Origin: Candidatus Nomurabacteria bacterium | GTDB taxonomy: Bacteria; Patescibacteriota; Minisyncoccia; Phycocordibacterales; UBA9973 | Direction of reading: 5' to 3' | DNA length: 64,000 bases | NCBI GenBank assembly: GCA_963832025.1 | Contig: CAWHSF010000003.1 | Location: 294,606-358,605, forward strand | In this document: piece by piece, positions 1-64,000 of the stretch | Layout of the letters: the number at the start of each line of letters is the position of its first letter | Numbering within the stretch: position 1 is the first letter of the stretch | Program-made: the position numbers and the translations under genes | The notes under the pieces: model-generated | What the model was told of the DNA's origin: nothing | What the model saw: the letters and a program-made list of their open reading frames with translations, nothing else | Databases searched by the model: none

Positions 1-1
1 T

Positions 2-946
2 GGACACGCTGACTACATCAAGAACATGATTACCGGTGCCGCTCAAATGGACGGTGCTATCTTGGTGGTAGCTGCTACAGATGGAGCTATGCCACAGACC
101 CGTGAACACGTTTTGCTTGCAAAACAAGTGGGTGTTCCAAAGATTATTGTTTTCTTAAACAAGTGCGACATGGTTGATGACAAAGATATGATTGACCTCG
201 TCGAAGAAGAAATTCGCGAGCTTCTTACCAAGCAAGGTTTTGATGGCGCAGGCGCTCCGGTTATCCGTGGTTCTGCCCTTAAAGCTCTCGAAGCAAAATC
301 AGTTGATGACCCTTGGGCAGTAAAAGTTCTTGAACTCGTAAATGCTCTTGATACTTACATTCCTATTCCAGAACGAGATGTGAAGAAGCCTTTCCTCATG
401 CCAGTCGAAGACATCTTCTCAATTGAAGGACGAGGTACAGTTGTGACCGGTAAAATCGAAAGAGGAATGGTGAAAGTTGGCGAAGAAGTAGAAATTGTTG
501 GAATTAAGCCAACCCAAAAGACTACTGTTACTGGTATTGAAATGTTCAACAAAAATCTTCAAGAAGGTATGGCTGGCGACAATGCCGGTGTTCTCCTTCG
601 AGGTTTGAAAAAGGAAGACATTACTCGTGGACAAGTCTTGGCAAAGCCAGGAACCGTTACTCCGCACGACAACTTTACATGCGAAATTTACGTTTTGAAA
701 AAAGAGGAAGGCGGACGCCATACTCCATTCTTCAAAGGTTACAAGCCTCAGTTTTATATCCGCACTACGGATGTGACTGGCGATGTTACTTTGGCTGAAG
801 GAACCGAAATGGTTATGCCCGGAGATACAGTAAAGATTACCGTTAAGTTAGTGACCCCGGTCGCGCTGGAAGAAGCTCAGAGATTTGCTATCCGCGAAGG
901 AGGTAAGACTGTCGGTGCCGGAGTTGTCACCAAGATATTGGGATAA
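2..946 (+). CDS. tuf: elongation factor Tu, C-terminal ~315 aa (5' end outside window)
   Basis: Frame open from window edge; [28 protein letters not shown]...[15 protein letters not shown] matches EF-Tu domains I(C-term)-III. Confidence 0.95.
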
Positions 947-1006
947 GCGAAACTGAATAGATGTCCGACGTTTCTAAATAAGTATATTGTTCATTAAAAT
1001 AAATCC

Positions 1007-1435
1007 ATGCCAACAACAGAAACAAAAATAAAAAAGCCAAAGGTGGCAAAAGCTGCCGCACCGAAAGTCGTTAAAGCGACAAAGCCGGCAAAAGTTTCTC
1101 CCAAAAAAGAGAAAAATACCGGTGAAAGCAAGGTGGTGCTTCGTATCCGAGTTCGTGCTTACGAGAGCAAGATCTTAGATGCTTCTGTTAAACAAATCAT
1201 GGATACCGCCACCCGTTACGACGCAAATATTGTCGGACCAGTACCTCTACCAACTGAAATAAAAAAATATACCGTCAATCGTTCCGCTTTTATTTACAAA
1301 AACACACGAGAACAATTTGAAATAAGAGTGCACAAGAGATTGATTGATATCATAAATCCAAACGCAAAGACCGTCGAGGCTCTGACTAATCTTTCGCTAC
1401 CTTCCGGGGTAGATATCGATGTTAAGATGATGTAA
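1007..1435 (+). CDS. rpsJ: 30S ribosomal protein S10 with ~40-aa Lys/Ala-rich N-terminal extension (alternative internal GTG start near 1133 possible)
   Basis: Core VLRIRVRAYESKILD...GPVPLPTEIKKYTVNRS...IRVHKRLIDI matches S10; operon position after tuf. Confidence 0.9.
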   Translation: MPTTETKIKKPKVAKAAAPKVVKATKPAKVSPKKEKNTGESKVVLRIRVRAYESKILDASVKQIMDTATRYDANIVGPVPLPTEIKKYTVNRSAFIYKNTREQFEIRVHKRLIDIINPNAKTVEALTNLSLPSGVDIDVKMM

Positions 1436-1452
1436 TTAATTAAATTTAGCTT

Positions 1453-2067
1453 ATGAAATTTTTACTGGGAACAAAAGAAAATATGGCAGAATATTTCCGA
1501 GAAGACGGAACGGTTGTTCCGGTGACGATTGTTTCTGTGCCTTCAGTTACCGTCACCAGAATTTTTGAAAAAGCCAAAGATGGTTATGATTCAGTGCAGG
1601 TTGGTTTTGGAACTCAAAAAAAAGAACGAGTGACCAAAGGTAGCGCTGGAGCCATGAAAGGTGCTTTTTATAAAACTTTAAAAGAATTTAGACTTAAACC
1701 GGCGGACAAGAATACAGCCAAAGAGGGGGATGTGATTGACGTTACTACATTTGCTTCCGGTGAAAAAATATCAGTTGCGAGTGTTTCTAAAGGAAAAGGT
1801 TTTCAAGGAGTAGTGAAGCGTCATGGTTTTCATGGCGGTCCACGCACACACGGACAAAAACATTCCGAACGAGAGCCCGGAAGTATCGGCGGAGGGTTGC
1901 GAACACACGTGCCAAAAGGCATGAGAATGGCCGGCCGAATGGGTTCAGATAGAATTTTTCAGAAAAATTTGGAAGTTGTTTTTGTCGATAAAGAAAACAG
2001 TTTGATGTTTATAAAAGGAGCAATTGCCGGCAAGCGCGGCACTTTGGTTGAAATAGTGCAGAGATAA
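1453..2067 (+). CDS. rplC: 50S ribosomal protein L3
   Basis: GTKENMAEYFREDGTVVPVTIV...GKGFQGVVKRHGFHGGPRTHGQ L3 signature; synteny. Confidence 0.95.
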   Translation: MKFLLGTKENMAEYFREDGTVVPVTIVSVPSVTVTRIFEKAKDGYDSVQVGFGTQKKERVTKGSAGAMKGAFYKTLKEFRLKPADKNTAKEGDVIDVTTFASGEKISVASVSKGKGFQGVVKRHGFHGGPRTHGQKHSEREPGSIGGGLRTHVPKGMRMAGRMGSDRIFQKNLEVVFVDKENSLMFIKGAIAGKRGTLVEIVQR

Positions 2068-2098
2068 TACTTCGATAAACTCAGTATAAATAAATTAT

Positions 2099-2758
2099 AT
2101 GGATGCAAAGATATACAATCAAAAAGGAACGGAAGCAGGAAGCATAGCTCTCCCAGAAAAAGTTTTTAGCGCAAAATGGCGCGCAGACTTGGTGCACCAA
2201 GTGGTGGAAGGGATGAAGAGCAATAAACGTGCTGGCACAGCGGATACCAAAGACCGTGGAGAAGTTCGTGGCGGTGGTAAAAAACCTTGGAAACAAAAAG
2301 GAACCGGACGCGCTCGTCATGGCTCTACTCGCAGTCCCATTTGGGTCGGCGGAGGAGTCACTCATGGTCCACTTTCCGACAAAAATTATAAGAGAAAAGT
2401 TTCAAAGAAAATGCGTGCGCAAGCTCTCTTTTCTGTTCTTTCTAAAAAACTGAAAGATAAAGAGATAATTTTCGTTGATAGTTTGACTATGTCCGACATC
2501 AAAACAAAACGAGCAGTGGATGTGATGAAAAATTTGGCTAAAGCTTCCGGAATGAAAACTTTGGCATCCTCAAAAAAGCCGAGAGTTCTGACGGCTTTAT
2601 TTGAGAGAGATGCAAAAACCGAAAAAAGTTTCAGAAATATTCCTGCGCTAGAGATGGTTTTCTTGAAAAATTTAAATCCGATGGATGTACTTAATTATAA
2701 ATATCTTTTGATAGAAAATCCGGTCGAAAGTGTAAAATTTTTAGAATCACGCGGATAG
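2099..2758 (+). CDS. rplD: 50S ribosomal protein L4
   Basis: RAGTADTKDRGEVRGGGKKPWKQKGTGRARHGSTRSPIWVGGGVTHGP L4 motif. Confidence 0.95.
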   Translation: MDAKIYNQKGTEAGSIALPEKVFSAKWRADLVHQVVEGMKSNKRAGTADTKDRGEVRGGGKKPWKQKGTGRARHGSTRSPIWVGGGVTHGPLSDKNYKRKVSKKMRAQALFSVLSKKLKDKEIIFVDSLTMSDIKTKRAVDVMKNLAKASGMKTLASSKKPRVLTALFERDAKTEKSFRNIPALEMVFLKNLNPMDVLNYKYLLIENPVESVKFLESRG

Positions 2759-2796
2759 ACGTTGTACGCCCGTAGCAACGGATGTCCAACGTCTGG
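2757..2796. repeat. palindromic repeat family A, degenerate copy A1
   Basis: AGACGTTGtacgcccgtagcaacGGATGTCCAACGTCTGG. Confidence 0.5.
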
Positions 2797-2805
2797 AATA
2801 AAACC

Positions 2806-3075
2806 ATGAGCTCAATCATCAAAAACCCAAGAGTTACCGAAAAGGCTTCATTTGCCGCCGAACAAAATGTTTACACTTTTGATATTTCGCAATCTGCAAA
2901 CAAAAGAGAAATCAAAAAAGCTGTCTTTACTCTTTATAAAGTGCATCCAGTAAAAGTAAATGTTATGACTATTCCAAGAAAGAAAACAATGTCCCAGGGA
3001 AAGAAGGGCATGCGTGGTGGAGGAAGAAAAGCTTTTGTATATTTAAAAAAGGGAGATAAAATAGAATTTATATAA
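2806..3075 (+). CDS. rplW: 50S ribosomal protein L23 (upstream ATG at 2782 lies inside palindromic repeat, so 2806 preferred)
   Basis: SSIIKNPRVTEKASFAAEQNVYTFDISQSANKREIKKAVFTLYKV L23 signature. Confidence 0.88.
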   Translation: MSSIIKNPRVTEKASFAAEQNVYTFDISQSANKREIKKAVFTLYKVHPVKVNVMTIPRKKTMSQGKKGMRGGGRKAFVYLKKGDKIEFI

Positions 3076-3914
3076 TGAAAACATACAAACCGACAAGCAA
3101 ATCAAGAAGGCAAATGACCAATGTGAGCTACAGGGGAGTTTTGAGCAATACCACACCCACCAAATCCCTGACCCATGGTTTTAAAAGAAACGTCGGTCGC
3201 AACAGCCAAGGACGTATCACCATGCGCCACAAGGGAGCCGGACACAAGCGCTTGTATCGAGACGTCGATTTTATTTACAATAAAAAAAACATTCCTGCAA
3301 AAATAGTTTCTGTAGAATACGACCCAAATCGTTCCGCATTTATCGGTCTGGCAGTTTACAAAGACGGAGAAAAAAGATACGTCGTATTGCCGAAATCAGT
3401 CAAACCAGGCGATTCTTTTGTCGTTTCCGAAAAAGCCGAACTAAAACCGGGCAACAGACTCCCTTTGCAATTTATTCCGGTCGGAACTTTTGTTTACAAT
3501 GTTGAAATCAAACCGATGGGTGGCGCAAAGATCGGACGCTCTGCAGGAATTTTCGCCCAAGTTGTCGCAAACGCCGACGGATATACAAATATTAAAATGC
3601 CTTCTACGGAAATTCGCAAAATAAACGAAAAGTGCTGGGCTTGCGTCGGAACTGTTTCCAACGAGGAACATCACTTGGAGAATTATGGCAAGGCAGGACG
3701 CAGTCGCTGGAAAGGAATTCGTCCGACAGTTCGCGGAACAGCTATGAACCCAGTAGACCATCCATACGGCGGAGGTGAAGGACGCCAAGGGCGCGGAACC
3801 AAAAGACCAAAGACTATGTGGGGTAAAGTTACCGGCGGACGTAAAACCCGCGGACCAAAGAAATACTCGAACGTCTTTATTGTTTCTCGCCGAAAAACAG
3901 GAAAGAATAAATAG
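3075..3914 (+). CDS. rplB: 50S ribosomal protein L2
   Basis: GRNSQGRITMRHKGAGHKRLYR...GTAMNPVDHPYGGGEGRQ L2 signature. Confidence 0.95.
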   Translation: MKTYKPTSKSRRQMTNVSYRGVLSNTTPTKSLTHGFKRNVGRNSQGRITMRHKGAGHKRLYRDVDFIYNKKNIPAKIVSVEYDPNRSAFIGLAVYKDGEKRYVVLPKSVKPGDSFVVSEKAELKPGNRLPLQFIPVGTFVYNVEIKPMGGAKIGRSAGIFAQVVANADGYTNIKMPSTEIRKINEKCWACVGTVSNEEHHLENYGKAGRSRWKGIRPTVRGTAMNPVDHPYGGGEGRQGRGTKRPKTMWGKVTGGRKTRGPKKYSNVFIVSRRKTGKNK

Positions 3915-3955
3915 TTCGACGAACTCACTACAAGTAAAAAATAATAATACTTAAA

Positions 3956-4012
3956 ATTGGGACGTCGGACACCTGCTTTAGCAGATGTCCGACGTCTGGA
4001 GGTTTATGCACT
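3956..4012. repeat. palindromic repeat family A, copy A2 (island left border)
   Basis: GACGTCGGACACCTGCTTTAGCAGATGTCCGACGTCTGGAGGTTTATGCAC. Confidence 0.8.
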
Positions 4013-4098
4013 TGTGTAATTTTGCATAAATGTTATAAATGCATTCATATAGTTCTATTCATTCTGGCTTCATAATCCACTCAGAGGAGTGTTACACC

Positions 4099-4290
4099 TT
4101 GAAAGAAAGTGCCACAGTACTTCGCAACAACAACCAAAAGGCGGCCGTTGCGGCCAAGGTGTTTAAGGGGGGCGTTCAAAAACCCCAAAGACAAGATGTT
4201 GCTGCTGACATTCGTCGGCAGTGGGGCAAACCGAGTCACAGCAAAAGTCGCAACTGGCGTTGGGGAGTGGCGCTGGCTGGCATTGCATAA
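4099..4290 (+). CDS. hypothetical small basic protein (~63 aa, TTG start after GAGGAG RBS); first cassette of S10-operon island
   Basis: RBS gaggag 8 nt upstream of TTG; preceded by TTGCAT-17-nt-TATAAA promoter-like unit; followed by hairpins 4296-4360. Confidence 0.25.
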   Translation: MKESATVLRNNNQKAAVAAKVFKGGVQKPQRQDVAADIRRQWGKPSHSKSRNWRWGVALAGIA

Positions 4291-4451
4291 ATAAAGACAG
4301 CCGGAGCTGTCTAAAGAAAGGAGGGAAGGGCGTCGGGATTAACTCGGCGCCCTCTTTACATTTACTTGCATTGTCATAAATAAATGTTATAAATAAAAAC
4401 GAATTCGTAATTAGTGAGCTACGGATAGTAGCTCGCTTTGGGAGAGAAGAA

Positions 4452-4649
4452 ATGGCCAACAGAGGTTCAGCAGTTTTACCGCATCGTAAGCAAGTGAAAA
4501 CCACCATGACAACCTTGCCCCGGCAAACACAGGAACCAGATGTTGTGGAAGAGATCATCGGTCGAGTTTTTCACGGCGGACACAAGCCACAACTTTATCC
4601 ACCCAATCCACGACAACAGCAAGCAGCCGAAGAATCTGCAGAAGAGTAG
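4452..4649 (+). CDS. hypothetical 65-aa protein (second island cassette)
   Basis: ATG preceded by GGGAGAG RBS, own promoter-like TTGCAT..TATAAAT at ~4368-4398, strong terminator 4663-4715. Confidence 0.35.
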   Translation: MANRGSAVLPHRKQVKTTMTTLPRQTQEPDVVEEIIGRVFHGGHKPQLYPPNPRQQQAAEESAEE

Positions 4650-4662
4650 ATCGAATTTCAAC

Positions 4663-4715
4663 GGGCGGGGAGTCGATGTTTCGACACCCCGCCCGCATTT
4701 GCGTTTACTCGATTT
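4663..4715 (+). terminator. intrinsic terminator after 65-aa ORF
   Basis: GGGCGGGGagtcgatgtttcgacaCCCCGCCC + T-rich tail. Confidence 0.6.
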
Positions 4716-4728
4716 TAATATTTTATTT

Positions 4729-4780
4729 CCAGACGTTGGACATCTGCTAAAGCAGGTGTCCAACGTCAGTCCAACGTCTC
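4729..4780. repeat. palindromic repeat family A, copy A3
   Basis: CCAGACGTTGGACATCTGCTAAAGCAGGTGTCCAACGTCagtCCAACGTCTC. Confidence 0.8.
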
Positions 4781-4929
4781 TTCACTTTTGTATTCTTGTG
4801 TTATATTTTTTGTATGGTATAAATATAAGTAGAACTAGTTCCTGCCGCCTAGCAGGGAGGCGGTACAACCTCAAAGCAAAAAAAACAAAGTGGATGCGTA
4901 AGCACACGTAAGCCATTGAGGGTCAGGTA

Positions 4930-5109
4930 ATGCAGAAAGAAGTAAACAAAAAAGCTGATTTGTCTACGACGCCTGTCGTCAAGGTTTCCAGTAGCATCGA
5001 ACCGGTTGGAGCAGCAGAAGCAGCAGGGACATACTGCATCGTGTTCGCTCCGCCGGAAAACCGGAAACCGCGGAACTTGATCGTGTACGACAATCGAGGC
5101 CACTACTAA
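4930..5109 (+). CDS. hypothetical 59-aa peptide MQKEVNKKADLSTTPVVKVSSSIEPVGAAEAAGTYCIVFAPPENRKPRNLIVYDNRGHY (below ORF-track cutoff)
   Basis: GAGGG RBS 8 nt upstream of ATG; upstream promoter-like TGgTATAAAT ~4803-4815 and 5'UTR hairpin; intrinsic terminator 5120-5176 immediately downstream. Confidence 0.45.
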   Translation: MQKEVNKKADLSTTPVVKVSSSIEPVGAAEAAGTYCIVFAPPENRKPRNLIVYDNRGHY

Positions 5110-5119
5110 AGTGGCCACA

Positions 5120-5176
5120 GGGGTTCATCGGCAAGCCAGCTGATGAACCCCACCGTTATTTTTACCCGATTTTTTA
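5120..5176 (+). terminator. intrinsic terminator after 59-aa peptide gene
   Basis: GGGGTTCATCggcaagccagctGATGAACCCC + TTATTTTTaccCGATTTTTT. Confidence 0.65.
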
Positions 5177-5195
5177 TAATTTTAAATTGCGAAAC

Positions 5196-5223
5196 TTGCT
5201 TTTATTTTAAAGTATGTTATACT
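5196..5223 (+). promoter_or_regulatory. sigma70-like promoter TTGCTT-16-TATACT driving candidate sRNA
   Basis: -35 5196-5201, -10 5218-5223. Confidence 0.4.
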
Positions 5224-5229
5224 TTATGG

Positions 5230-5420
5230 TAGATAGCTCCTCCGTGCTTTTTGTGGAGGCCTGTCTCCTGGCAATTCGTGAGTGGCTCCTCCACTCCTCA
5301 GGAGTTGAGCGCTTTGGCAACACTCTGCGGATGCTAGGTTGTAACATTGCTCCATTTTTCTATTCTCCTTGGGTCTGAATTCGGGTTTTGCCTCCCGTAA
5401 TATCAGACCCTATTTTTTTT
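5230..5420 (+). ncRNA. candidate ~190-nt structured sRNA of unknown family inside S10-operon island
   Basis: No ORF; own promoter; multiple nested hairpins (CCTCC/GGAGG, GAGTGG-ctcct-CCACTC, CCTG..CAGG); ends in GGGTCTGA...TCAGACCC stem plus T8 terminator 5371-5420. Confidence 0.4.
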
Positions 5421-5433
5421 ACCTAATTTTTAC

Positions 5434-5511
5434 TTGACCCGGTAGTAGAACTTTGCGATATGTAAAATTTGCATCAAAGATGCGTCGCAAAGTCTCACTA
5501 CTGGGTTGACT
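5434..5511. repeat. repeat family C copy C1 (long hairpin TTGACCCGGTAGTAG...CTACTGGGTTGAC; 3' end = -35 box)
   Basis: ttgacccggtagtagaactttgcgatatgtaaaatttgcatcaaagatgcgtcgcaaagtctcactactgggttgact. Confidence 0.8.
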
Positions 5512-5533
5512 TTTCAATACTTTGTGCTATGAT
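5506..5533 (+). promoter_or_regulatory. promoter TTGACT-16-TATGAT; -35 box contributed by 3' end of repeat C1
   Basis: -35 5506-5511, -10 5528-5533, followed by GGAG RBS and ATG 5556. Confidence 0.5.
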
Positions 5534-5555
5534 ATTAGAGAAGGAGATTTGCACC

Positions 5556-5792
5556 ATGTCGACCCAAGCAACAAAGGAGCGGGTTGGCCCGTTCCTCTTA
5601 ATCGGTTCCCTGTTTGCGGTGCCGATAGGTCTAGCGTTCTTTTACGAGGGTTTCAAAATCCAGGGAGACACATTACTGTCCCCGTCAAAGCTGACATGCT
5701 TTGTAGCTGGCGGGCTAATGGCTCTCTTCGGCATCATCTTTTGCTGGAGACACAACAACGACGGGAGGTTGGACAATGAAAGGTGGCGCTAG
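5556..5792 (+). CDS. small 2-TM membrane protein (78 aa), paralog of following ORFs
   Basis: GGAG RBS; two hydrophobic helices; internal similarity CFVAGGLMALFGIIFCW ~ FWVPGSLLALVGGIYLLY in next ORF. Confidence 0.5.
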   Translation: MSTQATKERVGPFLLIGSLFAVPIGLAFFYEGFKIQGDTLLSPSKLTCFVAGGLMALFGIIFCWRHNNDGRLDNERWR

Positions 5793-5976
5793 GAGGGGTA
5801 CTAGTTTCAACGTGGGTGCTGCAGTTGCGGCGGTGGCGCTCGCGATGGTAGTTTTCATCCACGACGATGCCGCCAAAAGCGCCCCTGACTTTATCGTCAG
5901 ATTTTGGGTGCCTGGTAGCCTCCTAGCTCTTGTGGGAGGAATCTACCTGCTCTACCGCCTCATCGTTCACAAGTGA
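5776..5976 (+). CDS. small 2-TM membrane protein (66 aa), overlaps previous ORF, paralogous
   Basis: RBS-like aggagg; hydrophobic; terminator 5990-6036 downstream. Confidence 0.45.
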   Translation: MKGGARRGTSFNVGAAVAAVALAMVVFIHDDAAKSAPDFIVRFWVPGSLLALVGGIYLLYRLIVHK

Positions 5977-5989
5977 TCGTTTTCACAGA

Positions 5990-6036
5990 CCGGTACCTGC
6001 GCAAAGACGCGGGGCCGGTTTTCGCTTTTTATTTAA
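5990..6036 (+). terminator. intrinsic terminator (repeat D copy 1)
   Basis: accggtacctgcgcaaagacgcggggccggttttcgctttttattt. Confidence 0.55.
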
Positions 6037-6039
6037 TTT

Positions 6040-6067
6040 GACTTTCTTGGATTTTATGCTATGATCT
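6040..6067 (+). promoter_or_regulatory. promoter TTGACT-16-TATGAT (near-copy of 5506 promoter incl. gaggagat RBS)
   Basis: -35 6040-6045, -10 6062-6067. Confidence 0.5.
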
Positions 6068-6083
6068 TCTTGAGGAGATCTTT

Positions 6084-6551
6084 ATGACAACAACAAGGTT
6101 CGGAGGTTCTCTCTGCATCGGTAGAGAGGAACTTGTAATAGCTGCGGTGTTTGTTACCATGGGCTTGGCCTGCCGTGTATCGACAAAAAGCAGTCGTGAA
6201 GCTGCCACAATGGTAATTGTGGTGGGGGTAGTCGCATTGTTAGCCTTACTATGGCAGGGGGTGAGAAAGGCCATTTCCTCCATTCTTCTCCCAACGTGGC
6301 GTGTGGTACCCAGGTTCGCAATCGCTTCGTGGAAGTTTGCGAGGAAGGGTCCGCGATACTGGATTCAGATTGCGGCGGTTGGGCTAATCTTCATCGGGGC
6401 TTTTGTCCTTGTGAGGTTGGATTTCAGCAAAGGAACGTCACTGGCGACGCTCCTTTCTCAAGTGTTAGCGAGCTTCTCTATACTTATTGGAGCGGGTTCG
6501 TACGTTTATTGTATAGGAGTGTTCAAGTTTCCAAACAGGTCCCAAGAGTAA
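6084..6551 (+). CDS. 4-TM membrane protein (155 aa), looks like tandem fusion of the 2-TM unit
   Basis: gaggagatctttATG RBS; 4 hydrophobic helices; terminator 6570-6617 is a copy of the 5990-6036 terminator. Confidence 0.55.
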   Translation: MTTTRFGGSLCIGREELVIAAVFVTMGLACRVSTKSSREAATMVIVVGVVALLALLWQGVRKAISSILLPTWRVVPRFAIASWKFARKGPRYWIQIAAVGLIFIGAFVLVRLDFSKGTSLATLLSQVLASFSILIGAGSYVYCIGVFKFPNRSQE

Positions 6552-6569
6552 ATCGTTTCGTTTCAATTC

Positions 6570-6617
6570 GACCGGCACCCGCGCAAAGACGTGGGGCCGG
6601 TCTTCGCTTTTTATTTT
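6570..6617 (+). terminator. intrinsic terminator (repeat D copy 2)
   Basis: accggcacccgcgcaaagacgtggggccggtcttcgctttttatttt, ~90% identical to 5990-6036. Confidence 0.55.
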
Positions 6618-6736
6618 GAATATGCTATGTTTCTCAGTAGGATAGTTCTTTTGGAGAGCGGTCTCCTGACAGGAACTATCTCGTGTGATAACGGGCTCTA
6701 AGCGTTTAAGCGCGTCCGTTACCACACATTCCGCAA

Positions 6737-6780
6737 CCGGGAGCCAGCTGCTTTTGGCAGGCTCCCGGTCTTTTTATTTT
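6737..6780 (+). terminator. intrinsic terminator closing the island
   Basis: ccgggagccagctgcttttggcaggctcccgg + T-run. Confidence 0.6.
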
Positions 6781-6839
6781 ACGTGAAAAAATGGTTTTTT
6801 TATTTCAGCTTTTCGGAATAAGGGCAATATAAAATCTAG

Positions 6840-6868
6840 TTGACAATTTTTCCTTATTTGCTACTATG
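6840..6868 (+). promoter_or_regulatory. internal promoter TTGACA-17-TACTAT re-initiating the r-protein operon at rpsS
   Basis: -35 6840-6845, -10 6863-6868, 28 nt upstream of rpsS ATG. Confidence 0.5.
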
Positions 6869-6896
6869 AAACCAAGCTCGTAGCGAGCTTTTTATT

Positions 6897-7247
6897 ATGA
6901 CTCGAAGTATCAAAAAAGGATTAAATGTCGACGAAAAACTTCTCTCAAAGATTGTGGGCAAAAACCCGCTCGAGACACCAATGGTAAAAACTTGGAAAAG
7001 AGCCTGCGTCATTTCTCCGGAGATGCTGGGTTTTACTTTTGGTGTGCATAATGGCAAAACCCATGTGGAAGTTTTGGTGACCGAAGATATGGTCGGGCAC
7101 AGACTCGGAGAATTTTCCCCAACCAAGAAATTTATTAAACACGGAGGAAAGATGCAGAAAGAGCTTGAACAGAAGAAAAAAGAAGCGGAGATTACTGCTG
7201 CCAAAGGTGCGACAGCGGCTGCCGAAGATGCTAAGGGTAAAAAGTAG
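6897..7247 (+). CDS. rpsS: 30S ribosomal protein S19 with ~25-aa Lys/Glu/Ala-rich C-terminal extension
   Basis: RSIKKGLNVDEKLL...HNGKTHVEVLVTEDMVGHRLGEFSPTKKF S19 signature. Confidence 0.93.
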   Translation: MTRSIKKGLNVDEKLLSKIVGKNPLETPMVKTWKRACVISPEMLGFTFGVHNGKTHVEVLVTEDMVGHRLGEFSPTKKFIKHGGKMQKELEQKKKEAEITAAKGATAAAEDAKGKK

Positions 7248-7369
7248 AAATGAATCCCGTACGAAATCGCGGACGCATAAAATAAACAAAAATATGAAAA
7301 AGATAAAATATATTATAAATAACAAAAAGGACAACGAAGCGTAAGCGTACGCGTCCTATTTCGTACGGG
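7246..7369. repeat. repeat family B copy B1 (~120 bp: GC-rich palindromic ends around A/T-rich core), ends exactly at rplV ATG
   Basis: CCCGTACGAAATCGCGGACGCATAAAATAAA...AAAAGGACAACGAaGCGTAAGCGTACGCGTCCTATTTCGTACGGG. Confidence 0.85.
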
Positions 7370-7762
7370 ATGAAAGCATTTTTAAAAAATTACAGACAAT
7401 CACCCAGAAAAGTTCGCTTAGTGGCGAGTTTGGTTAAAGGAAAAAGTGTGGCACAAGCGATTGCCGAGCTTGATTTTTTAGCAAAACGTTCAGGATTACC
7501 GATTAAGAAACTTTTACTTTCTGCAGTGGCCAATGCAAAACAAATGGGCATTGAAAGTGAAAATTTATTTATCAAAGAATTACGAGTAGACAAAGGAATT
7601 GTGATGAAGAGGATGATGCCTGCAGCCATGGGTACCGGACACCGCATCAATAAACGCACCAGCCACATCAATATTCTTTTGGCTGAAAAAGTTGTTGCTG
7701 TTCCAAAAACCAAGGTTGCCAAAGTTAAAAACACAAAAACTAAAAAAGTAGCAAAAAAATAA
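7370..7762 (+). CDS. rplV: 50S ribosomal protein L22 (C-terminal K-rich tail)
   Basis: SPRKVRLVASLVKGKSVAQAIAELDF L22 signature; ATG directly abuts repeat B1. Confidence 0.93.
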   Translation: MKAFLKNYRQSPRKVRLVASLVKGKSVAQAIAELDFLAKRSGLPIKKLLLSAVANAKQMGIESENLFIKELRVDKGIVMKRMMPAAMGTGHRINKRTSHINILLAEKVVAVPKTKVAKVKNTKTKKVAKK

Positions 7763-7777
7763 TTTTACAAAAACAAC

Positions 7778-8500
7778 ATGAGTAAAATAGTTCACCCATA
7801 TGCGCATAGATTGATAATATTAAGAGACTGGAAATCTCGCTGGTTTGCCGACCCTAAAAAATACGTGGCTTACTTGAAGGGTGATGTTTTGATTCGTGAA
7901 TATTTGACCAAGAAATTACGTGGAATGTATATTTCCACAATTGAAATCGAGAGAAGTAGAAAAGCTACTCGTTTCATTATCAAGACTTCTCGTCCGGGTA
8001 TGATTATTGGCCGAAACGGTGAAGGGGTAACAAAACTCAAGGAAGATATCTTGAAAAAGATGGACAAGTTGGGTATTCCAAAACCGGAAGACTTCAAACT
8101 GGAAATTGTGGAAATTACCAATCCCGAAGCCGATGCCGCAATCGTTGCTTACATGATTGCCGAAGGTTTGGAGAAGAGAATGCCTTATCGTCGCGTTATC
8201 AAACAAATTATTGAGAAAGTTATGCAAGCGCACGGAGTGGAAGGTGCGAGAATCGTGCTTTCGGGCCGTTTGGGTGGAGCGGAAATTGCCCGCACGGAAG
8301 AATTGAAGCGCGGAAGTGTTCCACTTCAAAGTTTCCGCGCGGATATCGATTTCAAACGTGAACGTGCAACGCTTTCTTATGGAGTTGTCGGTATCAAGGT
8401 TTGGATTTATCGCGGTAAAATTTTTGCTGACAAAAAACCTGCTCGTGGCATGGATGGCGGAGACGGAAGCTCATTAGAAAATAAAAATAAGACGGATTAA
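7778..8500 (+). CDS. rpsC: 30S ribosomal protein S3
   Basis: KIVHPYAHRLIILRDWKSRWFA...KH domain GMIIGRNGEGV. Confidence 0.95.
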   Translation: MSKIVHPYAHRLIILRDWKSRWFADPKKYVAYLKGDVLIREYLTKKLRGMYISTIEIERSRKATRFIIKTSRPGMIIGRNGEGVTKLKEDILKKMDKLGIPKPEDFKLEIVEITNPEADAAIVAYMIAEGLEKRMPYRRVIKQIIEKVMQAHGVEGARIVLSGRLGGAEIARTEELKRGSVPLQSFRADIDFKRERATLSYGVVGIKVWIYRGKIFADKKPARGMDGGDGSSLENKNKTD

Positions 8501-8503
8501 TAT

Positions 8504-8935
8504 ATGGCATTAGTACCGAAAAAAGTAAAATTTAGAAAATGGCAAACTGGGCGGAACAATCCGAAGTCCAGAAATCCAGAAACTCGTGGCACCAAGCTTG
8601 CTTTCGGTTCTTTCGGTTTAAAATCTGAAACTCAAGCGCGAGTAAAATCAAATCAACTTGAATCCGCTCGAAAAGTAATTTCGCGCACTTTAACTAAGAC
8701 CGGTAAATATTGGATTCGTGTGTTTCCGGACCGTCCTTATACCGCTAAGGCCGCAGAAGTAGGCATGGGAAAGGGAAAAGGAGACCCGCAAGGATATTGC
8801 TTTGATGTTCTTCCGGGTAGAATTATTTTTGAAGTGGATGGAGCGGAAGAAAAAGTTGCTCGCGAAGCGCTCCGAAAAGCAGGAACAAAACTTCCTGTTA
8901 AAACCAGAATTATTTCACGAGCTCACAAGCAATAA
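8504..8935 (+). CDS. rplP: 50S ribosomal protein L16
   Basis: MALVPKKVKFRKWQTGRN...GMGKGKGDPQGYCFDVLPGRIIFEV. Confidence 0.95.
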   Translation: MALVPKKVKFRKWQTGRNNPKSRNPETRGTKLAFGSFGLKSETQARVKSNQLESARKVISRTLTKTGKYWIRVFPDRPYTAKAAEVGMGKGKGDPQGYCFDVLPGRIIFEVDGAEEKVAREALRKAGTKLPVKTRIISRAHKQ

Positions 8936-8944
8936 ATTATACCT

Positions 8945-8972
8945 GTCCCGTACTAAATTTTTGATTACGGGG
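8945..8972. repeat. mini family-B-like hairpin (rplP-rpmC spacer)
   Basis: TCCCGTACtaaatttttgatTACGGGG. Confidence 0.45.
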
Positions 8973-9012
8973 CATAAAGATAAAGATTATTAATTAAAAT
9001 TTTAGTACTGGG

Positions 9013-9225
9013 ATGGTCAAAACAAGCAAAAACACAAAAAAAAGTTTTAAAGAAATGCCCGACACAGAGCTTAAAAAAGAGTTGGTTGTTTTGAAGGAAA
9101 ATTTACGAGTAATACATTTTAAATCTGAAGGTTCAAGACCAAAAAATGTTAAAGAAGCCACAACCTTAAAAAAACAAATTGCCCGCATCATGACGGAATT
9201 AAACAATAAAAAAGTAATAAAGTAA
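9013..9225 (+). CDS. rpmC: 50S ribosomal protein L29
   Basis: [21 protein letters not shown]29-like; synteny. Confidence 0.88.
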
Positions 9226-9229
9226 TTAT

Positions 9230-9541
9230 ATGAAAACAGACAAAGAACAAGAAAAAAAACCTGCCCGCAATACTTTCAGCATAGCTGATGCAGGCGGGGA
9301 AGATGAAGCCAAAGGCAAATTCCTAAAAGGAGTGGTTACTTCCGACAAGATGGATAAAACTGTCGTGGTTTCTGTTTCTCGTTTTGTGAAGCATCCTCTT
9401 TATGGAAAATTTTACAAAGTCAGCAAGAAATACAAAGCGCACGATGAAGGCAATATATATAAAACAGGCGATAAGGTAGAAATCATGGAAACCAAGCCGA
9501 TTTCTAAAGACAAAAGATTTAAAGTAATTTCCAAAGAATAA
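9230..9541 (+). CDS. rpsQ: 30S ribosomal protein S17
   Basis: [28 protein letters not shown]17 signature. Confidence 0.93.
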
Positions 9542-9546
9542 TTTTT

Positions 9547-9918
9547 ATGATTCAAAATGAAACTTTAGTAAAAATAACAGATAATGCCGGAGGCACCGTG
9601 GGAAAGGTGTTCAAAATTTTAGGCTCTTCAAAAAAGAGATATGCTACCCTTGGGGAAGTGGTAATCATCTCCGTTAAAGTGGCGAGCCCTCGAAAGGCGG
9701 TAAAAAAGAAAGATGTTCATCAAGCTGTTGTAGTACGCACTCGTGGAGCTTATCGCCGAAAAGACGGTTCATATATTCGTTTTGATGATAACGCTGTTGT
9801 GATTTTGGAAAAAGGTAAAAAAGATCCAAAGGCAGGTCGTGTTTTCGGACCGATTCCGAGAGAGTTGGCAGAAAAAGGTTTTCAAAAAATAATTTCGTTG
9901 GCGCAGGAAGTAATATAA
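9547..9918 (+). CDS. rplN: 50S ribosomal protein L14
   Basis: MIQNETLVKITDNAGG...VVVRTRGAYRRKDGSYIRFDDNA. Confidence 0.95.
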   Translation: MIQNETLVKITDNAGGTVGKVFKILGSSKKRYATLGEVVIISVKVASPRKAVKKKDVHQAVVVRTRGAYRRKDGSYIRFDDNAVVILEKGKKDPKAGRVFGPIPRELAEKGFQKIISLAQEVI

Positions 9919-9924
9919 TAAGAA

Positions 9925-9965
9925 CAGACGTTGGATATCTGCTAAAGCAGGTGTCCAACGTCTCC
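9925..9965. repeat. palindromic repeat family A, copy A4 (rplN-rplX spacer)
   Basis: CAGACGTTGGATATCTGCTAAAGCAGGTGTCCAACGTCTCC. Confidence 0.8.
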
Positions 9966-9978
9966 AAAAATAAATTTT

Positions 9979-10197
9979 ATGAAGATGAAAAAAAATGACA
10001 ATGTGAAGATAATTACGGGCAAGGACAAAGGTAAGTCCGGTAAAATTGTGCGTGTTTTGGTGAAAGAGAATAAAGTTGTGATTGAAGGTATCAATATGAT
10101 GAAAAAACACCAACGCCCACGAAAAACAGGGGAGAAGGGGTCTATGATGAATGTGGCCATGCCGATTCACGCTTCCAACGTTAAAAAGACAGAATAG
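9979..10197 (+). CDS. rplX: 50S ribosomal protein L24 (short form)
   Basis: KKNDNVKIITGKDKGKSGKIVRV KOW motif. Confidence 0.9.
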   Translation: MKMKKNDNVKIITGKDKGKSGKIVRVLVKENKVVIEGINMMKKHQRPRKTGEKGSMMNVAMPIHASNVKKTE

Positions 10198-10233
10198 TTC
10201 GACTTCGCTCACTATAAATAAATTTAAAAACAT

Positions 10234-10806
10234 ATGGCAACAAAACATTTAACCGTAAAAAACAAAGAACAAGAGGCATTTGAAAAAATGAAAAGTATGT
10301 TTCATTATAAAAATGCTATGGCTGCGCCAAAACTAAAAAAGGTTGTTGTAAATACTGGCACTGGCACACCGATGAAAAAAGATAAAAACAAAAATACTTC
10401 TATCGCGGAACGTTTAGCAAAAATTACCGGACAAAAAGGAGCACTCCGAGGCGCAAAACAATCCATTTCATCTTTCAAGGTTCGCCAAGGTGACCCAATC
10501 GGTATCGTGGTTACTATCCGTGGAAAGAGAATGTATGCATTCTTGGAAAAACTTATAAATGTGGCTATCCCTCGCACAAAAGATTTCAGAGGAATCAATC
10601 GCACCGCTGTGGACAATATCGGCAACCTGACTATCGGCATCAAAGAACACACCATCTTCCCGGAAACAGCCGATGAAGATATTCGCGATGTATTTGGCAT
10701 GTCTATCACTTTGGTTTCCACCGCAAAAAATAAAAAAGAAGGTACCGCATTTTTTGAAATTCTAGGTATTCCTTTCAAGAAGGAAGAAGTGATTAAGAAA
10801 AAATAG
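10234..10806 (+). CDS. rplE: 50S ribosomal protein L5
   Basis: RQGDPIGIVVTIRGKRMYAFLEKLINVAIPRTKDFRG L5 signature. Confidence 0.95.
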   Translation: MATKHLTVKNKEQEAFEKMKSMFHYKNAMAAPKLKKVVVNTGTGTPMKKDKNKNTSIAERLAKITGQKGALRGAKQSISSFKVRQGDPIGIVVTIRGKRMYAFLEKLINVAIPRTKDFRGINRTAVDNIGNLTIGIKEHTIFPETADEDIRDVFGMSITLVSTAKNKKEGTAFFEILGIPFKKEEVIKKK

Positions 10807-10887
10807 GGTTTGACCCGGGTAGTGAATTTTGGCGAAGCGCAAAGCGCAATAATAAATTATCGCCAAAATCTACTACCGGGTTTGACT
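10806..10887. repeat. repeat family C copy C2 (rplE-rpsN spacer)
   Basis: gggtttgacccgggtagtgaattttggcgaagcgcaaagcgcaat...atcgccaaaatctactaccgggtttgact. Confidence 0.8.
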
Positions 10888-10910
10888 AATTTCTATAAAC
10901 CTGCTAGTAT
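10882..10910 (+). promoter_or_regulatory. promoter TTGACT-17-TAGTAT; -35 box is 3' end of repeat C2
   Basis: -35 10882-10887, -10 10905-10910 upstream of rpsN. Confidence 0.4.
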
Positions 10911-11025
10911 CACAGCAAGGGAATAGGGCTTTGCTTAATCCATTTTTCTCCTCCGACGCTCTAAAGGGTTAGAGGTTCGGAGAAAAAAAATGAGATATTG
11001 GTAGAGTAACCCCGATAAATTATTT

Positions 11026-11211
11026 ATGGCAAAAACATCAGTCAAAGCAAGAGCGAGAAAGGTACCGAAATTTTCTACTCGACAAAAAAATCGATGTTTT
11101 CGTTGCGGACGAGGCAATGCTTTTATGCGTGACTTTGGCATTTGTCGTATCTGTTTCAGAGAATTAGCAAACGAAGGAATGATGCCTGGCGTTCGAAAGT
11201 CTTCTTGGTAG
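11026..11211 (+). CDS. rpsN: 30S ribosomal protein S14 type Z (zinc-binding)
   Basis: 61 aa, [23 protein letters not shown] Cys4 motif. Confidence 0.93.
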
Positions 11212-11212
11212 T

Positions 11213-11330
11213 CCCGAACGAAATCGCGGACGCATAAAATAAATAAAAACATGACAATGACAAAATATATTAAAAATAACAAAAAGGACAACGAGGTAAG
11301 CGTAAGCGTACGCGTCCTATTTCGTACGGG
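11213..11330. repeat. repeat family B copy B2, ends exactly at rpsH ATG
   Basis: ~85% identical to 7246-7369 including both ends. Confidence 0.85.
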
Positions 11331-11717
11331 ATGGATCCAATTTCAAATATGATAATCGTGATGAAGAATGGAAGCTTGGCAGGCCTAGAGTCTGTAACTT
11401 TTCCTTATTCCAAAATGAAAAATGCTATCGGCGAATGTCTAAAAAAAGAAGGCTATGTTTCCGAAGTTTCCAAAAAAGTAAAAAAAGGCATTCCGGTGTT
11501 GGAAATAAAATTAGTGTATACAGACAAAAAACCAAAAATTACCGAAGTGGAGAGAATTTCCAAACAATCCCGCCGTGTTTATTTTGGGATGAAAGACATT
11601 CATTCTGTCCGTAATGGCTCGGGTTTACTTGTGCTTTCAACACCGAAAGGAATTTTATCCGGTAAAGAAGCAAGGAAAGAACAGGTCGGAGGAGAAGCAT
11701 TGTTTAGGTTGTGGTAA
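11331..11717 (+). CDS. rpsH: 30S ribosomal protein S8
   Basis: MDPISNMIIVMKNG...LLVLSTPKGILSGKEA; ATG directly abuts repeat B2. Confidence 0.93.
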   Translation: MDPISNMIIVMKNGSLAGLESVTFPYSKMKNAIGECLKKEGYVSEVSKKVKKGIPVLEIKLVYTDKKPKITEVERISKQSRRVYFGMKDIHSVRNGSGLLVLSTPKGILSGKEARKEQVGGEALFRLW

Positions 11718-11721
11718 TTAT

Positions 11722-12255
11722 ATGTCAAGAATAGGAAAACAAGAAATTTTAATACCAGCGGGAGTGAAAGTCGTTCAAAACGGCAACTCTTTGTCAGTGA
11801 CTGGCCCAAAAGGTACCCTAACCAGGGTTTTCCGAGATGATATAATCATTACTGTTGCTGACAAGAACGTAACTTTAAATATAAAAAGGAATGACAAGTT
11901 TTCCAAATCTTTATGGGGAGCTTATGCTTCGCATATCAAAAATATGATAAAGGGAGTTGAAACGCCTTATCAAAAGAAATTAATCTTGGAAGGTGTCGGA
12001 TTTAAATCCGAGGTCAAAGGGAAGGAATTTAATTTTGCTCTTGGATTTTCTCACCCGGTCATTGTAAAAATTCCGGAAGGGATTTCGGCTACCGCAGAGA
12101 AAAATGTCATCACTATTTCCGGTATTGATAAAGAACTTGTCGGAAGTTTTACGGCAGCCATTCGCGCATTAAAAAAGCCGGAACCATATAAAGGTAAAGG
12201 TATGCGTTACGAGGATGAAGTTATAAGACGAAAACAAGGCAAGAAAACAGTATAA
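11722..12255 (+). CDS. rplF: 50S ribosomal protein L6 (ORF-track start 11614 overlaps rpsH; 11722 preferred)
   Basis: MSRIGKQEILIPAGVKV...two L6 repeats. Confidence 0.92.
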   Translation: MSRIGKQEILIPAGVKVVQNGNSLSVTGPKGTLTRVFRDDIIITVADKNVTLNIKRNDKFSKSLWGAYASHIKNMIKGVETPYQKKLILEGVGFKSEVKGKEFNFALGFSHPVIVKIPEGISATAEKNVITISGIDKELVGSFTAAIRALKKPEPYKGKGMRYEDEVIRRKQGKKTV

Positions 12256-12263
12256 AGATAAGT

Positions 12264-12304
12264 CCAGATGTTGGACATCCGCAGAGCGGGTGCACAACAT
12301 CTGA
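12264..12304. repeat. palindromic repeat family A, variant copy A5 (rplF-rplR spacer)
   Basis: CCAGATGTTGGACATCCGCagagCGGGTGCACAACATCTG. Confidence 0.6.
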
Positions 12305-12315
12305 GCAAAAAAGAT

Positions 12316-12657
12316 ATGCAAAACAAAACAGACAAAAGAATAAGATTAAAGAAAAAGATAAGAGCCAAAATAGTGGGCACGGCAACACGTCCTAGGCTCA
12401 CGATTTTTCGCTCCAATAAATTTATCTATGCGCAGATTATTAACGACGCTACAGGCAAAACTCTAACGGAAGCCAGCGATGTTAAAATCACCAAAGGAAC
12501 AAAAACCGAACGAGCAAAAATAGTCGGGAACACTATCGCTACAAATGCGATAAAAACAAAAATCAAAAAAGTAGTTTTTGATCGCAATGGATTTAAATAT
12601 ACCGGACGAGTCAAAATAGTGGCGGACGAAGCGAGAGCTGGGGGATTAGAATTTTAA
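12316..12657 (+). CDS. rplR: 50S ribosomal protein L18 (start 12316; upstream ATG 12268 lies in repeat A5)
   Basis: RIRLKKKIRAKIVGTATRPRLTIFRSNKFIYAQIINDATGKTL. Confidence 0.92.
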   Translation: MQNKTDKRIRLKKKIRAKIVGTATRPRLTIFRSNKFIYAQIINDATGKTLTEASDVKITKGTKTERAKIVGNTIATNAIKTKIKKVVFDRNGFKYTGRVKIVADEARAGGLEF

Positions 12658-12672
12658 ATTATTTTTAATCAT

Positions 12673-13269
12673 ATGGAAAAAGGCAAAGAAAATACAAGAG
12701 AAAATACAAGTGGAGGAAAGAAACGCAATGACCGAAGAGGTTCTTCTTTTGGCAGAGTAAAACCGGAATTTGATCAAAAGATTTTAAATATTCGTCGTGT
12801 GACCAGAGTGGTCGCCGGAGGACGCAGATTTTCTTTTAGTGTGGCTCTCGTTGCAGGAGATAAAAAAGGTTCTATTGGTTTAGGTTTGGGAAAAGCCGGA
12901 GATACGGCCTTGGCCATCAACAAAGCTCTTCGCAATGCCAAGAAAAATATGATTAGATTAAAACTCACCAAGGCGATGTCCATTCCCCACGAACTTTCCG
13001 CCAAGTTTTCCAGTTCATATATTGTCTTGCGCCCAAACAAAGGACGTGGGCTTGTGGCTGGGTCAGTCATTCGCGACATAGTCAAACTCTCTGGTATGAA
13101 AGATATTACCGGGAAAATATTTTCCAACAGTAAAAATAAATTAAATAATGCCAAGGCAGTAATGTCCGCTTTGTCTCAGATTTCTTCAAAATACGCAAAG
13201 ATAGTCCCAGAAACCATTGTTGTTGCCAACAAAGAGGTTGTTGTCCCGGAAATTGAAACTGAAAAATAA
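12673..13269 (+). CDS. rpsE: 30S ribosomal protein S5 (N- and C-terminal extensions)
   Basis: RVTRVVAGGRRFSFSVALVAGDKKGSIGLGLGKAGDTALAINKALRNAKKNMIRL S5 dsRBD. Confidence 0.95.
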   Translation: MEKGKENTRENTSGGKKRNDRRGSSFGRVKPEFDQKILNIRRVTRVVAGGRRFSFSVALVAGDKKGSIGLGLGKAGDTALAINKALRNAKKNMIRLKLTKAMSIPHELSAKFSSSYIVLRPNKGRGLVAGSVIRDIVKLSGMKDITGKIFSNSKNKLNNAKAVMSALSQISSKYAKIVPETIVVANKEVVVPEIETEK

Positions 13270-13293
13270 ATTTATTCTTAATTTAAGAACATC

Positions 13294-13596
13294 ATGCAAA
13301 CACATAATCTAAAAAGAACTCACAAGAATAAAAAAGACAGAATCGTTGGCCGTGGAGGGAAACATGCGAAAACTTCTGGCCGTGGAGGCAAGGGGCAGAC
13401 AGCGCGCGCGGGGAACAAGCGTCGTCCAGAGCTTCGTGATATCATTAAGAAATTGCCAAAGAATCGTGGCTATCAATTCAAATCCAAAAAGAAGCCATTT
13501 GTCTTGAAAAAAGAAAAATTAGCTTCTCCCACGGAAAAATTTTCTGAAATCAGAAAACGCCTGGGAATAAAAGGAAAAAAGATAGTTATAAAATAG
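13294..13596 (+). CDS. rplO: 50S ribosomal protein L15 (short, 100 aa); rpmD/L30 absent between rpsE and rplO
   Basis: GRGGKHAKTSGRGGKGQTARAGNKRRPEL Gly/Arg-rich L15 N-domain; synteny before secY. Confidence 0.8.
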   Translation: MQTHNLKRTHKNKKDRIVGRGGKHAKTSGRGGKGQTARAGNKRRPELRDIIKKLPKNRGYQFKSKKKPFVLKKEKLASPTEKFSEIRKRLGIKGKKIVIK

Positions 13597-13606
13597 AAAA
13601 AAGCCA

Positions 13607-14878
13607 ATGCAAAATTTCTGGAATAAAATAAAGTTGATTTGGACAGACAAAATTCTTCGCAAAAGAGTTCTCTTTGTTTTTTTTGCTTTGATAATTTTCA
13701 GACTGCTTGCCGCTATTCCCATTCCCGGAGTGGACACCGTGCAATTAAATCAATTTTTGAATAATAACCAGTTTTTCGGGATTTTAAACATTTTCTCCGG
13801 TGGAGGACTTTCCAATCTTTCCATCATCATGCTCGGCGTCGGTCCCTATATTACCGGCTCCATCATCATGCAACTTCTCACCATCATGGTTCCTGCTTTG
13901 AAGAAAATTTATCACGAAGAAGGAGAGGCTGGTCGTAAGAAATTTGCTCAATACGGCAGATTACTCACGGTTCCTCTCGCTGCTATTCAGGGTTTCAGTC
14001 TTTTGTATATCTTGGAGAAAGAAAATATTTTAGTTAATCTGACAACTTTTGATCGCATCACCAATATCTTTATTGTCATTGCCGGAAGTGTACTTTTGAT
14101 GTGGATCGGCGAACTTGTTTCTGAATTTGGTATTGGCAACGGGGTATCACTTATAATTTTTGCCGGTATTGTCGCTCGTTTGCCTGCCTGGGTGAGTCAA
14201 CACATTTTCACTTTTGATATTTCTCAACTTCCTTTATATCTCGTGTTTCTGGTCGTGGGTGTGCTTATTTTGGCCGGCATCGTTTTGGTGACGGAAGCTG
14301 AAAGACCGATTCCTGTGACTTACGCGAAACGAGTTCGGGGTGCCAAAATGTATGGAGGCGGTTCTACCTATCTGCCATTGCGTGTAAATCAAGCAGGAGT
14401 TATTCCAATAATTTTTGCTCTTTCTATCTTGCTTTTTCCGCAAATGATTGGCGCCTTTTTATCTAGATATTCAAATGCTATTATCTCAAAAATTTCTCAT
14501 GTTTTGATTGGTTTCACGCAGACCAGTGTGCTTTACGCGGTGCTTTATTTCATCTTCGTCTTCCTGTTTACTTATTTTTACACTGCGGTAACTTTTGACC
14601 CCGAAGCTCTTTCTGAAAATCTGCAAAAAAATGGCGCATTTATCCCAGGTATTCGTCCAGGCGCTTCAACTTCTAGTTATATTTCCAACGTCTTAAATCG
14701 CATTACTCTTTTAGGTGCGGTCTTTCTGGGAATAGTGGCTATCTTGCCTCTCATTATGCAATTCGTCACCGGCAACACTTCTTTTGCGCTTGGTGGTACG
14801 TCCATCCTCATCGTCGTCTCCGTCGTTCTCGACCTGATGAAAAAAGTCGATGCGCAAATTTCAATGCGGGAATACTAG
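13607..14878 (+). CDS. secY: preprotein translocase subunit SecY
   Basis: 423 aa, 10 TM, GVDTVQLNQF...GGGLSNLSIIMLGVGPYITGSIIMQLL. Confidence 0.95.
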   Translation: MQNFWNKIKLIWTDKILRKRVLFVFFALIIFRLLAAIPIPGVDTVQLNQFLNNNQFFGILNIFSGGGLSNLSIIMLGVGPYITGSIIMQLLTIMVPALKKIYHEEGEAGRKKFAQYGRLLTVPLAAIQGFSLLYILEKENILVNLTTFDRITNIFIVIAGSVLLMWIGELVSEFGIGNGVSLIIFAGIVARLPAWVSQHIFTFDISQLPLYLVFLVVGVLILAGIVLVTEAERPIPVTYAKRVRGAKMYGGGSTYLPLRVNQAGVIPIIFALSILLFPQMIGAFLSRYSNAIISKISHVLIGFTQTSVLYAVLYFIFVFLFTYFYTAVTFDPEALSENLQKNGAFIPGIRPGASTSSYISNVLNRITLLGAVFLGIVAILPLIMQFVTGNTSFALGGTSILIVVSVVLDLMKKVDAQISMREY

Positions 14879-14919
14879 ATTTGTAGTTTTAGAAATTTTA
14901 TATATATAAAATAAAGCAC

Positions 14920-15177
14920 ATGGAAGAACTTAGTTTTAAAAGGGAAGGGAGAGAGTATAGTAAAGAATTATACCATGAGCTCGAATCTTTCATAGCTCAG
15001 GATTGTGTGTTAGTTTTACAAGACGGTAAAAAAGTAAAAGGACATTTAAATTCTCTCAGTCTCAGTGCCGATGGAATTCCACAGATTGGTTTTAAAGTAA
15101 AGGATGGAAAAATTTTTTCTCAATACAATTACAATTTAGAATTTGATAATATCAAGGACGTTGAAAGAGTGGAATAA
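14920..15177 (+). CDS. hypothetical 85-aa protein
   Basis: ORF with plausible composition in secY-adk gap; no recognisable motif. Confidence 0.4.
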   Translation: MEELSFKREGREYSKELYHELESFIAQDCVLVLQDGKKVKGHLNSLSLSADGIPQIGFKVKDGKIFSQYNYNLEFDNIKDVERVE

Positions 15178-15215
15178 TTTTTAAGCATTTTCCTCTCTCC
15201 ACTTTTTTATTCTTA

Positions 15216-16100
15216 TTAGGCAGATTCCTCTTTAGGCCTGTTCGGATTTCCTAGTCCTTTTTCGTCTACTCCAACATCAAGTAGAATAAAAGTTCCCGTG
15301 TTGAAATTGCAGAATAAATTTGCATACAAATCACCAGTATTAACACCAGCCCTTCTCAATGTGTTCTCAATTCTTTGAGCTTTTATTTTTAACTCCGCAA
15401 ACCTCATCTGGCTTGCTTCTGAACGAAAGTCATTTCTTGAAAATCCGTCTATCGAGTTTCCGTAATCATCTATGCCACCTAAGGACAAGGTGTCAAAGGG
15501 AACAAATCCTGCTTGCTCTATTTCTTGCCATTCTGAAACGTACCAGCTTTCATTTTTATCTTGATATCCCAATTTTGCCTCTACCACTTTAATAAAATTT
15601 AGATCCTTTAATGCTTCTTTGGCTTTAATTGTGCTTTCAAATTCAGTAAAACCAGGATTTATTGTAACAAAGCTCCTTTTTACAAAAAAAGAATGACCCT
15701 TAAAATTTATTTTCAAATAATCACAATCGTCAACCCTAACACTTTTTTTATTTTCTGATTCCAATTCTCTCTTTGATTTGCCTAGCATTGCAACTTCTAG
15801 GTCAGAGTTTTCATCCGTGAAAGTTTTGCCTGGTGAAATAAAAGTACCTCTTCCTTCTGTTGCGGGTTCTCCGTCTGCTTGTAACCATTGTCCACTTTCT
15901 TTGTCATATGACACTTCTGTGTTTTTTATTGCAATAGGCTGTGGTTCGTATTCTTCAGAAGCGCGGGTCGCCAGAGCAATGGCTTCTTTTATTATCCCTG
16001 GACTTTCTCGCAACATTTTTCTGAACTCTAAATCATCATAGGCGATTTTTCTACTTTCGGTTTTGATTGATCTTGTTGTTGGAGTTTTTTCAGTAGGCAT
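15216..16100 (-). CDS. hypothetical 294-aa protein, co-operonic with adk-like kinase (3-nt gap)
   Basis: Long ORF; weak GRG..x..DLE stretch but no firm family assignment. Confidence 0.55.
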   Translation of the reverse strand: MPTEKTPTTRSIKTESRKIAYDDLEFRKMLRESPGIIKEAIALATRASEEYEPQPIAIKNTEVSYDKESGQWLQADGEPATEGRGTFISPGKTFTDENSDLEVAMLGKSKRELESENKKSVRVDDCDYLKINFKGHSFFVKRSFVTINPGFTEFESTIKAKEALKDLNFIKVVEAKLGYQDKNESWYVSEWQEIEQAGFVPFDTLSLGGIDDYGNSIDGFSRNDFRSEASQMRFAELKIKAQRIENTLRRAGVNTGDLYANLFCNFNTGTFILLDVGVDEKGLGNPNRPKEESA

Positions 16101-16103
16101 GAT

Positions 16104-16715
16104 TTATTTTCCTATCTTCTTCTTATATTCCTCTATTTTTTTCAAAATATCTTTGGTAACTTTCACGATAGGCTGATTGCCGTTGATTATATTCATTTTT
16201 CCTAAACTTTGATAATATTTTACGGTTTTACCGACTTGGTCTTTGTGCCACTTGATGCGCGCAGCGATGATTTTTTTATCATCCAAAACTTTGTAAATTT
16301 CTTTCATGTTTCCTTTTTTTCTCGCGAGCGAACGTCTGTAGACTTCTTTATCCGGCAGGGTAATGTAAAAAGCTAAAAAATCTTCTTTGCGTTCAGTCAT
16401 CAATTTCTTCATTAGCTGCGCTTCGGGCTTTAACCTGCCTCCCAAAAAAAGCAAGCTTTTATTTTTTGGTTTGTTATTTATTTCTTTCACCAAAAATCTT
16501 TGCATCAGAATTGTTGGCAGAGGCTTGCCCTTACCGACAGTTTTTCTCGCCCATTCTCCGTCCTTGCTTTTTGCTTTTAAAAGCTTACGGGAAAATACTC
16601 CGGTTTCCACAAATTTTAAGGCATACTTCTTTTTCAGGATATTTGCTTGTGTTTCCTTGCCGGAAGTAATCATGCCAAGCAGAACGATATTAAATCCAAG
16701 TTTTTTCATACACAT
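16104..16715 (-). CDS. adenylate kinase-like nucleoside monophosphate kinase (divergent second Adk paralog)
   Basis: P-loop LLGMITSGKETQ, C-terminal HKDQVGKTVKYYQSLGKMNIINGNQPI resembles Adk CORE end. Confidence 0.65.
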   Translation of the reverse strand: MCMKKLGFNIVLLGMITSGKETQANILKKKYALKFVETGVFSRKLLKAKSKDGEWARKTVGKGKPLPTILMQRFLVKEINNKPKNKSLLFLGGRLKPEAQLMKKLMTERKEDFLAFYITLPDKEVYRRSLARKKGNMKEIYKVLDDKKIIAARIKWHKDQVGKTVKYYQSLGKMNIINGNQPIVKVTKDILKKIEEYKKKIGK

Positions 16716-16741
16716 ATTAAAGCACTTTTACAAATAAAATT

Positions 16742-16798
16742 CACCTCACCCGTCTTTGGCACCCTCTCCTTGGCAAGGAGAGGGGCTGGGGTGGGGTG
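16742..16798. repeat. repeat family F copy F1 (between divergent adk genes)
   Basis: cacctcacccgtctttggcaCCCTCTCCTTGGCAAGGAGAGGGgctggggtggggtg. Confidence 0.75.
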
Positions 16799-16834
16799 TT
16801 TGATTTTTGTGCCAAATTTCTGTATTGTGTATAT

Positions 16835-17422
16835 ATGACTCCACAAACGTTCGTATTTTATGGTATTGCTGGTGCTGGGAAGGGAACCCAGATTAAACTC
16901 CTAACGGAACTTCTAAAAAATAAAGGCGGACTAGAGACTGTCTATGCATCTCCTGGCAATGAATATAGAAGGATAACACAATCTGACGATTACATAGGTT
17001 CTTTAGTGAAAGGCCCTCTTTCTAGAGGTGAGCTTCTTCCAGGATTTTTAACCGATTCAATCATAGCTAATATTTTTATTTCTTTTTTAACTCCGGAAAA
17101 AAATTTAATTGCGGATGGATATCCTCGTGCAGTGGATCAATCTGTTAGTTTTGAGAAAATGATGGGATTTTTTGAAAGAAAAAATGTGAAAATTATTTAT
17201 ATTGAAATATCCAAAGAAGAAGCAATAAAGAGATTAAAACTAAGAGGAAGACATGACGACACCGACGAAGGAATAGCTAAAAGATTTGACGAATATGTAA
17301 AAAGCGTAGTTCCATCAATGAATTATTTTAAAGAGAAAGAAGGATATAAAATATATACTATTAATGGAGAGCAGAGCGTGGAGGATGTGCACAAAGAGAT
17401 TGTATCTGCTGTCGAACTTTAA
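16835..17422 (+). CDS. adk: adenylate kinase
   Basis: FVFYGIAGAGKGTQ P-loop; RGRHDDTDE LID region; canonical position after secY. Confidence 0.9.
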   Translation: MTPQTFVFYGIAGAGKGTQIKLLTELLKNKGGLETVYASPGNEYRRITQSDDYIGSLVKGPLSRGELLPGFLTDSIIANIFISFLTPEKNLIADGYPRAVDQSVSFEKMMGFFERKNVKIIYIEISKEEAIKRLKLRGRHDDTDEGIAKRFDEYVKSVVPSMNYFKEKEGYKIYTINGEQSVEDVHKEIVSAVEL

Positions 17423-18193
17423 ATGATAATAATTAAAACACCGGAACAAATAGAAAAAATTCGCGAAGGCTGTAAAAACCTCGCAATTGTTTTGCATAAG
17501 GTAAAAGAAAAAGTTGCTCCAGGAATTTCCACCAAGGACTTGGATATTTACGCGGAAAAATTAATTCGTGAAATGGGTGATACCCCTGCTTTTTTGAATT
17601 ATCGTCCGGAAGGTGCTTCCACGCCATTCCCCGCGACACTTTGTGTTTCCGTGAATGATGAAGTGGTGCACGGTATTCCTAGCAAAAATAGAATTTTTAA
17701 AGAAGGTGATATAGTTTCGCTTGATTTGGGAACCAACCATCAAGGTTTTTTTACCGATATGGCTTTGACTGTGCCGGTCGGAAAAGTGAGTGACAAGAAT
17801 TTAAAGCTCTTGGAAGTTACCGAGAAATCTTTACAAGTTGGCATAAGTGTAGCTGTCGCAGGAAATACTGTTGGCGATATCGGTTATGCAATTGAAAGTT
17901 ATATCCACTCGGAAGGGCAATATGGAATCGTGGAAGTTCTGTCTGGGCATGGTGTGGGCGTAGCTATCCATGAGGACCCTTATATTCCAAACTTTGGGAA
18001 ACCAGGTAAAGGAGCCAAGCTTTTGCCAGGAATGATTATTGCCATTGAACCGATGGTAAATTTAGGGACTAAAAATGTCACCATAGATGAAGATGATTGG
18101 ACTTTTCGTACTGCTGATAAAAAACCCTCCGCGCATTTTGAACATACTATTTTGATTACCGAAGGCGAGCCAGAAATTCTGACACAAATATAA
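17423..18193 (+). CDS. map: type I methionine aminopeptidase
   Basis: SVNDEVVHGIP...SLDLG...GHGVG..HE pita-bread metal ligands. Confidence 0.93.
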   Translation: MIIIKTPEQIEKIREGCKNLAIVLHKVKEKVAPGISTKDLDIYAEKLIREMGDTPAFLNYRPEGASTPFPATLCVSVNDEVVHGIPSKNRIFKEGDIVSLDLGTNHQGFFTDMALTVPVGKVSDKNLKLLEVTEKSLQVGISVAVAGNTVGDIGYAIESYIHSEGQYGIVEVLSGHGVGVAIHEDPYIPNFGKPGKGAKLLPGMIIAIEPMVNLGTKNVTIDEDDWTFRTADKKPSAHFEHTILITEGEPEILTQI

Positions 18194-18339
18194 AAACTCT
18201 TTCTTGGCGTACTTTTTATAAAGCAATCTATCTCCGCAAGCTTGCGGAGCGAACTGCTCGGCTACCCGCCTGTGCAAGGCTTTCTAAAAAGTACGCCTTC
18301 GACGAGTTTTTAATTTGCTTCTTTTATTGTATAATTTAG

Positions 18340-20442
18340 TTGATGGAACCATCCTTTTTTAAGGAAATGCCGAAGTTTAAGACTCCCGAGGAGGAGCTCG
18401 ATTATTTGCGCGCGCATGTGAAAGCACGTGAAGAAGAATTAATCAGCATTGGGCACATAGAAAATGCAGGAGACAATGCCGCCTCCGAAGTTATCGGCGC
18501 ATATAAAAATATACCGGCAGAGAAACTAATTCATAAAGATAATATTATAAAAGAAAAAGAAGCCAAAGGTATCGTTTTGGCTCTGCGCCCGGAGACTCAC
18601 GACAGTGTGATGGAGGAACTTTTGGGGATTGTAGTTACTAAAGGAGTTCGCAATGCTCTTTCGGTGGCAGAAGAGATGGATAATCCCCATATTGATGATG
18701 ATTTTCACAGAATTCTCATTCAATATTTAAAAACCGGACAAACCATGTTGGATTTTAAAGAAGGCTCGCCGGTTTACAAAGCTCTCAATATGACTCTTTT
18801 TGAAATTACGCTTCCGCCTCCGGCTGAAGGAGGAGATGCAGCGAAAGGTTTTAAAGAATTTATCGGCGCGATGGAACAATTTTACGCCGGCATGCAATCT
18901 ATCGGCGAAGGTAAGTATAACGAAAAAGAAAACTATTTTGTTTTGGAGGTGGGGCTTGGGATGAATACCGACGAGGTAGTGGTTTATGCGGCAATTCCAA
19001 ACAAACATCTATCTCTTTTTGAAAAACAAATCTTGGCTTTTTATCACAATGCAAAGATTCGTGAAGCGACTGACGACTACAATGTTTTCAACGAAAATGG
19101 CAATTCTGTCGGTGCTTATGCTGTCCTTTCTGAGCGTGGAGTGATGCCGATAAAAACCTATGACAATATTGACCATGACCCGATGAATCCGATTTTAAAT
19201 GTTTTTTCTCAATTAAAAACGATCGGCGAAGGTGCCGCGATTCAATTGGTGGTTGTGCCAGCCGGTGAAAAGTTTATCAATGAGTTTCATATGATTCTGG
19301 ACGATGTGAAAGATGGTTATTCGGTCAAACATGCATCCGATAATTTTTATAAGTTCAACAAAGCCTTTTTGAAAGTGGGCAAAGATTTTGTTTTTGGACA
19401 TAAAGAGAAAGAAGAAGAGCCCAAAGAAAAATATATGAAAGGCAGACGCGCGGTAGATGAGGGCGCGGCGGAAAAAATCGGCAACAAAATAAAAAGCACA
19501 ATCATGAAAGCTAATATTCGCGTGGTTGCCTCCGGGCAAACGCTCGAACGTGCCGAAGCTATTTTGCGCGAGATAGAATCTTCCTTCAATCAATTTTCGG
19601 AAGCAGCTAGCAACTCTTTTGTTTTTGAACAAATGAGAGGCAGTGAACTGAAACAACTCTTTCACGATTTTTCTTTTCGTACATTTAAGCCTGATAAGAC
19701 GTTGCCGTTAAATTTAAAAGAATTATCTTCAGTCTTTCATTTCCCAGTAGGTATTGATAGTCAACCACAATTGAAAGAAGCGAAAGCCGGTATCGCTCCG
19801 GCTCCGATAGAGATGGGGCAAACGGGAATTATACTCGGAATAAACAGCTATCGGGGCAGAGATACGGAAATTCACTTGGCGAGAGAAGACCGCATGAGAC
19901 ATTTTTATGTTATCGGTCAGACAGGTACAGGTAAAACGAATATCATGCTCAACATGATTACGCAAGATATAAAAAATGGAGATGGTTGCTGTTATATTGA
20001 CCCGCACGGTACCGATATTCAAACAATTCTTTCTCGTATACCTAAAGAGCGTATTGACGATGTGATTTATTTTGACCCAGCCTATACTGCACGACCGATG
20101 GGGCTTAACATGTTGGAATATGACCCGAGATATCCCGAACAGAAAACATTCGTGGTAAACGAAATGATGGGAATTTTCAATAAACTTTTTGATATGAAAG
20201 TGGGCGGTGGAGCGATGTTTGAACAATATTTTAGAAACAGCGCCTTTCTTGGTGATGGAAGACCCGGAATCCGGCTCAACCTTGCTGGAAATTACCCGTG
20301 TCTTGGCCGACAAAGAATTTCGCGATATGAAACTTGCCCGATGCAAGAACCCAATCATCAAACAATTTTGGATTTCTGCCGAGCAAACAACCGGAGACCA
20401 GTCGCTCGCGAACTTCGTGCCTTATATTTCTTCCAAGTTTGA
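18340..20442 (+). pseudogene. P-loop ATPase of VirB4/TraD/HerA-FtsK (AAA_10/DUF87-like) class with ~450-aa N-terminal domain; N-terminal ORF fragment of a gene interrupted by two compensating 1-nt frameshifts (~20228 +1, ~20446-20479 -1)
   Basis: Walker A HFYVIGQTGTGKTN, YIDPHGT, FDP motifs; true continuation is in frame 2 (20207-20479) then frame 1 (20467-21111). Confidence 0.7.
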
Positions 20443-20466
20443 TAACTTTATTTCAGTAACGATATT

Positions 20467-21111
20467 ATGCGTCCGGTAGTGCTTCAACAAAACTCCGTTT
20501 TCAATTTTAGAAAAATCATGGACGAGAAAAAAATTCTTTTAGTTAATCTTTCCAAAGGAAGATTGGGAGATATTAACGCAAACCTTATCGGTTTGGTATT
20601 GGTCGGCAAGATTCAAATGGCGGCGCTTTCCCGCGTGGATATGTTTGGTAAACCAATGAATGATTTTTATCTATATATCGATGAGTTCCAAAATGTCACC
20701 ACTGATTCCATCGCTTCCATTTTGTCTGAAGCAAGAAAATACAGACTCTCGTTAAATATTGCGCATCAATATATCACTCAACTCGAAGATAATATCAAGA
20801 ATGCTGTCTTTGGGAATGTCGGCTCGATGGCTGTTTTCCGTGTCGGCACCGAAGATGCGACATTTTTGGAACCAAAATTTAAACCGCAATTTACTGCGCA
20901 AGATATAACCAAGCTTGATAATTACAATGCTTATGTAAATATGCTGGTAAATGGTCAGCCAACCAAACCTTTCAATTTAAAAACTCTCGCGCCAGAGGTA
21001 GGCAATGCGGAAATCGTGGATAGTCTAAAAGAACTTTCTTATGTAAAATTTGGTCGTGACCGCGCCGAAGTCGAAGCCGAAATCATGGCGCGATATAGTA
21101 CGATGGAATAA
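20467..21111 (+). pseudogene. C-terminal fragment of the same ATPase (Walker B YIDEFQN region)
   Basis: LYIDEFQNVTTDSIASIL...LNIAHQYITQLED; contiguous with 18340-20442 after frame correction. Confidence 0.7.
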
Positions 21112-21113
21112 GA

Positions 21114-21155
21114 CCTCACCCCCGACCCCTCTCCTTGTGAAGGAGAGGGGAGAGA
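21114..21155. repeat. repeat family F copy F2 (after ATPase gene)
   Basis: acctcacccccgaCCCCTCTCCTTGTGAAGGAGAGGGGagag. Confidence 0.75.
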
Positions 21156-21198
21156 AATTAATTTTGCAAAAAGAATTTTTTCTGCTAGAATACTTGTT

Positions 21199-21783
21199 AT
21201 GAAACATCCAAAAGAAGAAAGAACATATGTCATGGTCAAGCCAGACGGAGTTCGTAAGGGTCTGACAGGGGAGATTATTAGTCGCTTTGAACAGCGAGAT
21301 TTGAAAATTGTGGCGTTGGAAATGTTTAAACCTTCGCACGACCAATTAGACAATCATTATCCAAAAGACGAGGCTTGGATTACTCGACTCGGCAAAAAAA
21401 CTCTTTCTACCTATGAAAAATATGGCTATGACGCGATGACGGATTTTGGCACAATTGACCCGGTTGTTATCGGTCCAGATATCCGCAAATGGCTGATTGA
21501 TTATATGGAATCTTCTCCATTAGTAAAGATGATTGTGCAAGGAGTTCATGCCGTAGACGTAGTCAGAAAAATTGCTGGTCCAACGATGCCTTATTTGGCA
21601 GAAGTCGGAACAATTCGCGGAGATTTTTCCATTGATAGTCCGGCTCTTGCGAATAAAGAAAAACGCGCGGTGATGAATATTGTACACTGTTCCGAAACTC
21701 CGGAAGAAGCGGAACATGAAATCAAGCACTGGTTTGGCGATATGAAAACTTTTGAATATAAACGCTTTGGAGTAGATGAGTAA
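21199..21783 (+). CDS. ndk: nucleoside diphosphate kinase with ~50-aa internal insertion (194 aa)
   Basis: RTYVMVKPDGVRKGLTGEIISRFEQRDLKIVALEM...NIVHCSE (active-site His). Confidence 0.88.
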   Translation: MKHPKEERTYVMVKPDGVRKGLTGEIISRFEQRDLKIVALEMFKPSHDQLDNHYPKDEAWITRLGKKTLSTYEKYGYDAMTDFGTIDPVVIGPDIRKWLIDYMESSPLVKMIVQGVHAVDVVRKIAGPTMPYLAEVGTIRGDFSIDSPALANKEKRAVMNIVHCSETPEEAEHEIKHWFGDMKTFEYKRFGVDE

Positions 21784-21786
21784 AAC

Positions 21787-22335
21787 ATGTACGAAGTTGA
21801 AGTAAAAGCAAGGTTAAAAAATAGGCAAGAAATTGTAAAAAAACTTGAATCTTTAGGCTGTAAATTTGGAGAAGAACTTCACCAAATTGACCATATTTAT
21901 TTTCCTGAAGGGCTTACTTTTCCTCCACCAATTGGCACTGGTATTTTGAGAGTTCGCAATCAAGGTGATAAATATTTTTTCACCTTAAAAATTTCTCAGT
22001 CTGGCAGACAGGATTCAATTGAAAGAGAATTGGAAGTAAAAGATGGAGAAATGATGATGGAAATTATAAAACTTTTAAAATATCAAGAAGCTCCAACCGT
22101 AAATAAGAAAAGAACTAAAACAAAGTACAAAGATATGGTAATTGAACTTGATACTGTGAAAGATTTGGGAGAATTCATTGAAGTGGAAAAAATTGTCACA
22201 GAAGAAAATCCTGAAGAAAGAAAAAAAATTCAGCAAGACTTAGCTGACTTTATTATTGCTCTAGGTGTTTCCAAAGAAGACCTGATGGTAAACAGCAAAT
22301 ACGATATTATGCTTTTTGAGAAAAATAAAAAATAA
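21787..22335 (+). CDS. CYTH-domain protein (triphosphate tunnel metalloenzyme / class IV adenylyl cyclase-like)
   Basis: N-terminal YEVEVKARL (ExExK), LRVRNQGDKYFFTLK, IEVEKIV motifs. Confidence 0.7.
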   Translation: MYEVEVKARLKNRQEIVKKLESLGCKFGEELHQIDHIYFPEGLTFPPPIGTGILRVRNQGDKYFFTLKISQSGRQDSIERELEVKDGEMMMEIIKLLKYQEAPTVNKKRTKTKYKDMVIELDTVKDLGEFIEVEKIVTEENPEERKKIQQDLADFIIALGVSKEDLMVNSKYDIMLFEKNKK

Positions 22336-22339
22336 ATTT

Positions 22340-22885
22340 ATGGCTGTTAAAATAACTTATTTTGTGCACGGAACAACCACGGACAACGAGAAAGACTTGT
22401 CCACGGGTTGGCTGGGAGGAGAATTATCGGCAAAAGGAATTGGACAAGCCAAAGAACTCGGAACTCTTGTGGCAGATAAACATTTTGATGTTGTGTTTTG
22501 TTCTGACTTAAAAAGAGCGGTTGATTCTGCCGAGCTTGGTTTCGGAGATAAATATGAAATTATTCCAGATGCTCGACTTCGTGAATGTAATTATGGAGAT
22601 AATAATGGGAAATCTATGTTCCTGTGGATAAATTCAAAGACTAAATTTATAGACACCCCGTTTCCTAAGGGAGAAAGTTATTTAGATGTTGAAAAGAGAA
22701 TAAAAGATTTTTTGGATTTTTTAAAAAATAATTATGATGGGAAAAGTGTTGCCATTGTTGCGCATCAAGCTCCGCAACTCGCCTTGGATGTTTTATTAAA
22801 AGGAAAAACTTGGGAACAAGCTTTTGTCGAAGATTGGCGAAACACCCACAGTTGGCAACCAGGATGGGGATATCAATTAGACTAA
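22340..22885 (+). CDS. histidine phosphatase family protein (phosphoglycerate-mutase-like)
   Basis: ITYFVHGTTTDNE (RHG-like catalytic His), RECNYG; start 22340 preferred over 22316. Confidence 0.75.
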   Translation: MAVKITYFVHGTTTDNEKDLSTGWLGGELSAKGIGQAKELGTLVADKHFDVVFCSDLKRAVDSAELGFGDKYEIIPDARLRECNYGDNNGKSMFLWINSKTKFIDTPFPKGESYLDVEKRIKDFLDFLKNNYDGKSVAIVAHQAPQLALDVLLKGKTWEQAFVEDWRNTHSWQPGWGYQLD

Positions 22886-22911
22886 ATTATAATTTCAACT
22901 ATAATCTTTTT

Positions 22912-23355
22912 ATGGATAAAAAAATTTGTGTATATTGTACTAATCCAAGCGTGAAGGAGAGAGAAATAATAAGCAACGAACTTGCGTGGGCTTTTCCGAC
23001 AAATATCCCGATTGTTCCTGGACATATTTTAATATGTCCGATAAGGTGTGTAGCCGATTTTAATGATATGACAAAAGAAGAGGTGACAGCCATCTTTGCT
23101 TTACAAAAAAAGTTAAAAAAAGCCTTGCAAGAAGCATTTAATGCCGAAGGTTTTAATTACGCTTGGAATGAAAACAAAGTGGCTGGGCAAGCAGTCCCTC
23201 ACTTTCATTTGCATATGTTGCCGAGAAAAGAAGGAGACACCGGAATTACTGAATATGATCCAAGAAAATTTCTTTACAGACCAGGGAGTCGAGAAACATC
23301 TCCCGACGAGGAATTAATTGCCGTAGTAGAAGGAATAAAAAAACATTTAGAATAA
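22912..23355 (+). CDS. HIT-family nucleotide hydrolase/transferase
   Basis: HFHLHMLPR histidine triad; start 22912 preferred (22810 start overlaps upstream gene). Confidence 0.85.
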   Translation: MDKKICVYCTNPSVKEREIISNELAWAFPTNIPIVPGHILICPIRCVADFNDMTKEEVTAIFALQKKLKKALQEAFNAEGFNYAWNENKVAGQAVPHFHLHMLPRKEGDTGITEYDPRKFLYRPGSRETSPDEELIAVVEGIKKHLE

Positions 23356-23363
23356 TTATTCTT

Positions 23364-23906
23364 ATGCAAGAAATTGAAACAAAAATTTTGGATGTTAATA
23401 CTGAAGAGATAAAAAAGAAACTAAATTCACTCGGCGCTGAGGAAATTTTAAACACTCGTCTAACGGTAGACTGGTACGGTCCCAAGGGTTTGACGCACGA
23501 CGGAGATGATCCATGGTTTTTAAGAATCAGGACAGATAGAGAGGGGAACAGCGAAGCAACTTGGAAGGGAAATCGTAATTTTAGCGGAGCTTCAAGTTCG
23601 CACAAAGAAATAAATTTGAAAGTTTTAGACAAAAATGCTCTTGGAAATATGTTTTTGGAATTCGGAATGGAGCTTTATGCGCACCAAGAGAAAGATAGAA
23701 TTTCTTTTTCATTAAAAAATTGGCGTTTTGATTTAGACCAGTATCCAGGGATGCCAGCATATCTAGAAATTGAAGGAACGAGTGAAGAAAGTGTGCAAGA
23801 AGCAATAAAATTACTTGGATTGGAAAATAAAATGGCTACACCAAAAGGCGAAAGAGCTGTGATAAAAGATGATTATAATTTGAATTGGTTTGATATGCGT
23901 TTTTAA
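23364..23906 (+). CDS. second CYTH-domain protein
   Basis: EIETKILDV (ExExK), LRIRTD, YLEIEGTSEE motifs. Confidence 0.7.
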   Translation: MQEIETKILDVNTEEIKKKLNSLGAEEILNTRLTVDWYGPKGLTHDGDDPWFLRIRTDREGNSEATWKGNRNFSGASSSHKEINLKVLDKNALGNMFLEFGMELYAHQEKDRISFSLKNWRFDLDQYPGMPAYLEIEGTSEESVQEAIKLLGLENKMATPKGERAVIKDDYNLNWFDMRF

Positions 23907-23949
23907 TTTAATTTTTTCTCAATTTCATTCCAAAACAAAAAAAATCTTT

Positions 23950-24152
23950 CGTCTAGGTTGCGGAAAAATATTAGGGGAGTATAGTTTAGGTAGGGTTATT
24001 TCTGATTATTACCTAGAACACTAATTTATGGGAGTTTCGATCGAGTTTAGCCTTGGCTCTACACGTCTAACACCCACTTAGCTATTAAGCTATGGTAATA
24101 CATCCGAGATAGTCCTAAGAAGAATTCTCCGCTTCGGTGGAGATTTTTTCTT
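23950..24152 (+). ncRNA. candidate structured RNA / 5' leader of unknown class ending in intrinsic terminator
   Basis: 250-nt gap without ORF; hairpins TAGGTA..TACCTA, TAGCT-ATTA-AGCTA; CTCCGC-TTCG-GTGGAG + T-run at 24124-24152. Confidence 0.25.
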
Positions 24153-24156
24153 TTCA

Positions 24157-25551
24157 ATGAGATATAATACAAGAATGGAAAAAGATATCGGAGGAACAGT
24201 TAAATTGACATTTTATGGAGGTACTGGCTCGGTAACGGGTGCAAATTTTCTTTTAGAAATTGATGGTAAGAGAATTTTAGTTGATTGCGGACTTACTCAA
24301 GGAGCAAAAGTGGCTGATGATATAAACTGGGACCCCTTTACGTACAATCCAAAGGAAATAGACATTCTTTTCGTAACTCACGCTCATGTGGACCATTTAG
24401 GTAGAGTGCCAAAACTGATACAAGAAGGATTTCGTGGAAAAATTTATTCCACTGAACCGACCAAAGGTCTTGCCACGCCAATGCTCGAAGACACTGCCGA
24501 GATTTTGAGCAAAAATACAGATTTGGGTTTGGATAAAATTTATTCAGCCGAAAATATAAAACTGGCATTGTCGCTCTGGCAAGGTTTTAAGTATCACGAA
24601 AATATAAATATCACTCCGAAAGTCACGGTGAACTTTTTAAATGCCGGACATATTTTAGGTTCGGCCATGGTTGAATTTATTTATAACGGAAAGAAAATTG
24701 TTTTTACCGGAGACTTGGGTAATAGTCCTTCGCCTATATTACCAGACACAGATAAGGTGACCGATGCGGATTATTTAGTTATGGAAAGTGTGTATGGCGA
24801 TAGAAATCATGAATCCAGAAATGAACGTCAAAAGTTTTTAGCAGAAACGATTCAGGATAATTATAAGAGAAAAGGAACGCTTATCATCCCGACTTTTTCC
24901 CTGGAACGTTCACAAGAACTTCTCTTTGAGCTTGATGGGCTTGTGACCAATGACCGTATTCCAGTCATGCCGATTTTTTTTGATTCTCCTTTAGCTATCC
25001 GTCTGACCGATGTTTTTAAACAATACAAAAGTTACTTCAACGAAGCGGCGCAAAACGCCATTTCTTCTAAAGAATATTTATTTAATTTCCCGGGTCTGCA
25101 TAGCACTTTGCGCTCGGAGGAATCCAAAATGATTGATACCGTACCAAATCCCAAAATAGTTATCGCCGGTTCCGGTATGTCGACCGGTGGACGTGTGGTG
25201 CATCATGAAAAACATTATTTACCGGACCCAAACAACACCTTATTGTTGACTGGCTATCAATCTGTCGGAACCCCCGGACGTTTGATTGAAGAAGGAATGA
25301 AGACTGTACGTATTTCCGGAGAAGAAGTGGTGGTTCGTTCACACGTTGTTGTAATATCTGGATATTCTGGCCATAAAGACTCTGACCACCTACTCCAATT
25401 TGTGGAAGACATGCAGGATAAAGTGAAACAAATTTTTGTGGTGATGGGAGAACCAAAATCCGAAATGTTTTTGGTACAAAAAATTCGTGACAACTTGGGT
25501 CTCAATGCTTCTGCGCCAGAGCAGGGAAGCAGTGTAATATTAAATTTCTAA
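24157..25551 (+). CDS. MBL-fold beta-CASP ribonuclease (RNase J / CPSF-like)
   Basis: FVTHAHVDHLGRVP motif 2, GDLGNSPSP, beta-CASP length ~460 aa. Confidence 0.8.
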   Translation: MRYNTRMEKDIGGTVKLTFYGGTGSVTGANFLLEIDGKRILVDCGLTQGAKVADDINWDPFTYNPKEIDILFVTHAHVDHLGRVPKLIQEGFRGKIYSTEPTKGLATPMLEDTAEILSKNTDLGLDKIYSAENIKLALSLWQGFKYHENINITPKVTVNFLNAGHILGSAMVEFIYNGKKIVFTGDLGNSPSPILPDTDKVTDADYLVMESVYGDRNHESRNERQKFLAETIQDNYKRKGTLIIPTFSLERSQELLFELDGLVTNDRIPVMPIFFDSPLAIRLTDVFKQYKSYFNEAAQNAISSKEYLFNFPGLHSTLRSEESKMIDTVPNPKIVIAGSGMSTGGRVVHHEKHYLPDPNNTLLLTGYQSVGTPGRLIEEGMKTVRISGEEVVVRSHVVVISGYSGHKDSDHLLQFVEDMQDKVKQIFVVMGEPKSEMFLVQKIRDNLGLNASAPEQGSSVILNF

Positions 25552-25648
25552 TTACAAAAAGGATAGAACATTTTAGGGCACAGATATTTTTTTGCTAAAA
25601 AATTCTTCCTGCTCGCGCCGTTGCACTGCGCAAGTCCCTAAAATGTTC
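25546..25648. repeat. 23-bp perfect inverted repeat AAAAAGGATAGAACATTTTAGGG / CCCTAAAATGTTCTATCCTTTTT around 56-nt spacer
   Basis: Read directly; overlaps stop of RNase J-like gene; no T-run. Confidence 0.6.
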
Positions 25649-25705
25649 TATCCTTTTTGCTGCAATTTTGTTGTCCGACAAGGATGTTTATGCTACACTA
25701 ACGAA

Positions 25706-26324
25706 ATGAATTTAAGTGAATTGAATAATAAACACGGACACAACCAAATCAAAATCTGTGTCTCCGGTGCAGCGGAGACGGGTCATTGCGGAATCGGAGC
25801 GTTAGACTTAGCTAAAGAACTAGGACGGGAAATTGCTCGCCAAGGCGCGGTGTTGGTGACGGGAGCAACGACAGGATTTCCTTTCTGGGCTGCGATGGGC
25901 GCCAAAGAAGAAGGCGGAATTTCCATCGGTATCTCTCCGGCAGCTTCGGAGCGTGAACACGTGGAAGTTTACAAACTCCCGATAGATTACATGGATTTGA
26001 TTATTTATACCGGCTTTGGTTACCCCGGTCGCGATCTTTTACTGACTCGTAGTTCTGATGCTGTCGTACTGCGGTTGTGGGCGAATCGGCACGATTCATG
26101 AGTTTACGGTTGCCTTTGAAGACCAAAAACCAATCGGTATATTTGAAGGTCCTTGGGAGATGAGCGCGGAACTCGAAGAAATAATAGCGAAAGGACATCG
26201 CCCGGATCCGAAAATTGTTCACAGCCCCGACCCCAAAAAACTTCTTGAAGAAGTGATTGCTTTGGTGAAGAAAGACAAAATTGAATACAAAGCTTCCAAA
26301 CCCTCTAGTTCTCCTGTGCAATAA
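25706..26324 (+). CDS. TIGR00725/LOG-like (SLOG Rossmann) protein, interrupted by 1-nt frameshift near 26068
   Basis: ICVSGAAETG...VLVTGATTGFPFWAAMGA; second frame continues CGCGRIGTIHEFTVAFEDQKPIGIFEG. Confidence 0.65.
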
Positions 26325-26384
26325 AAATCAAATAAACAACATAAAGAAAAATCCCCTAGATGGGGATTTTTCTTTATGTTGTTT

Positions 26385-26726
26385 ATTTAGCTGCTGCTAC
26401 GACTTTTGCAAATGTTTTTGGATGATGTTCGGCAAAGTCGGAAAGAATTTTTCTGTCCAGCATTATGTTTTTCTTATGTAAACCATCGATTAACTTGGAG
26501 TATGATATTCCGAGTTCTCTGGCACCAGCATTTATTTTAATATTCCAAAGTTTGCGATTATGTGATTTCTTGTCTCTGCGATGCGCGAAAGAATAACTCC
26601 GGCATGCAAGAGCGCGTCTTTTGCCTGACGTTCCTTGGTACTGCGTCCATGGCGCATTCCCTTAGTTTGCTTCAAAACACTTCTCCTTCTTTTTAATGCA
26701 TGTACTCCTTTTTTTACTCTGGTCAT
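26385..26726 (-). CDS. rplT: 50S ribosomal protein L20, reading frame broken by -1 frameshift near 26597 (GGAAG->GGAG)
   Basis: MTRVKKGVHALKRRRSVLKQTKG then frame 3 SYSFAHRRDKKSHNRKLWNIKINAGARELGISYSKLIDGL matches L20 throughout. Confidence 0.85.
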
Positions 26727-26735
26727 AAAATTCGA

Positions 26736-26791
26736 TTCACCTCACCCCTTCGCCCCTCTCCTTGGCAAGGAGAGGGGTTTGGGGAGAGGTT
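26736..26791. repeat. repeat family F copy F3 (inside infC-rpmI-rplT operon, rpmI/rplT spacer)
   Basis: ttcacctcaccccttcgCCCCTCTCCTTGGCAAGGAGAGGGGtttggggagaggtt. Confidence 0.75.
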
Positions 26792-26985
26792 TAGCTAAAT
26801 GGTAATAAATGTGATTTTGGTTTGTTCTTAATAATAAAAGTCTGGCGTTTCTTACCGGCGAGCTCAGTGGTGCGGGATTGTTTTGCGTTGAAATGATTAA
26901 AGCCTGGTTTGCGAGAAAGAACTTTACCATTTTTGGTAAGTTTCAATCTTTTACTGTATGACTTGTTTGTTTTCATTCCTTTCAT
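26791..26985 (-). CDS. rpmI: 50S ribosomal protein L35 (alt start 26976)
   Basis: MKTNKSYSKRLKLTKNGKVLSRKPGFNHF L35 signature. Confidence 0.88.
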   Translation of the reverse strand: MKGMKTNKSYSKRLKLTKNGKVLSRKPGFNHFNAKQSRTTELAGKKRQTFIIKNKPKSHLLPFS

Positions 26986-27020
26986 AAATTTATTTATTAT
27001 TTATAGTGAGCTTTGTCGAA

Positions 27021-27527
27021 CTATTTTGATTTTTCTATTGTTATGGTTAATCCCTTCGGACCTTTTTTATATGTGTCGGATACTTTATATTCTTCGGTAA
27101 TTAAATGCAAGACTCTGTCTAAGCGTTCTCTTAAAAATTTCTCATCCATGTATTTTGCGCGTCCAGCCAAGAAGAGTTCAACTTTAATTCGGTGCCCTTC
27201 CTTGAGCCACTTGGAAGCAGTTTTTGCTTTCAATTCTAAATCATGGTCTCCGGTGCCTATTTTTATTTGGATTGATTTTGTTTCGGTCTTATTGGCGCCA
27301 GCTTTTGCTTTTTTAAGCTTTTTGTTGGCCTCATATTGATACTTGCCGAAATCCATTATCTTGGCTATGGGCGGATTGCCATTTGGAGATATCTCGATTA
27401 AATCCAAACCTCTACTCTCTGCCATCTCTAGAGCATCTTTAATGCTTAAAACCCCAAGATTTTTGTTTTCGCTGTCTAAGACTCGAACTTCTCGCGCCCG
27501 TATTTGGTTGTTTATTCTTTCTCGCAA
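27021..27527 (-). CDS. infC: translation initiation factor IF-3
   Basis: INNQIRAREVRVLDSENKNLGVLSIKDALEMAESRGLDLIEISPN... Confidence 0.93.
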   Translation of the reverse strand: MRERINNQIRAREVRVLDSENKNLGVLSIKDALEMAESRGLDLIEISPNGNPPIAKIMDFGKYQYEANKKLKKAKAGANKTETKSIQIKIGTGDHDLELKAKTASKWLKEGHRIKVELFLAGRAKYMDEKFLRERLDRVLHLITEEYKVSDTYKKGPKGLTITIEKSK

Positions 27528-27638
27528 TTGATATTTTGTCTAAGTAGAAAACCCTTTGACTACAAGATAATAGCGTATTTATGGCATAAAGTCAACTTAA
27601 AATCAATATATAGACAATTAATATGATAATATGTAGAC

Positions 27639-28085
27639 ATGGCTAGTTATGCAGAAAATAGAAAAGCGAGGTTCAATTACGAAATCTTGGAGAAATACGA
27701 AACCGGTATTGAGCTTTTGGGTACGGAAGTAAAGTCGGTCCGGGCGGGGCAAATGTCGCTTGAGGGTGCTTTTGTCATCGTGCGTGGAGGTGAAGCATTT
27801 ATAATCAATGCGAATATTCCTCCATATCAGCCCAAAAATTCTCCAAAAGATTATGACCCGCTTAGAAATCGCAAACTTTTGTTAACTAAAAAAGAAATAG
27901 GGGAACTTGCAGGAAGCGAGAAAAACAAGAGTTTGACAATAGTGCCAATTTCAGTGTATAATAAAAATAGAAAAATCAAGGTAGAAATTGCGCTGGTCAA
28001 AGGCAAGAAAAAATTTGATAAACGCGAAACTATAAAAAAACGCGACACTGATCGCGAGATTAGAAGGGAATTCAAAGAGAGATAG
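27639..28085 (+). CDS. smpB: SsrA-binding protein SmpB
   Basis: NRKARFNYEILEKYETGIELLGTEVKSVR...KKRDTDREIRREF. Confidence 0.93.
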   Translation: MASYAENRKARFNYEILEKYETGIELLGTEVKSVRAGQMSLEGAFVIVRGGEAFIINANIPPYQPKNSPKDYDPLRNRKLLLTKKEIGELAGSEKNKSLTIVPISVYNKNRKIKVEIALVKGKKKFDKRETIKKRDTDREIRREFKER

Positions 28086-28100
28086 AACTTTGAAATTTGC

Positions 28101-28156
28101 GACCTCACCCGCCCTAAAGGGCACCCTCTCCTTGTGAAGGAGAGGGAAAGGAGAAG
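28101..28156. repeat. repeat family F copy F4 (smpB-ssrA spacer)
   Basis: gacctcacccgccctaaagggcaCCCTCTCCTTGTGAAGGAGAGGGaaaggagaag. Confidence 0.75.
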
Positions 28157-28173
28157 CTCCGCTACAATATTTG

Positions 28174-28563
28174 GGGATGCAAGGCATAGACAGTTGGCCT
28201 ATTTGCATTGATGCATACCGAGTATGAACATAATCTCGTAAAAATTTGTTCAACAGCTAATTGCAAAATCAGCTTTTACAGCAATGCTTTCGCCTTACTT
28301 CGGTAATTCGTTAGCTCTTGCTCCAGCTTTCGCGTAAGCCAAGGTTGGTGTCTCTCGTATAGACTTCCGATATATACGTAGAGGCATAATATTATCGGGA
28401 TAGGGAAGAAGACCGCTCTGACTTTTTTCCAAAACAAAAGAGCTCGATTAAAAAATATTTGGCTCGTTTAAGAATTTTTTAATTTAAAACAAAAAGCGAG
28501 CTACGTATGTAGACTTCTCTGCTATAACCTTCTGCACTGGGATTCAATTTCCCACATCTCCAC
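28174..28563 (+). ncRNA. ssrA: tmRNA (transfer-messenger RNA), one-piece
   Basis: Adjacent to smpB; 5' GGGGAUG pairs with 3' CAUCUCC+A (G3:U wobble = Ala identity); T-arm UGGGA-UUCAAUU-UCCCA; PK1 region GAUGCAUACCGAG...CUCGUAAAAA resembles E. coli GGUGCAUGCCGAG...CUCGUAAAAA; candidate tag ORF GCA(28263)...SLALAPAFA-UAA(28337); -10 TACAAT at 28164. Confidence 0.75.
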
Positions 28564-28609
28564 AATTTTTTTATTTTACTACCATTGTTTTTGATGGTAT
28601 TATTTTAAT

Positions 28610-29185
28610 ATGAAAAACGAGGAATGGTTAATTAGAAAGGTAGATAAAGCTCGGGCTCACTTAGTGTTAGACAATAAACCCCAGCAAGATACTACAAATC
28701 AAACTGAAATACAAAAACAGTTAGCTTCTGCTAGAGGTTTGTTAAACCATTTTTTGTACAATAGAACCGCTAACATAAAAAAAGAAAATAGCGGGTTCAC
28801 TATGACTTTTGACAATATGTTGGTCACACTTGGTTTATCACGTCTTCCTTCGGGGGTAGCACAAAACAAAATGGATGAAATAGTTTTATCTTTGCCTGGT
28901 ATCTCTAAAACAGAAACAGGATATACAGTTTCGAACGTAGATTTATTTTATGAAAATTTTGGACCTGGCGGTATAATAAAAAAAGTTACAGAACTTTTAT
29001 CAAAAAATCCAGAGAACCCCTTATCGATTAAAGAAATAGCAAATGAATTATCGGTAACTGTACAGTCTGCGGGTACTGCTACTAATGGCCTAGTCTCGAG
29101 TGGAAAGGTTGTTGTAGCTTCGGGGCAAGAAAATATCTGGAGTAGAGGAAGAAATAAGCGATATAAAATTATAGACAATAAATAA
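28610..29185 (+). CDS. hypothetical 191-aa protein
   Basis: ORF with normal composition; no motif recognised. Confidence 0.5.
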   Translation: MKNEEWLIRKVDKARAHLVLDNKPQQDTTNQTEIQKQLASARGLLNHFLYNRTANIKKENSGFTMTFDNMLVTLGLSRLPSGVAQNKMDEIVLSLPGISKTETGYTVSNVDLFYENFGPGGIIKKVTELLSKNPENPLSIKEIANELSVTVQSAGTATNGLVSSGKVVVASGQENIWSRGRNKRYKIIDNK

Positions 29186-29232
29186 ATCATTTTCCATTTC
29201 ACTTTTCTCATTTTTTGTGCTAAAGTAGCCAG

Positions 29233-31164
29233 ATGGATTTTAATTTCCTAAATCAAAAAGATCCGCAAGATAAAAGCAAAAAGAAGAAAAAACCGACGAA
29301 GTGGGGAGGCAGTTTGGCTGGAGCAATCCTTTTCTTTTTGGCTATTACCGGACTATATTTAATTGTTTCCGGAAGCGGAAAAACAGTTCCACAAGTTTCT
29401 ATTTCTGACCTCGCCAACAGCGTCATCGCTGGAAATGTGAAAACGATTGTGGTGCAGGGAGATGATTTGACTATCACTTATCAAAACGGTGATGTGAAAG
29501 ATTCTAAAAAAGAAGTTGGTTCACCACTTTCGGAAACTCTTTTTGATTACGGTGTACCTGCGACCGCTATCGCCAAGACTGATATTGAGATACAAGATCA
29601 GACAGGATTTATGTACTGGTTGTTAAATTTCTCTCCTTTGATTTTGTCCCTGCTATTTATTTTACTTTTCTTCTGGTATATCTCCAGGCAAGTCAAAGGC
29701 GCCGGCATGCAGGCATTTTCTTTCGGACAATCCAAGGCGCGAATCACCGATCCGAATGATAAAAATAATCGAGTAACATTCAAAGACGTTGCCGGATGCA
29801 AAGAAGCGAAGGAAGAATTGAAAGAGATTGTTGATTTTCTGAAAAGTCCGAAAAAGTTTTTGGACATCGGAGCGAGAATTCCGAAAGGAGTCATTCTAAC
29901 TGGTGCTCCCGGCACAGGAAAAACTTTACTGGCTCGCGCGGTGGCTGGAGAAGCAGGCGTACCATTTTTTCATCTCTCCGGAAGTGAATTTGTGGAAATG
30001 TTTGTCGGCGTCGGAGCTTCACGCGTACGTGATCTTTTCAAGATGGCTAAGCGCGCGGCGCCAGCAATTATCTTCGTGGATGAGATAGATGCGATCGGAC
30101 GCACTCGCGGAGGGGGATTTGGCGGAGGCAATGACGAACGCGAACAAACCTTAAACCAGATTTTAGTGGAAATGGACGGCTTTGAACCAAACGATAAGGT
30201 CATCGTCATGGCGGCGACAAACAGGCCGGATGTTTTGGACCCAGCCCTTGTTCGACCAGGCCGTTTTGACCGAAAAGTGATTCTAGATTTGCCAGACCGC
30301 GCAGACCGCGAAGAAATATTGAAAATTCATGCTCTAAAGAAACCTTTGGCTGAAGATATAAACTTAAAACTCATCGCCGAACGAACTCCCGGTTTCTCCG
30401 GAGCTGACTTATACTCACTCATGAATGAGGGTGCAATTTTGGCAGCCAGAGAAAATCGAAAAAAAGTTTTCCAGTTTGACTTAATTCGCGCGATTGAAAA
30501 AGTGATGCTTGGCCCTGAACGTAAAAGTCATTTGCTTTCTAAAAAAGAAAAAGAAATCACTGCGTATCATGAAGCCGGACATGCCATCGTGGCTTCTGTG
30601 CTTCCGCATGCCGACCCGGTGCACAAAGTTTCTATCATCGCGCGTGGTAATGCCGGAGGATACACTCTCAAACTTCCGCTCGAAGAAAGACGTTTGCAAT
30701 CCAAAAAAGAATTTATTGATGACATCGCCATGTCCCTCGGCGGTTATGTGGCAGAGCAAATGATTTTCGGAGATGTGACGACTGGTCCATCAAGTGACCT
30801 GCAAGTTTCTACGGGCTTGGCACGCGCGATGGTGACGAGATGGGGCATGTCTGATTTGATTGGACCAATTGCATTGGTTGATGGTGGTGGCAGACCGCAG
30901 TTTGGCGAGGTTGTGGAAAAAGAATTTTCGGAAACTGTTTCTACAAAAATTGATGCAGAAGTTTCCAGAATTATCAACGACGGACTCAAGACCGCTGAAA
31001 AAGTTTTGACCGAACACAAAAAAGCATTTACCGCCATCGCTCACAAGTTGATTGAAGTGGAAACTCTCGAACAAGAAGATTATGAAAAAATTCTTGTCGC
31101 GCACGGAATACTTTTAAAGAAAAAAGAAATTGTTGCACCGATAGAAGAAAATATTAGTTCTTAA
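29233..31164 (+). CDS. ftsH: ATP-dependent zinc metalloprotease FtsH
   Basis: [23 protein letters not shown] Walker [33 protein letters not shown] zinc motif. Confidence 0.95.
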
Positions 31165-31178
31165 TAGATAGCACACAT

Positions 31179-31252
31179 CCGTCCTTAGCTCAGCTGGTTA
31201 GAGCACAGAGCTTATACCTCTGGGGTCCTTGGTTCGAATCCAAGAGGACGGA
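31179..31252 (+). tRNA. tRNA with anticodon UAU (Ile2-type AUA decoder), C1:G72 acceptor end
   Basis: Cloverleaf: acceptor CCGUCCU/AGGACGG, D GCUC/GAGC, anticodon stem CAGAG/CUCUG loop CUUAUAC, T CUUGG-UUCGAAU-CCAAG. Confidence 0.75.
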
Positions 31253-31267
31253 CAAGCAAATAAATTT

Positions 31268-31648
31268 ATGGAAAAAGGAAGTATACAAAAAGGATTAAGT
31301 AAAAATGCGATCGAAGCCCTTCGAAACAAGAAGCTTTTATTGAATGCTGTTCCCGCAATGCAGTTTGAAGACAGGACGCAGTATTTTATGCAATTAAACC
31401 CAAACTTTCAAGCGAAAATTATTTCTTACGCTAATACAAACAAAGAAAATCCGGAAATCATAAAACTTTTATGTGAACTAATTGATAAAAGCTTTGATTT
31501 AGATAAATATATGAACGTAGCTTCGGATTTAAAACACTATCCAGAAGAAAGAAATACTTTAGAAAATTTTGATGCAGATACCTACGCATCTGGCGCTGCT
31601 ACTGCAATACTTGAATCACTCGGAGAAAAAGATCCCGACAAAAAATAG
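31268..31648 (+). CDS. hypothetical 126-aa protein (start after tRNA)
   Basis: ORF 31229 start overlaps tRNA; internal ATG 31268 used. Confidence 0.45.
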   Translation: MEKGSIQKGLSKNAIEALRNKKLLLNAVPAMQFEDRTQYFMQLNPNFQAKIISYANTNKENPEIIKLLCELIDKSFDLDKYMNVASDLKHYPEERNTLENFDADTYASGAATAILESLGEKDPDKK

Positions 31649-31901
31649 AGTATTTTTACTGAAAATTCACAAAGAAACAATAAAATTATTTTGTCAATAG
31701 ATAATTTTTTTAAAAAATCTGGAAAGTGGGAAAAATTTTTCTAAAAAAAGACTTATTTTCAAACTCAAAAATGAACAAGGGTTAAAAGTGTCTTGTTTTT
31801 ATTTTTTTCTATTGCTTAAAAACTTTTTTCAGTGGAATTTCGTAAAAAAGCAAGTTATCCACTTTACACAAATGGCCTGTTTTCGTGTATAATGACTGTC
31901 C

Positions 31902-32468
31902 ATGCAAACGACCCCCAAAAATTATCTTAAATTTTTTCTAACACTTCTTTTGTGTTTACTCGTTAGACTTATTCCGTTTCGCGCACCGAATGTGGAGCCG
32001 ATAATGGCCACGACGATGCCGATTGGTCGTGCTTACGGAGCGTTTATGGGTTTCTCTTTTGCTGTTCTTTCTATTTTACTTTTTGATGTTGTTACTCATA
32101 CTCTCGGAGTGCAAACATTTTTTACCGCGGGAGCTTATGGAGTGGTTGGTCTATGTTCTTTTTATTATTTTTCCGCCAAAGACAGCATTACTTCCGAAAA
32201 AAAGAACAGCATGTGGGGTTATGTGCGCTTTGCATTCGTCGGAACTTTGTTTTATGACGCAGTCACCGGGCTCACGGTCGGCCCACTTTTCTTTCACCAA
32301 TCTTTTTTGGCATCTTTGATTGGACAAATTCCATTCACCGCACTGCATCTCTTAGGAAATGTCACTCTCGCTTTTATTTTATCTCCCGCCATATACAAGT
32401 ATTTGATTAAGAAAAAAGAAAAACCAAAAGAAAGCAGCGTAAACATTTTTAATCCTAAAACAATTTAA
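31902..32468 (+). CDS. 6-TM membrane protein, ECF-transporter S-component-like; candidate corrinoid uptake protein by context
   Basis: 188 aa, six hydrophobic helices, immediately upstream of AdoCbl-dependent RNR; TTTACA-17-TGTATAAT promoter at ~31866-31895. Confidence 0.4.
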   Translation: MQTTPKNYLKFFLTLLLCLLVRLIPFRAPNVEPIMATTMPIGRAYGAFMGFSFAVLSILLFDVVTHTLGVQTFFTAGAYGVVGLCSFYYFSAKDSITSEKKNSMWGYVRFAFVGTLFYDAVTGLTVGPLFFHQSFLASLIGQIPFTALHLLGNVTLAFILSPAIYKYLIKKKEKPKESSVNIFNPKTI

Positions 32469-32473
32469 ATCAA

Positions 32474-34780
32474 ATGCAAACAAAAATAAAAAAAGAAAAG
32501 AAAATTTTAAAAAGTGAGTTGAAAAAAATAAAAGCAATCCGACGACGCACCGGCGAAGTTGTGCCTTTTGATTTGGATAGAATTGCGCGAGCAACTTTTA
32601 AAGCATTTGAAGTTACCGGTGAAGGTGGAGAGCTGGAGTCAAGCATGATTTCTTACAGTGTCTTCAAAAACCTTCTCGATCTTCAATCCAAATTAGAGAG
32701 CACAACCAAAGGAGCAAAATTTTTACCGACAGTGGAATTGGTGCAAGACCTCGTAGAAAAAGAATTGATGACCAAGAGTTTTACCGAGACTGCAAAAAAA
32801 TATATTCTCTACAGAAATAAACGTTCAGAATTGAGAAAAGCTTTTGGTCCGGTTTCAGAAGTTGTAAGGAAGGCAGTGGAAGAATCAAGTAAATATTTTT
32901 CTAGTCCCTACTCGGAATATATTTTCTATCAGTTTTATTCTCGCTGGGTTCCAGAGTTGGGTCGCCGTGAAACTTGGGTAGAAACAGTTGACCGCTACAT
33001 GGCTTACATGAAAGAAAACTTGGGAGAAAAATTATCTGCCAAAGAATATTCCGATGTGCGCGAAGCAATTTTGAGTCAAGATATTTGTCCTTCCATGCGC
33101 TTATTGTGGTCTTCGGGAAAAGCTTGCCGTCAGTCTAATGTCTGGGCATACAACTGTTCTTATATCGCTCCAACCTGTACGCAAGACTTGGGAGAGATTA
33201 TGTATATCTCCATGTGCGGAGCAGGGCTCGGTTTTGCCGTCGAATGGGAAAATGTGCAACAATTTCCACAAATTAAGAAACAAAACAAAGAAAAGTTGGG
33301 TACTCATGTAGTGGTAGACAGCAAAGAAGGCTGGGCGGATGCTTTTGTTCTCGGTTTGGACGCTTGGTTTGGAGGCAAAGATGTAAAATTTGATTATTCT
33401 ATGATTAGGCCAGCTGGGGCGAGATTGGAAACGGCTGGTGGAAAAGCATCCGGCCCTCAACCACTTATTGATTTGATGGATTTTGCCAGAAGAAAAATTT
33501 TATCAAAACAAGGACGCCGTTTATCAAATATAGACATGCACGACATCATTTGCCAGATAGGTTTGATCGTTGTAGCTGGAGGCGTCAGGCGTAGCGCCCT
33601 CATTTCTCTTTCCGAATTGGAAGACACAGATATGCGAGATGCTAAGAAAGGTCAATTCTATCTGACAGAAGGGCAGAGAAGCATGGCAAATAATTCAGCT
33701 GTGTATAATTATAAACCGACCGCAGAGGAATTTTTAAATGAATGGACTTCTTTAGTTAAATCTAAATCAGGAGAACGCGGAATTTTTAATCGAGGAGGCT
33801 TGGAAAAACAGTTGCCGGCTCGTAGATGGGCAGCAATCAAAGATGAAAAGCAAATCGGCTTAAATCCTTGTGGAGAAATTTATCTACGCTCAAAACAATT
33901 TTGTAATTTGACCAGCATCGTCATTCGCCCAAAGGACACTCTCGTAACACTCAAAAGAAAAATGGAGTTGGCTACACTCGTGGGCACCTATCAATCTACT
34001 TTGACCAACTTTGGTTATCTCTCCAAGAAATGGAAAGAAAATTGTGAGGCCGAAAGATTGCTTGGCGTATCCTTGACTGGTTATTATGACAACCCTCTCG
34101 TCAGAGATGACAAAGTTTTAGATACTCTTCGATTGGATTCTATTGAGACAAACAAAAAATATGCAAAACGTTTCGGAATTAATCAATCAACTGCCATCAC
34201 TTGCGTGAAGCCTCATGGAAATTCCGGTCAGCTTCTCGGCGTGGGTTCGGGTATGCATCCTTGGTTTGCTCAGTATTTTATTCGTCGTGTAAGAATTTCT
34301 CATACCGATACATTATTACAGATGGCTCGCGATCAAGGAGTTCCTTGTTTGCCGGAAATTGGTCAATCTGCCAACTCAGCTACCACTTATGTGTTGGAAT
34401 TTCCAGTGAAAGCGCCAGAAGGAGCAATTTTCAAAGACGAAGTGTCTGCCTTGGATTTGCTGAAAGAATGGAAGAGACTTAAAGAACATTTTGTAGAACA
34501 CAATCCATCGGCTACTATTTATGTCGGTCCGGAAGAGTGGTTGGCTGTCGGAAACTTTGTTTATGAAAACTGGGATTGGATTGGCGGACTTTCTTTTTTG
34601 CCTCGTTCTGACCATGTTTATCAATTGGCCCCATATGAAGCTATTACCAAAGAAGAATACGAGAGACGCTCCAAGGCTATTGGTAAGATTGATTTTTCCA
34701 AGCTTTCTCAATACGAAGCCACCGACAACACCGTCGGCGCCAAAGAACTCGCTTGTGTTTCCGGTGTCTGCGAAATATAG
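32474..34780 (+). CDS. nrdJ: class II (adenosylcobalamin-dependent) ribonucleotide reductase
   Basis: 768 aa; ATP-cone-like N-term; active-site NPCGEIYL, CNLTSIV motifs. Confidence 0.88.
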   Translation: MQTKIKKEKKILKSELKKIKAIRRRTGEVVPFDLDRIARATFKAFEVTGEGGELESSMISYSVFKNLLDLQSKLESTTKGAKFLPTVELVQDLVEKELMTKSFTETAKKYILYRNKRSELRKAFGPVSEVVRKAVEESSKYFSSPYSEYIFYQFYSRWVPELGRRETWVETVDRYMAYMKENLGEKLSAKEYSDVREAILSQDICPSMRLLWSSGKACRQSNVWAYNCSYIAPTCTQDLGEIMYISMCGAGLGFAVEWENVQQFPQIKKQNKEKLGTHVVVDSKEGWADAFVLGLDAWFGGKDVKFDYSMIRPAGARLETAGGKASGPQPLIDLMDFARRKILSKQGRRLSNIDMHDIICQIGLIVVAGGVRRSALISLSELEDTDMRDAKKGQFYLTEGQRSMANNSAVYNYKPTAEEFLNEWTSLVKSKSGERGIFNRGGLEKQLPARRWAAIKDEKQIGLNPCGEIYLRSKQFCNLTSIVIRPKDTLVTLKRKMELATLVGTYQSTLTNFGYLSKKWKENCEAERLLGVSLTGYYDNPLVRDDKVLDTLRLDSIETNKKYAKRFGINQSTAITCVKPHGNSGQLLGVGSGMHPWFAQYFIRRVRISHTDTLLQMARDQGVPCLPEIGQSANSATTYVLEFPVKAPEGAIFKDEVSALDLLKEWKRLKEHFVEHNPSATIYVGPEEWLAVGNFVYENWDWIGGLSFLPRSDHVYQLAPYEAITKEEYERRSKAIGKIDFSKLSQYEATDNTVGAKELACVSGVCEI

Positions 34781-34951
34781 ATTAAAATTCGTTGAAAATT
34801 CGTCGAAGGTGTAGTTTTTATGAAACTTTGCGCAGGTCATTCGACTCTGAGAGTCTCAGACTCGATGAGCGGGTAGCCGAGCAAAGCAAAAATTCAGCAG
34901 AATTTTATGTGTGTTGAGTAAAAACTATACCGAGAAAGAATTTTAAAACTT

Positions 34952-35509
34952 ATGCTTTACACGAGAAAAGGAGATGGTGGTACGACAAAGACATTTGGAT
35001 GCGATCAGCGTATCTCCAAGAGCTCTTCAGTTGCCGAAGCATTGGGCTCACTTGATGAAACAAATTCTTTTCTTGGCTTAGTTCGCGCCAAAACTAAAGG
35101 CATGATTTTTAAAACCGCCATAGGTGAAAATAATTTTTCCGAGATTATCTTAGAAATCCAGCAAAATTTATTTATTGTTCAAGCCGAAGTCGCTGGCTCT
35201 GCTTTAAATATTACCCCTGATAAAATAACTAGAGCCGAAAGTATTGTGGATGAGATAGAAAAAGTTTTACCACCAATAAAAAGTTTCTTCATCAGCGGGG
35301 CGACAGAAGTCGGTGCATTGTTTGATGTCGCGCGTACACTTTCACGCCGGGCGGAGAGGCGAGTGGTAGCGGTAAAAGAAGAAGGCAGAGTGAATATGAA
35401 CGAACACACGATGAAATACTTAAATCGTCTTTCCAGTTTGCTTTACGCACTTGCCAGAGTTTCTAGTCATATTGAAGGTGCAGAAGAAATAAAACCCAAT
35501 TATAAATAA
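34952..35509 (+). CDS. ATP:cob(I)alamin adenosyltransferase, PduO type
   Basis: MLYTRKGDGGTT...DETNSFLGLVRA PduO/MMAB N-terminal signature. Confidence 0.82.
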   Translation: MLYTRKGDGGTTKTFGCDQRISKSSSVAEALGSLDETNSFLGLVRAKTKGMIFKTAIGENNFSEIILEIQQNLFIVQAEVAGSALNITPDKITRAESIVDEIEKVLPPIKSFFISGATEVGALFDVARTLSRRAERRVVAVKEEGRVNMNEHTMKYLNRLSSLLYALARVSSHIEGAEEIKPNYK

Positions 35510-35522
35510 AGAATAAATAGTT

Positions 35523-37799
35523 TTATTCAAAATGAAACTCAGAAGTTTTCTCGTGAACTTTCTGCTTTAAAAGCGGACAGCTTGCAAGCTCGGGATCTTT
35601 TTCTATCAGGGCGACGGCTTCCGCACGGGCAGCTTCTACCATCTTTATATTTTTTATTGCTTCCATACCGAGGTCGGTGATACCCCATTGTTTCGTGCCT
35701 CCAAGTTCTCCTGCGCCTCGCAGGGTCAAGTCCAATTCCGCCAATTCAAAACCATTCTTAGCAGTTTTTAATGCTTTCAATCTGGCGATTGTCTTTTCGC
35801 TTTTCGCATCAGCAAAAATATAACAATAAGCTTGGTATGTGCTGCGGATGACTCGTCCGCGGAGCTGGTGCAGTTGGGCGAGTCCAAAACGCTCTGCGCC
35901 TTCAATGATGATGATGGTTGCATTTGGAACATTCACGCCGACTTCTACCACAGATGTGGCGCATAAAATATTTATTTTCCCGGCGTTAAAATCTTCCATC
36001 ACTTGTTCTTTTTTTTCTTTACTCATTTTGCTGTGCAAGATTCCTATTTCGTATTCTGGAAAGATTTCTTTTTTCAAACGTTTAGCTTCGGCGGTGACAG
36101 ATTTAATCGCTTCATCCTGAATATTTCTGTCGGCACGCATATTTTTCTGCTGAAAAATTGCTTTTCTCGCGCCGTCGCGCTGCGAAGAGCGTCCAGAAAC
36201 ATTCAGGATTTCACTCCCAGCTTCTTCCTCTGCTTCAAAGATTCTTGGGCAAATCACATAAAGCTGCCTGCCATTTTTTAGTTCTTCTTTTATTTTTTCG
36301 TATGTTTCGCTTCGCTTGTTTGGCGTAATTATTTCCGTAATGATTTCTTTGCGTCCGGCTGGCATTTCGCTTAAAAGTGATAAATCCAAATCCCCATATA
36401 TGGTGAGCGCCAGAGTGCGGGGGATGGGTGTGGCAGTCATTGAAAGTAAATGCGGGGCTATGTTGTCTTTGCGTACCAGTTTTCTTCTTTGGGCTGTGCC
36501 GAAACGGTGTTGTTCATCAATCACGACCAAGGCCAGATTTTTGAATTTTACAGTTTTCTGAATGAGCGCATGAGTTCCGATTAAAATCGGTATTTCTCCG
36601 TTCGCCACCCATTTTAAAAGTTGCGCGCGAGATATGGTGGTCCATCCGCTTGGATTTACTTTTGATGGAAATTTTCTACAGCCGCTGCCGGTTATTAGTC
36701 CCACATTGATTGGCAAATGTCTAAAATATTGTATAAAAGATTCAAAATGTTGAGCCGCCAATATTTCCGTGGGTGCCATATATGCCACTTGTAGATTTCC
36801 AAAATCTTGGCCATTCGGTCTCTGTCTTACTGTCACGTAAGAAGCTGTCGCTGCCACAGCTGTTTTCCCGGAGCCGACATCTCCTTCTAACAACCTAGAC
36901 ATCGGGAAGTTTTTTCCCATATCTTCCAAAATTGTTTTTATGGAGTTTTTTTGTGAATTAGTCGGTTCAAAAGGAAAACGTTTCAAAAAATCTTGCACAT
37001 CTCTTGCCCCTCCATTTATTTGGAAAGATTTATTTTTTCTATATTCAAACTTGTCATGCTGGCGTTCCAGTTGAATGCAAAACACTTCTTCAAAAGCAAA
37101 TCTTTTTCTGGCAGATTCGGCATCATCTTTATTTTTTGGTTTATGAATCCAAATTAATGCTGTTTTTAAACTCGGTAAATGGTATTTTTTCAAAATTTCC
37201 ACTGGAATATAATCTTCTATTTTGCTCAATGTTTTTTCTTTGAATATTTTATCTAGCGCATGGTAAAACCACTTGGAAGTGATACCACGAGTTTCCGCAT
37301 AAATTGGATACGAGAATCCTGTGTTAGAAATATTATTTCCGTCTGCCCCGACAGGTTTGGCAAAAAGTGTCTCGTGTGAATCTATCGGCATGTAAGGTAA
37401 TTTTTCAAATTCTGGGTTTGCTAAATAAACACTATTTTTACCTTGCGTAACTTTGCCGGTTAGTTTCACACTCTCGCCATCATGTAACATCTTGGCAAGA
37501 TAAGCTTGATTGAACCAAGTAATTTTAATTTTTCCGGACAAATCTTCAATTTCTCCTTCGCCCATGGAAAGTTTGGAGCGAAAAGCCTTTTTAGTTTTTA
37601 ATTTGGAAACTTTCCCATAAACCGTGGCACTAGTGCCTACGGTTAGCTCACTGATTTTCATTACCGTGCTGACATCGCTATATCGAACAGGGAAGTGGAA
37701 AAGCAAGTCTGCCACAGAAAAAATATTGAGCTTCCGTAAAGCTCTTTTTTGATTTATATCCAGGCGGAATTTATCTTCCAATTTATCATGCAATTCCAT
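35523..37799 (-). CDS. recG: ATP-dependent DNA helicase RecG
   Basis: wedge domain + GDVGSGKTAVA Walker A, DEQHRFG, helicase C motifs. Confidence 0.93.
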   Translation of the reverse strand: MELHDKLEDKFRLDINQKRALRKLNIFSVADLLFHFPVRYSDVSTVMKISELTVGTSATVYGKVSKLKTKKAFRSKLSMGEGEIEDLSGKIKITWFNQAYLAKMLHDGESVKLTGKVTQGKNSVYLANPEFEKLPYMPIDSHETLFAKPVGADGNNISNTGFSYPIYAETRGITSKWFYHALDKIFKEKTLSKIEDYIPVEILKKYHLPSLKTALIWIHKPKNKDDAESARKRFAFEEVFCIQLERQHDKFEYRKNKSFQINGGARDVQDFLKRFPFEPTNSQKNSIKTILEDMGKNFPMSRLLEGDVGSGKTAVAATASYVTVRQRPNGQDFGNLQVAYMAPTEILAAQHFESFIQYFRHLPINVGLITGSGCRKFPSKVNPSGWTTISRAQLLKWVANGEIPILIGTHALIQKTVKFKNLALVVIDEQHRFGTAQRRKLVRKDNIAPHLLSMTATPIPRTLALTIYGDLDLSLLSEMPAGRKEIITEIITPNKRSETYEKIKEELKNGRQLYVICPRIFEAEEEAGSEILNVSGRSSQRDGARKAIFQQKNMRADRNIQDEAIKSVTAEAKRLKKEIFPEYEIGILHSKMSKEKKEQVMEDFNAGKINILCATSVVEVGVNVPNATIIIIEGAERFGLAQLHQLRGRVIRSTYQAYCYIFADAKSEKTIARLKALKTAKNGFELAELDLTLRGAGELGGTKQWGITDLGMEAIKNIKMVEAARAEAVALIEKDPELASCPLLKQKVHEKTSEFHFE

Positions 37800-37836
37800 A
37801 TTTGAATTATATAACTAAAAAGAGTACAATGCAGTT

Positions 37837-38085
37837 ATGGACACATCTTCACAATCAGAGCTTTTCTTCTTTATTTCTTCAGTGGGTTTTGTTTTTCTGT
37901 GGATTTTAGTAGCTATCTTTTTGTACTACCTTATTCGCGCTGCTAGTGCGTTATCCAGAATTACCGAAAAATTTGAAAAAAATATCAACAATATCGGAGA
38001 TACGACTAGAGAACTGCTTGATGATATGAAAGACAATATAATTTTTAAATTTCTTTTTGGAAAGAAAAGAAAATCCAAAAAATAA
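37837..38085 (+). CDS. hypothetical small membrane protein
   Basis: one TM helix, 82 aa. Confidence 0.4.
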   Translation: MDTSSQSELFFFISSVGFVFLWILVAIFLYYLIRAASALSRITEKFEKNINNIGDTTRELLDDMKDNIIFKFLFGKKRKSKK

Positions 38086-38154
38086 TTTGTAATAATTCTT
38101 GTTTTAAAACGGCTAGTATTAAGAACTGAGAATAAATAATTAATAACAATAGAT

Positions 38155-38544
38155 ATGAAAAAAGTTATGAAAAAGAAAAACGGAATGACAGGGGGAAAAA
38201 TGTTGGCGACGGGAGTGGGGATGGCGCTTGGCGCCGGAGCTTATTATTTGCTCGGCCCGGAAGGGAAGAAGCACCAAAAGAAAGTTTCGGATTTAATCGG
38301 TAAGATGAAAACAGAAGTAGAAAAGGAAGTAAAAAAATCAAAAGAAATCACTGTTCCTCTTTACCATAAAGTAGTAGACAGTATTTCCGCGGAATATGCC
38401 AAGCAATACGAGATGCACGAACCAGAAATTAAAGCTTTTACGAAAAAACTAAAAAGAGAATGGAAAGGTGCCGTAAAAAAAGCAAAAACAAAGCCAGTCA
38501 AGAAACTTGCCAAAACATCCAAGAAGAAAAAAGCCGTAAAGTAA
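38155..38544 (+). CDS. hypothetical Lys-rich protein (YtxH-like?)
   Basis: N-terminal TM, K/E-rich; terminator-like palindrome 38561-38625. Confidence 0.45.
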   Translation: MKKVMKKKNGMTGGKMLATGVGMALGAGAYYLLGPEGKKHQKKVSDLIGKMKTEVEKEVKKSKEITVPLYHKVVDSISAEYAKQYEMHEPEIKAFTKKLKREWKGAVKKAKTKPVKKLAKTSKKKKAVK

Positions 38545-38650
38545 AAATAAAGCCTCATTCTTGTTACAAGAAATACATTAAAATACTATTAAGAGTATTT
38601 CTTTGTAATATTTACAATACACGTTCGTCAAGGTTACAATAGTTTATGTT

Positions 38651-39190
38651 ATGAAAATACAGAAATTAATTATTGTAAATGGGTTGCCGGCGAGTGGCAA
38701 AACCAGTTTGGCAGAAGAGCTTTCACGTGAGTTGCATATTCCGATGTTCAACAAAGATGGAGTGAAAGAAGTTTTGTCCGACAGTATGAGGGTGGTCAGC
38801 GTGCAAGGGTCTCGCAGATTTAATGATCCCAGCTGGGCGCTGCTTTTTTATATTTCTAAAACACTTTTGACACACAAGTTTTCTGTTATCATAGAAGGGA
38901 ACTTTAAACCTAGTCCCGACATGGAAGAATTCGGACTGCAATTAAAAAATTCTGGTGTGACTATCATAGAGATTTTTTGTAAAGTACCCGGAGAGATTTT
39001 AGTGGACAGATTTACAAAAAGATTGGATGGGCGGCATCCTATCCACCCTCGGGTTATACCCTTGTCTTTTGTGCGAGAACTTCGAGCTAGTAAACTCACT
39101 CCGCTTAATATTGGTAAAACTTTAGAAATAGACACTTCCGATTTCTCAAAAATTCCATATAGAAAAATAATAAAATTCATCAGGAAATAA
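38651..39190 (+). CDS. P-loop kinase/ATPase (AAA_33-like)
   Basis: IVNGLPASGKTSLAEEL Walker A. Confidence 0.65.
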   Translation: MKIQKLIIVNGLPASGKTSLAEELSRELHIPMFNKDGVKEVLSDSMRVVSVQGSRRFNDPSWALLFYISKTLLTHKFSVIIEGNFKPSPDMEEFGLQLKNSGVTIIEIFCKVPGEILVDRFTKRLDGRHPIHPRVIPLSFVRELRASKLTPLNIGKTLEIDTSDFSKIPYRKIIKFIRK

Positions 39191-39192
39191 TT

Positions 39193-39263
39193 CCTCCAGA
39201 CGTTGGATTGACGTTGGACACCCGCCAAAGGCGGATGTCCAACGTCTGGAGGTTTATCCACAA
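39193..39263. repeat. palindromic repeat family A, extended copy A6
   Basis: CCTCCAGACGTTGGAttgacgTTGGACACCCGCCaaaGGCGGATGTCCAACGTCTGGAGGTTTATCCAC. Confidence 0.8.
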
Positions 39264-39277
39264 GTAAATTTAAAGTG

Positions 39278-39364
39278 CGGAGAGAGAGGGATTCGAACCC
39301 TCGGTCCTTTTAAGGGGACGACAGTTTAGTAAACTGTTGGTTTAAACCACTCACCCATCTCTCC
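39278..39364 (-). tRNA. type-II (long variable arm) tRNA, Ser-like, anticodon loop UUACUAA (apparent ACU anticodon, atypical)
   Basis: rc: GGAGAGA-UG-GGU..ACC-A-ACAGU-UUACUAA-ACUGU-long arm-CGAGGGUUCGAAUCCCUC-UCUCUCC-G. Confidence 0.6.
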
Positions 39365-39454
39365 ATAGCCCACCAACATAAAATGAGTATAGCATATAAA
39401 AAATGGAAAAATAGCTGAAATATGCTAGAGTAATTAAGTTATAAAAAAATAAAA

Positions 39455-39543
39455 GGAGCCGTGTCAGAGCGGTCTAACGTACCTCTTTGCTAAAGAGGCA
39501 GGGGCTTCAAAACCCCTCGGCGGTTCGAATCCGCCCGGCTCCG
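39455..39543 (+). tRNA. tRNA-Ser (anticodon GCU), type II
   Basis: acceptor GGAGCCG/CGGCUCC, anticodon stem CCUCU/AGAGG loop UUGCUAA, long variable arm, T GGCGG-UUCGAAU-CCGCC; D-arm non-canonical. Confidence 0.7.
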
Positions 39544-39576
39544 CAGCTAATATTTCTTCTGTGTTATACTCAAAAG

Positions 39577-41187
39577 ATGGGATTTTTGAGACGAAATAAA
39601 TATAAATTCGTGGTTTTAGGATTTTTTATCACATTTCCCTTTTTTTCTTTTGCGGGCGGAATTAATTATGGAGATATTCTTTCTCAGGGAACTGATTCTT
39701 TTGTTTTGAAATATGGCAACACGGACAATCCGGATTATTATACATGCACGGTTAGCAGCTTGTCTTGTGTTGATGCCGGCAAAAATATTCCAACCTTGCC
39801 GGCAAGTGGCACGACCAGTGCTTCGCCGCGTTTTTCTTATTCCACCAGTTCATATTTTAAAAACAATATTCATACCAGATATCTTTATTTGACGGACAAT
39901 GTTACCGGCAAAACTTACACCCGAAGCTATCGCCTGAGTTCTTGGGATACACTGGGAGATGAAGGGACGATTGTCGCATTTTCTCCGGATTATACGCGCA
40001 TGGTTTATCAGGATGATTCCAGCGGTTATCCGGTTCTTTATTCGCTCAACCTTACGACCTTAAAGGGAAAAACTTTTAAAGGCACAAAAATTTTTACCAA
40101 ATCTATTACTGTCAACGGTTTTAATTTAACCAGCGCCAATGATTTATATTTTATTTCCAACGAGTCCGGTCCTTATGCCTGGGATTTATATAAATATGAT
40201 TTTTCGACCAAAACCACTTCTGTTATAGCTAAAAACGCTTCTTATGCTTTTAAAATAAGAAGATGGGCGGACGGAATTACTTTTTTTGTGATACAAGGTG
40301 CTTCATCTTTTCCAGAATTTTATAATGAAACGACCAATCAAATCCAAAGATTTTCCGGTTTAACGACAGACACTTCCGCTCCGGTTGCAAACAGTCAAGA
40401 CGTATCTTTTAGTGGCGGGATGCACGGAGTTTTAATGACGCCACAAAATTTTGATAAAAATTTACCACACCAACTGGTGATTTGGCTTCATGGCGGTCCA
40501 TATAGACAAACACATTTAGGCTATGATGTTTATGCGAGTTATGCTGTTTATGATTTGACATTAAATCAATTGGCGGCAAACAACGTGATTGTTTTGAAAC
40601 TAGATTATCGAGGAAGTTATGGATACGGTGGAACTTTTGCAAAAGAAATTCTAAAAAATGTCGGTAGAGGAGATGTGACCGATGTGGTAAACGCAGAAGC
40701 ATTAATCAAAAAAGATTTTTCCATTTCAGACACTTATTTGATGGGTAATAGCTATGGCGGTTACCTGGCACTCCGCAGTCTCGTAGCTTATCCGGCAAGA
40801 TTTAGCGGAGCAATTTCCATCAACGGAGTCACCGACTGGGCGACGATGCTCAAACTTTTAAAAACTTCCATATTTAATGTGGACTTCGGTGGCTTGCCAA
40901 ATAAAAGCAACGCAACCCTCTATGCCAAAGCTTCAATTCTTTCTCGTATTAGTGACTTAACCAACCAAAAAATAATTTTGATGCAATCCCAGGCTGATAG
41001 AACGGTTCCTCCTTCGCAAGCCACTTTGCTTTATAACGCCCTGCAGGCTAAAGGAAAAAATGTTCAGTTTATTCCGTATTCCGGAGAAGATCACACTTTC
41101 ACCAAAACGGCTGACATTGAGAATATCTGCCAAAATGTGTTCAACACACTTTCTATACCACTCAATGATAATTGCAGTTTTCAATAG
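39577..41187 (+). CDS. secreted S9-family (prolyl oligopeptidase/dienelactone hydrolase-type) alpha/beta hydrolase
   Basis: signal peptide; LHGGPYRQT, GNSYGGYLA (GxSxG), C-terminal D..H triad region. Confidence 0.75.
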   Translation: MGFLRRNKYKFVVLGFFITFPFFSFAGGINYGDILSQGTDSFVLKYGNTDNPDYYTCTVSSLSCVDAGKNIPTLPASGTTSASPRFSYSTSSYFKNNIHTRYLYLTDNVTGKTYTRSYRLSSWDTLGDEGTIVAFSPDYTRMVYQDDSSGYPVLYSLNLTTLKGKTFKGTKIFTKSITVNGFNLTSANDLYFISNESGPYAWDLYKYDFSTKTTSVIAKNASYAFKIRRWADGITFFVIQGASSFPEFYNETTNQIQRFSGLTTDTSAPVANSQDVSFSGGMHGVLMTPQNFDKNLPHQLVIWLHGGPYRQTHLGYDVYASYAVYDLTLNQLAANNVIVLKLDYRGSYGYGGTFAKEILKNVGRGDVTDVVNAEALIKKDFSISDTYLMGNSYGGYLALRSLVAYPARFSGAISINGVTDWATMLKLLKTSIFNVDFGGLPNKSNATLYAKASILSRISDLTNQKIILMQSQADRTVPPSQATLLYNALQAKGKNVQFIPYSGEDHTFTKTADIENICQNVFNTLSIPLNDNCSFQ

Positions 41188-42348
41188 TTAGTGCGTGTGA
41201 TGAAAATGACTTAAATCTTTTTCTTCTTTTTGCAGTTGTTCTTTTTCTAAAACTTGCTTACCTTTCGGTATGAGTATAATCACTGAAAGGATGGTAGTAA
41301 TCGGCACCGCGAGCACGAGGCCGATGCTGCCGATTAAAATTCGGATAATTTCTGTGGCAAAAACTTCGCGATTGATGATGATTGCAAAGCTGGCGTCCGC
41401 TCCGGAATAAAAAAGAAGTAAAAGCGGAAGCGATGCGCCGACGTAAGCGATGGCGAGAGTGTTTACCAAGGCGCCGATGTGTTCTCGGCCGATACGAATT
41501 GCTCTTTTATATATTGTCCATCTGCTTAAATGTTTCGCAACGTTATGCAATTCTTCTACGGCGATTGATTGTCCTATAGACACATCATAAAGCACCCCCA
41601 AAAGTCCAATCATAATTCCGCCCATCAAAAGACCAACCAAATCAATTCCACCGGTAGTATCAAAATTAAGATAAATCGATTCGTCGCCAGTGATGCCGGT
41701 AAGCTGGCTTTGGTGCACAGCATAAAATGCCATGATGCCGGTGATTATCACGGTGACAATCATTCCAATAACCGCCGACGAAGTTGTTTTATTGAATCCG
41801 TGCGTGATATAAGAACCCAAAATAATAATAATTGAAGAAACTACGATACTTACCAAAAGAGGGGAGAATCCGTGCAGAATTGCCGGAAGCAGGACAAAGG
41901 TTATGACCAGTAAACTTCCGCACAGACTGAGGAGTCCGCGCAATCCTTGTAAGCCTCCGAAAATTAACACTAGAGCAATAAATAAAATTGCGAAAAACAA
42001 AAGCACCGGAACGCGATCGGGCTCAAAGACACTATATATATAACTTCCATCCGGTTGTGCCGTGGAATTGAGATAAAAAATATCACCACTTTTTAGCATT
42101 ACGTAATCATTGTCAAAAATTACAGTTTTTCCGCTGTCTGTTCCGGAAGTTATCTGCGCTTCCAGACTTTGCGTGGGGATGGGCGTGGAGCTTCCCGGCA
42201 AAAGTTCGGTAGATGTCGTCAGCACATCCAACACCTTCGCTTTAACAATGGTCGCTTGATTTTGCGTTTGGGCATGAGCCTCGAAAGAGAAGAGAGCAAA
42301 CGCGCCGAATATGATTACAAAGAAAAATAAATATTTAAAATATCGCAT
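41188..42348 (-). CDS. polytopic membrane protein, YibE/F-like
   Basis: signal/TM + ~100-aa extracytoplasmic domain + ~8 TM helices; family call tentative. Confidence 0.45.
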   Translation of the reverse strand: MRYFKYLFFFVIIFGAFALFSFEAHAQTQNQATIVKAKVLDVLTTSTELLPGSSTPIPTQSLEAQITSGTDSGKTVIFDNDYVMLKSGDIFYLNSTAQPDGSYIYSVFEPDRVPVLLFFAILFIALVLIFGGLQGLRGLLSLCGSLLVITFVLLPAILHGFSPLLVSIVVSSIIIILGSYITHGFNKTTSSAVIGMIVTVIITGIMAFYAVHQSQLTGITGDESIYLNFDTTGGIDLVGLLMGGIMIGLLGVLYDVSIGQSIAVEELHNVAKHLSRWTIYKRAIRIGREHIGALVNTLAIAYVGASLPLLLLFYSGADASFAIIINREVFATEIIRILIGSIGLVLAVPITTILSVIILIPKGKQVLEKEQLQKEEKDLSHFHHTH

Positions 42349-42394
42349 GAACGTATATTTTACTATAACTTTCTTTGATTATCCACTTTCCTAC

Positions 42395-42423
42395 TTGCAA
42401 ATGATTTGCGTTTAGGTTATAGT
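42395..42423 (+). promoter_or_regulatory. znu promoter TTGCAA-17-TATAGT overlapped by palindromic Zur/Fur-type operator GCAAATGATTTGC
   Basis: 13-bp near-perfect palindrome 42397-42409 inside spacer; Fur-family regulator encoded at operon end. Confidence 0.5.
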
Positions 42424-42454
42424 CACATTGCGGAATTATCAATAAAAAAATAAC

Positions 42455-43378
42455 ATGAATAAAAAAATAATTATTTGGATTGTAGTCCTTTTGGTGGTGG
42501 TTGTAGGAGCGGGAATAATTTTTAGCAAAAAAGCTGCTGCTCCTTTGGCAAACAACTCCAAGGTGGTGCAGATTGTCGCGGCGGAAAATTTTTGGGGAAG
42601 TTTAATCTCGCAATTGGGTGGTATTCACGTAAACGTTGTCAGTATCGTTTCTGACCCGAATGCCGATCCGCACGAATATGAGAGCGACACCACTAACGCA
42701 CGGGAAGTGGCAAATGCTGATTACGTAATAGAAAATGGAGCTGGATATGACAGCTGGATGGATAAACTTCTTTCTGCCGGCGGGAACCCAAACCGCAAAG
42801 TTTTGAACGCAGCTCTTTTGCTTGGTAAAAAAGACGGAGACAATCCACATTTTTGGTATAACCCACAATATGTAAATCAAGTTATTTTTCAGATGAAACA
42901 AGATTTGATTGCGATTGACCCTACCAATTCTGATTATTATAATTCTCAATATACTTTATTACAGACAGCGCTAAAACCTTATCAAAATAGAGTTTTGTCC
43001 ATCAAGCAGCAATTTGGCGGCACAAACATTGCTGCCACCGAAAGCATCTTTGTTTATCCGGCTCAAGCTCTAGGACTCAATCTTGTATCACCAACTCAAT
43101 TTATGAATGCCATCGATGAAGGCAATGATCCTTCTGCGCAGAGCGTCATTCAGTTTGAAGATTTGCTGAAAAATAATCAGGTGAAAGTGTTGGTTTACAA
43201 TGAACAGACCGTTACGCCGATTACTTTGACTATGAAAAAACTAGCGGGAGATGCTAATATACCTGTTGTGGGCATAACGGAAACCATCCAACCACCAGAC
43301 GCGTCTTTTCAAGATTGGATGAACTCTGAACTTATTAATTTGGAAAATGCTCTTAATGCAAATGCGCTTGGCAAATAA
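42455..43378 (+). CDS. znuA: metal (Zn/Mn) ABC transporter substrate-binding protein, TroA/ZnuA family
   Basis: VAAENFWGSLISQLGG...DPHEYE...NPHFWYNP metal-ligand motifs. Confidence 0.85.
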   Translation: MNKKIIIWIVVLLVVVVGAGIIFSKKAAAPLANNSKVVQIVAAENFWGSLISQLGGIHVNVVSIVSDPNADPHEYESDTTNAREVANADYVIENGAGYDSWMDKLLSAGGNPNRKVLNAALLLGKKDGDNPHFWYNPQYVNQVIFQMKQDLIAIDPTNSDYYNSQYTLLQTALKPYQNRVLSIKQQFGGTNIAATESIFVYPAQALGLNLVSPTQFMNAIDEGNDPSAQSVIQFEDLLKNNQVKVLVYNEQTVTPITLTMKKLAGDANIPVVGITETIQPPDASFQDWMNSELINLENALNANALGK

Positions 43379-43383
43379 TTTTT

Positions 43384-44187
43384 ATGTTAGAAAAAGAAAA
43401 AATAATAATAGCCAAGAATCTTTCTGTGGGATACGGAGAAAAAATTGTTTGGGAAAACACCAATTTTTCTGTTACCAGGGGAGAATTTGTGGCTATTATC
43501 GGACCTAATGGTTCCGGTAAGACGACTTTGTTGCGTGTATTGCTTGGACTTCTGGGTCCGCGCTCAGGCGAAATTCTATTATTTGGAAAAAAACCAGAGA
43601 AGGGAAATAAACGAATAGGATATATTCCACAAAGACATATTGTTGACACCGGAACAACAATCGAAGCTCTTGAAATCGTTCGTCTCGGGGCATGCAACTG
43701 TCGATGGGGATTTGATTTGCCGGCGAAAGCAAAAGCTGAAAGAGACGAAGCTTTGAAAGCACTCCGCGCGGTCGGCGCCGAAGAATTTGCACACCGACCA
43801 CTGGTTTCTCTTTCTGGTGGAGAATTGCAAAGAGTTTTTTTGGCGCAAGCTTTAGTCGGAAATCCAGAGTTGTTGCTTTTAGACGAACCGCTTGCAAATC
43901 TTGACATACGTCGTGAAAATGAAATGGTTCAGTTGGTAAAAGAGATTGCGCGCTCGAGGGGTGTCACAGTCTTGCTTATTGCTCACAATATAAATCCGCT
44001 GCTTGGAGCGCTAGACACTGCCATATATGTAGCTGGCGGAAAAGTTGTCGCTGGAAAACCGGAAGAAGTTCTGACATCGGAAGCCCTTTCAAAATTATAT
44101 GGATCAGAAGTGGAAGTGCTCCGAGATTCGCGTGGTCGCGTGGCTATTTTAGGAGTAGAAAATAACGATTTACATCATCATGAATAA
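43384..44187 (+). CDS. znuC: metal ABC transporter ATP-binding protein
   Basis: GPNGSGKTTLLRVLLG, LSGGELQRVFLAQAL, LLLDEP. Confidence 0.9.
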   Translation: MLEKEKIIIAKNLSVGYGEKIVWENTNFSVTRGEFVAIIGPNGSGKTTLLRVLLGLLGPRSGEILLFGKKPEKGNKRIGYIPQRHIVDTGTTIEALEIVRLGACNCRWGFDLPAKAKAERDEALKALRAVGAEEFAHRPLVSLSGGELQRVFLAQALVGNPELLLLDEPLANLDIRRENEMVQLVKEIARSRGVTVLLIAHNINPLLGALDTAIYVAGGKVVAGKPEEVLTSEALSKLYGSEVEVLRDSRGRVAILGVENNDLHHHE

Positions 44188-45013
44188 TCCTTATTTCAGT
44201 TTTAATATCATATCTGATTTACATACCATATTCGCGTATGCTTTTATGCGCAATGCATTCCTGGCTGGAACAATTGTCGCAATTATTGCTGGAGCGGTTG
44301 GGTATTTTGTCGTCTTACGCCGTTCGTCTTTTGCGGCGCATGGTTTATCTCATGCCGGTTTTACTGGTGCGGCCGGAGCGGTGCTTTTAGGTATTAATCC
44401 GATTCTTGGGTTGCTTGTGTTTACCGTAGGAGGCGCTCTGTTAATGGGTTCTCTGGGACGACGCACAAGCAATAGAGATGTAGAGATAGGAACAGTGCTG
44501 GCCTTCATGCTTGGTCTTGGGATCCTTTTTATTAGTTTATATTCCGGGTATGCGACTGAGGCGTATTCTCTTTTGTTCGGTGAAATTCTGGGTATTAGTT
44601 CCGCCAGTGTAATCATAACGCTGATTGCTGGATGTTTTATTTTGGCAATGCTTGCCACTCTTTACCGTCCCCTCGTATTTACTTCGCTTGATGAAGATGT
44701 GGCTGAAGCAAAAGGTGTCTCAATCTCTTTAATTTCCGTCGGTTTTATGGTTTTAGTTGGTGTAGCTACTTCCATTGCGGTGCAAGTGGTCGGTGTTCTT
44801 TTGATTTTTGCTTTAATGGTTACTCCGGCCGCGATTGCGACTCGTTTTACCAAACGCCCGGCTAGCGGTATGATGTTGTCAATCACTATCGCACTTTTAG
44901 TAACATGGATTTCTTTGTTCGTCTCATTTTATTTGCCATATCCGGTAAGTTTCTTTATCACCAGCATTGTTTTTGCCACTTATCTTTTTTCACGTTTTAT
45001 TAAAACAGTTTAA
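44180..45013 (+). CDS. znuB: metal ABC transporter permease
   Basis: 277 aa, ~8 TM, ABC-3 family pattern. Confidence 0.85.
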   Translation: MNNPYFSFNIISDLHTIFAYAFMRNAFLAGTIVAIIAGAVGYFVVLRRSSFAAHGLSHAGFTGAAGAVLLGINPILGLLVFTVGGALLMGSLGRRTSNRDVEIGTVLAFMLGLGILFISLYSGYATEAYSLLFGEILGISSASVIITLIAGCFILAMLATLYRPLVFTSLDEDVAEAKGVSISLISVGFMVLVGVATSIAVQVVGVLLIFALMVTPAAIATRFTKRPASGMMLSITIALLVTWISLFVSFYLPYPVSFFITSIVFATYLFSRFIKTV

Positions 45014-45020
45014 AACTTTT

Positions 45021-45443
45021 ATGAAAACAAAACAGGACTTCAAAAAAATACTACAACAAGCTGGACTTAAAAATACAATTCCACGATTGATTATTTTGAA
45101 AACGCTTTTTGAAATTATGCATCCGGAAACGGCGCAAAAAATACACAAAAAATTAAAAAACAGTAAAATTGATTTAGTCACTTTATACCGTACCCTTGCT
45201 TCCTTTGAAAAGAACCAGTTGGTAAAAAGAATAGACTTGCACCAAGATGCAATTTACTATGAACTTGATTCAGATCATCATCACCATATCGTTTGTACAG
45301 AGTGTAATAAACTGGAACGTTTTGAAAATCCGGAAATTGAAAAAGTTCTGACTCAAATTGTCTCAAAATCCGCAAAATTCAAAAATATCAAAGAACACTC
45401 TTTGGAACTTTTTGGAGTCTGTAACGCATGTGTAAAAAATTAA
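45021..45443 (+). CDS. zur: Fur-family transcriptional regulator (likely Zur)
   Basis: winged helix + HHHHIVCTECNKLERF...GVCNAC metal sites. Confidence 0.82.
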   Translation: MKTKQDFKKILQQAGLKNTIPRLIILKTLFEIMHPETAQKIHKKLKNSKIDLVTLYRTLASFEKNQLVKRIDLHQDAIYYELDSDHHHHIVCTECNKLERFENPEIEKVLTQIVSKSAKFKNIKEHSLELFGVCNACVKN

Positions 45444-45447
45444 ATCA

Positions 45448-45960
45448 TTGTGTTATAGTAAGTGTATGGATTTTTCCGATAAGGTAAAACAAAAAACTTG
45501 GGATTTTATTTATACCTTCTTTTTGCCCACCAGACAATTTCTGCTTAAAAAAGGAATAATTTGGCATAAAAGGGGAAGACAAAAATACCATCTTGGCTGG
45601 CTGGCTCCGGGTAGAAACTTGGAAGAACTCAAACATCACCTGAATGAAAAGTGGGGATTCGGCAATCACTTCATCGCTTGGATTGACCAAGATCAAGTTT
45701 TAAGTTGGAGAAAATTAACCGATTTTCAAGACCAATATCATTTGCGCGTTTACAAGGATGGAGAAATTTGCGGACATTTTGAATATACGCCCGAAGCGCA
45801 TCCATTTGAACACATGGAAGAAAAAGGGGAGATTAATAAAACATCCGACTTCTTGAGATTCTTGGGTGATTTTGTCGTGGAGAAGAAACATATTTCTCAT
45901 CTCAAAATGGACCCAGATGCATTTAATCCAAAATCAGAACTTACCATAGAAAAAATATAA
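45448..45960 (+). CDS. hypothetical protein
   Basis: 170-aa ORF, His-rich, no family recognised. Confidence 0.45.
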   Translation: MCYSKCMDFSDKVKQKTWDFIYTFFLPTRQFLLKKGIIWHKRGRQKYHLGWLAPGRNLEELKHHLNEKWGFGNHFIAWIDQDQVLSWRKLTDFQDQYHLRVYKDGEICGHFEYTPEAHPFEHMEEKGEINKTSDFLRFLGDFVVEKKHISHLKMDPDAFNPKSELTIEKI

Positions 45961-45964
45961 ACTT

Positions 45965-46981
45965 ATGGACTTTTTTGACATTTTTGATCAAGATTTTGCC
46001 ACTGAAAAAAAATGGATAAGTATTCAATCTGAACTTGTCGGAGTGGATGGAAACAAGAAAGATATTAAATTAGAAATAATGGAAAATGGTGAACCTCGCG
46101 CAGTTGCCTTTTTTGATATTGATGGAACTCTGGCGCATCTTTCAGCCATTCACGGCAAAGCTATCACTAAACTTTTTTCGGACCAAGAGCCAAAAGAATT
46201 AGAGGAAACTTATTACAAAGGTTTTAAGTTAGGAAACTCTTTTAGAGAATTTGATAGAATGCGAGGGATTTATGTTGACGGACACACCGAATGGAAAGAC
46301 GAAGAGGTTTATTTTAAAGAACGTTTTATTCCAAATAAAAAAGAAATTGATGAACCGGGGCACTCTGCGCACAATGTAGCCGAAGCAATTCTTGAAGAAT
46401 ATGGAAAAATTGCGGCAAGAATCTGTGATGAATTATACGAAAAAAATCCTGAAGAATTTGAAAAAGCAGACATTGCTCCAATATTTAAATTAGCAGAGAT
46501 GTATTCACGTCTTGGAATTCCAATGGTTGGTTTTACTGCAAATGCAAAAGTATTTGTGGAAAAACTTGCAAAATATTTAAAGTTGTCAGATATCTTTTTA
46601 GATATTGCGACCGATGAAACTATGTCTGGAGGTGGAAAAGAAGTTGCCATACATTATTTGATAAATGAAATGGAAAAAAAGGGAATCAAAATTCCGGAAG
46701 GACGGATGATATTTGTCGGTGATTCACTGCGAGGAGACATTGGTATCAGCCTGATCGCCAGAGAAAAAAACGGAGGAATTTCCGGGCAAGGTATTTTAGT
46801 CTTGAAAGACAAAGATGCTTTAATTGAAATAGAGAAACAAATAAATGAGAATCCAGAATTGCGTAATATTGTTGATAATATAAATGTTCATGGTTTTATC
46901 GTTGATGACGTGCCACTAGATGAAAATGGCAATCAAATGATGCTTTCTAGATTCAGAGATAAATTTCTTAAAAAACTTTAA
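45965..46981 (+). CDS. HAD-superfamily hydrolase
   Basis: motif I FFDIDGTLA, motif IV FVGDSLRGD. Confidence 0.7.
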   Translation: MDFFDIFDQDFATEKKWISIQSELVGVDGNKKDIKLEIMENGEPRAVAFFDIDGTLAHLSAIHGKAITKLFSDQEPKELEETYYKGFKLGNSFREFDRMRGIYVDGHTEWKDEEVYFKERFIPNKKEIDEPGHSAHNVAEAILEEYGKIAARICDELYEKNPEEFEKADIAPIFKLAEMYSRLGIPMVGFTANAKVFVEKLAKYLKLSDIFLDIATDETMSGGGKEVAIHYLINEMEKKGIKIPEGRMIFVGDSLRGDIGISLIAREKNGGISGQGILVLKDKDALIEIEKQINENPELRNIVDNINVHGFIVDDVPLDENGNQMMLSRFRDKFLKKL

Positions 46982-46986
46982 TTTAT

Positions 46987-48210
46987 TTAAATTTTGCTTT
47001 TAGATTCGGGCAACACTAAATCCCATAGTTTGCCCGCAACATTGTTGGGCTTGCCGAACATCACATAATGGTGGAGGTCAATAAACGGCAGACTATTGCA
47101 TTCAATGATTCCACAGTGCTGTTCTTCTTTCCAAGATTTGGTAATGTCTTCAATTATAAAGTCTACGCCAATTAACGGGTCATCTAAAAACTTGGCCACA
47201 TGTTCCAACATTGCAATATTATCCGGGTGAACAATATCCGTGACTTCAGTAGTTGTTCCGCCACAGCCACGACTGGTTTTTTGGGAAAATGTTATCACTT
47301 GGCCTTTTTGGGGAATGTCTTCCAATTTTATATTTTGTCTTTCCAACTCCACTTCTGCTTCTTTGTCTATGATTATTTTGTGAAAGATGGGCCCATCGCG
47401 TTCCGGTCTTTTGTTTTCTTCATCCAACAATTCTTGCAAGGTATGCATTCCATCGCCAAGAACCTCTGGCTGGTCGCGTTTGACTACGCCAACTAATTTC
47501 TCTCCAATTAAAGTTCCACGGAAAAGATATCCACGTAGTTCTTCTTCAACCACCACAACTGGTGAAAGTTTCTTAGCTTTTTCAAAACCCACTATCAGCT
47601 TTGCGGGTGTATCTATGTGAATCATCGTGTGTCGGCTACGGGAACCCAAATTTGGTTTGGTGATAACAGATGTTTTTTGTGCTTTTTGCAAATCATTAAA
47701 AATTTTTAATGCTCCTCTTTTTGTCAAAGCGGTTCCGCCTCTTGCAACAGGCAGCCCTTCTTCCAAAAACTTTTTTTTCATGATGCCTTTATTGTCCATC
47801 CATTTAAGCGTCGGAGAATCCTTAAATCCCGGGCGAGGGAGCCCATCAAAAAAAATTGTTTTGTTTTTCCCGCCTTGGCGTGGGTCTTTATATCGAGCGA
47901 TAAAAGTATCTCTAATTGGACCAAAATGGAATTCCTGCATTTTTATGCCACGCGCAGCTGCTTCGTCCCAAAAACATCTTGCTCGCCAAGTGTCTTTTTT
48001 GTCAGGTTTATCGGTGTAATGTCCAAGTCTCAAAAAAACCATTAGTTTAAAAAACGGGATAGTCATCGCATCTGCCAGTTTTTCCGCAGAGTTACTGAAC
48101 ATCCTTTCCATCAAATCAAAGAATGGCTCATCAATATAACCCAAAACTACAGTGGTGTAAGCTACGAAGTGATTTTCTTGCGCTGGTTCACAATCCTTAC
48201 AAAATTTCAT
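46987..48210 (-). CDS. ATP-grasp domain protein (sugar-transfer-associated / RimK-like)
   Basis: ATP-grasp fold pattern; operon with GT4 and PAP2. Confidence 0.55.
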   Translation of the reverse strand: MKFCKDCEPAQENHFVAYTTVVLGYIDEPFFDLMERMFSNSAEKLADAMTIPFFKLMVFLRLGHYTDKPDKKDTWRARCFWDEAAARGIKMQEFHFGPIRDTFIARYKDPRQGGKNKTIFFDGLPRPGFKDSPTLKWMDNKGIMKKKFLEEGLPVARGGTALTKRGALKIFNDLQKAQKTSVITKPNLGSRSRHTMIHIDTPAKLIVGFEKAKKLSPVVVVEEELRGYLFRGTLIGEKLVGVVKRDQPEVLGDGMHTLQELLDEENKRPERDGPIFHKIIIDKEAEVELERQNIKLEDIPQKGQVITFSQKTSRGCGGTTTEVTDIVHPDNIAMLEHVAKFLDDPLIGVDFIIEDITKSWKEEQHCGIIECNSLPFIDLHHYVMFGKPNNVAGKLWDLVLPESKSKI

Positions 48211-48853
48211 TAATTTTTTTTGAGTTAAAAATTTTCCACTCTTTTTTATAGAAAACCTGGCAGATATGGAAAATACTATAGGTTATAAAGAAAGCCGACA
48301 AAACATCAATGGAGTAATGCAAATGTCCCAAGAGCACGACGACGGCGAACATAGCGGAAAATCCAAGAAAGGTCACTCGTAGAGTTTTGTTTTCCCAAAA
48401 AATTAAAGCGAGCAGAAACGGCAGACCGGTGTGTCCGGAAAAGAAAAGATCATTGCCGGAAAAAATTCCGTAAAAAGCTTCTTTGTTAAAAAATACCGAA
48501 TTAATGATGGCGTGAGTAGGGAATGGGCTGATGTGGGTCAAGCTGACAAAAACCGATCTGATTAAGGTAAAAGTTCCGACACTTTTCATTATAAATGGTG
48601 TACAGTTAATTTTTTTTATACAGACAAAAAGACCTACCAAAAATAGAGTCACGGATCCCCACACAAAAATTCCACCCACAGCATATACGCGAGTGTTGGA
48701 AAGTATGATATCGGTGACTGAAAAGCTTGAAGAACGGCTGACATAGCCGGTGATGAAAAATTGAGTGATTAGGCTTACTCCCAACAAAACCAAACCTTCC
48801 ATAAAAGAAACGAGAAACTTCGTATCTTTAAAATAATCTTTATAAGACCGCAT
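48197..48853 (-). CDS. PAP2-superfamily membrane phosphatase
   Basis: FFSGHTG (PSGH) and GHLHYSIDV (SRx5Hx3D) motifs; 6 TM. Confidence 0.7.
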   Translation of the reverse strand: MRSYKDYFKDTKFLVSFMEGLVLLGVSLITQFFITGYVSRSSSFSVTDIILSNTRVYAVGGIFVWGSVTLFLVGLFVCIKKINCTPFIMKSVGTFTLIRSVFVSLTHISPFPTHAIINSVFFNKEAFYGIFSGNDLFFSGHTGLPFLLALIFWENKTLRVTFLGFSAMFAVVVLLGHLHYSIDVLSAFFITYSIFHICQVFYKKEWKIFNSKKINEIL

Positions 48854-48870
48854 ACGATGATTATAGCAGA

Positions 48871-49701
48871 TTAATTACTATTCAGTAAAGATTCTTTGTT
48901 TTTTCCTAAAAATGATTCTATCGCTTCGGAGATTTCTTTGAAATTGTTGCGTGCGGAATCATGAGTGGCATTTGGAATGATGACTATTTCTGCACCTCCT
49001 ATTTTTTCTTTTAAGCGTAAGACATTCTTGACCGGCACCATTCCATCTTTTTCTCCGTGAATTATTAGGGTCGGTATGTGAACGTTTTGTAAATTATATT
49101 CTTGTTCCTTTTCGAAGGAATGTCGGAGGGTGTACATATGCGCTCGGAGTCCGGTATTGCTTATATCTGCCCAATTACGCCCTAAATCCCACTCGGACAC
49201 ATTTATGTATTTTGAATAATCTACATGTCCACGCGGTTTTGGATTCCAGGGTAGGATCGATACGATTTTTGTGATGAGCCAAAAAATCGGCCTAATTATT
49301 TTCGCCGTGGGTTCCTCGTTTAAAAATATTTCCGGTGAAGTCATTATATTTCCGAGCAGAACGTCTTGATGTTTCTCTATATATTTTAACGCTATGAGTT
49401 CTCCAAAAGAATTTGTGATTAAAATAAATTTTTTAATTTGCAGATATTTTACCAGCTCCTCCAAATCGTTCGAAAAATTTCCTATTTCGTAGTCGGAATA
49501 ATTTGGATATTTTTTTGACATTCCGTGTCCACGAATATCATATAATAAAATATTATATTTATTTTCAAATATTGGTTCGTAGTTTAGCCAAGCAGAACAA
49601 GACCCAGAAACTCCATGCACAAATACCAGAGTCAGTCTGCCTGGGACAAACTCATTGGTCCGGTAGTAGATTCTTTTGTTGTCTAAATAATATTCTTTCA
49701 T
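48871..49701 (-). CDS. alpha/beta-fold hydrolase
   Basis: FVHGVSGS, ITNSFG (GxSxG), HG..D..H triad. Confidence 0.75.
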   Translation of the reverse strand: MKEYYLDNKRIYYRTNEFVPGRLTLVFVHGVSGSCSAWLNYEPIFENKYNILLYDIRGHGMSKKYPNYSDYEIGNFSNDLEELVKYLQIKKFILITNSFGELIALKYIEKHQDVLLGNIMTSPEIFLNEEPTAKIIRPIFWLITKIVSILPWNPKPRGHVDYSKYINVSEWDLGRNWADISNTGLRAHMYTLRHSFEKEQEYNLQNVHIPTLIIHGEKDGMVPVKNVLRLKEKIGGAEIVIIPNATHDSARNNFKEISEAIESFLGKNKESLLNSN

Positions 49702-50954
49702 TTTCCTAATGCATTATGGTAAACTTCCTCTAGTTTTTTTACACTCTCGTGTATATCATATTTTTGAACCATCTTGAAGCTAACCTCACCCATCCTCTCT
49801 CTCAATTCTTTGTCTTGAATTAATTTCAAAGTTTGCTCGGCTAGGTCTTTAGGATCCAAGGTTTTAAACAAAAATCCGTTGCCATTCACAAAATAACGGG
49901 AAGCGCTCATTTTTGTATCGGAAATAATAATCGGTTTTCCACAAGCCATCGCTTCAAGCACCACCATACCTTCCAGTTCCGCGAGCGACGGCAAAATAAA
50001 AATATCGCAGGCATTAAAAGCCAAGATTTTATCTTCTTCACTGACCAATCCTAAAAAGGTGATATGTTTTCGCATTTTTAGATTGTCCACTAATTTTTCT
50101 AATTTATTTCGCAAGATTCCACCGCCCGCAATCATTAGATACACATTAGGATTTACTTTGAGTATCTCTGGTATTGCTTTGATGAGTGTATCCACGGATT
50201 TTTCCGGGAACAGACGCCCGACGAAAAGCAATTTTATTTTATCTTTCGGTATTTCAAATCTTTCGTAAAAATTTCCAATTGGAAATTTCTGAAAATGTTT
50301 CAAATTTATTCCATTGCTGATGACAATCGATGGCTGGTCACGCTTGTTTAATTTATGTAGCAGATTTTTTGCCATTTCGGAGGGATAGATTATTATTTCT
50401 GCTTTACTGTAAACCCACATCAGATATTTGTTCCATAAGCTAAATAAAATGGGCTGAATAATATGGGGGGTGTCGGCAAATAAATTTTCCGGTTGCGAGT
50501 GCGAATGCGCCACGATTTTTATATGAAGTGCTCGCGCTGCTTTGATGGCGACAACCGCTCCCGACATTGGCAGAATAATATGCACGATGTTTATTTTTTC
50601 TTCCAGAAAAACTTTTTTTAATTCATTCACTGTCGGAAAGGCTAAATGCCAGCCGTTTGATTTAGGAATAGGAATACTGCGATAATGATAAAGCCTGATG
50701 CCATCGTAATAATCGTTGTTCGCGTGTTCCTTAGAGGTTGCTCCGACAAAAATGACATGATGTCCTTGTTCTTTTAATAATTTGGAAAATCGCAAAATAG
50801 ACACAAGCACTCCGGCTTTGTCTCCGCCAATCGGGTCGCAAATCATCGCGATATTCAATTTCCCGGTAGTAGATTTTTGCAATGCAAGTTTACTTGCGCG
50901 CTCTGCGCTTTGCGAAAACTCACTACCGGGTTTTCCTCTTTTTTCTTCAGGCAT
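49698..50954 (-). CDS. GT4-family glycosyltransferase
   Basis: EGMVVLEAMACGKPIIISD (EX7E motif), two Rossmann halves. Confidence 0.85.
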   Translation of the reverse strand: MPEEKRGKPGSEFSQSAERASKLALQKSTTGKLNIAMICDPIGGDKAGVLVSILRFSKLLKEQGHHVIFVGATSKEHANNDYYDGIRLYHYRSIPIPKSNGWHLAFPTVNELKKVFLEEKINIVHIILPMSGAVVAIKAARALHIKIVAHSHSQPENLFADTPHIIQPILFSLWNKYLMWVYSKAEIIIYPSEMAKNLLHKLNKRDQPSIVISNGINLKHFQKFPIGNFYERFEIPKDKIKLLFVGRLFPEKSVDTLIKAIPEILKVNPNVYLMIAGGGILRNKLEKLVDNLKMRKHITFLGLVSEEDKILAFNACDIFILPSLAELEGMVVLEAMACGKPIIISDTKMSASRYFVNGNGFLFKTLDPKDLAEQTLKLIQDKELRERMGEVSFKMVQKYDIHESVKKLEEVYHNALGK

Positions 50955-50955
50955 T

Positions 50956-51537
50956 TTATTTTTGATCGTTGGGCGGAACTGTTCGCATATTAAATTTATA
51001 TTTTCGTAAAAAGATGACTACGAGAAAAATCAAAGCGAGAACACTGACAAATGCCGCGTAATAATTCAAATATTTGCCGATTACCACGTAAGCATGTCCG
51101 AATAAAATTCCCAACATCAACATGACAAATGATTGGATGACGGAAATCGTCGCGCATGTCTTGAAATATTTTTTATACGGCACACGGATGGCGCCGGCGG
51201 CGACTAGTCCGGTAAAGCCGATGCCGTGTACGAGTTTGCTCATGGCGATGGCTTTTTTGTGATTGTCTCGAAAATATAATTTTGCTTTTTCCAGCTTCTC
51301 GTCCGTGACCTTGAAATATTTTAAAAATCTTTTCCCCGAATAACCCATGTAATAAATCAATCCATCACCGACGATGTCACCCAAAACCATGACAACATAG
51401 ACTAAAAACGGATTGAAAAATTTCAATGTCACCAAAAATCCGCAAATGACCGTAACGATTGGTCCTTCAATAATAGACAAGGGGATTAGAATAATATATT
51501 TATAGGTCAACAACAGTTGAATCATATATGAGAACAT
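50956..51537 (-). CDS. DedA/SNARE-associated family membrane protein
   Basis: 193 aa, VLGDIVGDGLIYYMG, DedA topology. Confidence 0.8.
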   Translation of the reverse strand: MFSYMIQLLLTYKYIILIPLSIIEGPIVTVICGFLVTLKFFNPFLVYVVMVLGDIVGDGLIYYMGYSGKRFLKYFKVTDEKLEKAKLYFRDNHKKAIAMSKLVHGIGFTGLVAAGAIRVPYKKYFKTCATISVIQSFVMLMLGILFGHAYVVIGKYLNYYAAFVSVLALIFLVVIFLRKYKFNMRTVPPNDQK

Positions 51538-51565
51538 TATATGGTATTTTAATGTTTTACCTACT

Positions 51566-51593
51566 ATTGACTTTTGTCTATTTTCTGGTATAT
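51566..51593 (+). promoter_or_regulatory. promoter TTGACT-16-TATATTGTAAA (copy 1)
   Basis: -35 51566-51571, -10 51588-51593. Confidence 0.45.
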
Positions 51594-51689
51594 TGTAAAG
51601 GAATTTCAGGTTCTATCGCAAGTTTTTTGACGAGTTTCTTGACATCAACCGAGCAAATTTTGCTCTCAACCGCTTTTCAGGAGATACCC

Positions 51690-52262
51690 ATGACGCATAA
51701 CTTTTTGGAGGGAATCTTGTGGATTCTTTTCTTCCTGGGGCCGCTGGGAACTATGGCCGCTCTCTGGGTTTTGCTACTAGCCGTTCCGGTCGGTCGCCGA
51801 ATCCTCGAAGGGAAAAGCTACGATGTTTCCCTCGCCTCAAACTACGGGGATAAGGGTCTGACGCTTATTGCGCTAATTGGCGCGTACATTATTTCGTTTC
51901 ACCAACCCATCTTCGTCCCGGCTTGGTTGCGAGACGGAGATGTTCACAGCGCGATCTACTTCGTGGCATTGATGTTTTGCTTCATCATCAGCGCTTTCAC
52001 CTTCAAAAAAAGAGAAGCAAACTTTGTGGATGTGTTCCGCGACGTGGTGATTGCGCCGGTGTTCATTCTCATGATAATCGTCGTTGTGCCTGTCATTTAC
52101 CTGAACGGCACATGGTTAGAAAAATCGGTAACAGTTACCTGTCTTATGCTTTGGGGGGTGCTGGGGGTTGTTGACCTTGTGACCGGCAGATTTAACCAGC
52201 AGCAATGGATGAGACAGCAAGAACAAAAACGTCAAGATAGGAGGCACTTCATCTTTTCTTGA
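51690..52262 (+). CDS. polytopic membrane protein, paralog A (start 51690 after cAGGAGatacccATG)
   Basis: ~5 TM; shares VIAPVFILMIIVVVPVIYLNGTWLEKS block with paralog B. Confidence 0.6.
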   Translation: MTHNFLEGILWILFFLGPLGTMAALWVLLLAVPVGRRILEGKSYDVSLASNYGDKGLTLIALIGAYIISFHQPIFVPAWLRDGDVHSAIYFVALMFCFIISAFTFKKREANFVDVFRDVVIAPVFILMIIVVVPVIYLNGTWLEKSVTVTCLMLWGVLGVVDLVTGRFNQQQWMRQQEQKRQDRRHFIFS

Positions 52263-52263
52263 C

Positions 52264-52378
52264 TGGTCCAGCTAGAGAACCGAAATTTCCAGCAGCGCAT
52301 CGGGCGAGATGTAGTGAATGTCTTGCCCACGAGCCCTGAAGCAGAAATCAGCTTTCAGGGTTTTTGTTTTGCCATTTT
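52264..52378 (+). terminator. ~115-bp direct repeat E1 containing two hairpins and T-run
   Basis: CGGGCAAGA..TCTTGCCC and CCCTGAAGC..GCTTTCAGGG+TTTTTGTTTT; near-identical to 53053-53168. Confidence 0.6.
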
Positions 52379-52401
52379 TATAAATATTTTCCTGAATTAC
52401 C

Positions 52402-52430
52402 ATTGACAAATGACGTATTTTCTGCTATAT
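52402..52430 (+). promoter_or_regulatory. promoter TTGACA-17-TATATTGTAAA (copy 2)
   Basis: -35 52402-52407, -10 52425-52430. Confidence 0.45.
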
Positions 52431-52517
52431 TGTAAATGAGTGTTCTGTAACAAAAGCAGATTTTTTCTCAATCGGGAGGAAAAATTTTGCTCCACAACCT
52501 ACCTTGAAGGAGGTCCC

Positions 52518-53051
52518 ATGTTAATTTTTCGGTTGCTCACAGTGTCGCCCATCTGGATGACAGCATTTGTGTTGTATATCGGTACCATCGGCGTGCTGTT
52601 TGTCTTGCGAGATAAGTGCGAGGGACTGTATTATCAAACCTCGTACTCGGCCCAGCTCGGCGATGGCGGACTGATTGTCATCGTGCTTATGGTCGCCGAG
52701 ATTCTGAAGCAGGGCGCATCCATGCCGACATGGCTACAGAGTAATTGGTATCACGCAATGGCCATTGTCGTCGCAGTAGCACTTGGATTGGTCTGGGTGT
52801 TTCGGGGTCACCCCAAGGAGTGGGCCGACTATTACCACCATCTCGTGATAGCGCCGTTACTATGCTATTTCGGTGTTACCCTTGTGCCAGTAATTTACCT
52901 GAATGGCACAAGAGGAGAGAAAGAATCCACAATCCTTCTCGTGCTTTTCTGGGCATTGCTGTGCTGGTACGATGCGACCGCCCACCGCCTTGACCAGCGG
53001 AATTATCACTTACTGGGAGAACATCTCGATGAGATGATGCGGGAGGGCTAA
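52518..53051 (+). CDS. polytopic membrane protein, paralog B (start 52518 after GAAGGAGGtcccATG)
   Basis: shares HLVIAPLLCYFGVTLVPVIYLNGTRGEKES block with paralog A. Confidence 0.6.
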   Translation: MLIFRLLTVSPIWMTAFVLYIGTIGVLFVLRDKCEGLYYQTSYSAQLGDGGLIVIVLMVAEILKQGASMPTWLQSNWYHAMAIVVAVALGLVWVFRGHPKEWADYYHHLVIAPLLCYFGVTLVPVIYLNGTRGEKESTILLVLFWALLCWYDATAHRLDQRNYHLLGEHLDEMMREG

Positions 53052-53052
53052 A

Positions 53053-53168
53053 ACAAAGTCCAGCTGGAGACTTAGAAACATCTAGCACATCGGGCAAGAT
53101 GTAGTGAATGTCTTGCCCACGAGCCCTGAAGCAGAAATCAGCTTTCAGGGTTTTTGTTTTGCCATTTT
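53053..53168 (+). terminator. direct repeat E2 (copy of 52264-52378)
   Basis: same two hairpins + T-run. Confidence 0.6.
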
Positions 53169-53178
53169 GAAATAATTT

Positions 53179-53883
53179 CTAATGCGCCACGGTGAAAGCT
53201 ATTACTTTTCGCGCGCCGGACTTTTTCAAAGTCCGGCGCGCTTCGTTCAAGGTCGCGCCGGTGGTGGTTATATCGTCTATCAAAATTATATTTTTCTTTT
53301 TGATTAGCTCCTCATTTTTTACGGCAAACGAGCCAACGATATTTTTTAATCTTATACTTCGGTCCTTGATGCGCGCTTGATGTTCGGTGTCCTTGGGTTT
53401 AATTAAAATATTGTTTGCAAGAGTAAATGTCATATTTCGCCCCTCTCCAAAAAAGGTTTTTGGAGAGGGGTTGGGGGTGAGGTTTTGTCTTTTTGATATT
53501 CTTACCAACTCCCGACAAATCAATTCCGCTTGGTTGAACCCGCGTTCACGGTATCTCTTGGCCGAAAGGGGAATAGGAATTAAAATCGGATTATTAAAAT
53601 TCTCCATGAGAGAAAGTTCCGAAAGCTCTTGCAGAATATTTTCATAAATATTCTCCGCAAAAATATTCGCCAATCTTTTCTTACCACTATATTTTAGAAG
53701 CCACAAAGATTTTTTGATAACCGGATGGCGATAATCATACAAAGGAAAAATCCATGTCGCGCTTTCACGTTCAGCTGTTCCCACTTCGGCCAAGCAAGTG
53801 CTACATAAATTTATCCCACTTTTACCGCAAGAAATACATTTTGGCGGGAACACTATATCCAATATGGTGTTTAAAAACCGCAT
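53179..53883 (-). CDS. comF: ComF-family phosphoribosyltransferase (competence protein ComFC-like) carrying in-frame palindromic-repeat insertion
   Basis: N-terminal CxxC..CxxC double zinc ribbon, C-terminal PRTase ILIDDITTTGAT; repeat F5 at 53437-53484 encodes NLTPNPSPKTFFGEGRN. Confidence 0.8.
   Translation of the reverse strand: MRFLNTILDIVFPPKCISCGKSGINLCSTCLAEVGTAERESATWIFPLYDYRHPVIKKSLWLLKYSGKKRLANIFAENIYENILQELSELSLMENFNNPILIPIPLSAKRYRERGFNQAELICRELVRISKRQNLTPNPSPKTFFGEGRNMTFTLANNILIKPKDTEHQARIKDRSIRLKNIVGSFAVKNEELIKKKNIILIDDITTTGATLNEARRTLKKSGARKVIAFTVAH
53437..53484. repeat. repeat family F variant F5, located inside comF coding sequence (in frame)
   Basis: tcgCCCCTCTCCaaaaaaggtttttGGAGAGGGGttgggggtgaggtt. 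Confidence 0.7.
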
Positions 53884-53912
53884 TTATGGTATAATTTTAG
53901 CACAGATATTAT

Positions 53913-55052
53913 ATGAATAATAAAAATTTGCTGAAAAATCTTTTGGCGAGCTTTAATAAGGGGAAGGGCGGAGATAGTGCTGTCGGCGTTGATATAGGGT
54001 CTTCGGCAATCAAAGTAGTTGAGATAAAAAGAAAAGGAGGTAAGGCAGTGCTAGAGACTTACGGAGCGATAGAGCTCGGTCCTTATGGTGACATGGATGC
54101 TGGACGTGTTACAAATTTGCCGATTGATAAAATTGTTTTAGCTTTAAAAGAAGTTCTCAAGCAGTCCAGCGTAGAGAATACTTCTTTGGCCATGTCGATT
54201 CCCATTCAATCAAGTTTGATTTTTACTATTGAGCTTCCAGAAACCGTCGGCGATACTGAAATAGCTGCCATTGTCCCCACTGAAGCTCGCAAATATATTC
54301 CAGTTCCGATTACCGAAGTTTCAATTGATTATTTTGTGTTACCCAAAAAAGAAGCTTCTTTTTCGGAAATGAATGCTGAGCCAAGCAGTGCCGATAAAGC
54401 TAAAGCGCAGACAGAAAAAATAAATGTTTTGGTAATTGCTACGCAAAACGATGCCGTGGCAAAATATCGTTCAATTATTTCGCAGTGCAATTTTGATGCT
54501 TCCTTTTTTGAAATTGAGATTTTCTCTTCTATTCGCGCAAATTTTGAGCACGAATTATCGCCAGTCTTACTGGTGGACTTTGGCGCATCTCGCACCAAGC
54601 TTTCGATTGTTGAATTTGGTTTGGTGAAGACCTATCACACGATAGACAGAGGCGGAGCTGATATTTCCAATTCTATCGCGCAGTCTTTAAATATTTCTTT
54701 TACCGAAGCCGAAAAAATGAAAAAGGAGTTTGGGTTTTTTGAAAATCCGGCGGAAAAAAGTTTGAGTGACATCATTAAAATTCATATCAATGATATTTTT
54801 TCCGAGACCAATAATGTTTTGTTGGGATATGAAAAGAAATATAACCGCACTATCAGTAAAATCATATTCACCGGAGGAGGTTCGCTCTTAAAAGGGCTGA
54901 AAGAAGTTGCAGCCAATAATTTTCAAACAGAAATAGAAGTCGGTCGTCCATTTTCCAAAGTCGGTGCACCGGAGTTTTTGGAAAAGGTTTTAGATACCAT
55001 GGGGCCGGAATTTGCCGTTGCTCTCGGACTCGCACTACGAAAATTGCAATAA
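53913..55052 (+). CDS. pilM: type IV pilus assembly protein PilM (actin-like ATPase)
   Basis: VGVDIGSSAIKVVEI... actin fold; precedes pilN/pilO. Confidence 0.85.
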   Translation: MNNKNLLKNLLASFNKGKGGDSAVGVDIGSSAIKVVEIKRKGGKAVLETYGAIELGPYGDMDAGRVTNLPIDKIVLALKEVLKQSSVENTSLAMSIPIQSSLIFTIELPETVGDTEIAAIVPTEARKYIPVPITEVSIDYFVLPKKEASFSEMNAEPSSADKAKAQTEKINVLVIATQNDAVAKYRSIISQCNFDASFFEIEIFSSIRANFEHELSPVLLVDFGASRTKLSIVEFGLVKTYHTIDRGGADISNSIAQSLNISFTEAEKMKKEFGFFENPAEKSLSDIIKIHINDIFSETNNVLLGYEKKYNRTISKIIFTGGGSLLKGLKEVAANNFQTEIEVGRPFSKVGAPEFLEKVLDTMGPEFAVALGLALRKLQ

Positions 55053-55129
55053 GGAAGCCGGAATAACGTCGGAGTTATACACAATTTGCTTCTTTAAAAG
55101 TTGCTTTTGTTATATAATATTGGAGTAGA

Positions 55130-55732
55130 ATGGATCAAAACTTTCAAACATCATTTATACCCAAGAAGCCAATCTTAGAAGAGCGTGCTGTTTCATCTGC
55201 GCCTGTTAGTATTTTTTTTATTGCTTCTCTCTTTATTTTGTTTGTTGTCCTGTTGGGAACAGGAGGGCTTTATTTTTATAAAACAAGGGTGATAAATAAT
55301 CTCAATGTTTTACAATCGAGTCTTACTAGCGCCCAAAACAATTTTGAACCTTCCGAACTCACACAGTTGCAGACTTTAGACAAACGTTTAAAAGCAGCGT
55401 CAGAAATTTTATCCAACCACATAACGATTACTCCTGTTTTCAATGAGCTGGAGCAGATAACCATGCATACTGTTCGCTTTACTAAATTTAGTTACGATGT
55501 AAGTTCAGACTCAACTGCAGATGTAGACATTAAAATGTCTGGTGTTGCTATCGGTTACCGTTCTGTCGCACTTCAGTCGGACTTATTAGCGCAAGATAAA
55601 AATTTCATTAACCCGGTTTTTTCCAATCTAACGCTTGATAACAGTGGCAATGTCCTTTTTGACTTGGAGTTTTCGGTTCCGGCATCTTTTGTGAATTATA
55701 AACAGTCACTTTTAGCAACAACCACCAATTAA
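55130..55732 (+). CDS. pilN: PilN-like bitopic protein
   Basis: single N-terminal TM then periplasmic domain; synteny. Confidence 0.65.
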   Translation: MDQNFQTSFIPKKPILEERAVSSAPVSIFFIASLFILFVVLLGTGGLYFYKTRVINNLNVLQSSLTSAQNNFEPSELTQLQTLDKRLKAASEILSNHITITPVFNELEQITMHTVRFTKFSYDVSSDSTADVDIKMSGVAIGYRSVALQSDLLAQDKNFINPVFSNLTLDNSGNVLFDLEFSVPASFVNYKQSLLATTTN

Positions 55733-55736
55733 TTTT

Positions 55737-56375
55737 ATGATGAGATATATTATGCCAATCATTTTAATAGGAATTGCCATAACATTCTTTTTCATGGTGA
55801 CGAATCCGCTCTACAACAATGATTCGACGACCAATCCCGGTGTTGTTCAATTAGAATCGCAGGTTGCATCTTATAATAATGCGCTTAGTACTTCTAAAAC
55901 CTTGGAAAGTGAAAGAGATGCGTTAACTCAAAAATACAACAGTATTGACCCAAATAATTTAGCTGAATTACAAAAACTTTTACCGGACAATGTAAACAAC
56001 GTCCGTTTAATTCTAGAAATAGAACAGATAGCTGCGCCTTTTAATATGACTTTAACTAATATCAAATATGACAGCAATGCAGCTTCGTCAGCTACTGGCA
56101 CTACCGCTGCGCCGGTAGTGCAGGGAGGAAATGCTACAGTCAATTCGAATCAAGATTATGGCACTTTTAATTTAGAATTTTCCACATCTGGAACTTACGA
56201 TAATTTTATAAATTTCACCAAAGATTTAGAAAGTAATTTTAGAATTGTAGATATCTCTTCCATTTCATTTTCATCCGACACCTCTGCGGGCGGTGGAGGA
56301 GTCGCAGTTAAAGCTGGCGCTCCCGAAGTGTACACTTATGATTTTAAGATTCAAACTTATTGGTTAAAGAGTTAA
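55737..56375 (+). CDS. pilO: PilO-like protein
   Basis: N-terminal TM, coiled-coil; synteny. Confidence 0.65.
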   Translation: MMRYIMPIILIGIAITFFFMVTNPLYNNDSTTNPGVVQLESQVASYNNALSTSKTLESERDALTQKYNSIDPNNLAELQKLLPDNVNNVRLILEIEQIAAPFNMTLTNIKYDSNAASSATGTTAAPVVQGGNATVNSNQDYGTFNLEFSTSGTYDNFINFTKDLESNFRIVDISSISFSSDTSAGGGGVAVKAGAPEVYTYDFKIQTYWLKS

Positions 56376-56382
56376 CAAACAC

Positions 56383-56873
56383 ATGCCAAAAATTAGAAAC
56401 ATTTTAATATTTGTAGCAATCGCAGCGGTGCTTGTTTTTGCTTACATATTTTTTGCCAAACCACCATCTGCTGAACAAACTAACTTAGTGTCTTCTTCTG
56501 GGACTACAGCATCGGGTGGGCAAGCTCCAACGTAGGCACAAATACGGCAAACGGTAGTGATACTTCCGCTGTTGCCAGCAATTTTCTAACGTTGCTTTTA
56601 AGTGTAAAAACTATTCAATTAAATACGGATATTTTTTCTGATCCAGCCTTTACTAGTTTACACGATTCAAGCATTGTTCTTGTGCCAGATGCGACGACAG
56701 GCAGACCGGATCCATTTGCACAATTTGGAGTAGGAGACACGACACCCACGTCCTCCACAACGGGAACCGTCAATCCACCCACCACAGCGTCAACAGGTTC
56801 TACGGCTTCAAATACTTCTACGCCAATTCAAATGCCAGTTGTGCCACCTGCTCCGTCAGCCACTAAGTCATAA
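56383..56873 (+). pseudogene. bitopic Thr/Ser/Pro-rich protein (PilP-like?) split by 1-nt frameshift near 56530
   Basis: MPKIRNILIFVAIAAVLVF...GGQAPT* then frame 0 continues GTNTANGSDTSAVASNF... Confidence 0.45.
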
Positions 56874-56962
56874 TTAGATACGAGTCCCGTTAGAAATAAC
56901 GAAAACTTCTCAAGTAGGTTATAATAAATGAGTATTAATAATTAATATAAATTTCTAACGGG

Positions 56963-58706
56963 ATGAGTTTTTTAGAAGAATTAGCCAAAAAGGGTTTAAT
57001 AAATGGAAACCAAATAGGTGAAATTAAAAATCGCGCAAACGAAGATTTTGGTGGCGATATCGAGAAAACACTCATCGAATCCGGTGTTCCAGAAGAAAAA
57101 ATTCTTGAAACAAAAGGAGAATATTTGGGGTTGCCGGTCAAGCAAATAAATCTTCAAGGAATGTCTTTTGATGTATTGAAATATATTTCCGAAGATTCTG
57201 CTTCACATTATAATTTTGTGCCGATAGAGTTAAGAGATGGAGTGCTAGAAGTTGGAGTGATAGACCCGGAGAACATCCAAGCGATGGATGCTCTGCAATT
57301 TATTTCCAATAAAATAGGTATTCCTTTTAAAATTTTTCTTATTTCGAGGAGTGATTACGACAGTGTCATGCAGAGTTATAAAGGCTCGGCAGTCAAGTGG
57401 AGGAATCTTTAAAAGAAATAAAACAAGAAGAAAATGAAGACGTGAAAGGTGTGAACGAAGAGAGTCTTAGCAAGGAAATTAAAAATATAAAAACAAAAGA
57501 GGAGGCAAAAATTACTGAAGCTGCGCCAGTTATAAAAATTGTTGCGGTTATTTTGCGTAATGCTCTAGAAGGAGGTGCTTCGGATATACATATTGAATAT
57601 AATGGTGAAAAAGTAAAAGTGCGTTTTCGTGTGGATGGTATATTGCACACCTCTATCGTTTTACCATCAAATGTTTACAATGGAATCGTTGCTCGTATAA
57701 AAATTTTATCCAAACTTAGATTGGACGAAAAACGCAAACCGCAAGATGGTTCTTTCAGTGCCAACATTGATGATAGAAAAATTGATTTTCGTGTTTCCAC
57801 CATGCCGGCATATTATGGCGAGAAGATCGTGATGCGTATTTTGGATTCCGAAAAAGGTGTTAAACCACTGACCGAACTCGGTCTTTCCAAAGTAAATTTA
57901 GAAATTATAGAAGAGGCAATTAAAAAACCATACGGATTGATTTTGATTACTGGTCCGACCGGTTCCGGAAAATCCACTACACTTTATTCCATGATGAATG
58001 CGTTTAGATAAAGAAAAAAGTAATATCGTGTCGTTGGAAGACCCAATAGAATACCATATGTCGGACATCAACCAATCTCAAATGATGCCGGAAATTGGAT
58101 ATACTTTTGCTTCTGGACTTCGTTCAATTTTGCGTCAGGATCCGGATGTGATAATGGTGGGAGAGATCCGTGATAAAGAAACAGCTCAACTTGCCATTCA
58201 AGCAGCTTTGACCGGACACTTGGTGCTTTCCACTTTGCACACCAACTCTGCTGTCGGAGCTATTCCTCGCTTGGTGGATATGGGAGTTGACCCATACTTG
58301 ATTGCCCCAACGTTGATTGTTTCTATCGCGCAACGTCTCGCGAGACTTACTTGTCCATCGTCGAGAAAACTCATGCCGATGGATCCAACTATAAAAATTC
58401 AGATTGAAAAACAAATGGAAGATTTACCGGAACAATTTAAACCAGCAATCAGTAATGAAATGTATGACACGGTTCCATCCGGTGAATGTCCTTCCGGTAC
58501 GCGAGGTCGTATCGCAGTATTTGAAATGTTTAAAGTTGATAAAGAAATGCAAGGCAGTGATTTTAAAAAGTCCTGTGAACGGTGAAATTTACAAACTAGC
58601 TCGCAGTAAGGGAATGTTGATGATGAGAGAAGATGCAATGCTAAAATCATTACAGGGAATTATTCCTTTTACCGAAGTTTATAACTTTAACAACGAAAAT
58701 GAATAG
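56963..58706 (+). pseudogene. pilB: type IV pilus assembly ATPase PilB/GspE, fragmented into 4 ORFs by >=3 single-nt frameshifts (~57395, ~58000, ~58545)
   Basis: T2SSE_N domain, LILITGPTGSGKSTTLYSMM Walker [37 protein letters not shown] zinc motif; junctions in short homopolymers. Confidence 0.8.
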
Positions 58707-58721
58707 TGTATAATTAATTTC

Positions 58722-58762
58722 CCTATAGTAGAACTTTGTAAAAGTTTCACTACGGGGTATAA
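58722..58762. repeat. mini family-C hairpin upstream of response-regulator gene
   Basis: ccctatagtagaactttgtaaaagtttcactacgggg (same TAGTAGAACTTTG...CACTAC arms). Confidence 0.55.
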
Positions 58763-58771
58763 TATAAATAT

Positions 58772-59173
58772 ATGGAAGGAGAAAAAAGAAAAATTTTAAT
58801 AGTTGATGATGATAGCTTTCTTTTGGATATGTATGCGCTCAAGTTCAGCCAGAATAATTTTGAAGTTTATGCGGCCAGTGGCGCGCTGCAAGCTATTGAG
58901 AAACTCAAAGGGGGTTTATTGCCCGACGTTATGTTGATGGACATTATTATGCCGGAGATGAATGGTTTTGAAATGTTAGAGCAAATAAACAAAGAAAATC
59001 TTGTGTACAGATTGTCTGAAGATAGTTTTATCCAACAAGAGTCAACAGTCAGATATTGATGAAGGTAATCGCTTGGGAGTGGCGGGATATATCGTCAAAG
59101 CCAACTCTACTCCGACAGAAGTGATTGACCAGGTGGTAAATATTTTAGAAAAGAAAGCCGTGGTGCCAAAGTA
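58772..59173 (+). pseudogene. single-domain response regulator (CheY/PilH-like) with frameshift(s) near 58990-59040
   Basis: ILIVDDDSFLLDMYA...DVMLMDIIMPEMNGFEML then other frame SQQSDIDEGNRLGVAGYIVKANSTPTEVIDQV. Confidence 0.65.
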
Positions 59174-59205
59174 AAATAATTAAGAATTAATAATTAAACA
59201 AGAAA

Positions 59206-60240
59206 ATGGATTATAAAAAAGAATTTGAAAATCTTGTTTTGAATGTTATCCAAGAAAATGGTTCGGATTTGCATTTGGGCGCCGGGCGCGTGCCGGTTAT
59301 TCGAGTAACAGGAGAACTTGATTTTTCTTGTAAAACATCCGGTTTTAACCCAAGAAGACATGCTCGGATTTTTAGATGAAATTTTAGATAAAAAAAAAGT
59401 TGAAAAATTTAAAGAAGAACAAGAAGCCGATTTTTCTTATGATTTTCGTGGAGAAGCCAGATTGCGCGGCAATGCTTTTTTTCAAAAAGGTTTAATCAAT
59501 ATGGTTTTTAGATTAGTGCCAAAAGTTAAAACACTGGAAGAGTTGCATTTGCCTAAAATTTTAGCTGATTTAACTCGCAAAAAACAAGGATTTTTTCTGG
59601 TTGTCGGTCCTGTCGGACAAGGTAAATCAACTACTTTGTCCTCAATGGTTAATTTAATAAACAATGAACAGGCGCGCCATATTGTGACCATCGAAGATCC
59701 GATTGAGCATCTTTATGTTGCCAAATAAATCCATCATCAATCAACGTGAAGTCGGTATTGATACCAAAGATTTTCATATTGCTCTCAAAGAAGTTTTTCG
59801 TGAAGATGTGAATGTTATTTTAATTGGTGAAATGCGTGACGCAGAAACTATTTCTACAGCGGTGACGGCCGCGGAGACAGGACATCTCGTGCTTTCAACT
59901 TTACATACCAATACCGCTTCGCAAACAATCGATAGAATAATCAATTCTTTTCCGGGCGACTCAACAAGACCAAATTCGCAATCAGCTCGCCTCTTCACTT
60001 CTCGGTATTTTCTCTCAAAGACTTATTCCGAGAATTTCCGGCGGACTTATTCCAGCCTATGAACTTTTGTTAAACAATACCGCAGTGGCCAATTTGATTC
60101 GCGAAAAACGCACTCATGAGATAGATGTGGTCATAGAGACAGGGTCGGAACTTGGTATGGTGGACTTGAACCATTCTTTAATTGAGCTTGTGCGTGCCGG
60201 AGAGATTTCCATTGAAAATGCTTATCAGTATTCACTATAA
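59206..60240 (+). pseudogene. pilT: twitching-motility ATPase PilT, fragmented by >=3 frameshifts (first at T5 run ~59322)
   Basis: [94 protein letters not shown]. Confidence 0.8.
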
Positions 60241-60283
60241 TCCGAAAGGGTTTAGGAAACGATAAAGATTATCATAAAATATA

Positions 60284-61493
60284 ATGTTATTCAAATATAA
60301 AGCAATAGATGACAAAGGGGTAAGTAAAGAAGGGGAAATTGATGCGCCCACTCGCGATATAGCGATTGGCGGTCTTCAACGCCGAGGCTTGGTTGTTATT
60401 TCTATAAAAGAACAAGGAGAAAAAAAATCAATTTTTGACATTTCTTTTTTTGATAAAGTAAAACAAAAAGATGTCGTAGTTTTTTCGCGTCAAATCGCAA
60501 CTTTGTTTGAAGCGCAAGTTTCTGCTTTGAAAGCATTTACAATGCTGGCTGCCAATAGTGAAAATAAACTTCTCGGAGTTAAGCTCACTGAAATTGGAGA
60601 TGATTTACAAGCCGGAGTTTCCATCTCTGGTGCCTTGGCTAAACATCCAGACATATTTTCTGATTTTTATATAAATATGGTGAAAGTCGGGGAAGAGACA
60701 GGAAAACTCAATCAAACTTTCTTGCATTTGGCGGATTATTTAGATCGTCAATATGCTCTTAACCTCCAAAACTAAAAATGCACTTATTTATCCTGCTTTC
60801 GTTATTCTTACTTTTTTTGTAGTGATGACTTTGATGTTTACGATTGTTATTCCAAAATTAGCTGCAATTATTTTGGATTCTGGACAATCCGTTCCGTTTT
60901 TTACTCAAATAATTATTGATATTTCAAATCTGTTTATCAATTATGGTATTTTTATACTCATTATTTTGGTTTTTGTGGCTATTTTGGTTTGGCGTTTGGC
61001 TTCCACCGCTTCCGGAAAAGCATATCTTGATAGTTTGAAGCTTTCTACTCCGGTTGTCGGTAATTTATACAGAAAACTTTATCTCTCTAGGATAACGGAC
61101 AATTTAAACACCATGCTTTCTTCGGGTGTGCCAATCGTGCGAACACTGGATATTACTTCACAGGTTGTGGGGTCTGTGGTTTACAAAAATTTACTGGAAG
61201 AAGTGGCAGATGGTGTAAAATCCGGATTGTCTTTGTCTGTGGCTTTTGAAAAACATAAAGATTTTATTCCACCGATTTTAATTCAAATGGTAGCGGTTGG
61301 AGAGGAAACAGGTTCTCTGGGGGCGATTTTACATACCTTAACCCTGTTTTACGCGCGTGAAGTTGATGGTGCGGTCGATACGCTGGTTGGTCTTATCGAG
61401 CCGGTCATGATTGTGATTTTGGGTGTCGGTGTAGGGATATTGTGTGTTTCTGTGCTAGGGCCAATTTACAATATGTCGAGTAGTATTAGCTAA
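60284..61493 (+). pseudogene. pilC: type IV pilus platform protein PilC/GspF, split by frameshift near 60760
   Basis: two GspF repeats (INMVKVGEETGKL... / IQMVAVGEETGSL...). Confidence 0.75.
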
Positions 61494-61494
61494 T

Positions 61495-61587
61495 CACCAC
61501 CCCCTAGCCCCCTCCTCCAACAAGGAGGGGAGGAAATATTCTCCTCCTTTTGAAGGAGGAGTGCCCTAAGGGCGAGGTGGTTCCCCT
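61495..61587. repeat. repeat family F-like compound copy F6 (pilC-pilin spacer)
   Basis: caccaccccctagccCCCTCCTCCaacaaGGAGGGGAGG...CTCCTCCttttgaaGGAGGAG... Confidence 0.6.
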
Positions 61588-61718
61588 GTGGATAACTTTA
61601 TTGCTTATATATTATTGTTCCTATGATATAATGGGTATAGTAAAAAATAAGTCGAAATTATTATTATAATTTATTATTAACTTGTCCCGAGCTTGGCGAG
61701 GGATGAAAAAAGATTTTT

Positions 61719-62205
61719 ATGAAGAAAATGAATTTCAAGAAAGGTTTTACGTTAATCGAACTCTTGGTGGTCGTCGCAATCATCGGTATTTTGGCTTCTG
61801 TTGTGTTGGCATCACTCAACACTGCTCGTGCAAAAGGTGCTGATGCAGCTAGTTAAAGCAAACTTGGACAATATGAGAGCACAGGCAGCGTTAGACTATG
61901 CTGCTACCAGTTTGTATAACACAACGGTAGGTACGGCAATCACTTGTACTGTAACTAGTGCTGGTGTATTTACGCCTGCGCCTTGTACTGGCCCTTTGTT
62001 TGGTGATACGACAGTACAGTCTGCAATGTCACAAGCTGCATCAAACTCAGGTAGTACAACCTATGGAGCTACTGATACGACTGGTCAGTTGTATGCGATT
62101 GAGACACAATTAAAAAGCGTTCCAGGTGACTATTGGTGTGTAGATTCAAGTGGCAAATCTGAAGAAAAGACTGGTACCGCTGCTTCTGCTACAGCTTGTC
62201 CATAA
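61719..62205 (+). pseudogene. pilA: type IV pilin (major pilin candidate 1) with frameshift near 61850
   Basis: class III signal: KKGFTLIELLVVVAIIGILASVVLA; C-terminal Cys pair (CVDSSGKSEEKTGTAASATAC). Confidence 0.7.
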
Positions 62206-62229
62206 TTTTGGTTAAGCTTCTTATACAAA

Positions 62230-62268
62230 AACCACTCCGACCTAGGTCGGAGTGGTTTTTGTTTTATG
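62230..62268 (+). terminator. intrinsic terminator after first pilin gene
   Basis: AAAAACCACTCCGACCtaGGTCGGAGTGGTTTTTGTTTT. Confidence 0.7.
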
Positions 62269-62331
62269 CGGGGTATGATATAATTATCGGGTAAAAATGT
62301 TCCCTTATTATTAAATAAAATTATTTTTTAC

Positions 62332-62847
62332 ATGAAAAAGAACAAAGGTTTTACCCACAAGAATATTCTAAAAAAAATTTCAGGCGGATTTACATTGATT
62401 GAGCTTTTGGTTGTAGTAGCGATTATTGGCATCTTGGCTTCTGTTGTTTTGGCTGCTTTGTCTAAGGCCAATAAAAGCGGTAACGATGGGGGTATAAAGG
62501 AAAACCTTAGAAATGCAAATGCGCAAGGAGAAATTTTTTGGAATACAAATACTGCTGCTGTGAATAGTTATACCAATGTATGTAAAAATGTTGCTCAGAT
62601 AGGCGGAGCCAACACCCTTTATTTATTTATGACTACTGCTTCCAAGGACGCTGGTTTGGGTGGTACTTATACTTGGGACGGTACAGGTAGTTTGACGACG
62701 GCCACTTGTAATGATAGTTCTTCTGCTTGGGCAGGCGAAGTGCCTCTAAGTTCAGCTTCAGGTACAAATCAAATGTGGTGTGTTGATAGCACAGGAAAAT
62801 CAAAACAGGAATCAACTTCAATTGGTGCAGGAACAGCTTGTAATTAA
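62332..62847 (+). CDS. pilA: type IV pilin (intact)
   Basis: GGFTLIELLVVVAIIGILASVVLAAL; C-terminal disulfide loop CVDSTGKSKQESTSIGAGTAC; terminator 62230-62265 upstream. Confidence 0.85.
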   Translation: MKKNKGFTHKNILKKISGGFTLIELLVVVAIIGILASVVLAALSKANKSGNDGGIKENLRNANAQGEIFWNTNTAAVNSYTNVCKNVAQIGGANTLYLFMTTASKDAGLGGTYTWDGTGSLTTATCNDSSSAWAGEVPLSSASGTNQMWCVDSTGKSKQESTSIGAGTACN

Positions 62848-62851
62848 TTTT

Positions 62852-63643
62852 ATGATTATCACTTTTACTTTAATTTTCTTTGTCTTTGGTCTCATTATTG
62901 GAAGTTTCTTAAATGTGGTAATTATTCGGCTCAATACGCAAAAATCTTTCGGTGGCAGGAGTGGTTGCATGTCTTGCATGAACACGCTTTCTTGGTATGA
63001 ATTGATACCGGTCTTTAGTTTTTTGGGTTTAAGAGGAAGATGTAAAAATTGTAAAGCAAAAATCTCAATTCAATATCCAATCGTTGAGTTTCTGACAGGG
63101 TTGATTTTTGCTTTGCTTTTTCTCAAAGCTCAATATATATTTTTTTACAACACGACACCAATATTTAGCATAATTTATGCTTTTTATGCGGCTGTTTTTT
63201 CACTTCTACTCGTGATTGCTGTTTATGATTTCAAACATAAAATAATCCCTGATACGCTTTCTCTGGTTCTAGGCATTTTGACTTTTATCGGATTATTTTT
63301 ATTTAATAGTTCAGGTTTCTATCCCCATATACCTTCGGTATTAGAATTTCTTTCAGGATTAATTATTGCCGCGCCTTTTGCCTTTTTCTGGCTAGTGTCT
63401 TCTGGCAGATGGATGGGGTTGGGAGACGCCAAACTGGCTATTAGCATAGGGTGGTTCCTCGGATTATCGCGAGCGCTTTCTGCCTTAACTATTGCTGTTT
63501 GGGTTGGTGCTATTGTGGGCATACTGCTTGTGATTTTTTCCAAGAAACACGGCATGAAAAGCGAAATTCCTTTTGCGCCTTACCTGGTGCTAGCTACTGT
63601 TTTGGTATTTCTTTTTGGTATAACTTTGTTTCCGGTTTTTTAA
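62852..63643 (+). CDS. pilD: prepilin peptidase PilD (A24 family)
   Basis: N-terminal Cys4 (CMSC..CKNC), polytopic, DAKLAISIG. Confidence 0.82.
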   Translation: MIITFTLIFFVFGLIIGSFLNVVIIRLNTQKSFGGRSGCMSCMNTLSWYELIPVFSFLGLRGRCKNCKAKISIQYPIVEFLTGLIFALLFLKAQYIFFYNTTPIFSIIYAFYAAVFSLLLVIAVYDFKHKIIPDTLSLVLGILTFIGLFLFNSSGFYPHIPSVLEFLSGLIIAAPFAFFWLVSSGRWMGLGDAKLAISIGWFLGLSRALSALTIAVWVGAIVGILLVIFSKKHGMKSEIPFAPYLVLATVLVFLFGITLFPVF

Positions 63644-63649
63644 GATATT

Positions 63650-64000
63650 ATGAAAAAAAATCGCAGCTACAAATCGACAATTGGTAATTTACAAAACGGG
63701 ATGACATTGATAGAGCTCATCACCGTTCTGGCTATTTTTGCAGTCGTATCTACTGTGGTCATTTTTAACTACGGAGGTTTCCAATCTAAAGTTGATATCA
63801 CAAATTTATCCAACGATACTGCCCTACAAGTCGTTCAAGCGCAACATTCAGCCTTGGATGGTTTATTACCGACTCAAGTATACCCTCCCGCATGGAAGCC
63901 AGCTTATGGAGTTTATTTTAGTTCCACCGTTGCTCCAGCCACAGATGCCAAAGGTGCCAATAATCATAATTTTATTTATTTTGTTGATCTTAACGAACAA
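63650..64000 (+). CDS. minor pilin/pseudopilin (3' end outside window)
   Basis: GMTLIELITVLAIFAVVSTVVIF prepilin N-terminus. Confidence 0.7.
   Translation, partial: MKKNRSYKSTIGNLQNGMTLIELITVLAIFAVVSTVVIFNYGGFQSKVDITNLSNDTALQVVQAQHSALDGLLPTQVYPPAWKPAYGVYFSSTVAPATDAKGANNHNFIYFVDLNEQ

Follow-up and report, generated by a model that had tools for sequence, protein, structure and literature searches.

BoxC, PIT and TMECO motifs have been known for about 30 years, and we know of no established function for them and of no proof that their triplex matters in vivo. The motifs have been reported from E. coli, Proteobacteria and Cyanobacteria, with CCCTCNCCC N3-6 GGGNGAGGG N3 GGGNGAGGG as the TMECO consensus and sequences such as CCCTCTCCCTGTGGGAGAGGGCCGGGGTGAGGGC as E. 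coli examples (PMC4666352). TMECO formed a stable triplex in vitro and lacked promoter and terminator activity, and its loci displayed local sequence instability, including small deletions that left the hairpin behind; a triplex in vivo was never demonstrated, E. coli included, and no tie to mobile elements was found for E. coli TMECO (PMC4666352). PIT elements in E. coli were likewise without promoter or terminator activity (Hoyne & Maher 2002, as cited in PMC4666352). A second point of comparison is given by the Rickettsia palindromic elements (RPEs; Ogata et al. 2000, 2002), which, as reviewed in PMC10969869, are palindromes of about 100-150 bp residing in frame, at fold-compatible positions, in the conserved proteins of dozens of unrelated genes of a reduced genome, and also between genes.

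Here, a repeat family, family F, was investigated in a 64-kb stretch (the window) of a tiny Patescibacteria/CPR genome with a GC content of about 40%. We estimate at roughly 0.7 the probability that family F represents BoxC/PIT/TMECO in the Patescibacteria (Nomurabacteria/Paceibacteria), that the copy inside comF (F5) is a tolerated passenger and that the elements destabilise the sites where they reside.

Family F copies in the window

The core CCCTCTCC-loop-GGAGAGGG was found at 16762, 21127, 26754, 28124 and 53441, with none expected from 100 dinucleotide shuffles. With eight strand matches against 0 expected, and six loci in 64 kb, the family is real, over-represented, dispersed and multi-copy, and five copies have a common architecture for which the chance expectation is likewise 0. 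The block (C/G)ACCTCACCC was located 2-13 nt from the core in all five of these copies, on the + strand in F1-F4 and on the − strand, the comF sense strand, in F5. A previous sequence-only reading had described six copies, each with a left arm and its complement. Five do share the core, but the outer-arm complement was present in F1 and F3 only, leaving F2, F4 and F5 one-sided, and the sixth copy did not match the consensus proposed for it, being a composite of CCTCCTCC-type hairpins. The contexts assigned to the copies (the adk pair, the large ATPase, rpmI-rplT, smpB-ssrA and the position before the pilin genes) were correct. The sequence CCTCACCC at 49784 was discarded as a family member, as an isolated match without a hairpin.

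F1 (16742-16798), of the triplex type and double-sided, is flanked by two divergent adk-like genes (16104-16715 on the − strand and approximately 16837-17422 on the + strand). It is made up of CACCTCACCC, a 10-nt spacer, CCCTCTCC-TTGGCAA-GGAGAGGG, GCT and GGGGTGGGGTG, and its RNA fold has a minimum free energy of −39 kcal/mol (z −4.9). The one-sided F2 (21112-21150), with its G-rich Y-R-R′ motif CCCCTCTCCTTCACAAGGAGAGGGGTCGGGGGTGAGGTC on the − strand, begins 1 nt past the stop codon (21109-21111) of a TraG/VirD4-like ORF and lies ahead of ndk, with a promoter-like TTGCAA-16-TAGAAT for ndk downstream of the element. F3 (26738-26790) is double-sided and occupies the 64-nt rpmI-rplT gap of the infC-rpmI-rplT operon on the − strand, which separates the stop codon of rpmI (26791-26793) from the start of rplT (26726). 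F4 (28101-28146, − strand), again one-sided and carrying a GCCCTAAAGGGC mini-hairpin in its second loop, separates smpB, with its stop at 28085, from the tmRNA gene at 28173-28565. F5 (53428-53484) is located inside comF with its motif on the + strand, the template strand of comF. Copy 6 (61495-61587), between the pilC stop and the promoter of the first pilin gene, is a composite of two hairpins (CCCCTCCTCC.. and CTCCTCCTT..), a GCCCTAAGGGC mini-hairpin and the outer arms TCACCACCCC/GGCGAGGTGG. Intrinsic terminators were considered and rejected: no copy had a T tract and none of F1-F4 was flagged, and a canonical terminator is found at 26336-26382.

A three-block architecture of the triplex type

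Each unit of family F consists of a pyrimidine/purine hairpin (CCCTCTCC/GGAGAGGG) and a third, G-rich block, GGGGTGAGG, which mirrors the purine arm and sits 2-13 nt past it. A generic scanner for purine-motif triplexes, set to 8-nt stems with at most one mismatch, detected exactly the six family F loci in the 64 kb and none in 20 shuffles. The mirror rule was investigated in 72 pyrimidine/purine hairpin-strand instances from the window and from Paceibacteria loci. A perfect third block was present within 32 nt in 42 of them, against 0 with shuffled flanks; allowing one mismatch, the count increased to 53, against 13 with shuffled flanks. The mirror rule outscored a direct-repeat rule by 40 to 5, and at least nine distinct stem sequences each had a matching third block, which demonstrates that the units have three blocks and that these covary. 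Part of the agreement with the mirror rule could stem from descent out of a few founder families. On the evidence of the scanner and the mirror rule, a three-block motif replaces the plain palindromic hairpin by which the family had been characterized. The motif also accounts for the one-sided arm, and full-length copies of 60 nt have a third block on both sides and therefore look like nested palindromes. Copy 6 obeys the same rule, with three triplex-compatible modules inside.

The block rule of BoxC/PIT/TMECO (G.G-C, A.A-T and T.A-T triads) holds at all six loci. Family F shares with these motifs the Y-R-R′ architecture with near-identical blocks, CCCTCTCC/GGAGAGGG/GGGTGAGG (Hoyne et al. 2000; Holder et al. 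2015, PMC4666352), the dispersed, multi-copy occurrence as GC-rich islands, sometimes as inverted pairs and with no mobility gene, and loci that are hot spots of small hairpin-leaving deletions and differ between near relatives. The strict TMECO consensus was matched by none of the window copies. F1-F4 differed from it by three substitutions, amounting to one coordinated change of triad from C-G.G to T-A.T, whereas F5 and copy 6 differed by six and five substitutions, respectively, with loops longer than in the consensus. Unlike in TMECO, the first loop spans 5-13 nt and the second 2-13 nt, often with a mini-hairpin. The host is also of a different kind, and one copy of family F is in frame in a conserved gene, in contrast to E. 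coli MG1655, where TMECO is 'always intergenic'. A BLAST search of E. coli genomes with F3, a short and low-complexity query, returned nothing. Family F presumably folds into the hairpin or the triplex in vivo.

Variation among relatives was evident at two sites, comF and pilC-pilin, and locus variability among close relatives is also a mark of BoxC/PIT/TMECO. The pilC-pilin site was filled by orthologous elements, differing from one another, in L086, L003 and L005 and was empty in L082, L085 and L088. Such filled and empty sites, together with the dispersed and patchy distribution (any family F copy was found in only 20 of 89 ComF loci), both orientations at a single site, copies nested in loops and the presence of the same motif in 58 stretches of IMG/VR contigs with a GC content of 38-74%, would suit a REP-like or MITE-like hairpin moved in trans by a transposase (RAYT/IS200-type or DDE), with the comF copies as independent site-specific insertions. 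REP/BIME elements are similarly short, GC-rich extragenic hairpins at gene ends, mosaic and free of target-site duplications. The element ends, however, lack the GTAG head of REP, no RAYT was present in the window, nor did any of its approximately 55 ORFs contain a Y1_Tnp or other transposase domain, and the conserved one-sided mirror block is foreign to REP elements and is left unexplained by a hairpin-only model. Comparison of filled and empty sites revealed neither a target-site duplication nor a conserved flanking tetranucleotide at comF or pilC-pilin, and a classical MITE was rejected on the missing duplication and on the three of five copies without a second arm. The identical element boundaries in all comF copies, along with the deletion remnants described below, favour descent with change in situ, and E. 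coli TMECO has no link to mobile elements either. Movement by a transposase is accordingly unlikely, and the BoxC/PIT/TMECO assignment is preferred.

The copy inside comF and its site in relatives

The 234-aa ORF at 53179-53883 on the − strand is a comF gene of the ComFC type, as evident from its four-Cys zinc ribbon, its PRTase-like domain and its competence/pilus context. Pfam identified DZR_2 and Pribosyltran domains, the double zinc ribbon with its four invariant Cys spans residues 7-35, and the best fold match in the PDB was 7p0h, the ComF of H. pylori. The gene is divergent from pilM (53913-55052), as in all relatives examined. On the + strand, F5 comprises the Y block CCCCTCTCC (53440-53448), a loop (53449-53461), the R block GGAGAGGGG (53462-53470), TT and the third block GGGGGTGAGG (53473-53482), and 53428-53439 is the decayed other arm; as an oligonucleotide the sequence is CCCCTCTCCAAAAAAGGTTTTTGGAGAGGGGTTGGGGGTGAGG. 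Its RNA fold has a 14-bp stem (−23.1 kcal/mol, z −5.9).

F5 is in frame and encodes N134-T152 of ComF (NLTPNPSPKTFFGEGRNMT), the ORF staying open as the sequence-only reading had stated. The placement of this peptide as a linker between the zinc ribbon and the PRTase domain could not be upheld, as the ribbon ends at residue 35 and the insert lies within the PRTase-like domain. In the AF2 model (pLDDT 85.9 overall, 50-67 over residues 131-150) the peptide is a low-confidence loop of the PRTase-like fold following helix 118-135, predicted to be disordered and at the surface. F5 is the same DNA element as the intergenic copies: the reverse complement of F3 would translate to NLSPNPSPCQGEGRRGEV, a peptide present in the ComF of relatives. 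A repeat that is intergenic and also in frame at a fold-compatible spot of a conserved protein resembles the RPEs in behaviour; RPEs (reviewed in PMC10969869) are longer than the 40-60 bp of family F, which in addition is of the triplex type.

Frameshifts split rplT, pilB, pilT, pilC and the VirD4-like gene in the window, and the copies of these genes in relatives are intact, which raises the question of whether the comF element might have arisen from an error of sequencing or assembly. The identical element was present in L081, an independent short-read assembly (Logan, run ERR11523672) with 3 SNPs over 927 nt, and orthologs from many samples carried the same element at the same codon. The chance of an artefact is therefore negligible.

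In distant ComF proteins from Paceibacteria/Parcubacteria the corresponding segment was 34-38 residues long and had no hairpin or insert, which confirmed the proposal that F5 is an insertion; a linker common to all orthologs but encoded by unrelated DNA was looked for and was not found. Among the 120 closest homologs, 52 had the element at the same codon, in opposite orientations in 31 and 21 of them, with remnants in 6 more. The in-frame palindrome can thus not be called rare in this gene, and RPEs were already a well-known in-frame precedent (PMC10969869). Unrelated cassettes occupied the insert site in two comF genes with about 90% nucleotide identity, and the loop of L085 contained nested triplex motifs. 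Only GGTGAGGTT was retained in L084, yet outside the loop its protein shares 93.5% identity with the protein of a relative that has the full element, and decayed or deleted elements were also found in L007, L018, L023 and, for one arm, in the window F5. The insert states were scattered over a loop-masked NJ tree of ComF, the resolution of which was too weak for gains and losses to be counted, and changes in the loop were read from comparisons of closest pairs in place of this tree. P0021 displayed a clean LPAQAG insertion in ComF. Within 10 kb of comF in relatives, all triplex motifs outside the gene were on the pilus-gene side except one in L007, directly after the comF stop.

In the approximately 1.4 Mb examined, family F was genic essentially only in comF and in the C-terminal tail of one DUF559 gene. 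A 20-position profile of the insert peptide matched only 7 of 1.84 billion representatives, mostly small ORFs, along with two proteins with several element-coded stretches, a number too small for a spectrum of host proteins, and a peptide word search for host proteins of the element gave no candidates. The extreme variability of the loop in an otherwise 90%-conserved protein, with every variant in frame, might point to an adaptive Pro/Gly-rich linker under diversifying selection (for partner binding or phage evasion), with the DNA palindromy secondary. Yet the peptides are exactly the products of the two strands of one 60-nt element, the same DNA occurs between genes, and most of the family lacks the insert, which falls in a loop predicted to be disordered. 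An adaptive peptide is thus very unlikely, and a functionally neutral one is suggested.

The comF site also bears a small non-triplex palindrome, YTRCGC-N4-GCGYAR, which is absent elsewhere in the flanks and displays compensatory changes, those in the right arm being non-synonymous. It could indicate selection for structure at this site, beyond mere tolerance. Compensatory changes in perfect palindromes can also come from template-switch 'quasipalindrome correction'. Most close orthologs had some hairpin at the site, this palindrome included; F2, F3, F4 and copy 6 begin 0-16 nt past stop codons, several species have copy 6 conserved at the orthologous position ahead of the pilin promoter, and the RNA hairpins of the family are very stable (z −2.9 to −5.9). 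All this would be expected of functional structured RNA or DNA signals (3′-end stabilisers, attenuators or insulators), mid-comF being a selected structure site such as a pause, a processing site or a protein-binding dyad. Such signals are improbable given that the site is unstructured in all distant and some close orthologs, that elements decay or are deleted, that their orientation relative to transcription varies and that they lack a U tract in a genome that uses canonical terminators. At gathering thresholds, Rfam detected only the tmRNA and tRNAs in the window and nothing at the family F sites, and the inactivity of PIT in E. coli (Hoyne & Maher 2002, as cited in PMC4666352) argues in the same direction.

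A related and equally doubtful proposition is that mid-comF is a dedicated 'structure cassette' in a Nomurabacteria-like clade, where a folded single-stranded structure is selected and lineages swap a triplex motif in either orientation, nested motifs or the compensated 16-nt palindrome. The pilus-side bias of the triplex motifs near comF fits this weakly. If true, the cassette could be a programmed pause, a recombination hot spot in a competence locus or a signal in ssDNA, the form of DNA with which the ComF/ComEC uptake machinery deals. We nevertheless favour F5 as a tolerated passenger.

Proposed instability and its significance

The course of events at comF may be depicted as follows. On single-stranded DNA, the third block would be able to fold back into the major groove of the hairpin through G.G-C, A.A-T and T.A-T triads, and elements of family F would persist at particular sites and destabilise them. 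F5 is probably an old, partly decayed copy that has lost a 21-nt mini-hairpin and had one arm mutated away; it lies in frame in a presumably disordered surface loop of the PRTase-like domain and is tolerated by ComF. Whenever comF DNA became single-stranded during replication, repair or transcription, the hairpin or triplex might stall polymerases and so provoke slippage, switches of template and conversion from other copies. The outcome would be the variants observed in orthologs, namely deletions, inversions in situ, nested insertions and replaced cassettes, of which only stop-free variants with a length that is a multiple of three would survive. Instability of the comF site is thus probably caused by hairpin or triplex formation. 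Template-switch mutagenesis at quasipalindromes and non-B-DNA would fit the inversion, the arm correction, the deletions ending at the hairpin and the cassette turnover at comF and pilC-pilin; unlike family F it is a mutational process and not an element, and its part here is likewise conjectural.

The comF copy must stay in frame, and a record of its deletions, inversions and nested insertions is therefore kept that is legible in hundreds of metagenomic orthologs. It is in this respect a natural reporter, which makes the proposed triplex-driven instability directly measurable. The at least nine stems whose third block covaries by a mirror rule, and not by a duplex rule, provide comparative evidence that triplex potential is maintained. 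Family F extends the BoxC/PIT/TMECO class to the CPR/Patescibacteria, at the confidence given above, and reveals that triplex motifs can exist in translated form within proteins; this accounts for the peptides 'HLTPPSAPLS..RRGAGGEV' and 'PSP..GEG' that recur in metagenomic proteins.

Family-F repeats and their third block

The family-F core, CCCTCTCC-loop-GGAGAGGG, occurred five times in the 64-kb window, at 16762, 21127, 26754, 28124 and 53441, whereas 100 dinucleotide-preserving shuffles gave an expectation of 0. A (C/G)ACCTCACCC block was located a few bases from the core in all five copies (F1-F5), on the plus strand in F1-F4 and on the minus (comF sense) strand in F5. The sequence-only reading had assigned an outer arm and its complement to every copy; both were present in F1 and F3, but F2, F4 and F5 were one-sided. 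A sixth copy had been placed under the same consensus, but 61495-61587 combines several hairpins of the CCTCCTCC type and has outer arms of its own. The gene contexts proposed for F1-F4 and copy 6 were all correct. F1 (16742-16798) has divergent adenylate-kinase-like genes on either side, F2 (21112-21150) lies immediately 3′ of a TraG/VirD4-like ORF, F3 (26738-26790) is in the 64-nt rpmI-rplT gap, F4 (28101-28146) has smpB on one side and the tmRNA gene on the other, and copy 6 has pilC on one side and the pilins on the other. No Rfam match was obtained at any family-F copy. F1-F4 lacked a T tract, in contrast to the canonical bidirectional terminator 3′ of rplT. The purine arms AAGGAGAGGGG and GGTGAGGTGA look like Shine-Dalgarno sequences and the pyrimidine arms TCACCTCACC and CTCTCCTT like the 16S rRNA 3′ end; the GAGGTG arm of F3 is 11 nt upstream of the rplT start codon.

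On the G-rich strand, every copy consists of a pyrimidine block, a loop, the purine complement, a short loop and a second G-rich block, and in all family-F copies this last block mirrors the purine arm. The order is exemplified by F2, CCCCTCTCCTT-CAC-AAGGAGAGGGG-TC-GGGGGTGAGG, and the G-rich strand of F5 reads CCCCTCTCCAAAAAAGGTTTTTGGAGAGGGGTTGGGGGTGAGG. The repeats had been described as palindromic hairpins; the hairpin is indeed present, but the one-sided arm is not accounted for by a palindrome alone. A scanner for generic purine-motif intrastrand triplexes (8-nt homopyrimidine stems, triads G.G-C, A.A-T and T.A-T, at most one mismatch) matched all six family-F loci, copy 6 among them, and no other place in the 64 kb; 20 shuffled windows gave 0 matches. 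To guard against circularity, the mirror rule was also tested with pyrimidine/purine hairpins as the only seeds, taken from the window and from approximately 1.3 Mb of related loci. A perfect mirror block was present at most 32 nt from the purine arm in 42 of 72 hairpin-strand instances and in 0 with shuffled flank; allowing one mismatch, the numbers were 53 and 13, respectively. The mirror rule prevailed over a direct-repeat (alternative-duplex) rule by 40 to 5. Matching third blocks were found for at least nine different stems in the window and related loci, for example the stem/third-block pairs GGAGAGGG/GGGTGAGG, AGGAGGGG/GGGGTGGT, AGGGAAGG/GGAAGGGT and AAAGGGGG/GGGGGATT. The covariation of stem and third block obeys triplex geometry and not duplex geometry.

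Other repeats were also observed in the window. A hairpin family that is not of the triplex type, GACGTTGGACAYCTGC-loop-GCAGRTGTCCAACGTC, occurs in and near the ribosomal protein operon (2757-2793, 3960-3996, 4731-4767, 9926-9962 and 39198-39225), and a composite repeat of approximately 130 nt with 90% identity (TCCCGTACGAAATCGCGGACGC ... GCGTCCTATTTCGTACGGGA) is found twice in the ribosomal protein cluster (7255-7386 and 11212-11347). The rplB-rplV spacing of approximately 3.4 kb (3914-7370) is unusual for an S10 operon and contains hairpin repeats and three ORFs without Pfam match, 4163-4558(-), 4540-4911 and 6084-6551. Just downstream of comF, an 85-nt direct repeat, 98% identical and with terminator-like hairpins (52294-52378 and 53084-53168), is found after both members of a pair of paralogous membrane-protein ORFs (51528-52262 and 52440-53051). 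Of an inverted tRNA-Ser pair, 39277-39364(-) and 39455-39544(+), one was called with anticodon ACT, and Rfam at gathering threshold recovered only one of the two genes; the tRNA-Ile at 31179-31253 was called with anticodon TAT.

Relation to BoxC, PIT and TMECO

The repeats are real, with the details corrected, and are triplex-type motifs that belong to an already known class, named BoxC, then PIT (potential intrastrand triplex) and then TMECO (Holder et al. 2015, PMC4666352). The TMECO consensus is CCCTCNCCC N3-6 GGGNGAGGG N3 GGGNGAGGG, with CCCTCTCCCTGTGGGAGAGGGCCGGGGTGAGGGC as an E. coli example, and 3610 copies are reported from 262 proteobacterial genomes, related GC-rich motifs being abundant in cyanobacteria (PMC4666352). 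The paper reports that the triplex is stable in vitro; its formation in vivo is not demonstrated there, and the earlier work, as cited in that paper, found no promoter or terminator activity. The strict TMECO regular expression was not matched by the window copies; in F1-F4, the three substitutions relative to it together convert a single complete triad from C-G.G to T-A.T in a coordinated way. The loops of the window copies are longer than those of TMECO and often contain a mini-hairpin, and BLAST against E. coli genomes gave no match. On these sequence grounds, family F is filed as a diverged member of the BoxC/PIT/TMECO structural class and not as strict TMECO. The window genome belongs to the Patescibacteria (approximately 40% GC; ComF homologs labelled Candidatus Nomurabacteria or Paceibacterota). 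Three-block motifs of this kind were also detected, very densely, in a Dehalococcoidia genome of 67% GC from an unrelated phylum (19 in 20 kb, 953-20015 of L077) and in 58 stretches of IMG/VR putative viral contigs (L089-L146, 38-74% GC), nearly all of them one-sided.

A hypervariable insertion site in comF

The comF gene (ComF/ComFC; 53179-53883, minus strand) encodes 234 residues with Pfam double zinc ribbon and PRTase domains and four invariant Cys, and is divergent from pilM in the window and all relatives. The AlphaFold model has a mean pLDDT of 85.9, and its closest solved structure is H. pylori ComF (7p0h). The F5-encoded residues N134-T152 follow helix 118-135 and form the least confidently modelled part of the protein (block means 67 and 50). 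The peptide had been taken as a linker between zinc ribbon and PRTase domain, but the model places it as a disordered surface loop within the PRTase-like domain, approximately 100 residues past the zinc ribbon. On the mRNA, the F5 core forms a perfect 14-bp stem (-23 kcal/mol, z -5.9). F5 is not an artefact of a frameshift-rich assembly, since an independent assembly from another sequencing run (ERR11523672) contained the same comF with 3 SNPs and an identical element. Frameshifts split rplT (26532-26726), pilB (56963-58585), pilT (59206-60240), pilC (60284-61493) and the VirD4-like gene (18340-21111); relatives have intact pil genes, and rplT is essential yet split, which suggests assembly indel errors, or possibly pseudogenes.

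In ComF of distant Paceibacteria/Parcubacteria, the segment from GFNQ to the conserved Q(A/S) has 34-38 residues and ordinary folding energy. This identifies the unstructured LDKNxN|FKLE state as ancestral and F5 as an insertion. The proposal that F5 was inserted in ComF is thereby upheld, also because the genic and intergenic copies are the same element. Its supposed rarity is not: among the 120 closest homologs the site is a hot spot, with an extremely variable loop in a protein otherwise 65-95% identical. Sorted by peptide class, 31 homologs had HLTPPSAPLSLxRRGAGGEV, 21 had HLTP(N/S)PSPxQGEGCxRRGEV, 6 had remnants (GEV only, RRGAGGEV only or HL only), approximately 26 had a small palindrome, single or double, and 3 had no insert. 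The canonical 60-nt element translates to HLTPPSAPLSLARRGAGGEV forward and to HLTPSPSPCQGEGCRRRGEV as reverse complement. The two long peptide families are thus the opposite strands of one element, which occurs in both orientations at the same comF codon.

The hypervariability at the comF site is site-specific and includes inversions, nesting and deletion remnants. In DNA of nine comF loci the outer boundaries were identical, AAY|CACCTCACC ... GGTGAGGTN|TTY, and no target-site duplication was found. In L082, the nearest relative (74% protein identity), the window variant is present in complete form; compared with it, a 21-nt mini-hairpin has been lost from F5, and the second arm of F5 shows decay from CGGGGTGAGGTT to CGAAATATGACA. 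Only GGTGAGGTT is left in L084, whose protein is 93.5% identical to that of L082 outside the loop, while in L085 two extra triplex motifs are nested within the loop of the first. L147 and L148, with genes approximately 90% identical in nucleotides, carry cassettes that are unrelated to each other and bounded by precisely the same flanks. The ComF tree was weakly resolved. TMECO loci likewise vary among strains markedly more than control loci, small deletions often leaving a hairpin, and in E. coli MG1655 are "always located intergenically" (PMC4666352); the comF site shows this same variability within a reading frame.

The small palindrome, YTRCGC-N4-GCGYAR (16 nt), encodes L-R-H-G-V-D/N, is sometimes tandem and is not of the triplex type. 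It was located in the comF loop of L003 (10394), L004 (4364), L008 (10400), L012 (10394), L016 (8929) and L148 (3205 and 3232), and in those loci was confined to the comF site when 20-kb flanks were scanned; L007, L018 and L023 have degenerate forms of it. Two compensatory pairs (C-G/T-A and A-T/G-C), with non-synonymous right-arm substitutions, might stem from selection for structure, or just from template-switch palindrome correction.

Other sites, rival explanations and a possible mechanism

In three relatives (L086, L003 and L005), orthologs of copy 6 occupy the same interval, which extends from the pilC stop to the conserved pilin promoter. That site holds a simple family-F copy in L001 and another variant in L010, and is empty in L082, L085 and L088. 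Such patchiness agrees with a transposase-driven REP/MITE-like element; this origin is nevertheless improbable, as a Pfam scan of approximately 55 window ORFs found no transposase, filled and empty relatives compared at the pilC-pilin site displayed no target-site duplication, and the mirror block would be unaccounted for. A functional RNA or DNA signal would fit both the conserved copy 6 and the positions just 3′ of stop codons, and is slightly less probable still, given the variable orientation, the decay, the many relatives without the element and the published negative assays. In the stretch 61588-61680, downstream of copy 6, TGTGGATAA is perfectly conserved and corresponds to the DnaA-box consensus TTATCCACA read in reverse complement. 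Next come a TTGC -35-like motif, an extended -10 (TGxTATAAT) and AAGTCGAAAT, ahead of the first pilin gene, an arrangement kept in all relatives (L086, L003, L005, L001, L082, L085 and L088) with or without the repeat.

Within 10 kb of comF but outside it, triplex motifs were all on the pilus-gene side (L001-L031 and L082-L088, comF at approximately 10001), except for one in L007 directly 3′ of the comF stop; the far side, with glycosyltransferase and hydrolase genes, had none in the relatives. A peptide word search for other host proteins of the element gave no candidate, and a profile search only 7 matches, two of which (P0124 and P0125) have three TPLSLxRRGxGGEV stretches each inside other proteins. 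In L087, the C-terminal tail of a DUF559 ORF (1606-2028), ...QPHPSPLLKGEGNNSTKKKKPPFG, is read through an element copy.

The history of the comF site may be depicted as follows: the single-stranded DNA element would fold into a hairpin, possibly a triplex, and stall polymerases, leading to slippage. Template switching between the inverted arms would invert the core, and conversion from other element copies may be triggered at the stalled site. In comF, selection would retain only stop-free variants with lengths in multiples of three; some loop sequences contain a stop codon when read in one of the two orientations, and this would act as a filter on the outcomes. The F5 peptide would then be a tolerated passenger of ComF.

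Follow-up and report, generated by a model that had tools for sequence, protein, structure and literature searches.

The window, i.e., the whole stretch of 64,000 nucleotides that was analysed, carries at the end of a ribosomal-protein/secY cluster a gene of about 921 codons for a large ATPase (18343–21111, plus strand), which in the ORF analysis of the window runs from frame 1 into frame 2 and back into frame 1. Three open reading frames of the plus strand cover it, namely ORF1 (18340–20442, frame 1), the orphan 90-aa ORF2 (20207–20479, frame 2) and ORF3 (20467–21111, frame 1), the last with an ATG of its own at 20467. Since the homologues start with MEPSFF, ATG 18343 is the likely start codon.

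The first frame-1 segment (18343–20250, plus strand, codons 1–636, within ORF1), delimited by full-length identity to intact homologues, encodes an N-terminal DUF8128 domain (~codons 1–470) and the early part of the ATPase core, including the Walker A motif or P-loop GQTGTGKT (19915–19938, plus strand, GGT CAG ACA GGT ACA GGT AAA ACG), whose residues G526, G529 and K532 do not vary in alignment A1. At site 1 (20248–20251, plus strand), the sequence CTTG contains one base more than in all relatives, visible as a 1-nt gap where the loci L085, L086 and L081 are aligned to it. An extra base in CTTGGTG had been proposed in the earlier note; the insertion is confirmed, but this heptamer lies at 20248–20254, 20 nt away from the position of ~20228 given there, and the last 63 residues of ORF1 are consequently out of frame. 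What follows in frame 2 (20252–20455, plus strand, VMEDPESGST...SSKFDNFIS), as defined by comparison with homologues, does read as protein in the alternate frame as had been supposed, yet over 68 rather than 80 codons, and lies within the all-alpha part inserted into the ATPase domain (helices 601–713 of the predicted model).

At site 2 (20456–20457, plus strand), the alignment shows a 2-nt gap opposite the GT of TTT ATT TCA GT AAC GAT, written in the window from 20453 as TCAGTAAC. The closest relatives have TCA AAC without GT, and relatives encode FIS-NDIM at this point, with one Ser whose codon is TCN or AGY. The second event is thus an insertion of two bases instead of the 1-nt deletion that had been placed at 20446–20479, and the net change therefore amounts to +3. 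Removal of three bases, one within 20248–20251 and two at 20456–20457, yields a single ORF of 2766 nt. The final frame-1 segment (20458–21111, plus strand, codons 705–921 plus the stop, matched by ORF3 and the homologues) holds the C-terminal ATPase portion with the Walker B motif YLYIDE (20668–20685, plus strand, TAT CTA TAT ATC GAT GAG), of which D780 and E781 are invariant in the same alignment. As such, the motifs named in the earlier note (Walker A, YIDPHGT/FDP and YIDEFQN) are all present, and a motif scan of the ATPase returned HFYVIGQTGTGKTN, YIDPHGT, YFDP and YLYIDEFQN.

The gene is surrounded by secY, adk, map, ndk, an RNase J-like gene, rplT, infC, smpB, ftsH, an RNR gene and recG. 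It lies between map and ndk, and this placement is shared by most relatives, 47 of 65 having map upstream. The genes infA, rpmJ and rpsM are indeed missing after map, and probes for infA and rpsM found neither in the window; however, the replacement of this block is not special to the present genome, as the order map-ATPase gene-ndk represents the conserved state in relatives. No relaxase or mating-pair-formation gene was seen near the ATPase gene in the window or in the neighbourhoods of relatives, VirB3, VirB6 and VirB8 were found neither in the window nor in the loci L081–L084, and a gene for NurA was not detected near the ATPase gene. The search for partner genes that had been suggested thus yielded, within the window, none of these VirB components but a set of pilus genes at 53.9–63.6 kb, 33 kb from the ATPase gene.

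Conservation of the reconstructed protein

With the three nucleotides removed, the protein aligns at 85–93% identity and 100% coverage with more than 100 intact proteins of ~921 aa from Nomurabacteria/Paceibacterota. The proposal of a ~920-aa protein encoded across three frames is hence borne out over its full length, and the matches show that the layout is not a product of chance. Within this protein, the frame-2 stretch agrees with the homologue P0003 in every residue and is perfectly conserved in the homologues, and consequently the idea that the out-of-frame C-terminus of ORF1 might be genuine no longer holds. Compared with the relative L086, the 68 codons carry 32 nucleotide changes, all of them synonymous and without a single amino-acid change, and across three relatives 29–32 nucleotide differences are accompanied by 0, 1 and 2 amino-acid differences. 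This near-absence of amino-acid change despite 29–32 nucleotide differences argues for selection acting on frame 2 up to the present. Beyond site 2, the 217 codons compared with L086 contain 81 with synonymous-only changes and 16 amino-acid changes. Neither insertion occurs in any relative inspected (11 proteins; 84 loci).

Two scenarios can be put aside at this point. An old pseudogene is rejected, as both the frame-2 stretch and the codons past site 2 show no relaxed selection, and so is a chimera in which part of the gene stems from another lineage, as the sliding DNA identity to three relatives is flat (0.75–0.91) with no step at either site.

Among the representative genomes of GTDB, the best amino-acid identity to the ATPase was 86%, and the closest DNA to the gene is 82% identical, so that the gene was seen in no comparator at the strain level. 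A 100%-identical intact ATPase was not found in the protein collection, the copy of this strain being absent from the nine closest protein clusters listed, and neither ORF1 nor ORF3 gave an exact-product match. A 23-mer from the frame-2 stretch was matched exactly by none of the JGI metagenome contigs, where the strain is evidently absent. The public protein P0121 (NCBI/ENA; 691 aa, from a 430,556-bp contig) corresponds to ORF1 including its out-of-frame tail, from which it follows that the error already exists in the public record and was not introduced in the window.

Protein class and predicted fold

The assignment to the VirB4/TraD/HerA class of P-loop ATPases made in the earlier note is supported by Pfam and NCBIfam, by a profile search against the PDB and by Foldseek. 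In the profile search, the matches among solved structures were TrwB (E 3.6e-7), DotL (7e-6) and HerA (~0.01). The Pfam hits are marginal for PF10412 (22.9 against a cut-off of 20.5, over only 45 residues) and weak for PF12696 (TraG-D_C; 23.3 against 22, residues 776–836), and the TraD/VirD4 equivalogs of NCBIfam reach 15–45 bits against cut-offs of 250–650 (e.g., 45 against 366). For HerA, PF01935 remained below its cut-off (20.9 against 23.2 bits), as did NF040819 (14 against 970). PADLOC returned weak matches only (mad8, 9.5e-12, partial; HerA, 7e-6), and since the neighbourhood consists of housekeeping genes, a HerA of a defence system was rejected.

The N-terminal domain, described in the earlier note as unique, turned out to be a family feature, as PF26449 (DUF8128) is found as a precomputed match on all of the 120 homologues listed and also on P0121, and as its predicted fold resembles that of the VirB4 N-terminal domain. 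A literature search for 'DUF8128' returned nothing. The domain is modelled with a pLDDT of 87.3, and when this model alone was submitted to Foldseek, all 14 matches at E ≤ 1e-3 were TrwK/VirB4 (best 1.2e-5). With the full-length predicted model, the top matches were again all TrwK/VirB4 (E 1e-13, ~900 columns), and the modelled C-terminal half matched TrwB with a TM of 0.62–0.69 and an rmsd of 4.5–5 Å (E ~1e-10). No membrane helix is predicted for the ATPase, the maximal 19-residue Kyte-Doolittle score of 1.54 being located inside the ATPase core, and its N-terminus lacks a hydrophobic segment, i.e., a transmembrane anchor of the type found in type IV coupling proteins (T4CPs). Taken together, we infer from the predicted structures that the protein unites an N-terminal domain of VirB4-like fold (DUF8128) with a P-loop ATPase of the TrwB/VirD4 type. 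A search for the DUF8128 ATPase family retrieved 5,045 cluster representatives at E ≤ 1e-30, and NCBI names its members 'TraM recognition domain-containing' or 'type IV secretion system DNA-binding domain-containing'.

Frameshifts elsewhere in the window and an independent assembly

The ATPase gene is not the only interrupted gene. At least 13 frameshifts occur in the window, affecting the ATPase gene (2), the LDcluster4 gene, rplT, pilB (2–3), a response regulator gene, pilT (3), pilC and a pilin gene. Adjacent ORFs on the same strand but in different frames are numerous, and Pfam domains are split exactly at ORF ends, as for T2SSE with profile positions 3–165 in one ORF and 166–328 in the other; for the pilus genes, the frameshifts, at roughly nine junctions (57.4, 58.0, 58.57, 59.0, 59.33, 59.72, 59.96, 60.76 and 61.85 kb), are defined solely by such domain splits and three-frame translations. 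Look-ups starting from the gene at 55737, a pilin and pilM gave no Logan contig for this cluster.

For comparison, an independent Logan assembly of the same strain (run ERR11523672) provides 10.7 kb next to the ATPase gene, and this run represents either the reads from which the deposited contig was built or another sample with a near-identical strain (a literature search for the accession found nothing). Its contigs match the window at 16186–18243 (100%), 21092–26779 and 26750–29798 and thus flank the ATPase gene on both sides. Adjacent contigs share exactly 30 nt, and a contig over the ATPase gene would accordingly reach from about 18214 to 21121. Only six positions differ from the window, all of them synonymous third-codon positions, and two of these six are indels that break the SLOG/LDcluster4 gene and rplT. 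In the SLOG/LDcluster4 gene (25706–26291), a frame change detected by tblastn lies at 26069–26071 (plus strand), where the window has CT-G-C and the Logan contig the Leu codon CTC, and the Pfam domain is split accordingly (2–98 and 102–149); in contig L088, without the extra G, the protein is intact with 205 aa. In rplT (ribosomal protein L20, 26386–26726), the frame changes at 26598–26599 (minus strand), where a GGT codon is without its third base, and with this base present in L088, L20 is intact with 114 aa. Hence, both breaks of the window that can be checked are absent from the independent assembly, and the broken gene implied by the earlier note is, with at least 13 such breaks in the window, most likely an incorrect reading.

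The errors are not located in long homopolymers, but on synonymous, strain-variable sites, clustered at 20–27 kb and 56–62 kb, a distribution that suggests a mixture of strains as their source instead of random errors in the reads. In this respect they differ from the consensus indel errors known from metagenomes, with which they share the split same-strand ORFs, the cut domains and the absence of the indels from an independent assembly.

Discussion

From our point of view, the locus is best explained as one conserved gene that is intact and present in a single copy in a genome of the Nomurabacteria type (Paceibacterota), its frame changes being consensus errors in the 430-kb contig (probability roughly 0.85). 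Because the Logan contigs retrieved end at 18243 and start again at 21092, the two sites of the ATPase gene are judged by the example of LDcluster4 and rplT, and we infer that they arose in the same way. Site 1 can be read as the synonymous Leu codons CTT and CTG merged into CTTG, or equally well as TTT-CTT-GTG merged with TTC-TTG-GTG, and TCAGT at site 2 as the Ser codons TCA and AGT overlapping on the A. Among 84 relatives, both codon alleles are in use at each of the sites, and the error in LDcluster4 (CT+G+C) can be compared with that of site 1 (CT+T+G) and site 2 (TC-A-GT). The shape of the errors suggests a fault of consensus building or polishing, in which co-occurring strains would differ by synonymous codon changes at the error positions and either both alleles or neither would be written into the consensus of the contig.

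One observation should be mentioned separately. The two events of the ATPase gene together give +3, which random error would produce with a chance of roughly 1 in 3, and this mild coincidence counts against reading them as artefacts.

An alternative that we regard as improbable, yet as the best of the remaining ones, is that the frameshifts are genuine and arose only very recently, so that the cell would harbour a newly formed pseudogene within its reduced genome, with either an inactivated copy of the ATPase or a 699-aa product without Walker B. The public contig as deposited does contain the insertions, an intact copy belonging to this strain did not turn up among the proteins searched, and loss of the gene is conceivable as the coupling-protein homologue of Ca. 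Southlakia epibionticum is reported to be not essential for epibiotic growth (PMC12102498). However, amino-acid drift is absent downstream of the first break, and rplT, pilB, pilT and pilC are broken in this contig as well, not all of which can be dead in a living cell. Moreover, the two breaks that can be checked vanish in the independent assembly and sit on synonymous polymorphic sites.

It is even harder to imagine that the gene is truly split and that one piece with the N-terminal domain and Walker A forms a working ATPase together with a second piece carrying Walker B. Although ORF3 could start from its own ATG, such an arrangement would either lose the essential 68-codon all-alpha segment or produce it only as part of the orphan 90-aa ORF; it would further leave the 63 out-of-frame residues at the end of ORF1, and none of the relatives compared is split at these points. 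Programmed recoding, finally, with a +1 shift of the ribosome at CTT-G (similar to CUU-UGA of prfB) and a second shift at TCA-GT to give the full-length protein, hardly deserves consideration: if the ribosome slipped at site 1 from CUU to UUG, the homologous ...F-L-V-M... would result, and the two shifts do restore the frame, but neither shift is found in the relatives inspected and thus nothing is conserved, the A site of site 1 contains no stop or rare codon, site 2 lacks an X XXY YYZ heptamer, and the similar-looking indels of neighbouring genes disappear in the independent assembly.

If the gene is intact, as we assume, the question arises how its product relates to known motors. With T4CPs (TrwB of R388, VirD4, TraD, DotL) it shares Walker A and B, and TrwB and DotL are its best sequence-profile matches among solved structures. 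In the predicted model, the C-terminal ~430 residues superpose with TrwB-deltaN70 over ~410 columns, including the all-alpha insertion between the Walker motifs. T4CPs differ, however, in their N-terminal membrane helices, in place of which the ATPase has an N-terminal domain of ~470 aa for which no such helix is predicted, and in their genetic context, as the gene studied here is located between map and ndk without a relaxase gene or VirB genes close by. The plan of two domains, a large alpha/beta N-terminal domain followed by a TrwB-like ATPase, appears from the model to be shared with VirB4/TrwK, but the identity amounts to just 6–11% with a TM of 0.25–0.35, a VirB4 family match at the sequence level is missing, and so are VirB3, VirB6 and VirB8 as neighbours. 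HerA/FtsK-type hexameric translocases belong to the same P-loop superfamily (Foldseek, HerA 4d2i, TM 0.50–0.52); the DUF87/HerA sequence matches are weak, however, the NurA partner is absent here and the ATPase fits TrwB better.

By analogy with these motors, the protein would most likely assemble as a hexameric ring that is powered by ATP and pushes a DNA or protein substrate, and it may be recruited through its N-terminal domain instead of a membrane anchor. One could speculate that it represents a cytoplasmic, VirB4-like two-domain motor that became detached from the type IV secretion system (T4SS) clusters, was fixed in a housekeeping neighbourhood of the Paceibacterota and serves as an engine of DNA uptake or transfer together with a type IV pilus/competence machinery or a patescibacterial T4SS, an engine that these reduced cells would rely on, but we consider this rather doubtful.

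Homologues of T4CPs in Patescibacteria have been reported in 2025, and that study lists 5,713 of them in 2,918 genomes, only 148 being near virB4, and suggests a possible exaptation for other functions (Microb Genom 2025, PMC12102498). Judged by description alone, these orphan, VirD4-like coupling-protein homologues fit the ATPase; the sections consulted describe neither the DUF8128 N-terminal domain nor the map-ndk synteny (PMC12102498). As such, the ATPase, a secretion-type enzyme with wide conservation among ultra-small (Nomurabacteria) bacteria, belongs without special features to a very large family with existing entries in public databases, and since its frameshifts are most likely assembly errors, the finding itself is ordinary. 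The DUF8128 ATPase family is uncharacterised and may merit experiments independent of the window. With more than a dozen split genes in the contig, calls of pseudogenes or gene loss that rely on it warrant distrust as long as it has not been re-polished. Tandem-allele errors on synonymous strain-variable sites form a recognisable signature, which can be used to flag such artefacts elsewhere.

Reading frames of the ATPase gene

The plus-strand region 18340-21111 is tiled by three ORFs, namely ORF1 (18340-20442, frame 1, 700 aa), ORF2 (20207-20479, frame 2) and ORF3 (20467-21111, frame 1). If frame 1 up to 20250 is followed by frame 2 (20252-20455) and then by frame 1 from 20458 onwards, the resulting protein aligns along its full length (100%) with more than 100 intact proteins of ~921 aa from Candidatus Nomurabacteria, Paceibacterota and Patescibacteria, at 85-93% identity. 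As these homologues read through the frame-2 region (...YFRNSAFLVMEDPESGSTLLEITRVLADKEFRD.KL.RCKNPIIKQFW.SAEQTTGDQSLANFVPYISSKFDNFISNDIMRPVV...), the frame-2 stretch is genuine coding sequence. This confirms the three-frame layout: the earlier note had proposed one protein across three frames unless the frame-2 stretch lacked conservation in homologues, and the homologues match it. The motifs it listed are likewise all found (HFYVIGQTGTGKTN, YIDPHGT, YFDP and YLYIDEFQN), and its description of the two events needs correction. The CTTGGTG of the first event lies at 20248 instead of ~20228, the second event inserts 2 nt (TCA-GT-AAC vs TCA-AAC in the closest relatives) and deletes none, and the alternate frame spans 68 instead of 80 codons. 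Since the second event is an insertion of 2 nt, the net change of both events is +3, and removal of three bases results in one ORF of 2766 nt, which probably starts with the ATG at 18343.

Origin of the frameshifts

At least 13 frameshifts occur across the 64-kb window, concentrated in two regions (20-27 kb and 56-62 kb). When ORFs of relatives were compared with the window by tblastn, frame changes were detected in an SLOG/LDcluster4 gene (25706-26291, plus strand), which is split by one extra base at 26069-26071 (CT-G-C), and in rplT encoding ribosomal protein L20 (26386-26726, minus strand), where the third base of a GGT codon is missing at 26598/26599. Both breaks could be checked in an independent assembly of the same strain, as searching for the exact products of map, ndk and smpB led to three Logan contigs of run ERR11523672. 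L087 (window 16186-18243) is 100% identical, L089 (26750-29798) differs by 2 SNPs, and L088 (21092-26779) differs by 2 SNPs and 2 indels. These indels coincide exactly with the breaks in LDcluster4 and rplT, and both genes are intact in L088 (205 and 114 aa, respectively). In LDcluster4, the window reads CT-G-C where Logan reads CTC, hence two synonymous Leu codons in tandem. Each of the six differences affects a third codon position. The four substitutions (24603 in an RNase J-like gene, 26703 in rplT, 27258 and 27273 both in infC) are synonymous, which points to two very similar strains or to a consensus of mixed origin. The Logan contigs flank the ATPase gene, ending at 18243 and resuming at 21092, and L088 and L089 share exactly 30 nt (k-1) at their adjoining ends, so that the assembly graph branches or loses coverage over the gene, consistent with strain variation there.

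The two sites in the ATPase gene have the same shape as the verified errors in the neighbouring genes. Site 1 (CT-T-G, 20248-20251) can be read as CTT plus CTG and equally as TTT-CTT-GTG merged with TTC-TTG-GTG, and all of these alleles are present among relatives. Site 2 (TC-A-GT, with the insertion at 20456-20457) can be read as a merger of the Ser codons TCA and AGT, both of which are used by relatives. By this analogy, and from the selection on the frame described below, we regard both frameshifts as very probably assembly artefacts (probability of about 85%). The source contig's consensus was probably derived from several closely related strains together, with the insertion half alone being applied at synonymous multi-base strain differences. 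The putative error is already in the public record, since the protein record P0121 (691 aa, NCBI/ENA, 430,556-bp contig) corresponds to ORF1 including a 63-residue out-of-frame tail; an intact protein with 100% identity was absent from the protein collection searched.

Programmed frameshifting, under which the breaks would be real, is argued against by the relatives inspected (11 proteins; 84 loci), none of which carries either insertion, and by the absence of any recognisable shift motif. The data exclude an old pseudogene, as the 68 codons between the sites differ from three relatives at 29-32 nt and at only 0, 1 and 2 aa, with the same pattern in the 217 codons after site 2, demonstrating that the "broken" frame has remained under purifying selection until now.

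The second cluster of breaks, detected by a coding-potential scan plus Pfam, affects a complete type IV pilus cluster (53913-63643, plus strand) with pilM, an MshEN-domain pilB, a response regulator, a pilT-like gene, pilC, two pilins and a prepilin peptidase. Its Pfam domains are interrupted at ORF ends by at least nine frameshifts, with junctions near 57.4, 58.0, 58.57, 59.0, 59.33, 59.72, 59.96, 60.76 and 61.85 kb. PilB is in pieces (MshEN, then T2SSE profile positions 3-165, then 166-328), the pilT-like gene is in at least three, the two T2SSF domains of pilC fall in two ORFs, one pilin is interrupted directly past its N-methylation motif, and the response regulator breaks off at position 68 of its 111-position profile.

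Family and predicted fold

Pfam returned marginal matches alone (PF10412, TrwB_AAD_bind; PF12696, TraG-D_C), with DUF87 under the cut-off and the NCBIfam TraD/VirD4 models far under theirs; PF26449 (DUF8128) covers the N-terminal part of every homologue. Against solved structures, a 62-member family profile matched TrwB best (3.6e-7), then DotL (7e-6) and HerA (~0.01). The intact homologue P0001 was modelled with AlphaFold2 (mean pLDDT 86.7), and the C-terminal ~430 residues of the model superpose with TrwB-deltaN70 (TM 0.62-0.69, rmsd 4.5-5 Å). The superposed part includes an all-alpha insertion that separates Walker A from Walker B and harbours the frame-2 segment. TrwK/VirB4 is the best match of the full-length model (E 1e-13, ~900 columns), but with a TM of only 0.25-0.3. 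For the N-domain modelled alone (pLDDT 87.3), 14 of 14 significant PDB matches are TrwK/VirB4 (best E 1.2e-5, TM ~0.35). Together, the sequence and structure matches argue for a VirB4-like two-domain plan with a TrwB-like motor and, as no transmembrane segment is predicted in the sequence, without a predicted membrane anchor. The protein falls within the VirB4/VirD4 branch of FtsK-HerA ATPases, and the VirB4/TraD/HerA class originally assigned is thus supported by the profile matches and the predicted fold. It differs from a canonical coupling protein in the defining features, having neither a predicted anchor nor relaxase or T4SS neighbours. By analogy with TrwB and VirB4, it probably forms an ATP-driven hexameric ring that would thread a DNA or protein substrate, with DUF8128 as a possible docking or regulatory module. 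Conceivable roles include DNA uptake together with the pilus cluster of the window and service to the patescibacterial T4SS.

The family comprises 5,045 representatives (at 50% identity) with E <= 1e-30. Some members (P0296, P0305, P0308-P0311, P0319, P0325) reach 1,200-2,000 aa, with the conserved DUF8128-ATPase unit N-terminal and followed by a long C-terminal extension.

Gene neighbourhood and distribution

In relatives, the gene sits after the ribosomal-protein/secY/adk/map block, with map directly upstream in 47/65 loci and ndk directly downstream in 34/66. The order map-gene-ndk is hence the conserved state of the lineage and not, as had been suggested, a local replacement of the block after map. 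Approximate probe sequences for infA and rpsM gave no match within the window. According to a 2025 study, 5,713 VirD4-like coupling-protein homologues occur across 2,918 Patescibacteria genomes, only 148 of them near virB4, the homologue of Ca. Southlakia epibionticum is dispensable for epibiotic growth, and exaptation to other functions is raised by the authors (PMC12102498). The gene fits this known, uncharacterised class, and its family is already known.

Other features of the window

Elsewhere, the window carries housekeeping genes (ftsH, a ribonucleotide reductase gene, recG, tmRNA, smpB). Rfam matches at the gathering threshold are the tmRNA directly after smpB (28173-28565, plus strand) and two tRNA genes (31179-31252, plus; 39278-39364, minus). 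Within 21199-23906 (plus strand), the product of ndk is 194 aa long and shares only 31% identity with its 158-aa counterpart in the closest relatives, and four small genes (CYTH, His_Phos_1, HIT, CYTH) lie between ndk and the RNase J-like gene, a position they do not occupy in the relatives' loci L081-L084. The S10 ribosomal operon carries ~3 kb of inserted DNA (~3950-6850) between rplB (3075-3914) and rpsS (6897-7247), with weak coding potential, a GC content of 47% in 4-6 kb vs ~39% elsewhere and no Pfam match or Rfam family, and with two membrane-like ORFs (5469-5792 and 6084-6551). Finally, secY and adk are separated by an insertion of two minus-strand genes (15216-16715), encoding a 294-aa protein without Pfam match and a 203-aa kinase-like protein weakly similar to adk.

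Follow-up and report, generated by a model that had tools for sequence, protein, structure and literature searches.

A probable operon of nucleotide-pool and phosphoanhydride enzymes in a variable slot of a Patescibacterial genome

Layout of the locus

The window, a 64,000-nucleotide stretch of contig CAWHSF010000003.1 from a Candidatus Nomurabacteria bacterium, contains a block at 21199–23906 with genes in the order NDK, CYTH1, branch-1 histidine phosphatase, HIT, and CYTH2 (Table 1). The gaps between the five genes are 3, 4, 26, and 8 nt. A sequence-only reading had placed five consecutive same-strand genes here, and the ORF list bears this out: the ORFs are present at those coordinates, co-directional, and tightly packed. 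The earlier reading needs correcting at two gene starts: going by gene calls made independently on a Logan contig of identical sequence, the phosphatase gene truly begins at ATG 22340 and the HIT gene at ATG 22912. The domain assignments of that reading, i.e., an NDK, two CYTH proteins, a histidine phosphatase, and a HIT protein, are upheld by a Pfam profile search in which all five proteins exceed threshold. Catalytic residues are kept in all five. In a promoter and terminator scan of the region, matches were no more numerous than in shuffles.

Table 1. Features of the block and its flanks (window positions)
Feature	Position	Strand	Basis or remark
Upstream anchor, DUF8128/TraG-D_C type IV coupling-protein-like gene	18340..21111	+	TraG-D_C, TrwB, DUF87 Pfam matches; synteny
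Promoter-like site	21163..21191	+	TTGCAA-16-TAGAAT, extended TG, 8 nt 5′ of ndk; consensus scan, weak
ndk, nucleoside diphosphate kinase, long archaeal-type form, 194 aa	21199..21783	+	PF00334, 1XQI match
CYTH1, single-domain triphosphate tunnel metalloenzyme (TTM), archaeal SaTTM/PH1012 type, predicted triphosphatase	21787..22335	+	PF01928, TIGR00318, PDB matches
Branch-1 histidine phosphatase, dPGM/CobC/PspA-like, 181 aa	22340..22885	+	PF00300, PDB, alignment
Promoter-like match, 10/12	22878–22905		In 26-nt spacer 5′ of HIT; consensus scan
HIT-family nucleotide hydrolase/transferase, nearest Fhit branch	22912..23355	+	PF01230, PDB Fhit
CYTH2, divergent TTM, predicted hydrolase	23364..23906	+	PF01928, AF2 model, Foldseek, hhalign
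Conserved structured RNA	23990..24153	+	Exact 15-mer in 20 loci, alignment, RNAalifold
Downstream anchor, beta-CASP/MBL ribonuclease (RNase J/aCPSF1-like)	24157..25551	+	Beta-Casp 118.9 bits, RMMBL; synteny
SLOG cluster-4 gene	25592–26324		After beta-CASP gene; frameshifted in window

The PF00334 match of the NDK (E 2.5e-35) is split into two stretches, and the active site is retained (K14, R140 in TIRGDF, N160, and H163 in NIVHCSE). The protein had been read as having a ~50-aa insertion. The extra sequence exists, but it consists of two insertions, of ~40 aa (57–97) and ~10 aa (154–163), and belongs to a known long form. The Pyrobaculum aerophilum NDK (1XQI) aligns with it over the full length, gap-free over residues 7–184 (E 1.8e-53), sharing both extra segments and the catalytic His; here, however, the long form is in a bacterium. 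Some relatives carry in the same position an ordinary short NDK of 173–176 aa, which is 33–38% identical.

The histidine phosphatase (PF00300, His_Phos_1, 98.1 bits) has its PDB matches in CobC (6nru, 7.9e-10) and PspA (4ij5, 8.9e-10). The alignment shows H10, R59, E82, and H142 to be conserved, so that the nucleophile His, second Arg, Glu, and second His of the branch-1 enzymes CobC, PspA, and PhoE are also found in the window protein. In contrast to those enzymes, it is short, and the defining Arg of the canonical RHG is replaced by Val. V-H-G is present in 64 of the 65 orthologues with a readable motif (63 read VHGTT), and in Doudnabacteria an Ala takes the place of the Arg. The VHG substitution may alter or weaken the phosphatase activity.

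The HIT protein (PF01230, 77.9 bits; 1559 homologues at E ≤ 1e-10) has an H-F-H-L-H-M-L histidine triad. Its best PDB matches, Fhit 9uch (2.3e-19) and 1fhi (1.6e-18), span the catalytic core of the Fhit, or bis(5′-adenosyl)-triphosphatase, branch, with the HxHxHxx triad intact. Since Fhit, an Ap3A hydrolase, is the nearest relative, ApnA hydrolysis is plausible, judging from sequence. Unlike Fhit, the protein adds an N-terminal CxxC of the kind typical for Hint-like HIT proteins of bacteria, and its gene is often paired with a CYTH gene. A model for actinobacterial HIT-type ATP adenylyltransferases gives a comparable score, 52 bits, which is far under that model's cut-off.

CYTH1 and CYTH2 carry triphosphate-hydrolase determinants

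CYTH1 scores 71.2 bits against PF01928, for which the Pfam cut-off is 23.2, and its best PDB sequence matches are 2dc4 (2.1e-15) and SaTTM 7ns8 (2.2e-10). Its motifs are E3-x-E5-x-K7 at the extreme N-terminus, I-L-R55-V-R57, and E132-V-E134, with invariant motif residues among 12 orthologues. CYTH2 is 25% identical to CYTH1, and its PF01928 score is marginal, 25.6 bits against the same cut-off. The corresponding motifs, E3-x-E5-x-K7, W51-F52-L-R54-I-R56, and E135-I-E137, contain residues invariant in its family; 619 homologues were found. An AF2 model made with 33 homologues as input has a mean pLDDT of 95.0, and in Foldseek its best PDB matches are the SaTTM structures 7nsf, 7nsd, and 7ns9 (E 3.5e-11 to 5.5e-11; TMq 0.80–0.81), followed by PH1012, Pfu-838710, and the Yersinia AC-IV. 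Because the model matches SaTTM, an archaeal triphosphatase, the assignment of CYTH2 is secure despite the weak Pfam score. An hhalign comparison of CYTH2 with the CYTH1 family gave a probability of 96%.

To tell hydrolases from cyclases, we applied the criteria published by Vogt et al. 2021 (PMC8233210). Class IV cyclases have HFxxxxExExK, a small residue in place of the first Arg of RxR, and ExA (PMC8233210). Both window proteins have ExExK without HF, each beginning two residues before the motif, and both retain the two Arg residues of RxR and the ExE. Thus, CYTH1 and CYTH2 carry the determinants of triphosphate-hydrolyzing tunnel metalloenzymes, whereas the class IV cyclase determinants are lacking. 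The fold itself is shared with the class IV adenylate cyclases (CyaB of Aeromonas, YpAC-IV of Yersinia pestis), as the CYTH2 model matches structures 2fjt, 3n10, and 3n0z with TMq 0.71–0.77. The sequence-only reading had allowed that a CYTH protein might turn NTP into cNMP; as both proteins are without all three class IV determinants, cAMP-like synthesis is unlikely. For the same reason the name cyclase was rejected for both proteins, even though CYTH1 passes the NCBIfam cut-off of TIGR00318, 'class IV adenylate cyclase' (78.9 vs 57.95 bits).

The closest characterized relative is SaTTM (Saci_0718), which falls with PH1012, PH1819, and Pfu-838710 in cluster 3 of Vogt et al. 2021. SaTTM is a Mg-dependent γ-phosphohydrolase that is ~19 times as effective on PPPi as on NTP and forms no cNMP, and this activity, PPPi being much preferred to NTP, is predicted for the window's CYTH proteins. 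The archaeal single-domain TTMs and the window proteins are alike in their size of ~180 aa, N-terminal ExExK, RxR, and ExE. They differ in that the window proteins are bacterial (Patescibacteria), with CYTH2 just 18–25% identical to the archaeal proteins, and in the position before RxR, which is Ala in SaTTM, F/Y in CYTH2, and I/V in CYTH1. A further difference from the archaeal comparison set is that two or three divergent CYTH paralogues lie side by side here.

A slot with changing contents

The block fills a chromosomal slot of variable content, bordered on one side by a conserved coupling-protein-like gene and on the other by a beta-CASP RNase gene. Orthologues of the upstream anchor match PF26449 and are single ORFs of ~920 aa in relatives; in the window, tblastn with the L006 orthologue reveals two compensating frameshifts, at ~20250 and ~20465. 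The downstream anchor scores 304 bits against the aCPSF1 model, which is under the cut-off. Our survey covered 16 complete slots, 13 of them, the window included, of the CYTH2-anchored kind. Among these 13, NDK is present in 12, CYTH1 in 7, the histidine phosphatase in 3, and HIT in 1. Other occupants in relatives are NUDIX, HD/YfbR-like, Maf, HAD, a long adenylate kinase (L005, L014, and L111), and a third CYTH, CYTH3. The contents of the slot vary, but they come largely from nucleotide-pool enzymes.

The complete five-gene order was met again in one genome only (L118), and the five genes are not co-conserved; the proposal of a dedicated five-gene pathway is therefore not supported. Co-conservation holds for HIT and CYTH2, fails for the phosphatase, and largely fails for CYTH1. 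A CYTH2 orthologue, 47–68% identical, directly follows HIT in 6 of 11 HIT contexts, with a gap of 1–19 nt. Three of these six pairs lie outside the slot (L113, L117, and L121) with the order and gap range unchanged, and no part of the block other than HIT-CYTH2 reappears in further genomic settings. Seen from CYTH2, the pairing is in the minority, since all 29 CYTH2-anchored species-representative loci lack HIT. Literature searches on CYTH and HIT gene contexts brought up no account of a CYTH-HIT pairing.

In 10 of the 13 contexts outside the slot, CYTH2 directly adjoins a nucleotide or phosphohydrolase gene, the usual neighbors being NDK, UMP kinase, dCTP deaminase, HD, histidine phosphatase, and HIT. 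In the control, any of these families was present at 5 of 80 phosphatase-anchored loci. The neighbors of the phosphatase are essentially random over those 80 loci, and CYTH genes are nearby in just 2.

Unrelated cargo is found in the slot as well: an IS200-like Y1 transposase (in 5 slots), a ParE toxin, membrane proteins, an ABC1 kinase, and small uncharacterized ORFs. Some of the clustering may therefore be due to an insertion hot spot rather than to a common function. In its full form, this explanation holds that five unrelated accessory genes came together in an insertion-prone slot, that they have nothing but the strand in common, and that all are uncoupled, HIT-CYTH2 included. The variable contents and the random company of the phosphatase favor it, as does the composition of the block, in which GC is 0.43 in ndk and falls to 0.31–0.38 over CYTH1-CYTH2. 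Clustering at 90% identity is in line with it too: the NDK falls in a cluster of 154 members named NDK, whereas the other four proteins are singletons. We nevertheless consider it unlikely, as HIT-CYTH2 keeps its order and spacing in three further genomic contexts, and as nucleotide and phosphohydrolase enzymes make up most slot occupants and most CYTH2 neighbors elsewhere, far from what the phosphatase-anchored controls show.

Proposed role of the block and rival pathways

The reading we favor, with modest confidence and on the strength of sequence and gene order, is that the block is probably an operon of housekeeping enzymes, independent of one another, for the nucleotide pool and phosphoanhydrides, lodged in a variable slot of a Nomurabacteria/Paceibacterota-type Patescibacterium. 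It is best read as a changeable housekeeping-hydrolase cassette for nucleotide-pool and polyphosphate clean-up with a conserved HIT-CYTH2 core, not as a fixed signaling pathway. Of the nucleotide or polyphosphate signaling pathway suggested earlier, the theme of nucleotide and phosphoanhydride processing is supported; the dedicated, co-conserved pathway and the NTP-to-cNMP synthesis are not.

We infer the substrates of all five enzymes, as follows. The Fhit-like HIT would attack the α-phosphate of dinucleoside or nucleoside polyphosphates, such as Ap3A, Ap4A, and p4A, which would arise as by-products of aminoacyl-tRNA synthetases and ligases. The reaction would pass through a nucleotidyl-histidine intermediate to NMP and a polyphosphate-bearing leaving group. 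CYTH2 would take the terminal phosphate off tripolyphosphate or an organic triphosphate, as would CYTH1 on its own, both using the two-metal TTM mechanism. NDK would re-equilibrate NDPs and NTPs, and the VHG histidine phosphatase would remove a phosphomonoester from some substrate. An NTP-hydrolyzing TTM beside an NDK would be futile, which argues that the true CYTH substrates are other than the canonical NTPs. The likely benefit is the recovery of usable nucleotides and the clearing of inhibitory polyphosphates in an organism reliant on nucleotide salvage.

A highly improbable alternative is thiamine polyphosphate salvage, in which CYTH2, along with the CYTH3 of relatives, is a bacterial thiamine triphosphatase and the Fhit-like HIT is the missing AThTP hydrolase. 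HIT would convert AThTP to AMP and ThDP, and triphosphorylated thiamine would thereby return to the cofactor ThDP. The idea draws on the aromatic residue that CYTH2 has two positions ahead of RxR, where thiamine triphosphatase has the W/Y of its W/YxRxR motif; the residue is F or Y in the CYTH2 family and W in CYTH3, which reads W-L-R-L-R. Adenylate kinase forms ThTP as a side product, and an unidentified hydrolase splits AThTP to ThDP and AMP (PMC8615392), the regiochemistry expected of a Fhit-type enzyme; the long adenylate kinase shares the slot in three relatives. However, a single aromatic residue, F/Y rather than W, is thin evidence. The motif is found both in the ThTPase cluster and in one other, of plant TTM1/2 type (Vogt et al. 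2021, PMC8233210), the members of which are not ThTPases. Although the CYTH fold is common to CYTH2 and the mammalian 25-kDa thiamine triphosphatase (THTPA), the CYTH2 model is far nearer to SaTTM (TMq 0.80) than to the mouse and human enzymes (TMq 0.52–0.64), and no thiamine-related genes were seen in the neighborhoods.

A shade less probable again is a dedicated five-enzyme route making or degrading a signaling nucleotide, with one CYTH as a class IV-like cyclase. The TIGR00318 score of CYTH1, the JGI name 'adenylate cyclase class 2' borne by many CYTH2 homologues, and the second occurrence of the complete gene order speak for it. Against it stand the missing cyclase determinants, the lack of co-conservation, and the precedent of SaTTM, from the same archaeal cluster, which was once annotated as a cyclase yet makes no cNMP. 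In addition, no cNMP receptor or effector was found among the slot genes scanned against Pfam.

We give very little credence to a conflict island whose enzymes would deplete or destroy nucleotides or nucleotide signals in anti-phage defense or counter-defense. The slot is variable, with a toxin-antitoxin gene and transposase in some genomes, the adjoining MBL protein is labeled 'Anti-Pycsar Apyc1' in precomputed Pfam annotation and is followed by a SLOG-domain gene, and HIT is weakly similar to ThsC (33 bits, PADLOC); but that match is generic family similarity, the other four proteins match no PADLOC model, PHROGs returned no annotated viral family, the beta-CASP/SLOG pair belongs to a conserved core flank beside rplT-infC-smpB, and the families of HIT and CYTH2 resemble housekeeping genes in being widespread and near single-copy.

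Equally remote is RNA 5′-end processing, with the CYTHs as Cet1-like RNA 5′-triphosphatases feeding the beta-CASP RNase and HIT decapping or de-adenylylating. Within the slot, CYTH2 is always the final enzyme gene ahead of the RNase, NUDIX genes (the RppH family type) share the slot, and HIT also matches the DcpS_C profile (29.7 bits). Yet the CYTH2 model resembles the Cet1 fold poorly (TMq 0.43), the beta-CASP gene is absent beside CYTH2 in all 13 contexts outside the slot, and a terminator-bearing RNA gene, usually with a DUF2238 membrane-protein gene, separates CYTH2 from the RNase.

That RNA, a conserved, covarying element of ~165 nt just 3′ of the block, had no match in Rfam. It has its own promoter-like hexamers (TTGCGG-17-TATAGT, about 23957–23986) and an intrinsic terminator at 24126–24153. 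RNAalifold predicts 52 pairs, of which 17 are compensatory, with 96.5% of cells paired as against 40–49% in slid controls; none of 500 shuffles reached the observed values. The RNA marks the 3′ boundary of the slot, and synteny ties it to the DUF2238/beta-CASP genes downstream rather than to the five enzymes.

Setting and composition of the gene block

Five consecutive ORFs lie on the + strand of the window at 21199-23906, separated by 3, 4, 26, and 8 nt. Pfam profiles match them in order to NDK, CYTH, His_Phos_1, HIT, and CYTH. Thus, the coordinates and the five domain calls of the sequence-only reading are right. The same five genes are present in a Logan contig that comes from an independent assembly and matches the window at 99.93% identity over 5.7 kb; its called starts of the phosphatase and HIT genes correspond to 22340 and 22912. 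The setting is core chromosome, as follows. On one side are adk-map and a coupling-protein-like gene; on the other are the beta-CASP RNase, SLOG, rplT-infC, smpB, and tmRNA genes. The organisms carrying the closest homologues point to a Nomurabacteria/Paceibacterota-type Patescibacterium as the source of the window.

The best reading of the block is a cassette, assembled locally, of housekeeping enzymes that act on the nucleotide pool and on phosphoanhydrides, rather than a fixed pathway. The proposal made from the sequence was a dedicated pathway that makes or degrades a signalling nucleotide or polyphosphate (Ap4A, tripolyphosphate, or a cAMP-like molecule). The analysis confirms the observation and supports the interpretation in part. 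That is, the five domains are there and HIT followed by CYTH2 recurs, but the order is not conserved and no fixed five-gene pathway is found.

Positions of features in the window and, where an L handle is given, in related loci
Feature	Location	Strand	Annotation
DUF8128/T4CP-like gene	18340-21111	+	
NDK	21199-21783	+	PF00334, E 2.5e-35, two stretches
CYTH1	21787-22335	+	PF01928, 71.2 bits
Histidine phosphatase	22340-22885	+	His_Phos_1 PF00300, 98.1 bits
HIT	22912-23355	+	Pfam HIT, 77.9 bits
CYTH2	23364-23906	+	PF01928, 25.6 bits (cut-off 23.2)
Structured RNA, ~165 nt	~23990-24153 (promoter-like hexamers from 23957)	+	CYTH2/beta-CASP RNase spacer, 250 nt
beta-CASP/MBL RNase	24157-25551		
SLOG cluster-4 (LDcluster4) gene	25592-26324	+	
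tRNA call	31179-31253	+	ARAGORN
tRNA call	39277-39364	-	ARAGORN
tRNA call	39455-39544	+	ARAGORN
Short NDK	L027:2896-3417		
Short NDK	L118:2128-2655		
Short NDK	L119:4447-4977	-	
Short NDK	L120:2387-2914		
CYTH3	L005:3602-4195		
CYTH3	L007:3830-4393		
CYTH3	L018:3322-3885		
CYTH3	L023:4131-4742		
CYTH3	L026:2186-2647		
CYTH3	L027:2258-2833		
CYTH3	L120:1794-2348		
Mobile/selfish cargo	L003:5727-5996		
Mobile/selfish cargo	L005:2948-3592		
Mobile/selfish cargo	L018:5239-5967		
Mobile/selfish cargo	L026:4593-5306		
Mobile/selfish cargo	L027:4621-5295		
Mobile/selfish cargo	L111:4281-4970		

Neighborhood searches were anchored on three genes: CYTH2, the phosphatase, and HIT. With CYTH2 as anchor and one genome per species, 29 loci were obtained. 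In 12 of these, as in the window, CYTH2 sits in the same slot, i.e., the interval bounded by the DUF8128/T4CP-like gene on one side and the beta-CASP RNase gene on the other. NDK occupies 12 of the 13 slots, CYTH1 seven, the phosphatase three, and HIT that of the window only. Other slot contents are NUDIX, HD/YfbR-like, Maf, and long adenylate kinase proteins and a third CYTH paralogue, along with an IS200-like transposase, a ParE toxin, an ABC1 kinase, membrane proteins, and small unknown ORFs. A scan of the remainder of the 64-kb window for NUDIX, HD, Maf, and long adenylate kinase homologues and for a DUF2238 remnant finds none; its sole stray match is 43 residues of the Maf query, inside ndk.

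The metagenome search with the phosphatase as anchor yielded 80 loci with an orthologue (61-74% identity), of which 30 are flanked by 1 kb or more at each end. A CYTH gene is nearby in only 2 of the 80, which rules out co-conservation of the phosphatase with the block, an outcome named beforehand as one that would count against the pathway. Any queried nucleotide-enzyme family is nearby in 5 of the 80, and no family recurs as a neighbor in more than five.

The HIT anchor gave 1559 homologues, and ten contexts beyond the window were examined. One slot locus, L118, repeats the window order: a short NDK, a small unannotated ORF, CYTH1, phosphatase, HIT, CYTH2. Locus L120 has the order CYTH3 (the third paralogue), short NDK, CYTH1, HIT, CYTH2, and locus L111 has adenylate kinase, two CYTH1 genes, phosphatase, transposase, HIT, HAD. 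The full five-gene order is confined to the window, its Logan contig, and L118, and composition is variable over 16 complete slots. Co-inheritance of the five genes does not hold: across the genomes compared, the whole order is not conserved, and the HIT-CYTH2 sub-pair is the part that recurs.

The NDK is set apart from the other four proteins by a 90%-identity cluster of 154 members, the others being singletons at that threshold, and by a GC content of 0.43 versus 0.31-0.38. It is a resident of the slot that evolves slowly. An IS200-like Y1 transposase is found in five slots, and a ParE toxin is accompanied by a small upstream ORF; such cargo suggests a hot spot for insertions. All of the families are ordinary, and their arrangement is lineage-specific and variable. 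The slot illustrates how reduced-genome, salvage-dependent bacteria reshuffle a small toolkit of NDK, TTM (triphosphate tunnel metalloenzyme), HIT, NUDIX, HD, Maf, and adenylate kinase proteins.

Defence, phage, and RNA-processing readings have little support: PADLOC gives only a generic match of HIT to ThsC, PHROGs matches are limited to the phosphatase and HIT, both to unannotated families, and a functional link between CYTH2 and the beta-CASP RNase is rejected because the association is confined to the conserved slot.

The CYTH proteins: hydrolase or cyclase

Both CYTH proteins have the ExExK, RxR, Lys/Arg tunnel lining, and ExE elements of the CYTH/TTM family (PF01928). In CYTH1 the N-terminal ExExK (E3-V-E5-V-K7) and R55, R57, K68, K107, R109, E132, and E134 are invariant in 12 orthologues. 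In CYTH2 (E3-I-E5-T-K7; 33-37 sequences), E3, E5, R54, R56, K68, K110, R112, and E137 are invariant, and K7 and E135 are found in at least 90%. A search at E<=1e-5 yields 619 homologues of CYTH2, almost all of them ~180 aa long. The AlphaFold (AF2) model of CYTH2, built from 33 homologues, has a mean pLDDT of 95.0 and displays the eight-stranded beta-barrel tunnel fold. The top PDB matches of the model are to Sulfolobus SaTTM, an archaeal triphosphatase (TMq 0.80-0.81, E 3.5e-11), followed by Pyrococcus PH1012 and Pfu-838710, and then by the Yersinia class IV cyclase. CYTH1 aligns over nearly its full length with solved TTMs (PH1012, 2.1e-15; SaTTM, 2.2e-10). The two proteins share 25% identity (hhalign probability 96%) and are old paralogues.

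The suggestion that these proteins convert NTPs to cNMPs has annotation on its side. CYTH1 scores above the NCBIfam 'class IV adenylate cyclase' cut-off, and many CYTH2 homologues are labelled 'adenylate cyclase' by JGI. Three determinants of class IV cyclases have been described: HF four residues before ExExK (HFxxxxExExK), a small neutral residue in place of the first Arg of xRxR, and ExA instead of ExE, the second Glu being changed to Ala (Vogt et al. 2021, PMC8233210). None is found in either protein; the cyclase reading is rejected on these grounds, and the cAMP-like option is unlikely. That is, HF is absent from CYTH1 (MYEVEVK), CYTH2 (MQEIETK), and their orthologues, in which ExExK lies two residues from the start; R55 of CYTH1 and R54 of CYTH2 are invariant; and so are E134 of CYTH1 and E137 of CYTH2. 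The start two residues before ExExK and the retention of both Arg residues and ExE predict that both are triphosphate hydrolases. There is a precedent in SaTTM, once annotated as a cyclase, which hydrolyzes PPPi ~19x better than NTP and makes no cNMP (PMC8233210). We regard the 'adenylate cyclase' names of CYTH1 and CYTH2 relatives as misleading. A likely systematic misannotation is thereby corrected, as hundreds of Patescibacterial CYTHs bear this name or pass the cyaB model and yet carry the determinants of hydrolases, not those of cyclases, and cAMP signalling in these genomes is not to be inferred from CYTH genes.

Partner enzymes and the HIT-CYTH2 pair

The NDK has the catalytic His and the Lys, Arg, and Asn nucleotide-binding residues of PF00334: N160-I-V-H163 (NxxH), K14 in VKPDG, and R140 in TIRGDF, aligned to 1XQI and 3vvt. 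An insertion had been noted in this protein. The extra sequence is real, but it forms two segments of ~40 and ~10 aa relative to ordinary NDKs, and the gap-free alignment to the 195-aa Pyrobaculum aerophilum NDK 1XQI (E 1.8e-53) identifies an already solved long form that keeps the catalytic His. By this PDB alignment, the likeness is to the P. aerophilum form. In some relatives an ordinary short NDK of 173-176 aa, 33-38% identical, takes the place of the long archaeal-type NDK, a displacement of one type by the other within the conserved slot.

The nearest PDB entries to the phosphatase are CobC and PspA (~1e-9). The nucleophilic His is kept, as are the second Arg, the proton-donor Glu, and the second His of the phosphate pocket (R59, E82, and H142), which are invariant in the family alignment. 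The branch-1 RHG motif of PF00300 is not intact in the window protein: His and Gly are present and Arg is replaced by Val (VHGTT). VHG is found in 64 of the 65 orthologues with a readable motif, with Ala in two Doudnabacteria loci, and is a family trait. The short VHGTT phosphatases, which include L031-L110, are a Patescibacteria-wide family with an essentially random genomic context.

The HIT protein has an intact histidine triad, H-F-H-L-H-M-L, compared with H-V-H-V-H-I/V-L in Fhit. Its PDB matches rank Fhit first (2.3e-19 to 2e-17), then Ap4A phosphorylase (~1e-10) and Hint-type proteins (1e-8 to 1e-3). This ranking, which is of sequences and is not a phylogeny, places HIT nearer Fhit than the Hint or GalT branch.

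HIT then CYTH2 is the only sub-unit of the block with independent support. In three loci outside the slot (L113, L117, and L121), HIT is followed after 1-19 nt by a CYTH2 orthologue of 47-68% identity that retains PW[FY]LR[IV]R and ExE; with the slot cases, the adjacency is found in 6 of the 11 HIT contexts. More broadly, a nucleotide or phosphohydrolase gene directly adjoins CYTH2 in 10 of 13 contexts outside the slot (NDK, HD, UMP kinase, histidine phosphatase x3, dCTP deaminase x2, HIT x3). We propose from family chemistry that the two may be coupled, as follows. The substrates of HIT would be ApnA or Np4-type compounds, the leaving group that it releases would carry polyphosphate, and the resulting triphosphate would be hydrolyzed by CYTH2.

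A narrower version makes the pair a dedicated two-step Patescibacteria module acting on one specific organic polyphosphate; we consider it unlikely. The Fhit-like enzyme would split an adenylylated conjugate, with p4A, Ap4A, and adenosine thiamine triphosphate as candidates, and the aromatic-lined CYTH2 tunnel would then cleave the freed organic or inorganic triphosphate. Were it so, CYTH2 would be the first CYTH enzyme of bacteria for which an organic triphosphate substrate, possibly thiamine triphosphate, is defined. The thiamine reading is speculative, its basis being one aromatic residue and known ThTP/AThTP chemistry. Two residues before RxR, CYTH2 has F/Y, CYTH1 I/V, SaTTM Ala, and mammalian thiamine triphosphatase Trp. 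F52 of CYTH2, Tyr in several homologues, lies opposite SaTTM A54 in the HMMER alignment, and A54 has been equated with ThTPase W53 (PMC8233210). The ThTPase (CYTH cluster 8) signature is W/Y-x-R-x-R, with the aromatic residue stacked on the thiazolium ring (PMC8233210); the Phe of CYTH2 differs from this. Moreover, plant TTM1/2 have the same motif without ThTPase activity (PMC8233210). In several relatives CYTH3, 25-30% identical to CYTH2, directly follows the T4CP-like gene, and all three aligned copies (L005, L007, and L027) have exact W-x-R-x-R, the described thiamine triphosphatase signature. The window has no CYTH3.

A literature search found no description of a HIT-CYTH pairing or of this cluster in Patescibacteria. 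What is new is modest: HIT and CYTH2 as a module and VHG as the mark of a phosphatase family, with a downstream RNA as an unplanned addition. The gain is incremental: each protein is from a well-known superfamily, and no mechanism is newly demonstrated. The recurring pair offers a concrete coupled assay for the physiological substrates of bacterial CYTHs.

A conserved RNA and the flanking genes

The spacer between CYTH2 and the beta-CASP RNase gene encodes a structured RNA, conserved nearly base for base in 20 loci whose proteins are just 50-65% identical. Conserved -35/-10-like hexamers lie on its 5' side, and a covarying GC hairpin with a U-run forms an intrinsic terminator at its 3' end. 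The structure predicted by RNAalifold has 52 pairs, and compensatory changes occur at 17 of them. In a slightly refined structure, 96.5% of cells are paired, versus 40-49% with slid partners, and double changes occur at 19 pairs, versus 3-8 in the slid controls; 0 of 500 shuffles reach the observed values. Rfam gives nothing at the gathering threshold and noise only at E<=1. The core motif is single-copy in the window and absent from viral contigs.

The RNA always lies 5' of DUF2238/beta-CASP, and the gene upstream differs (HAD in L111, HD in the related locus L023, an unknown gene in L119). The RNA is thus part of the downstream flank and not of the cassette. It may be a small RNA that binds protein, 6S-like or other, or a leader of the DUF2238/beta-CASP operon. 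The terminator adjoins the closing helix and does not overlap it, so that an independent small RNA (6S-like or protein-binding) seems more likely than a riboswitch. A literature search found no report of a Patescibacterial 6S RNA.

The beta-CASP/MBL RNase and SLOG cluster-4 genes are a strictly conserved pair 3' of the slot in all slot loci. The precomputed Pfam labels of the RNase include 'Anti-Pycsar Apyc1', probably a mere MBL-fold overlap. In the window a frameshift near 26072 splits the SLOG gene; in all relatives and in the Logan contig (L001), which is 99.93% identical, the gene is intact (205-243 aa). On the other side of the slot, the DUF8128/T4CP-like gene is a single ~920-aa ORF in all relatives. 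In the window ~215 nt are out of frame, the two compensating indels lying near 20250 and 20465 and an in-frame stop at 20440. An assembly artefact is probable, since indels also separate this assembly from the independent contig.

Farther downstream, the third ARAGORN call, a tRNA-Ser with anticodon GCU, overlaps an ORF start and lacks Rfam support at the gathering threshold. The calls also include a tRNA-Ile with anticodon UAU and a tRNA-Ser with anticodon ACU. Both are unusual in bacteria, which normally decode AUA with a tRNA whose CAU anticodon carries lysidine.
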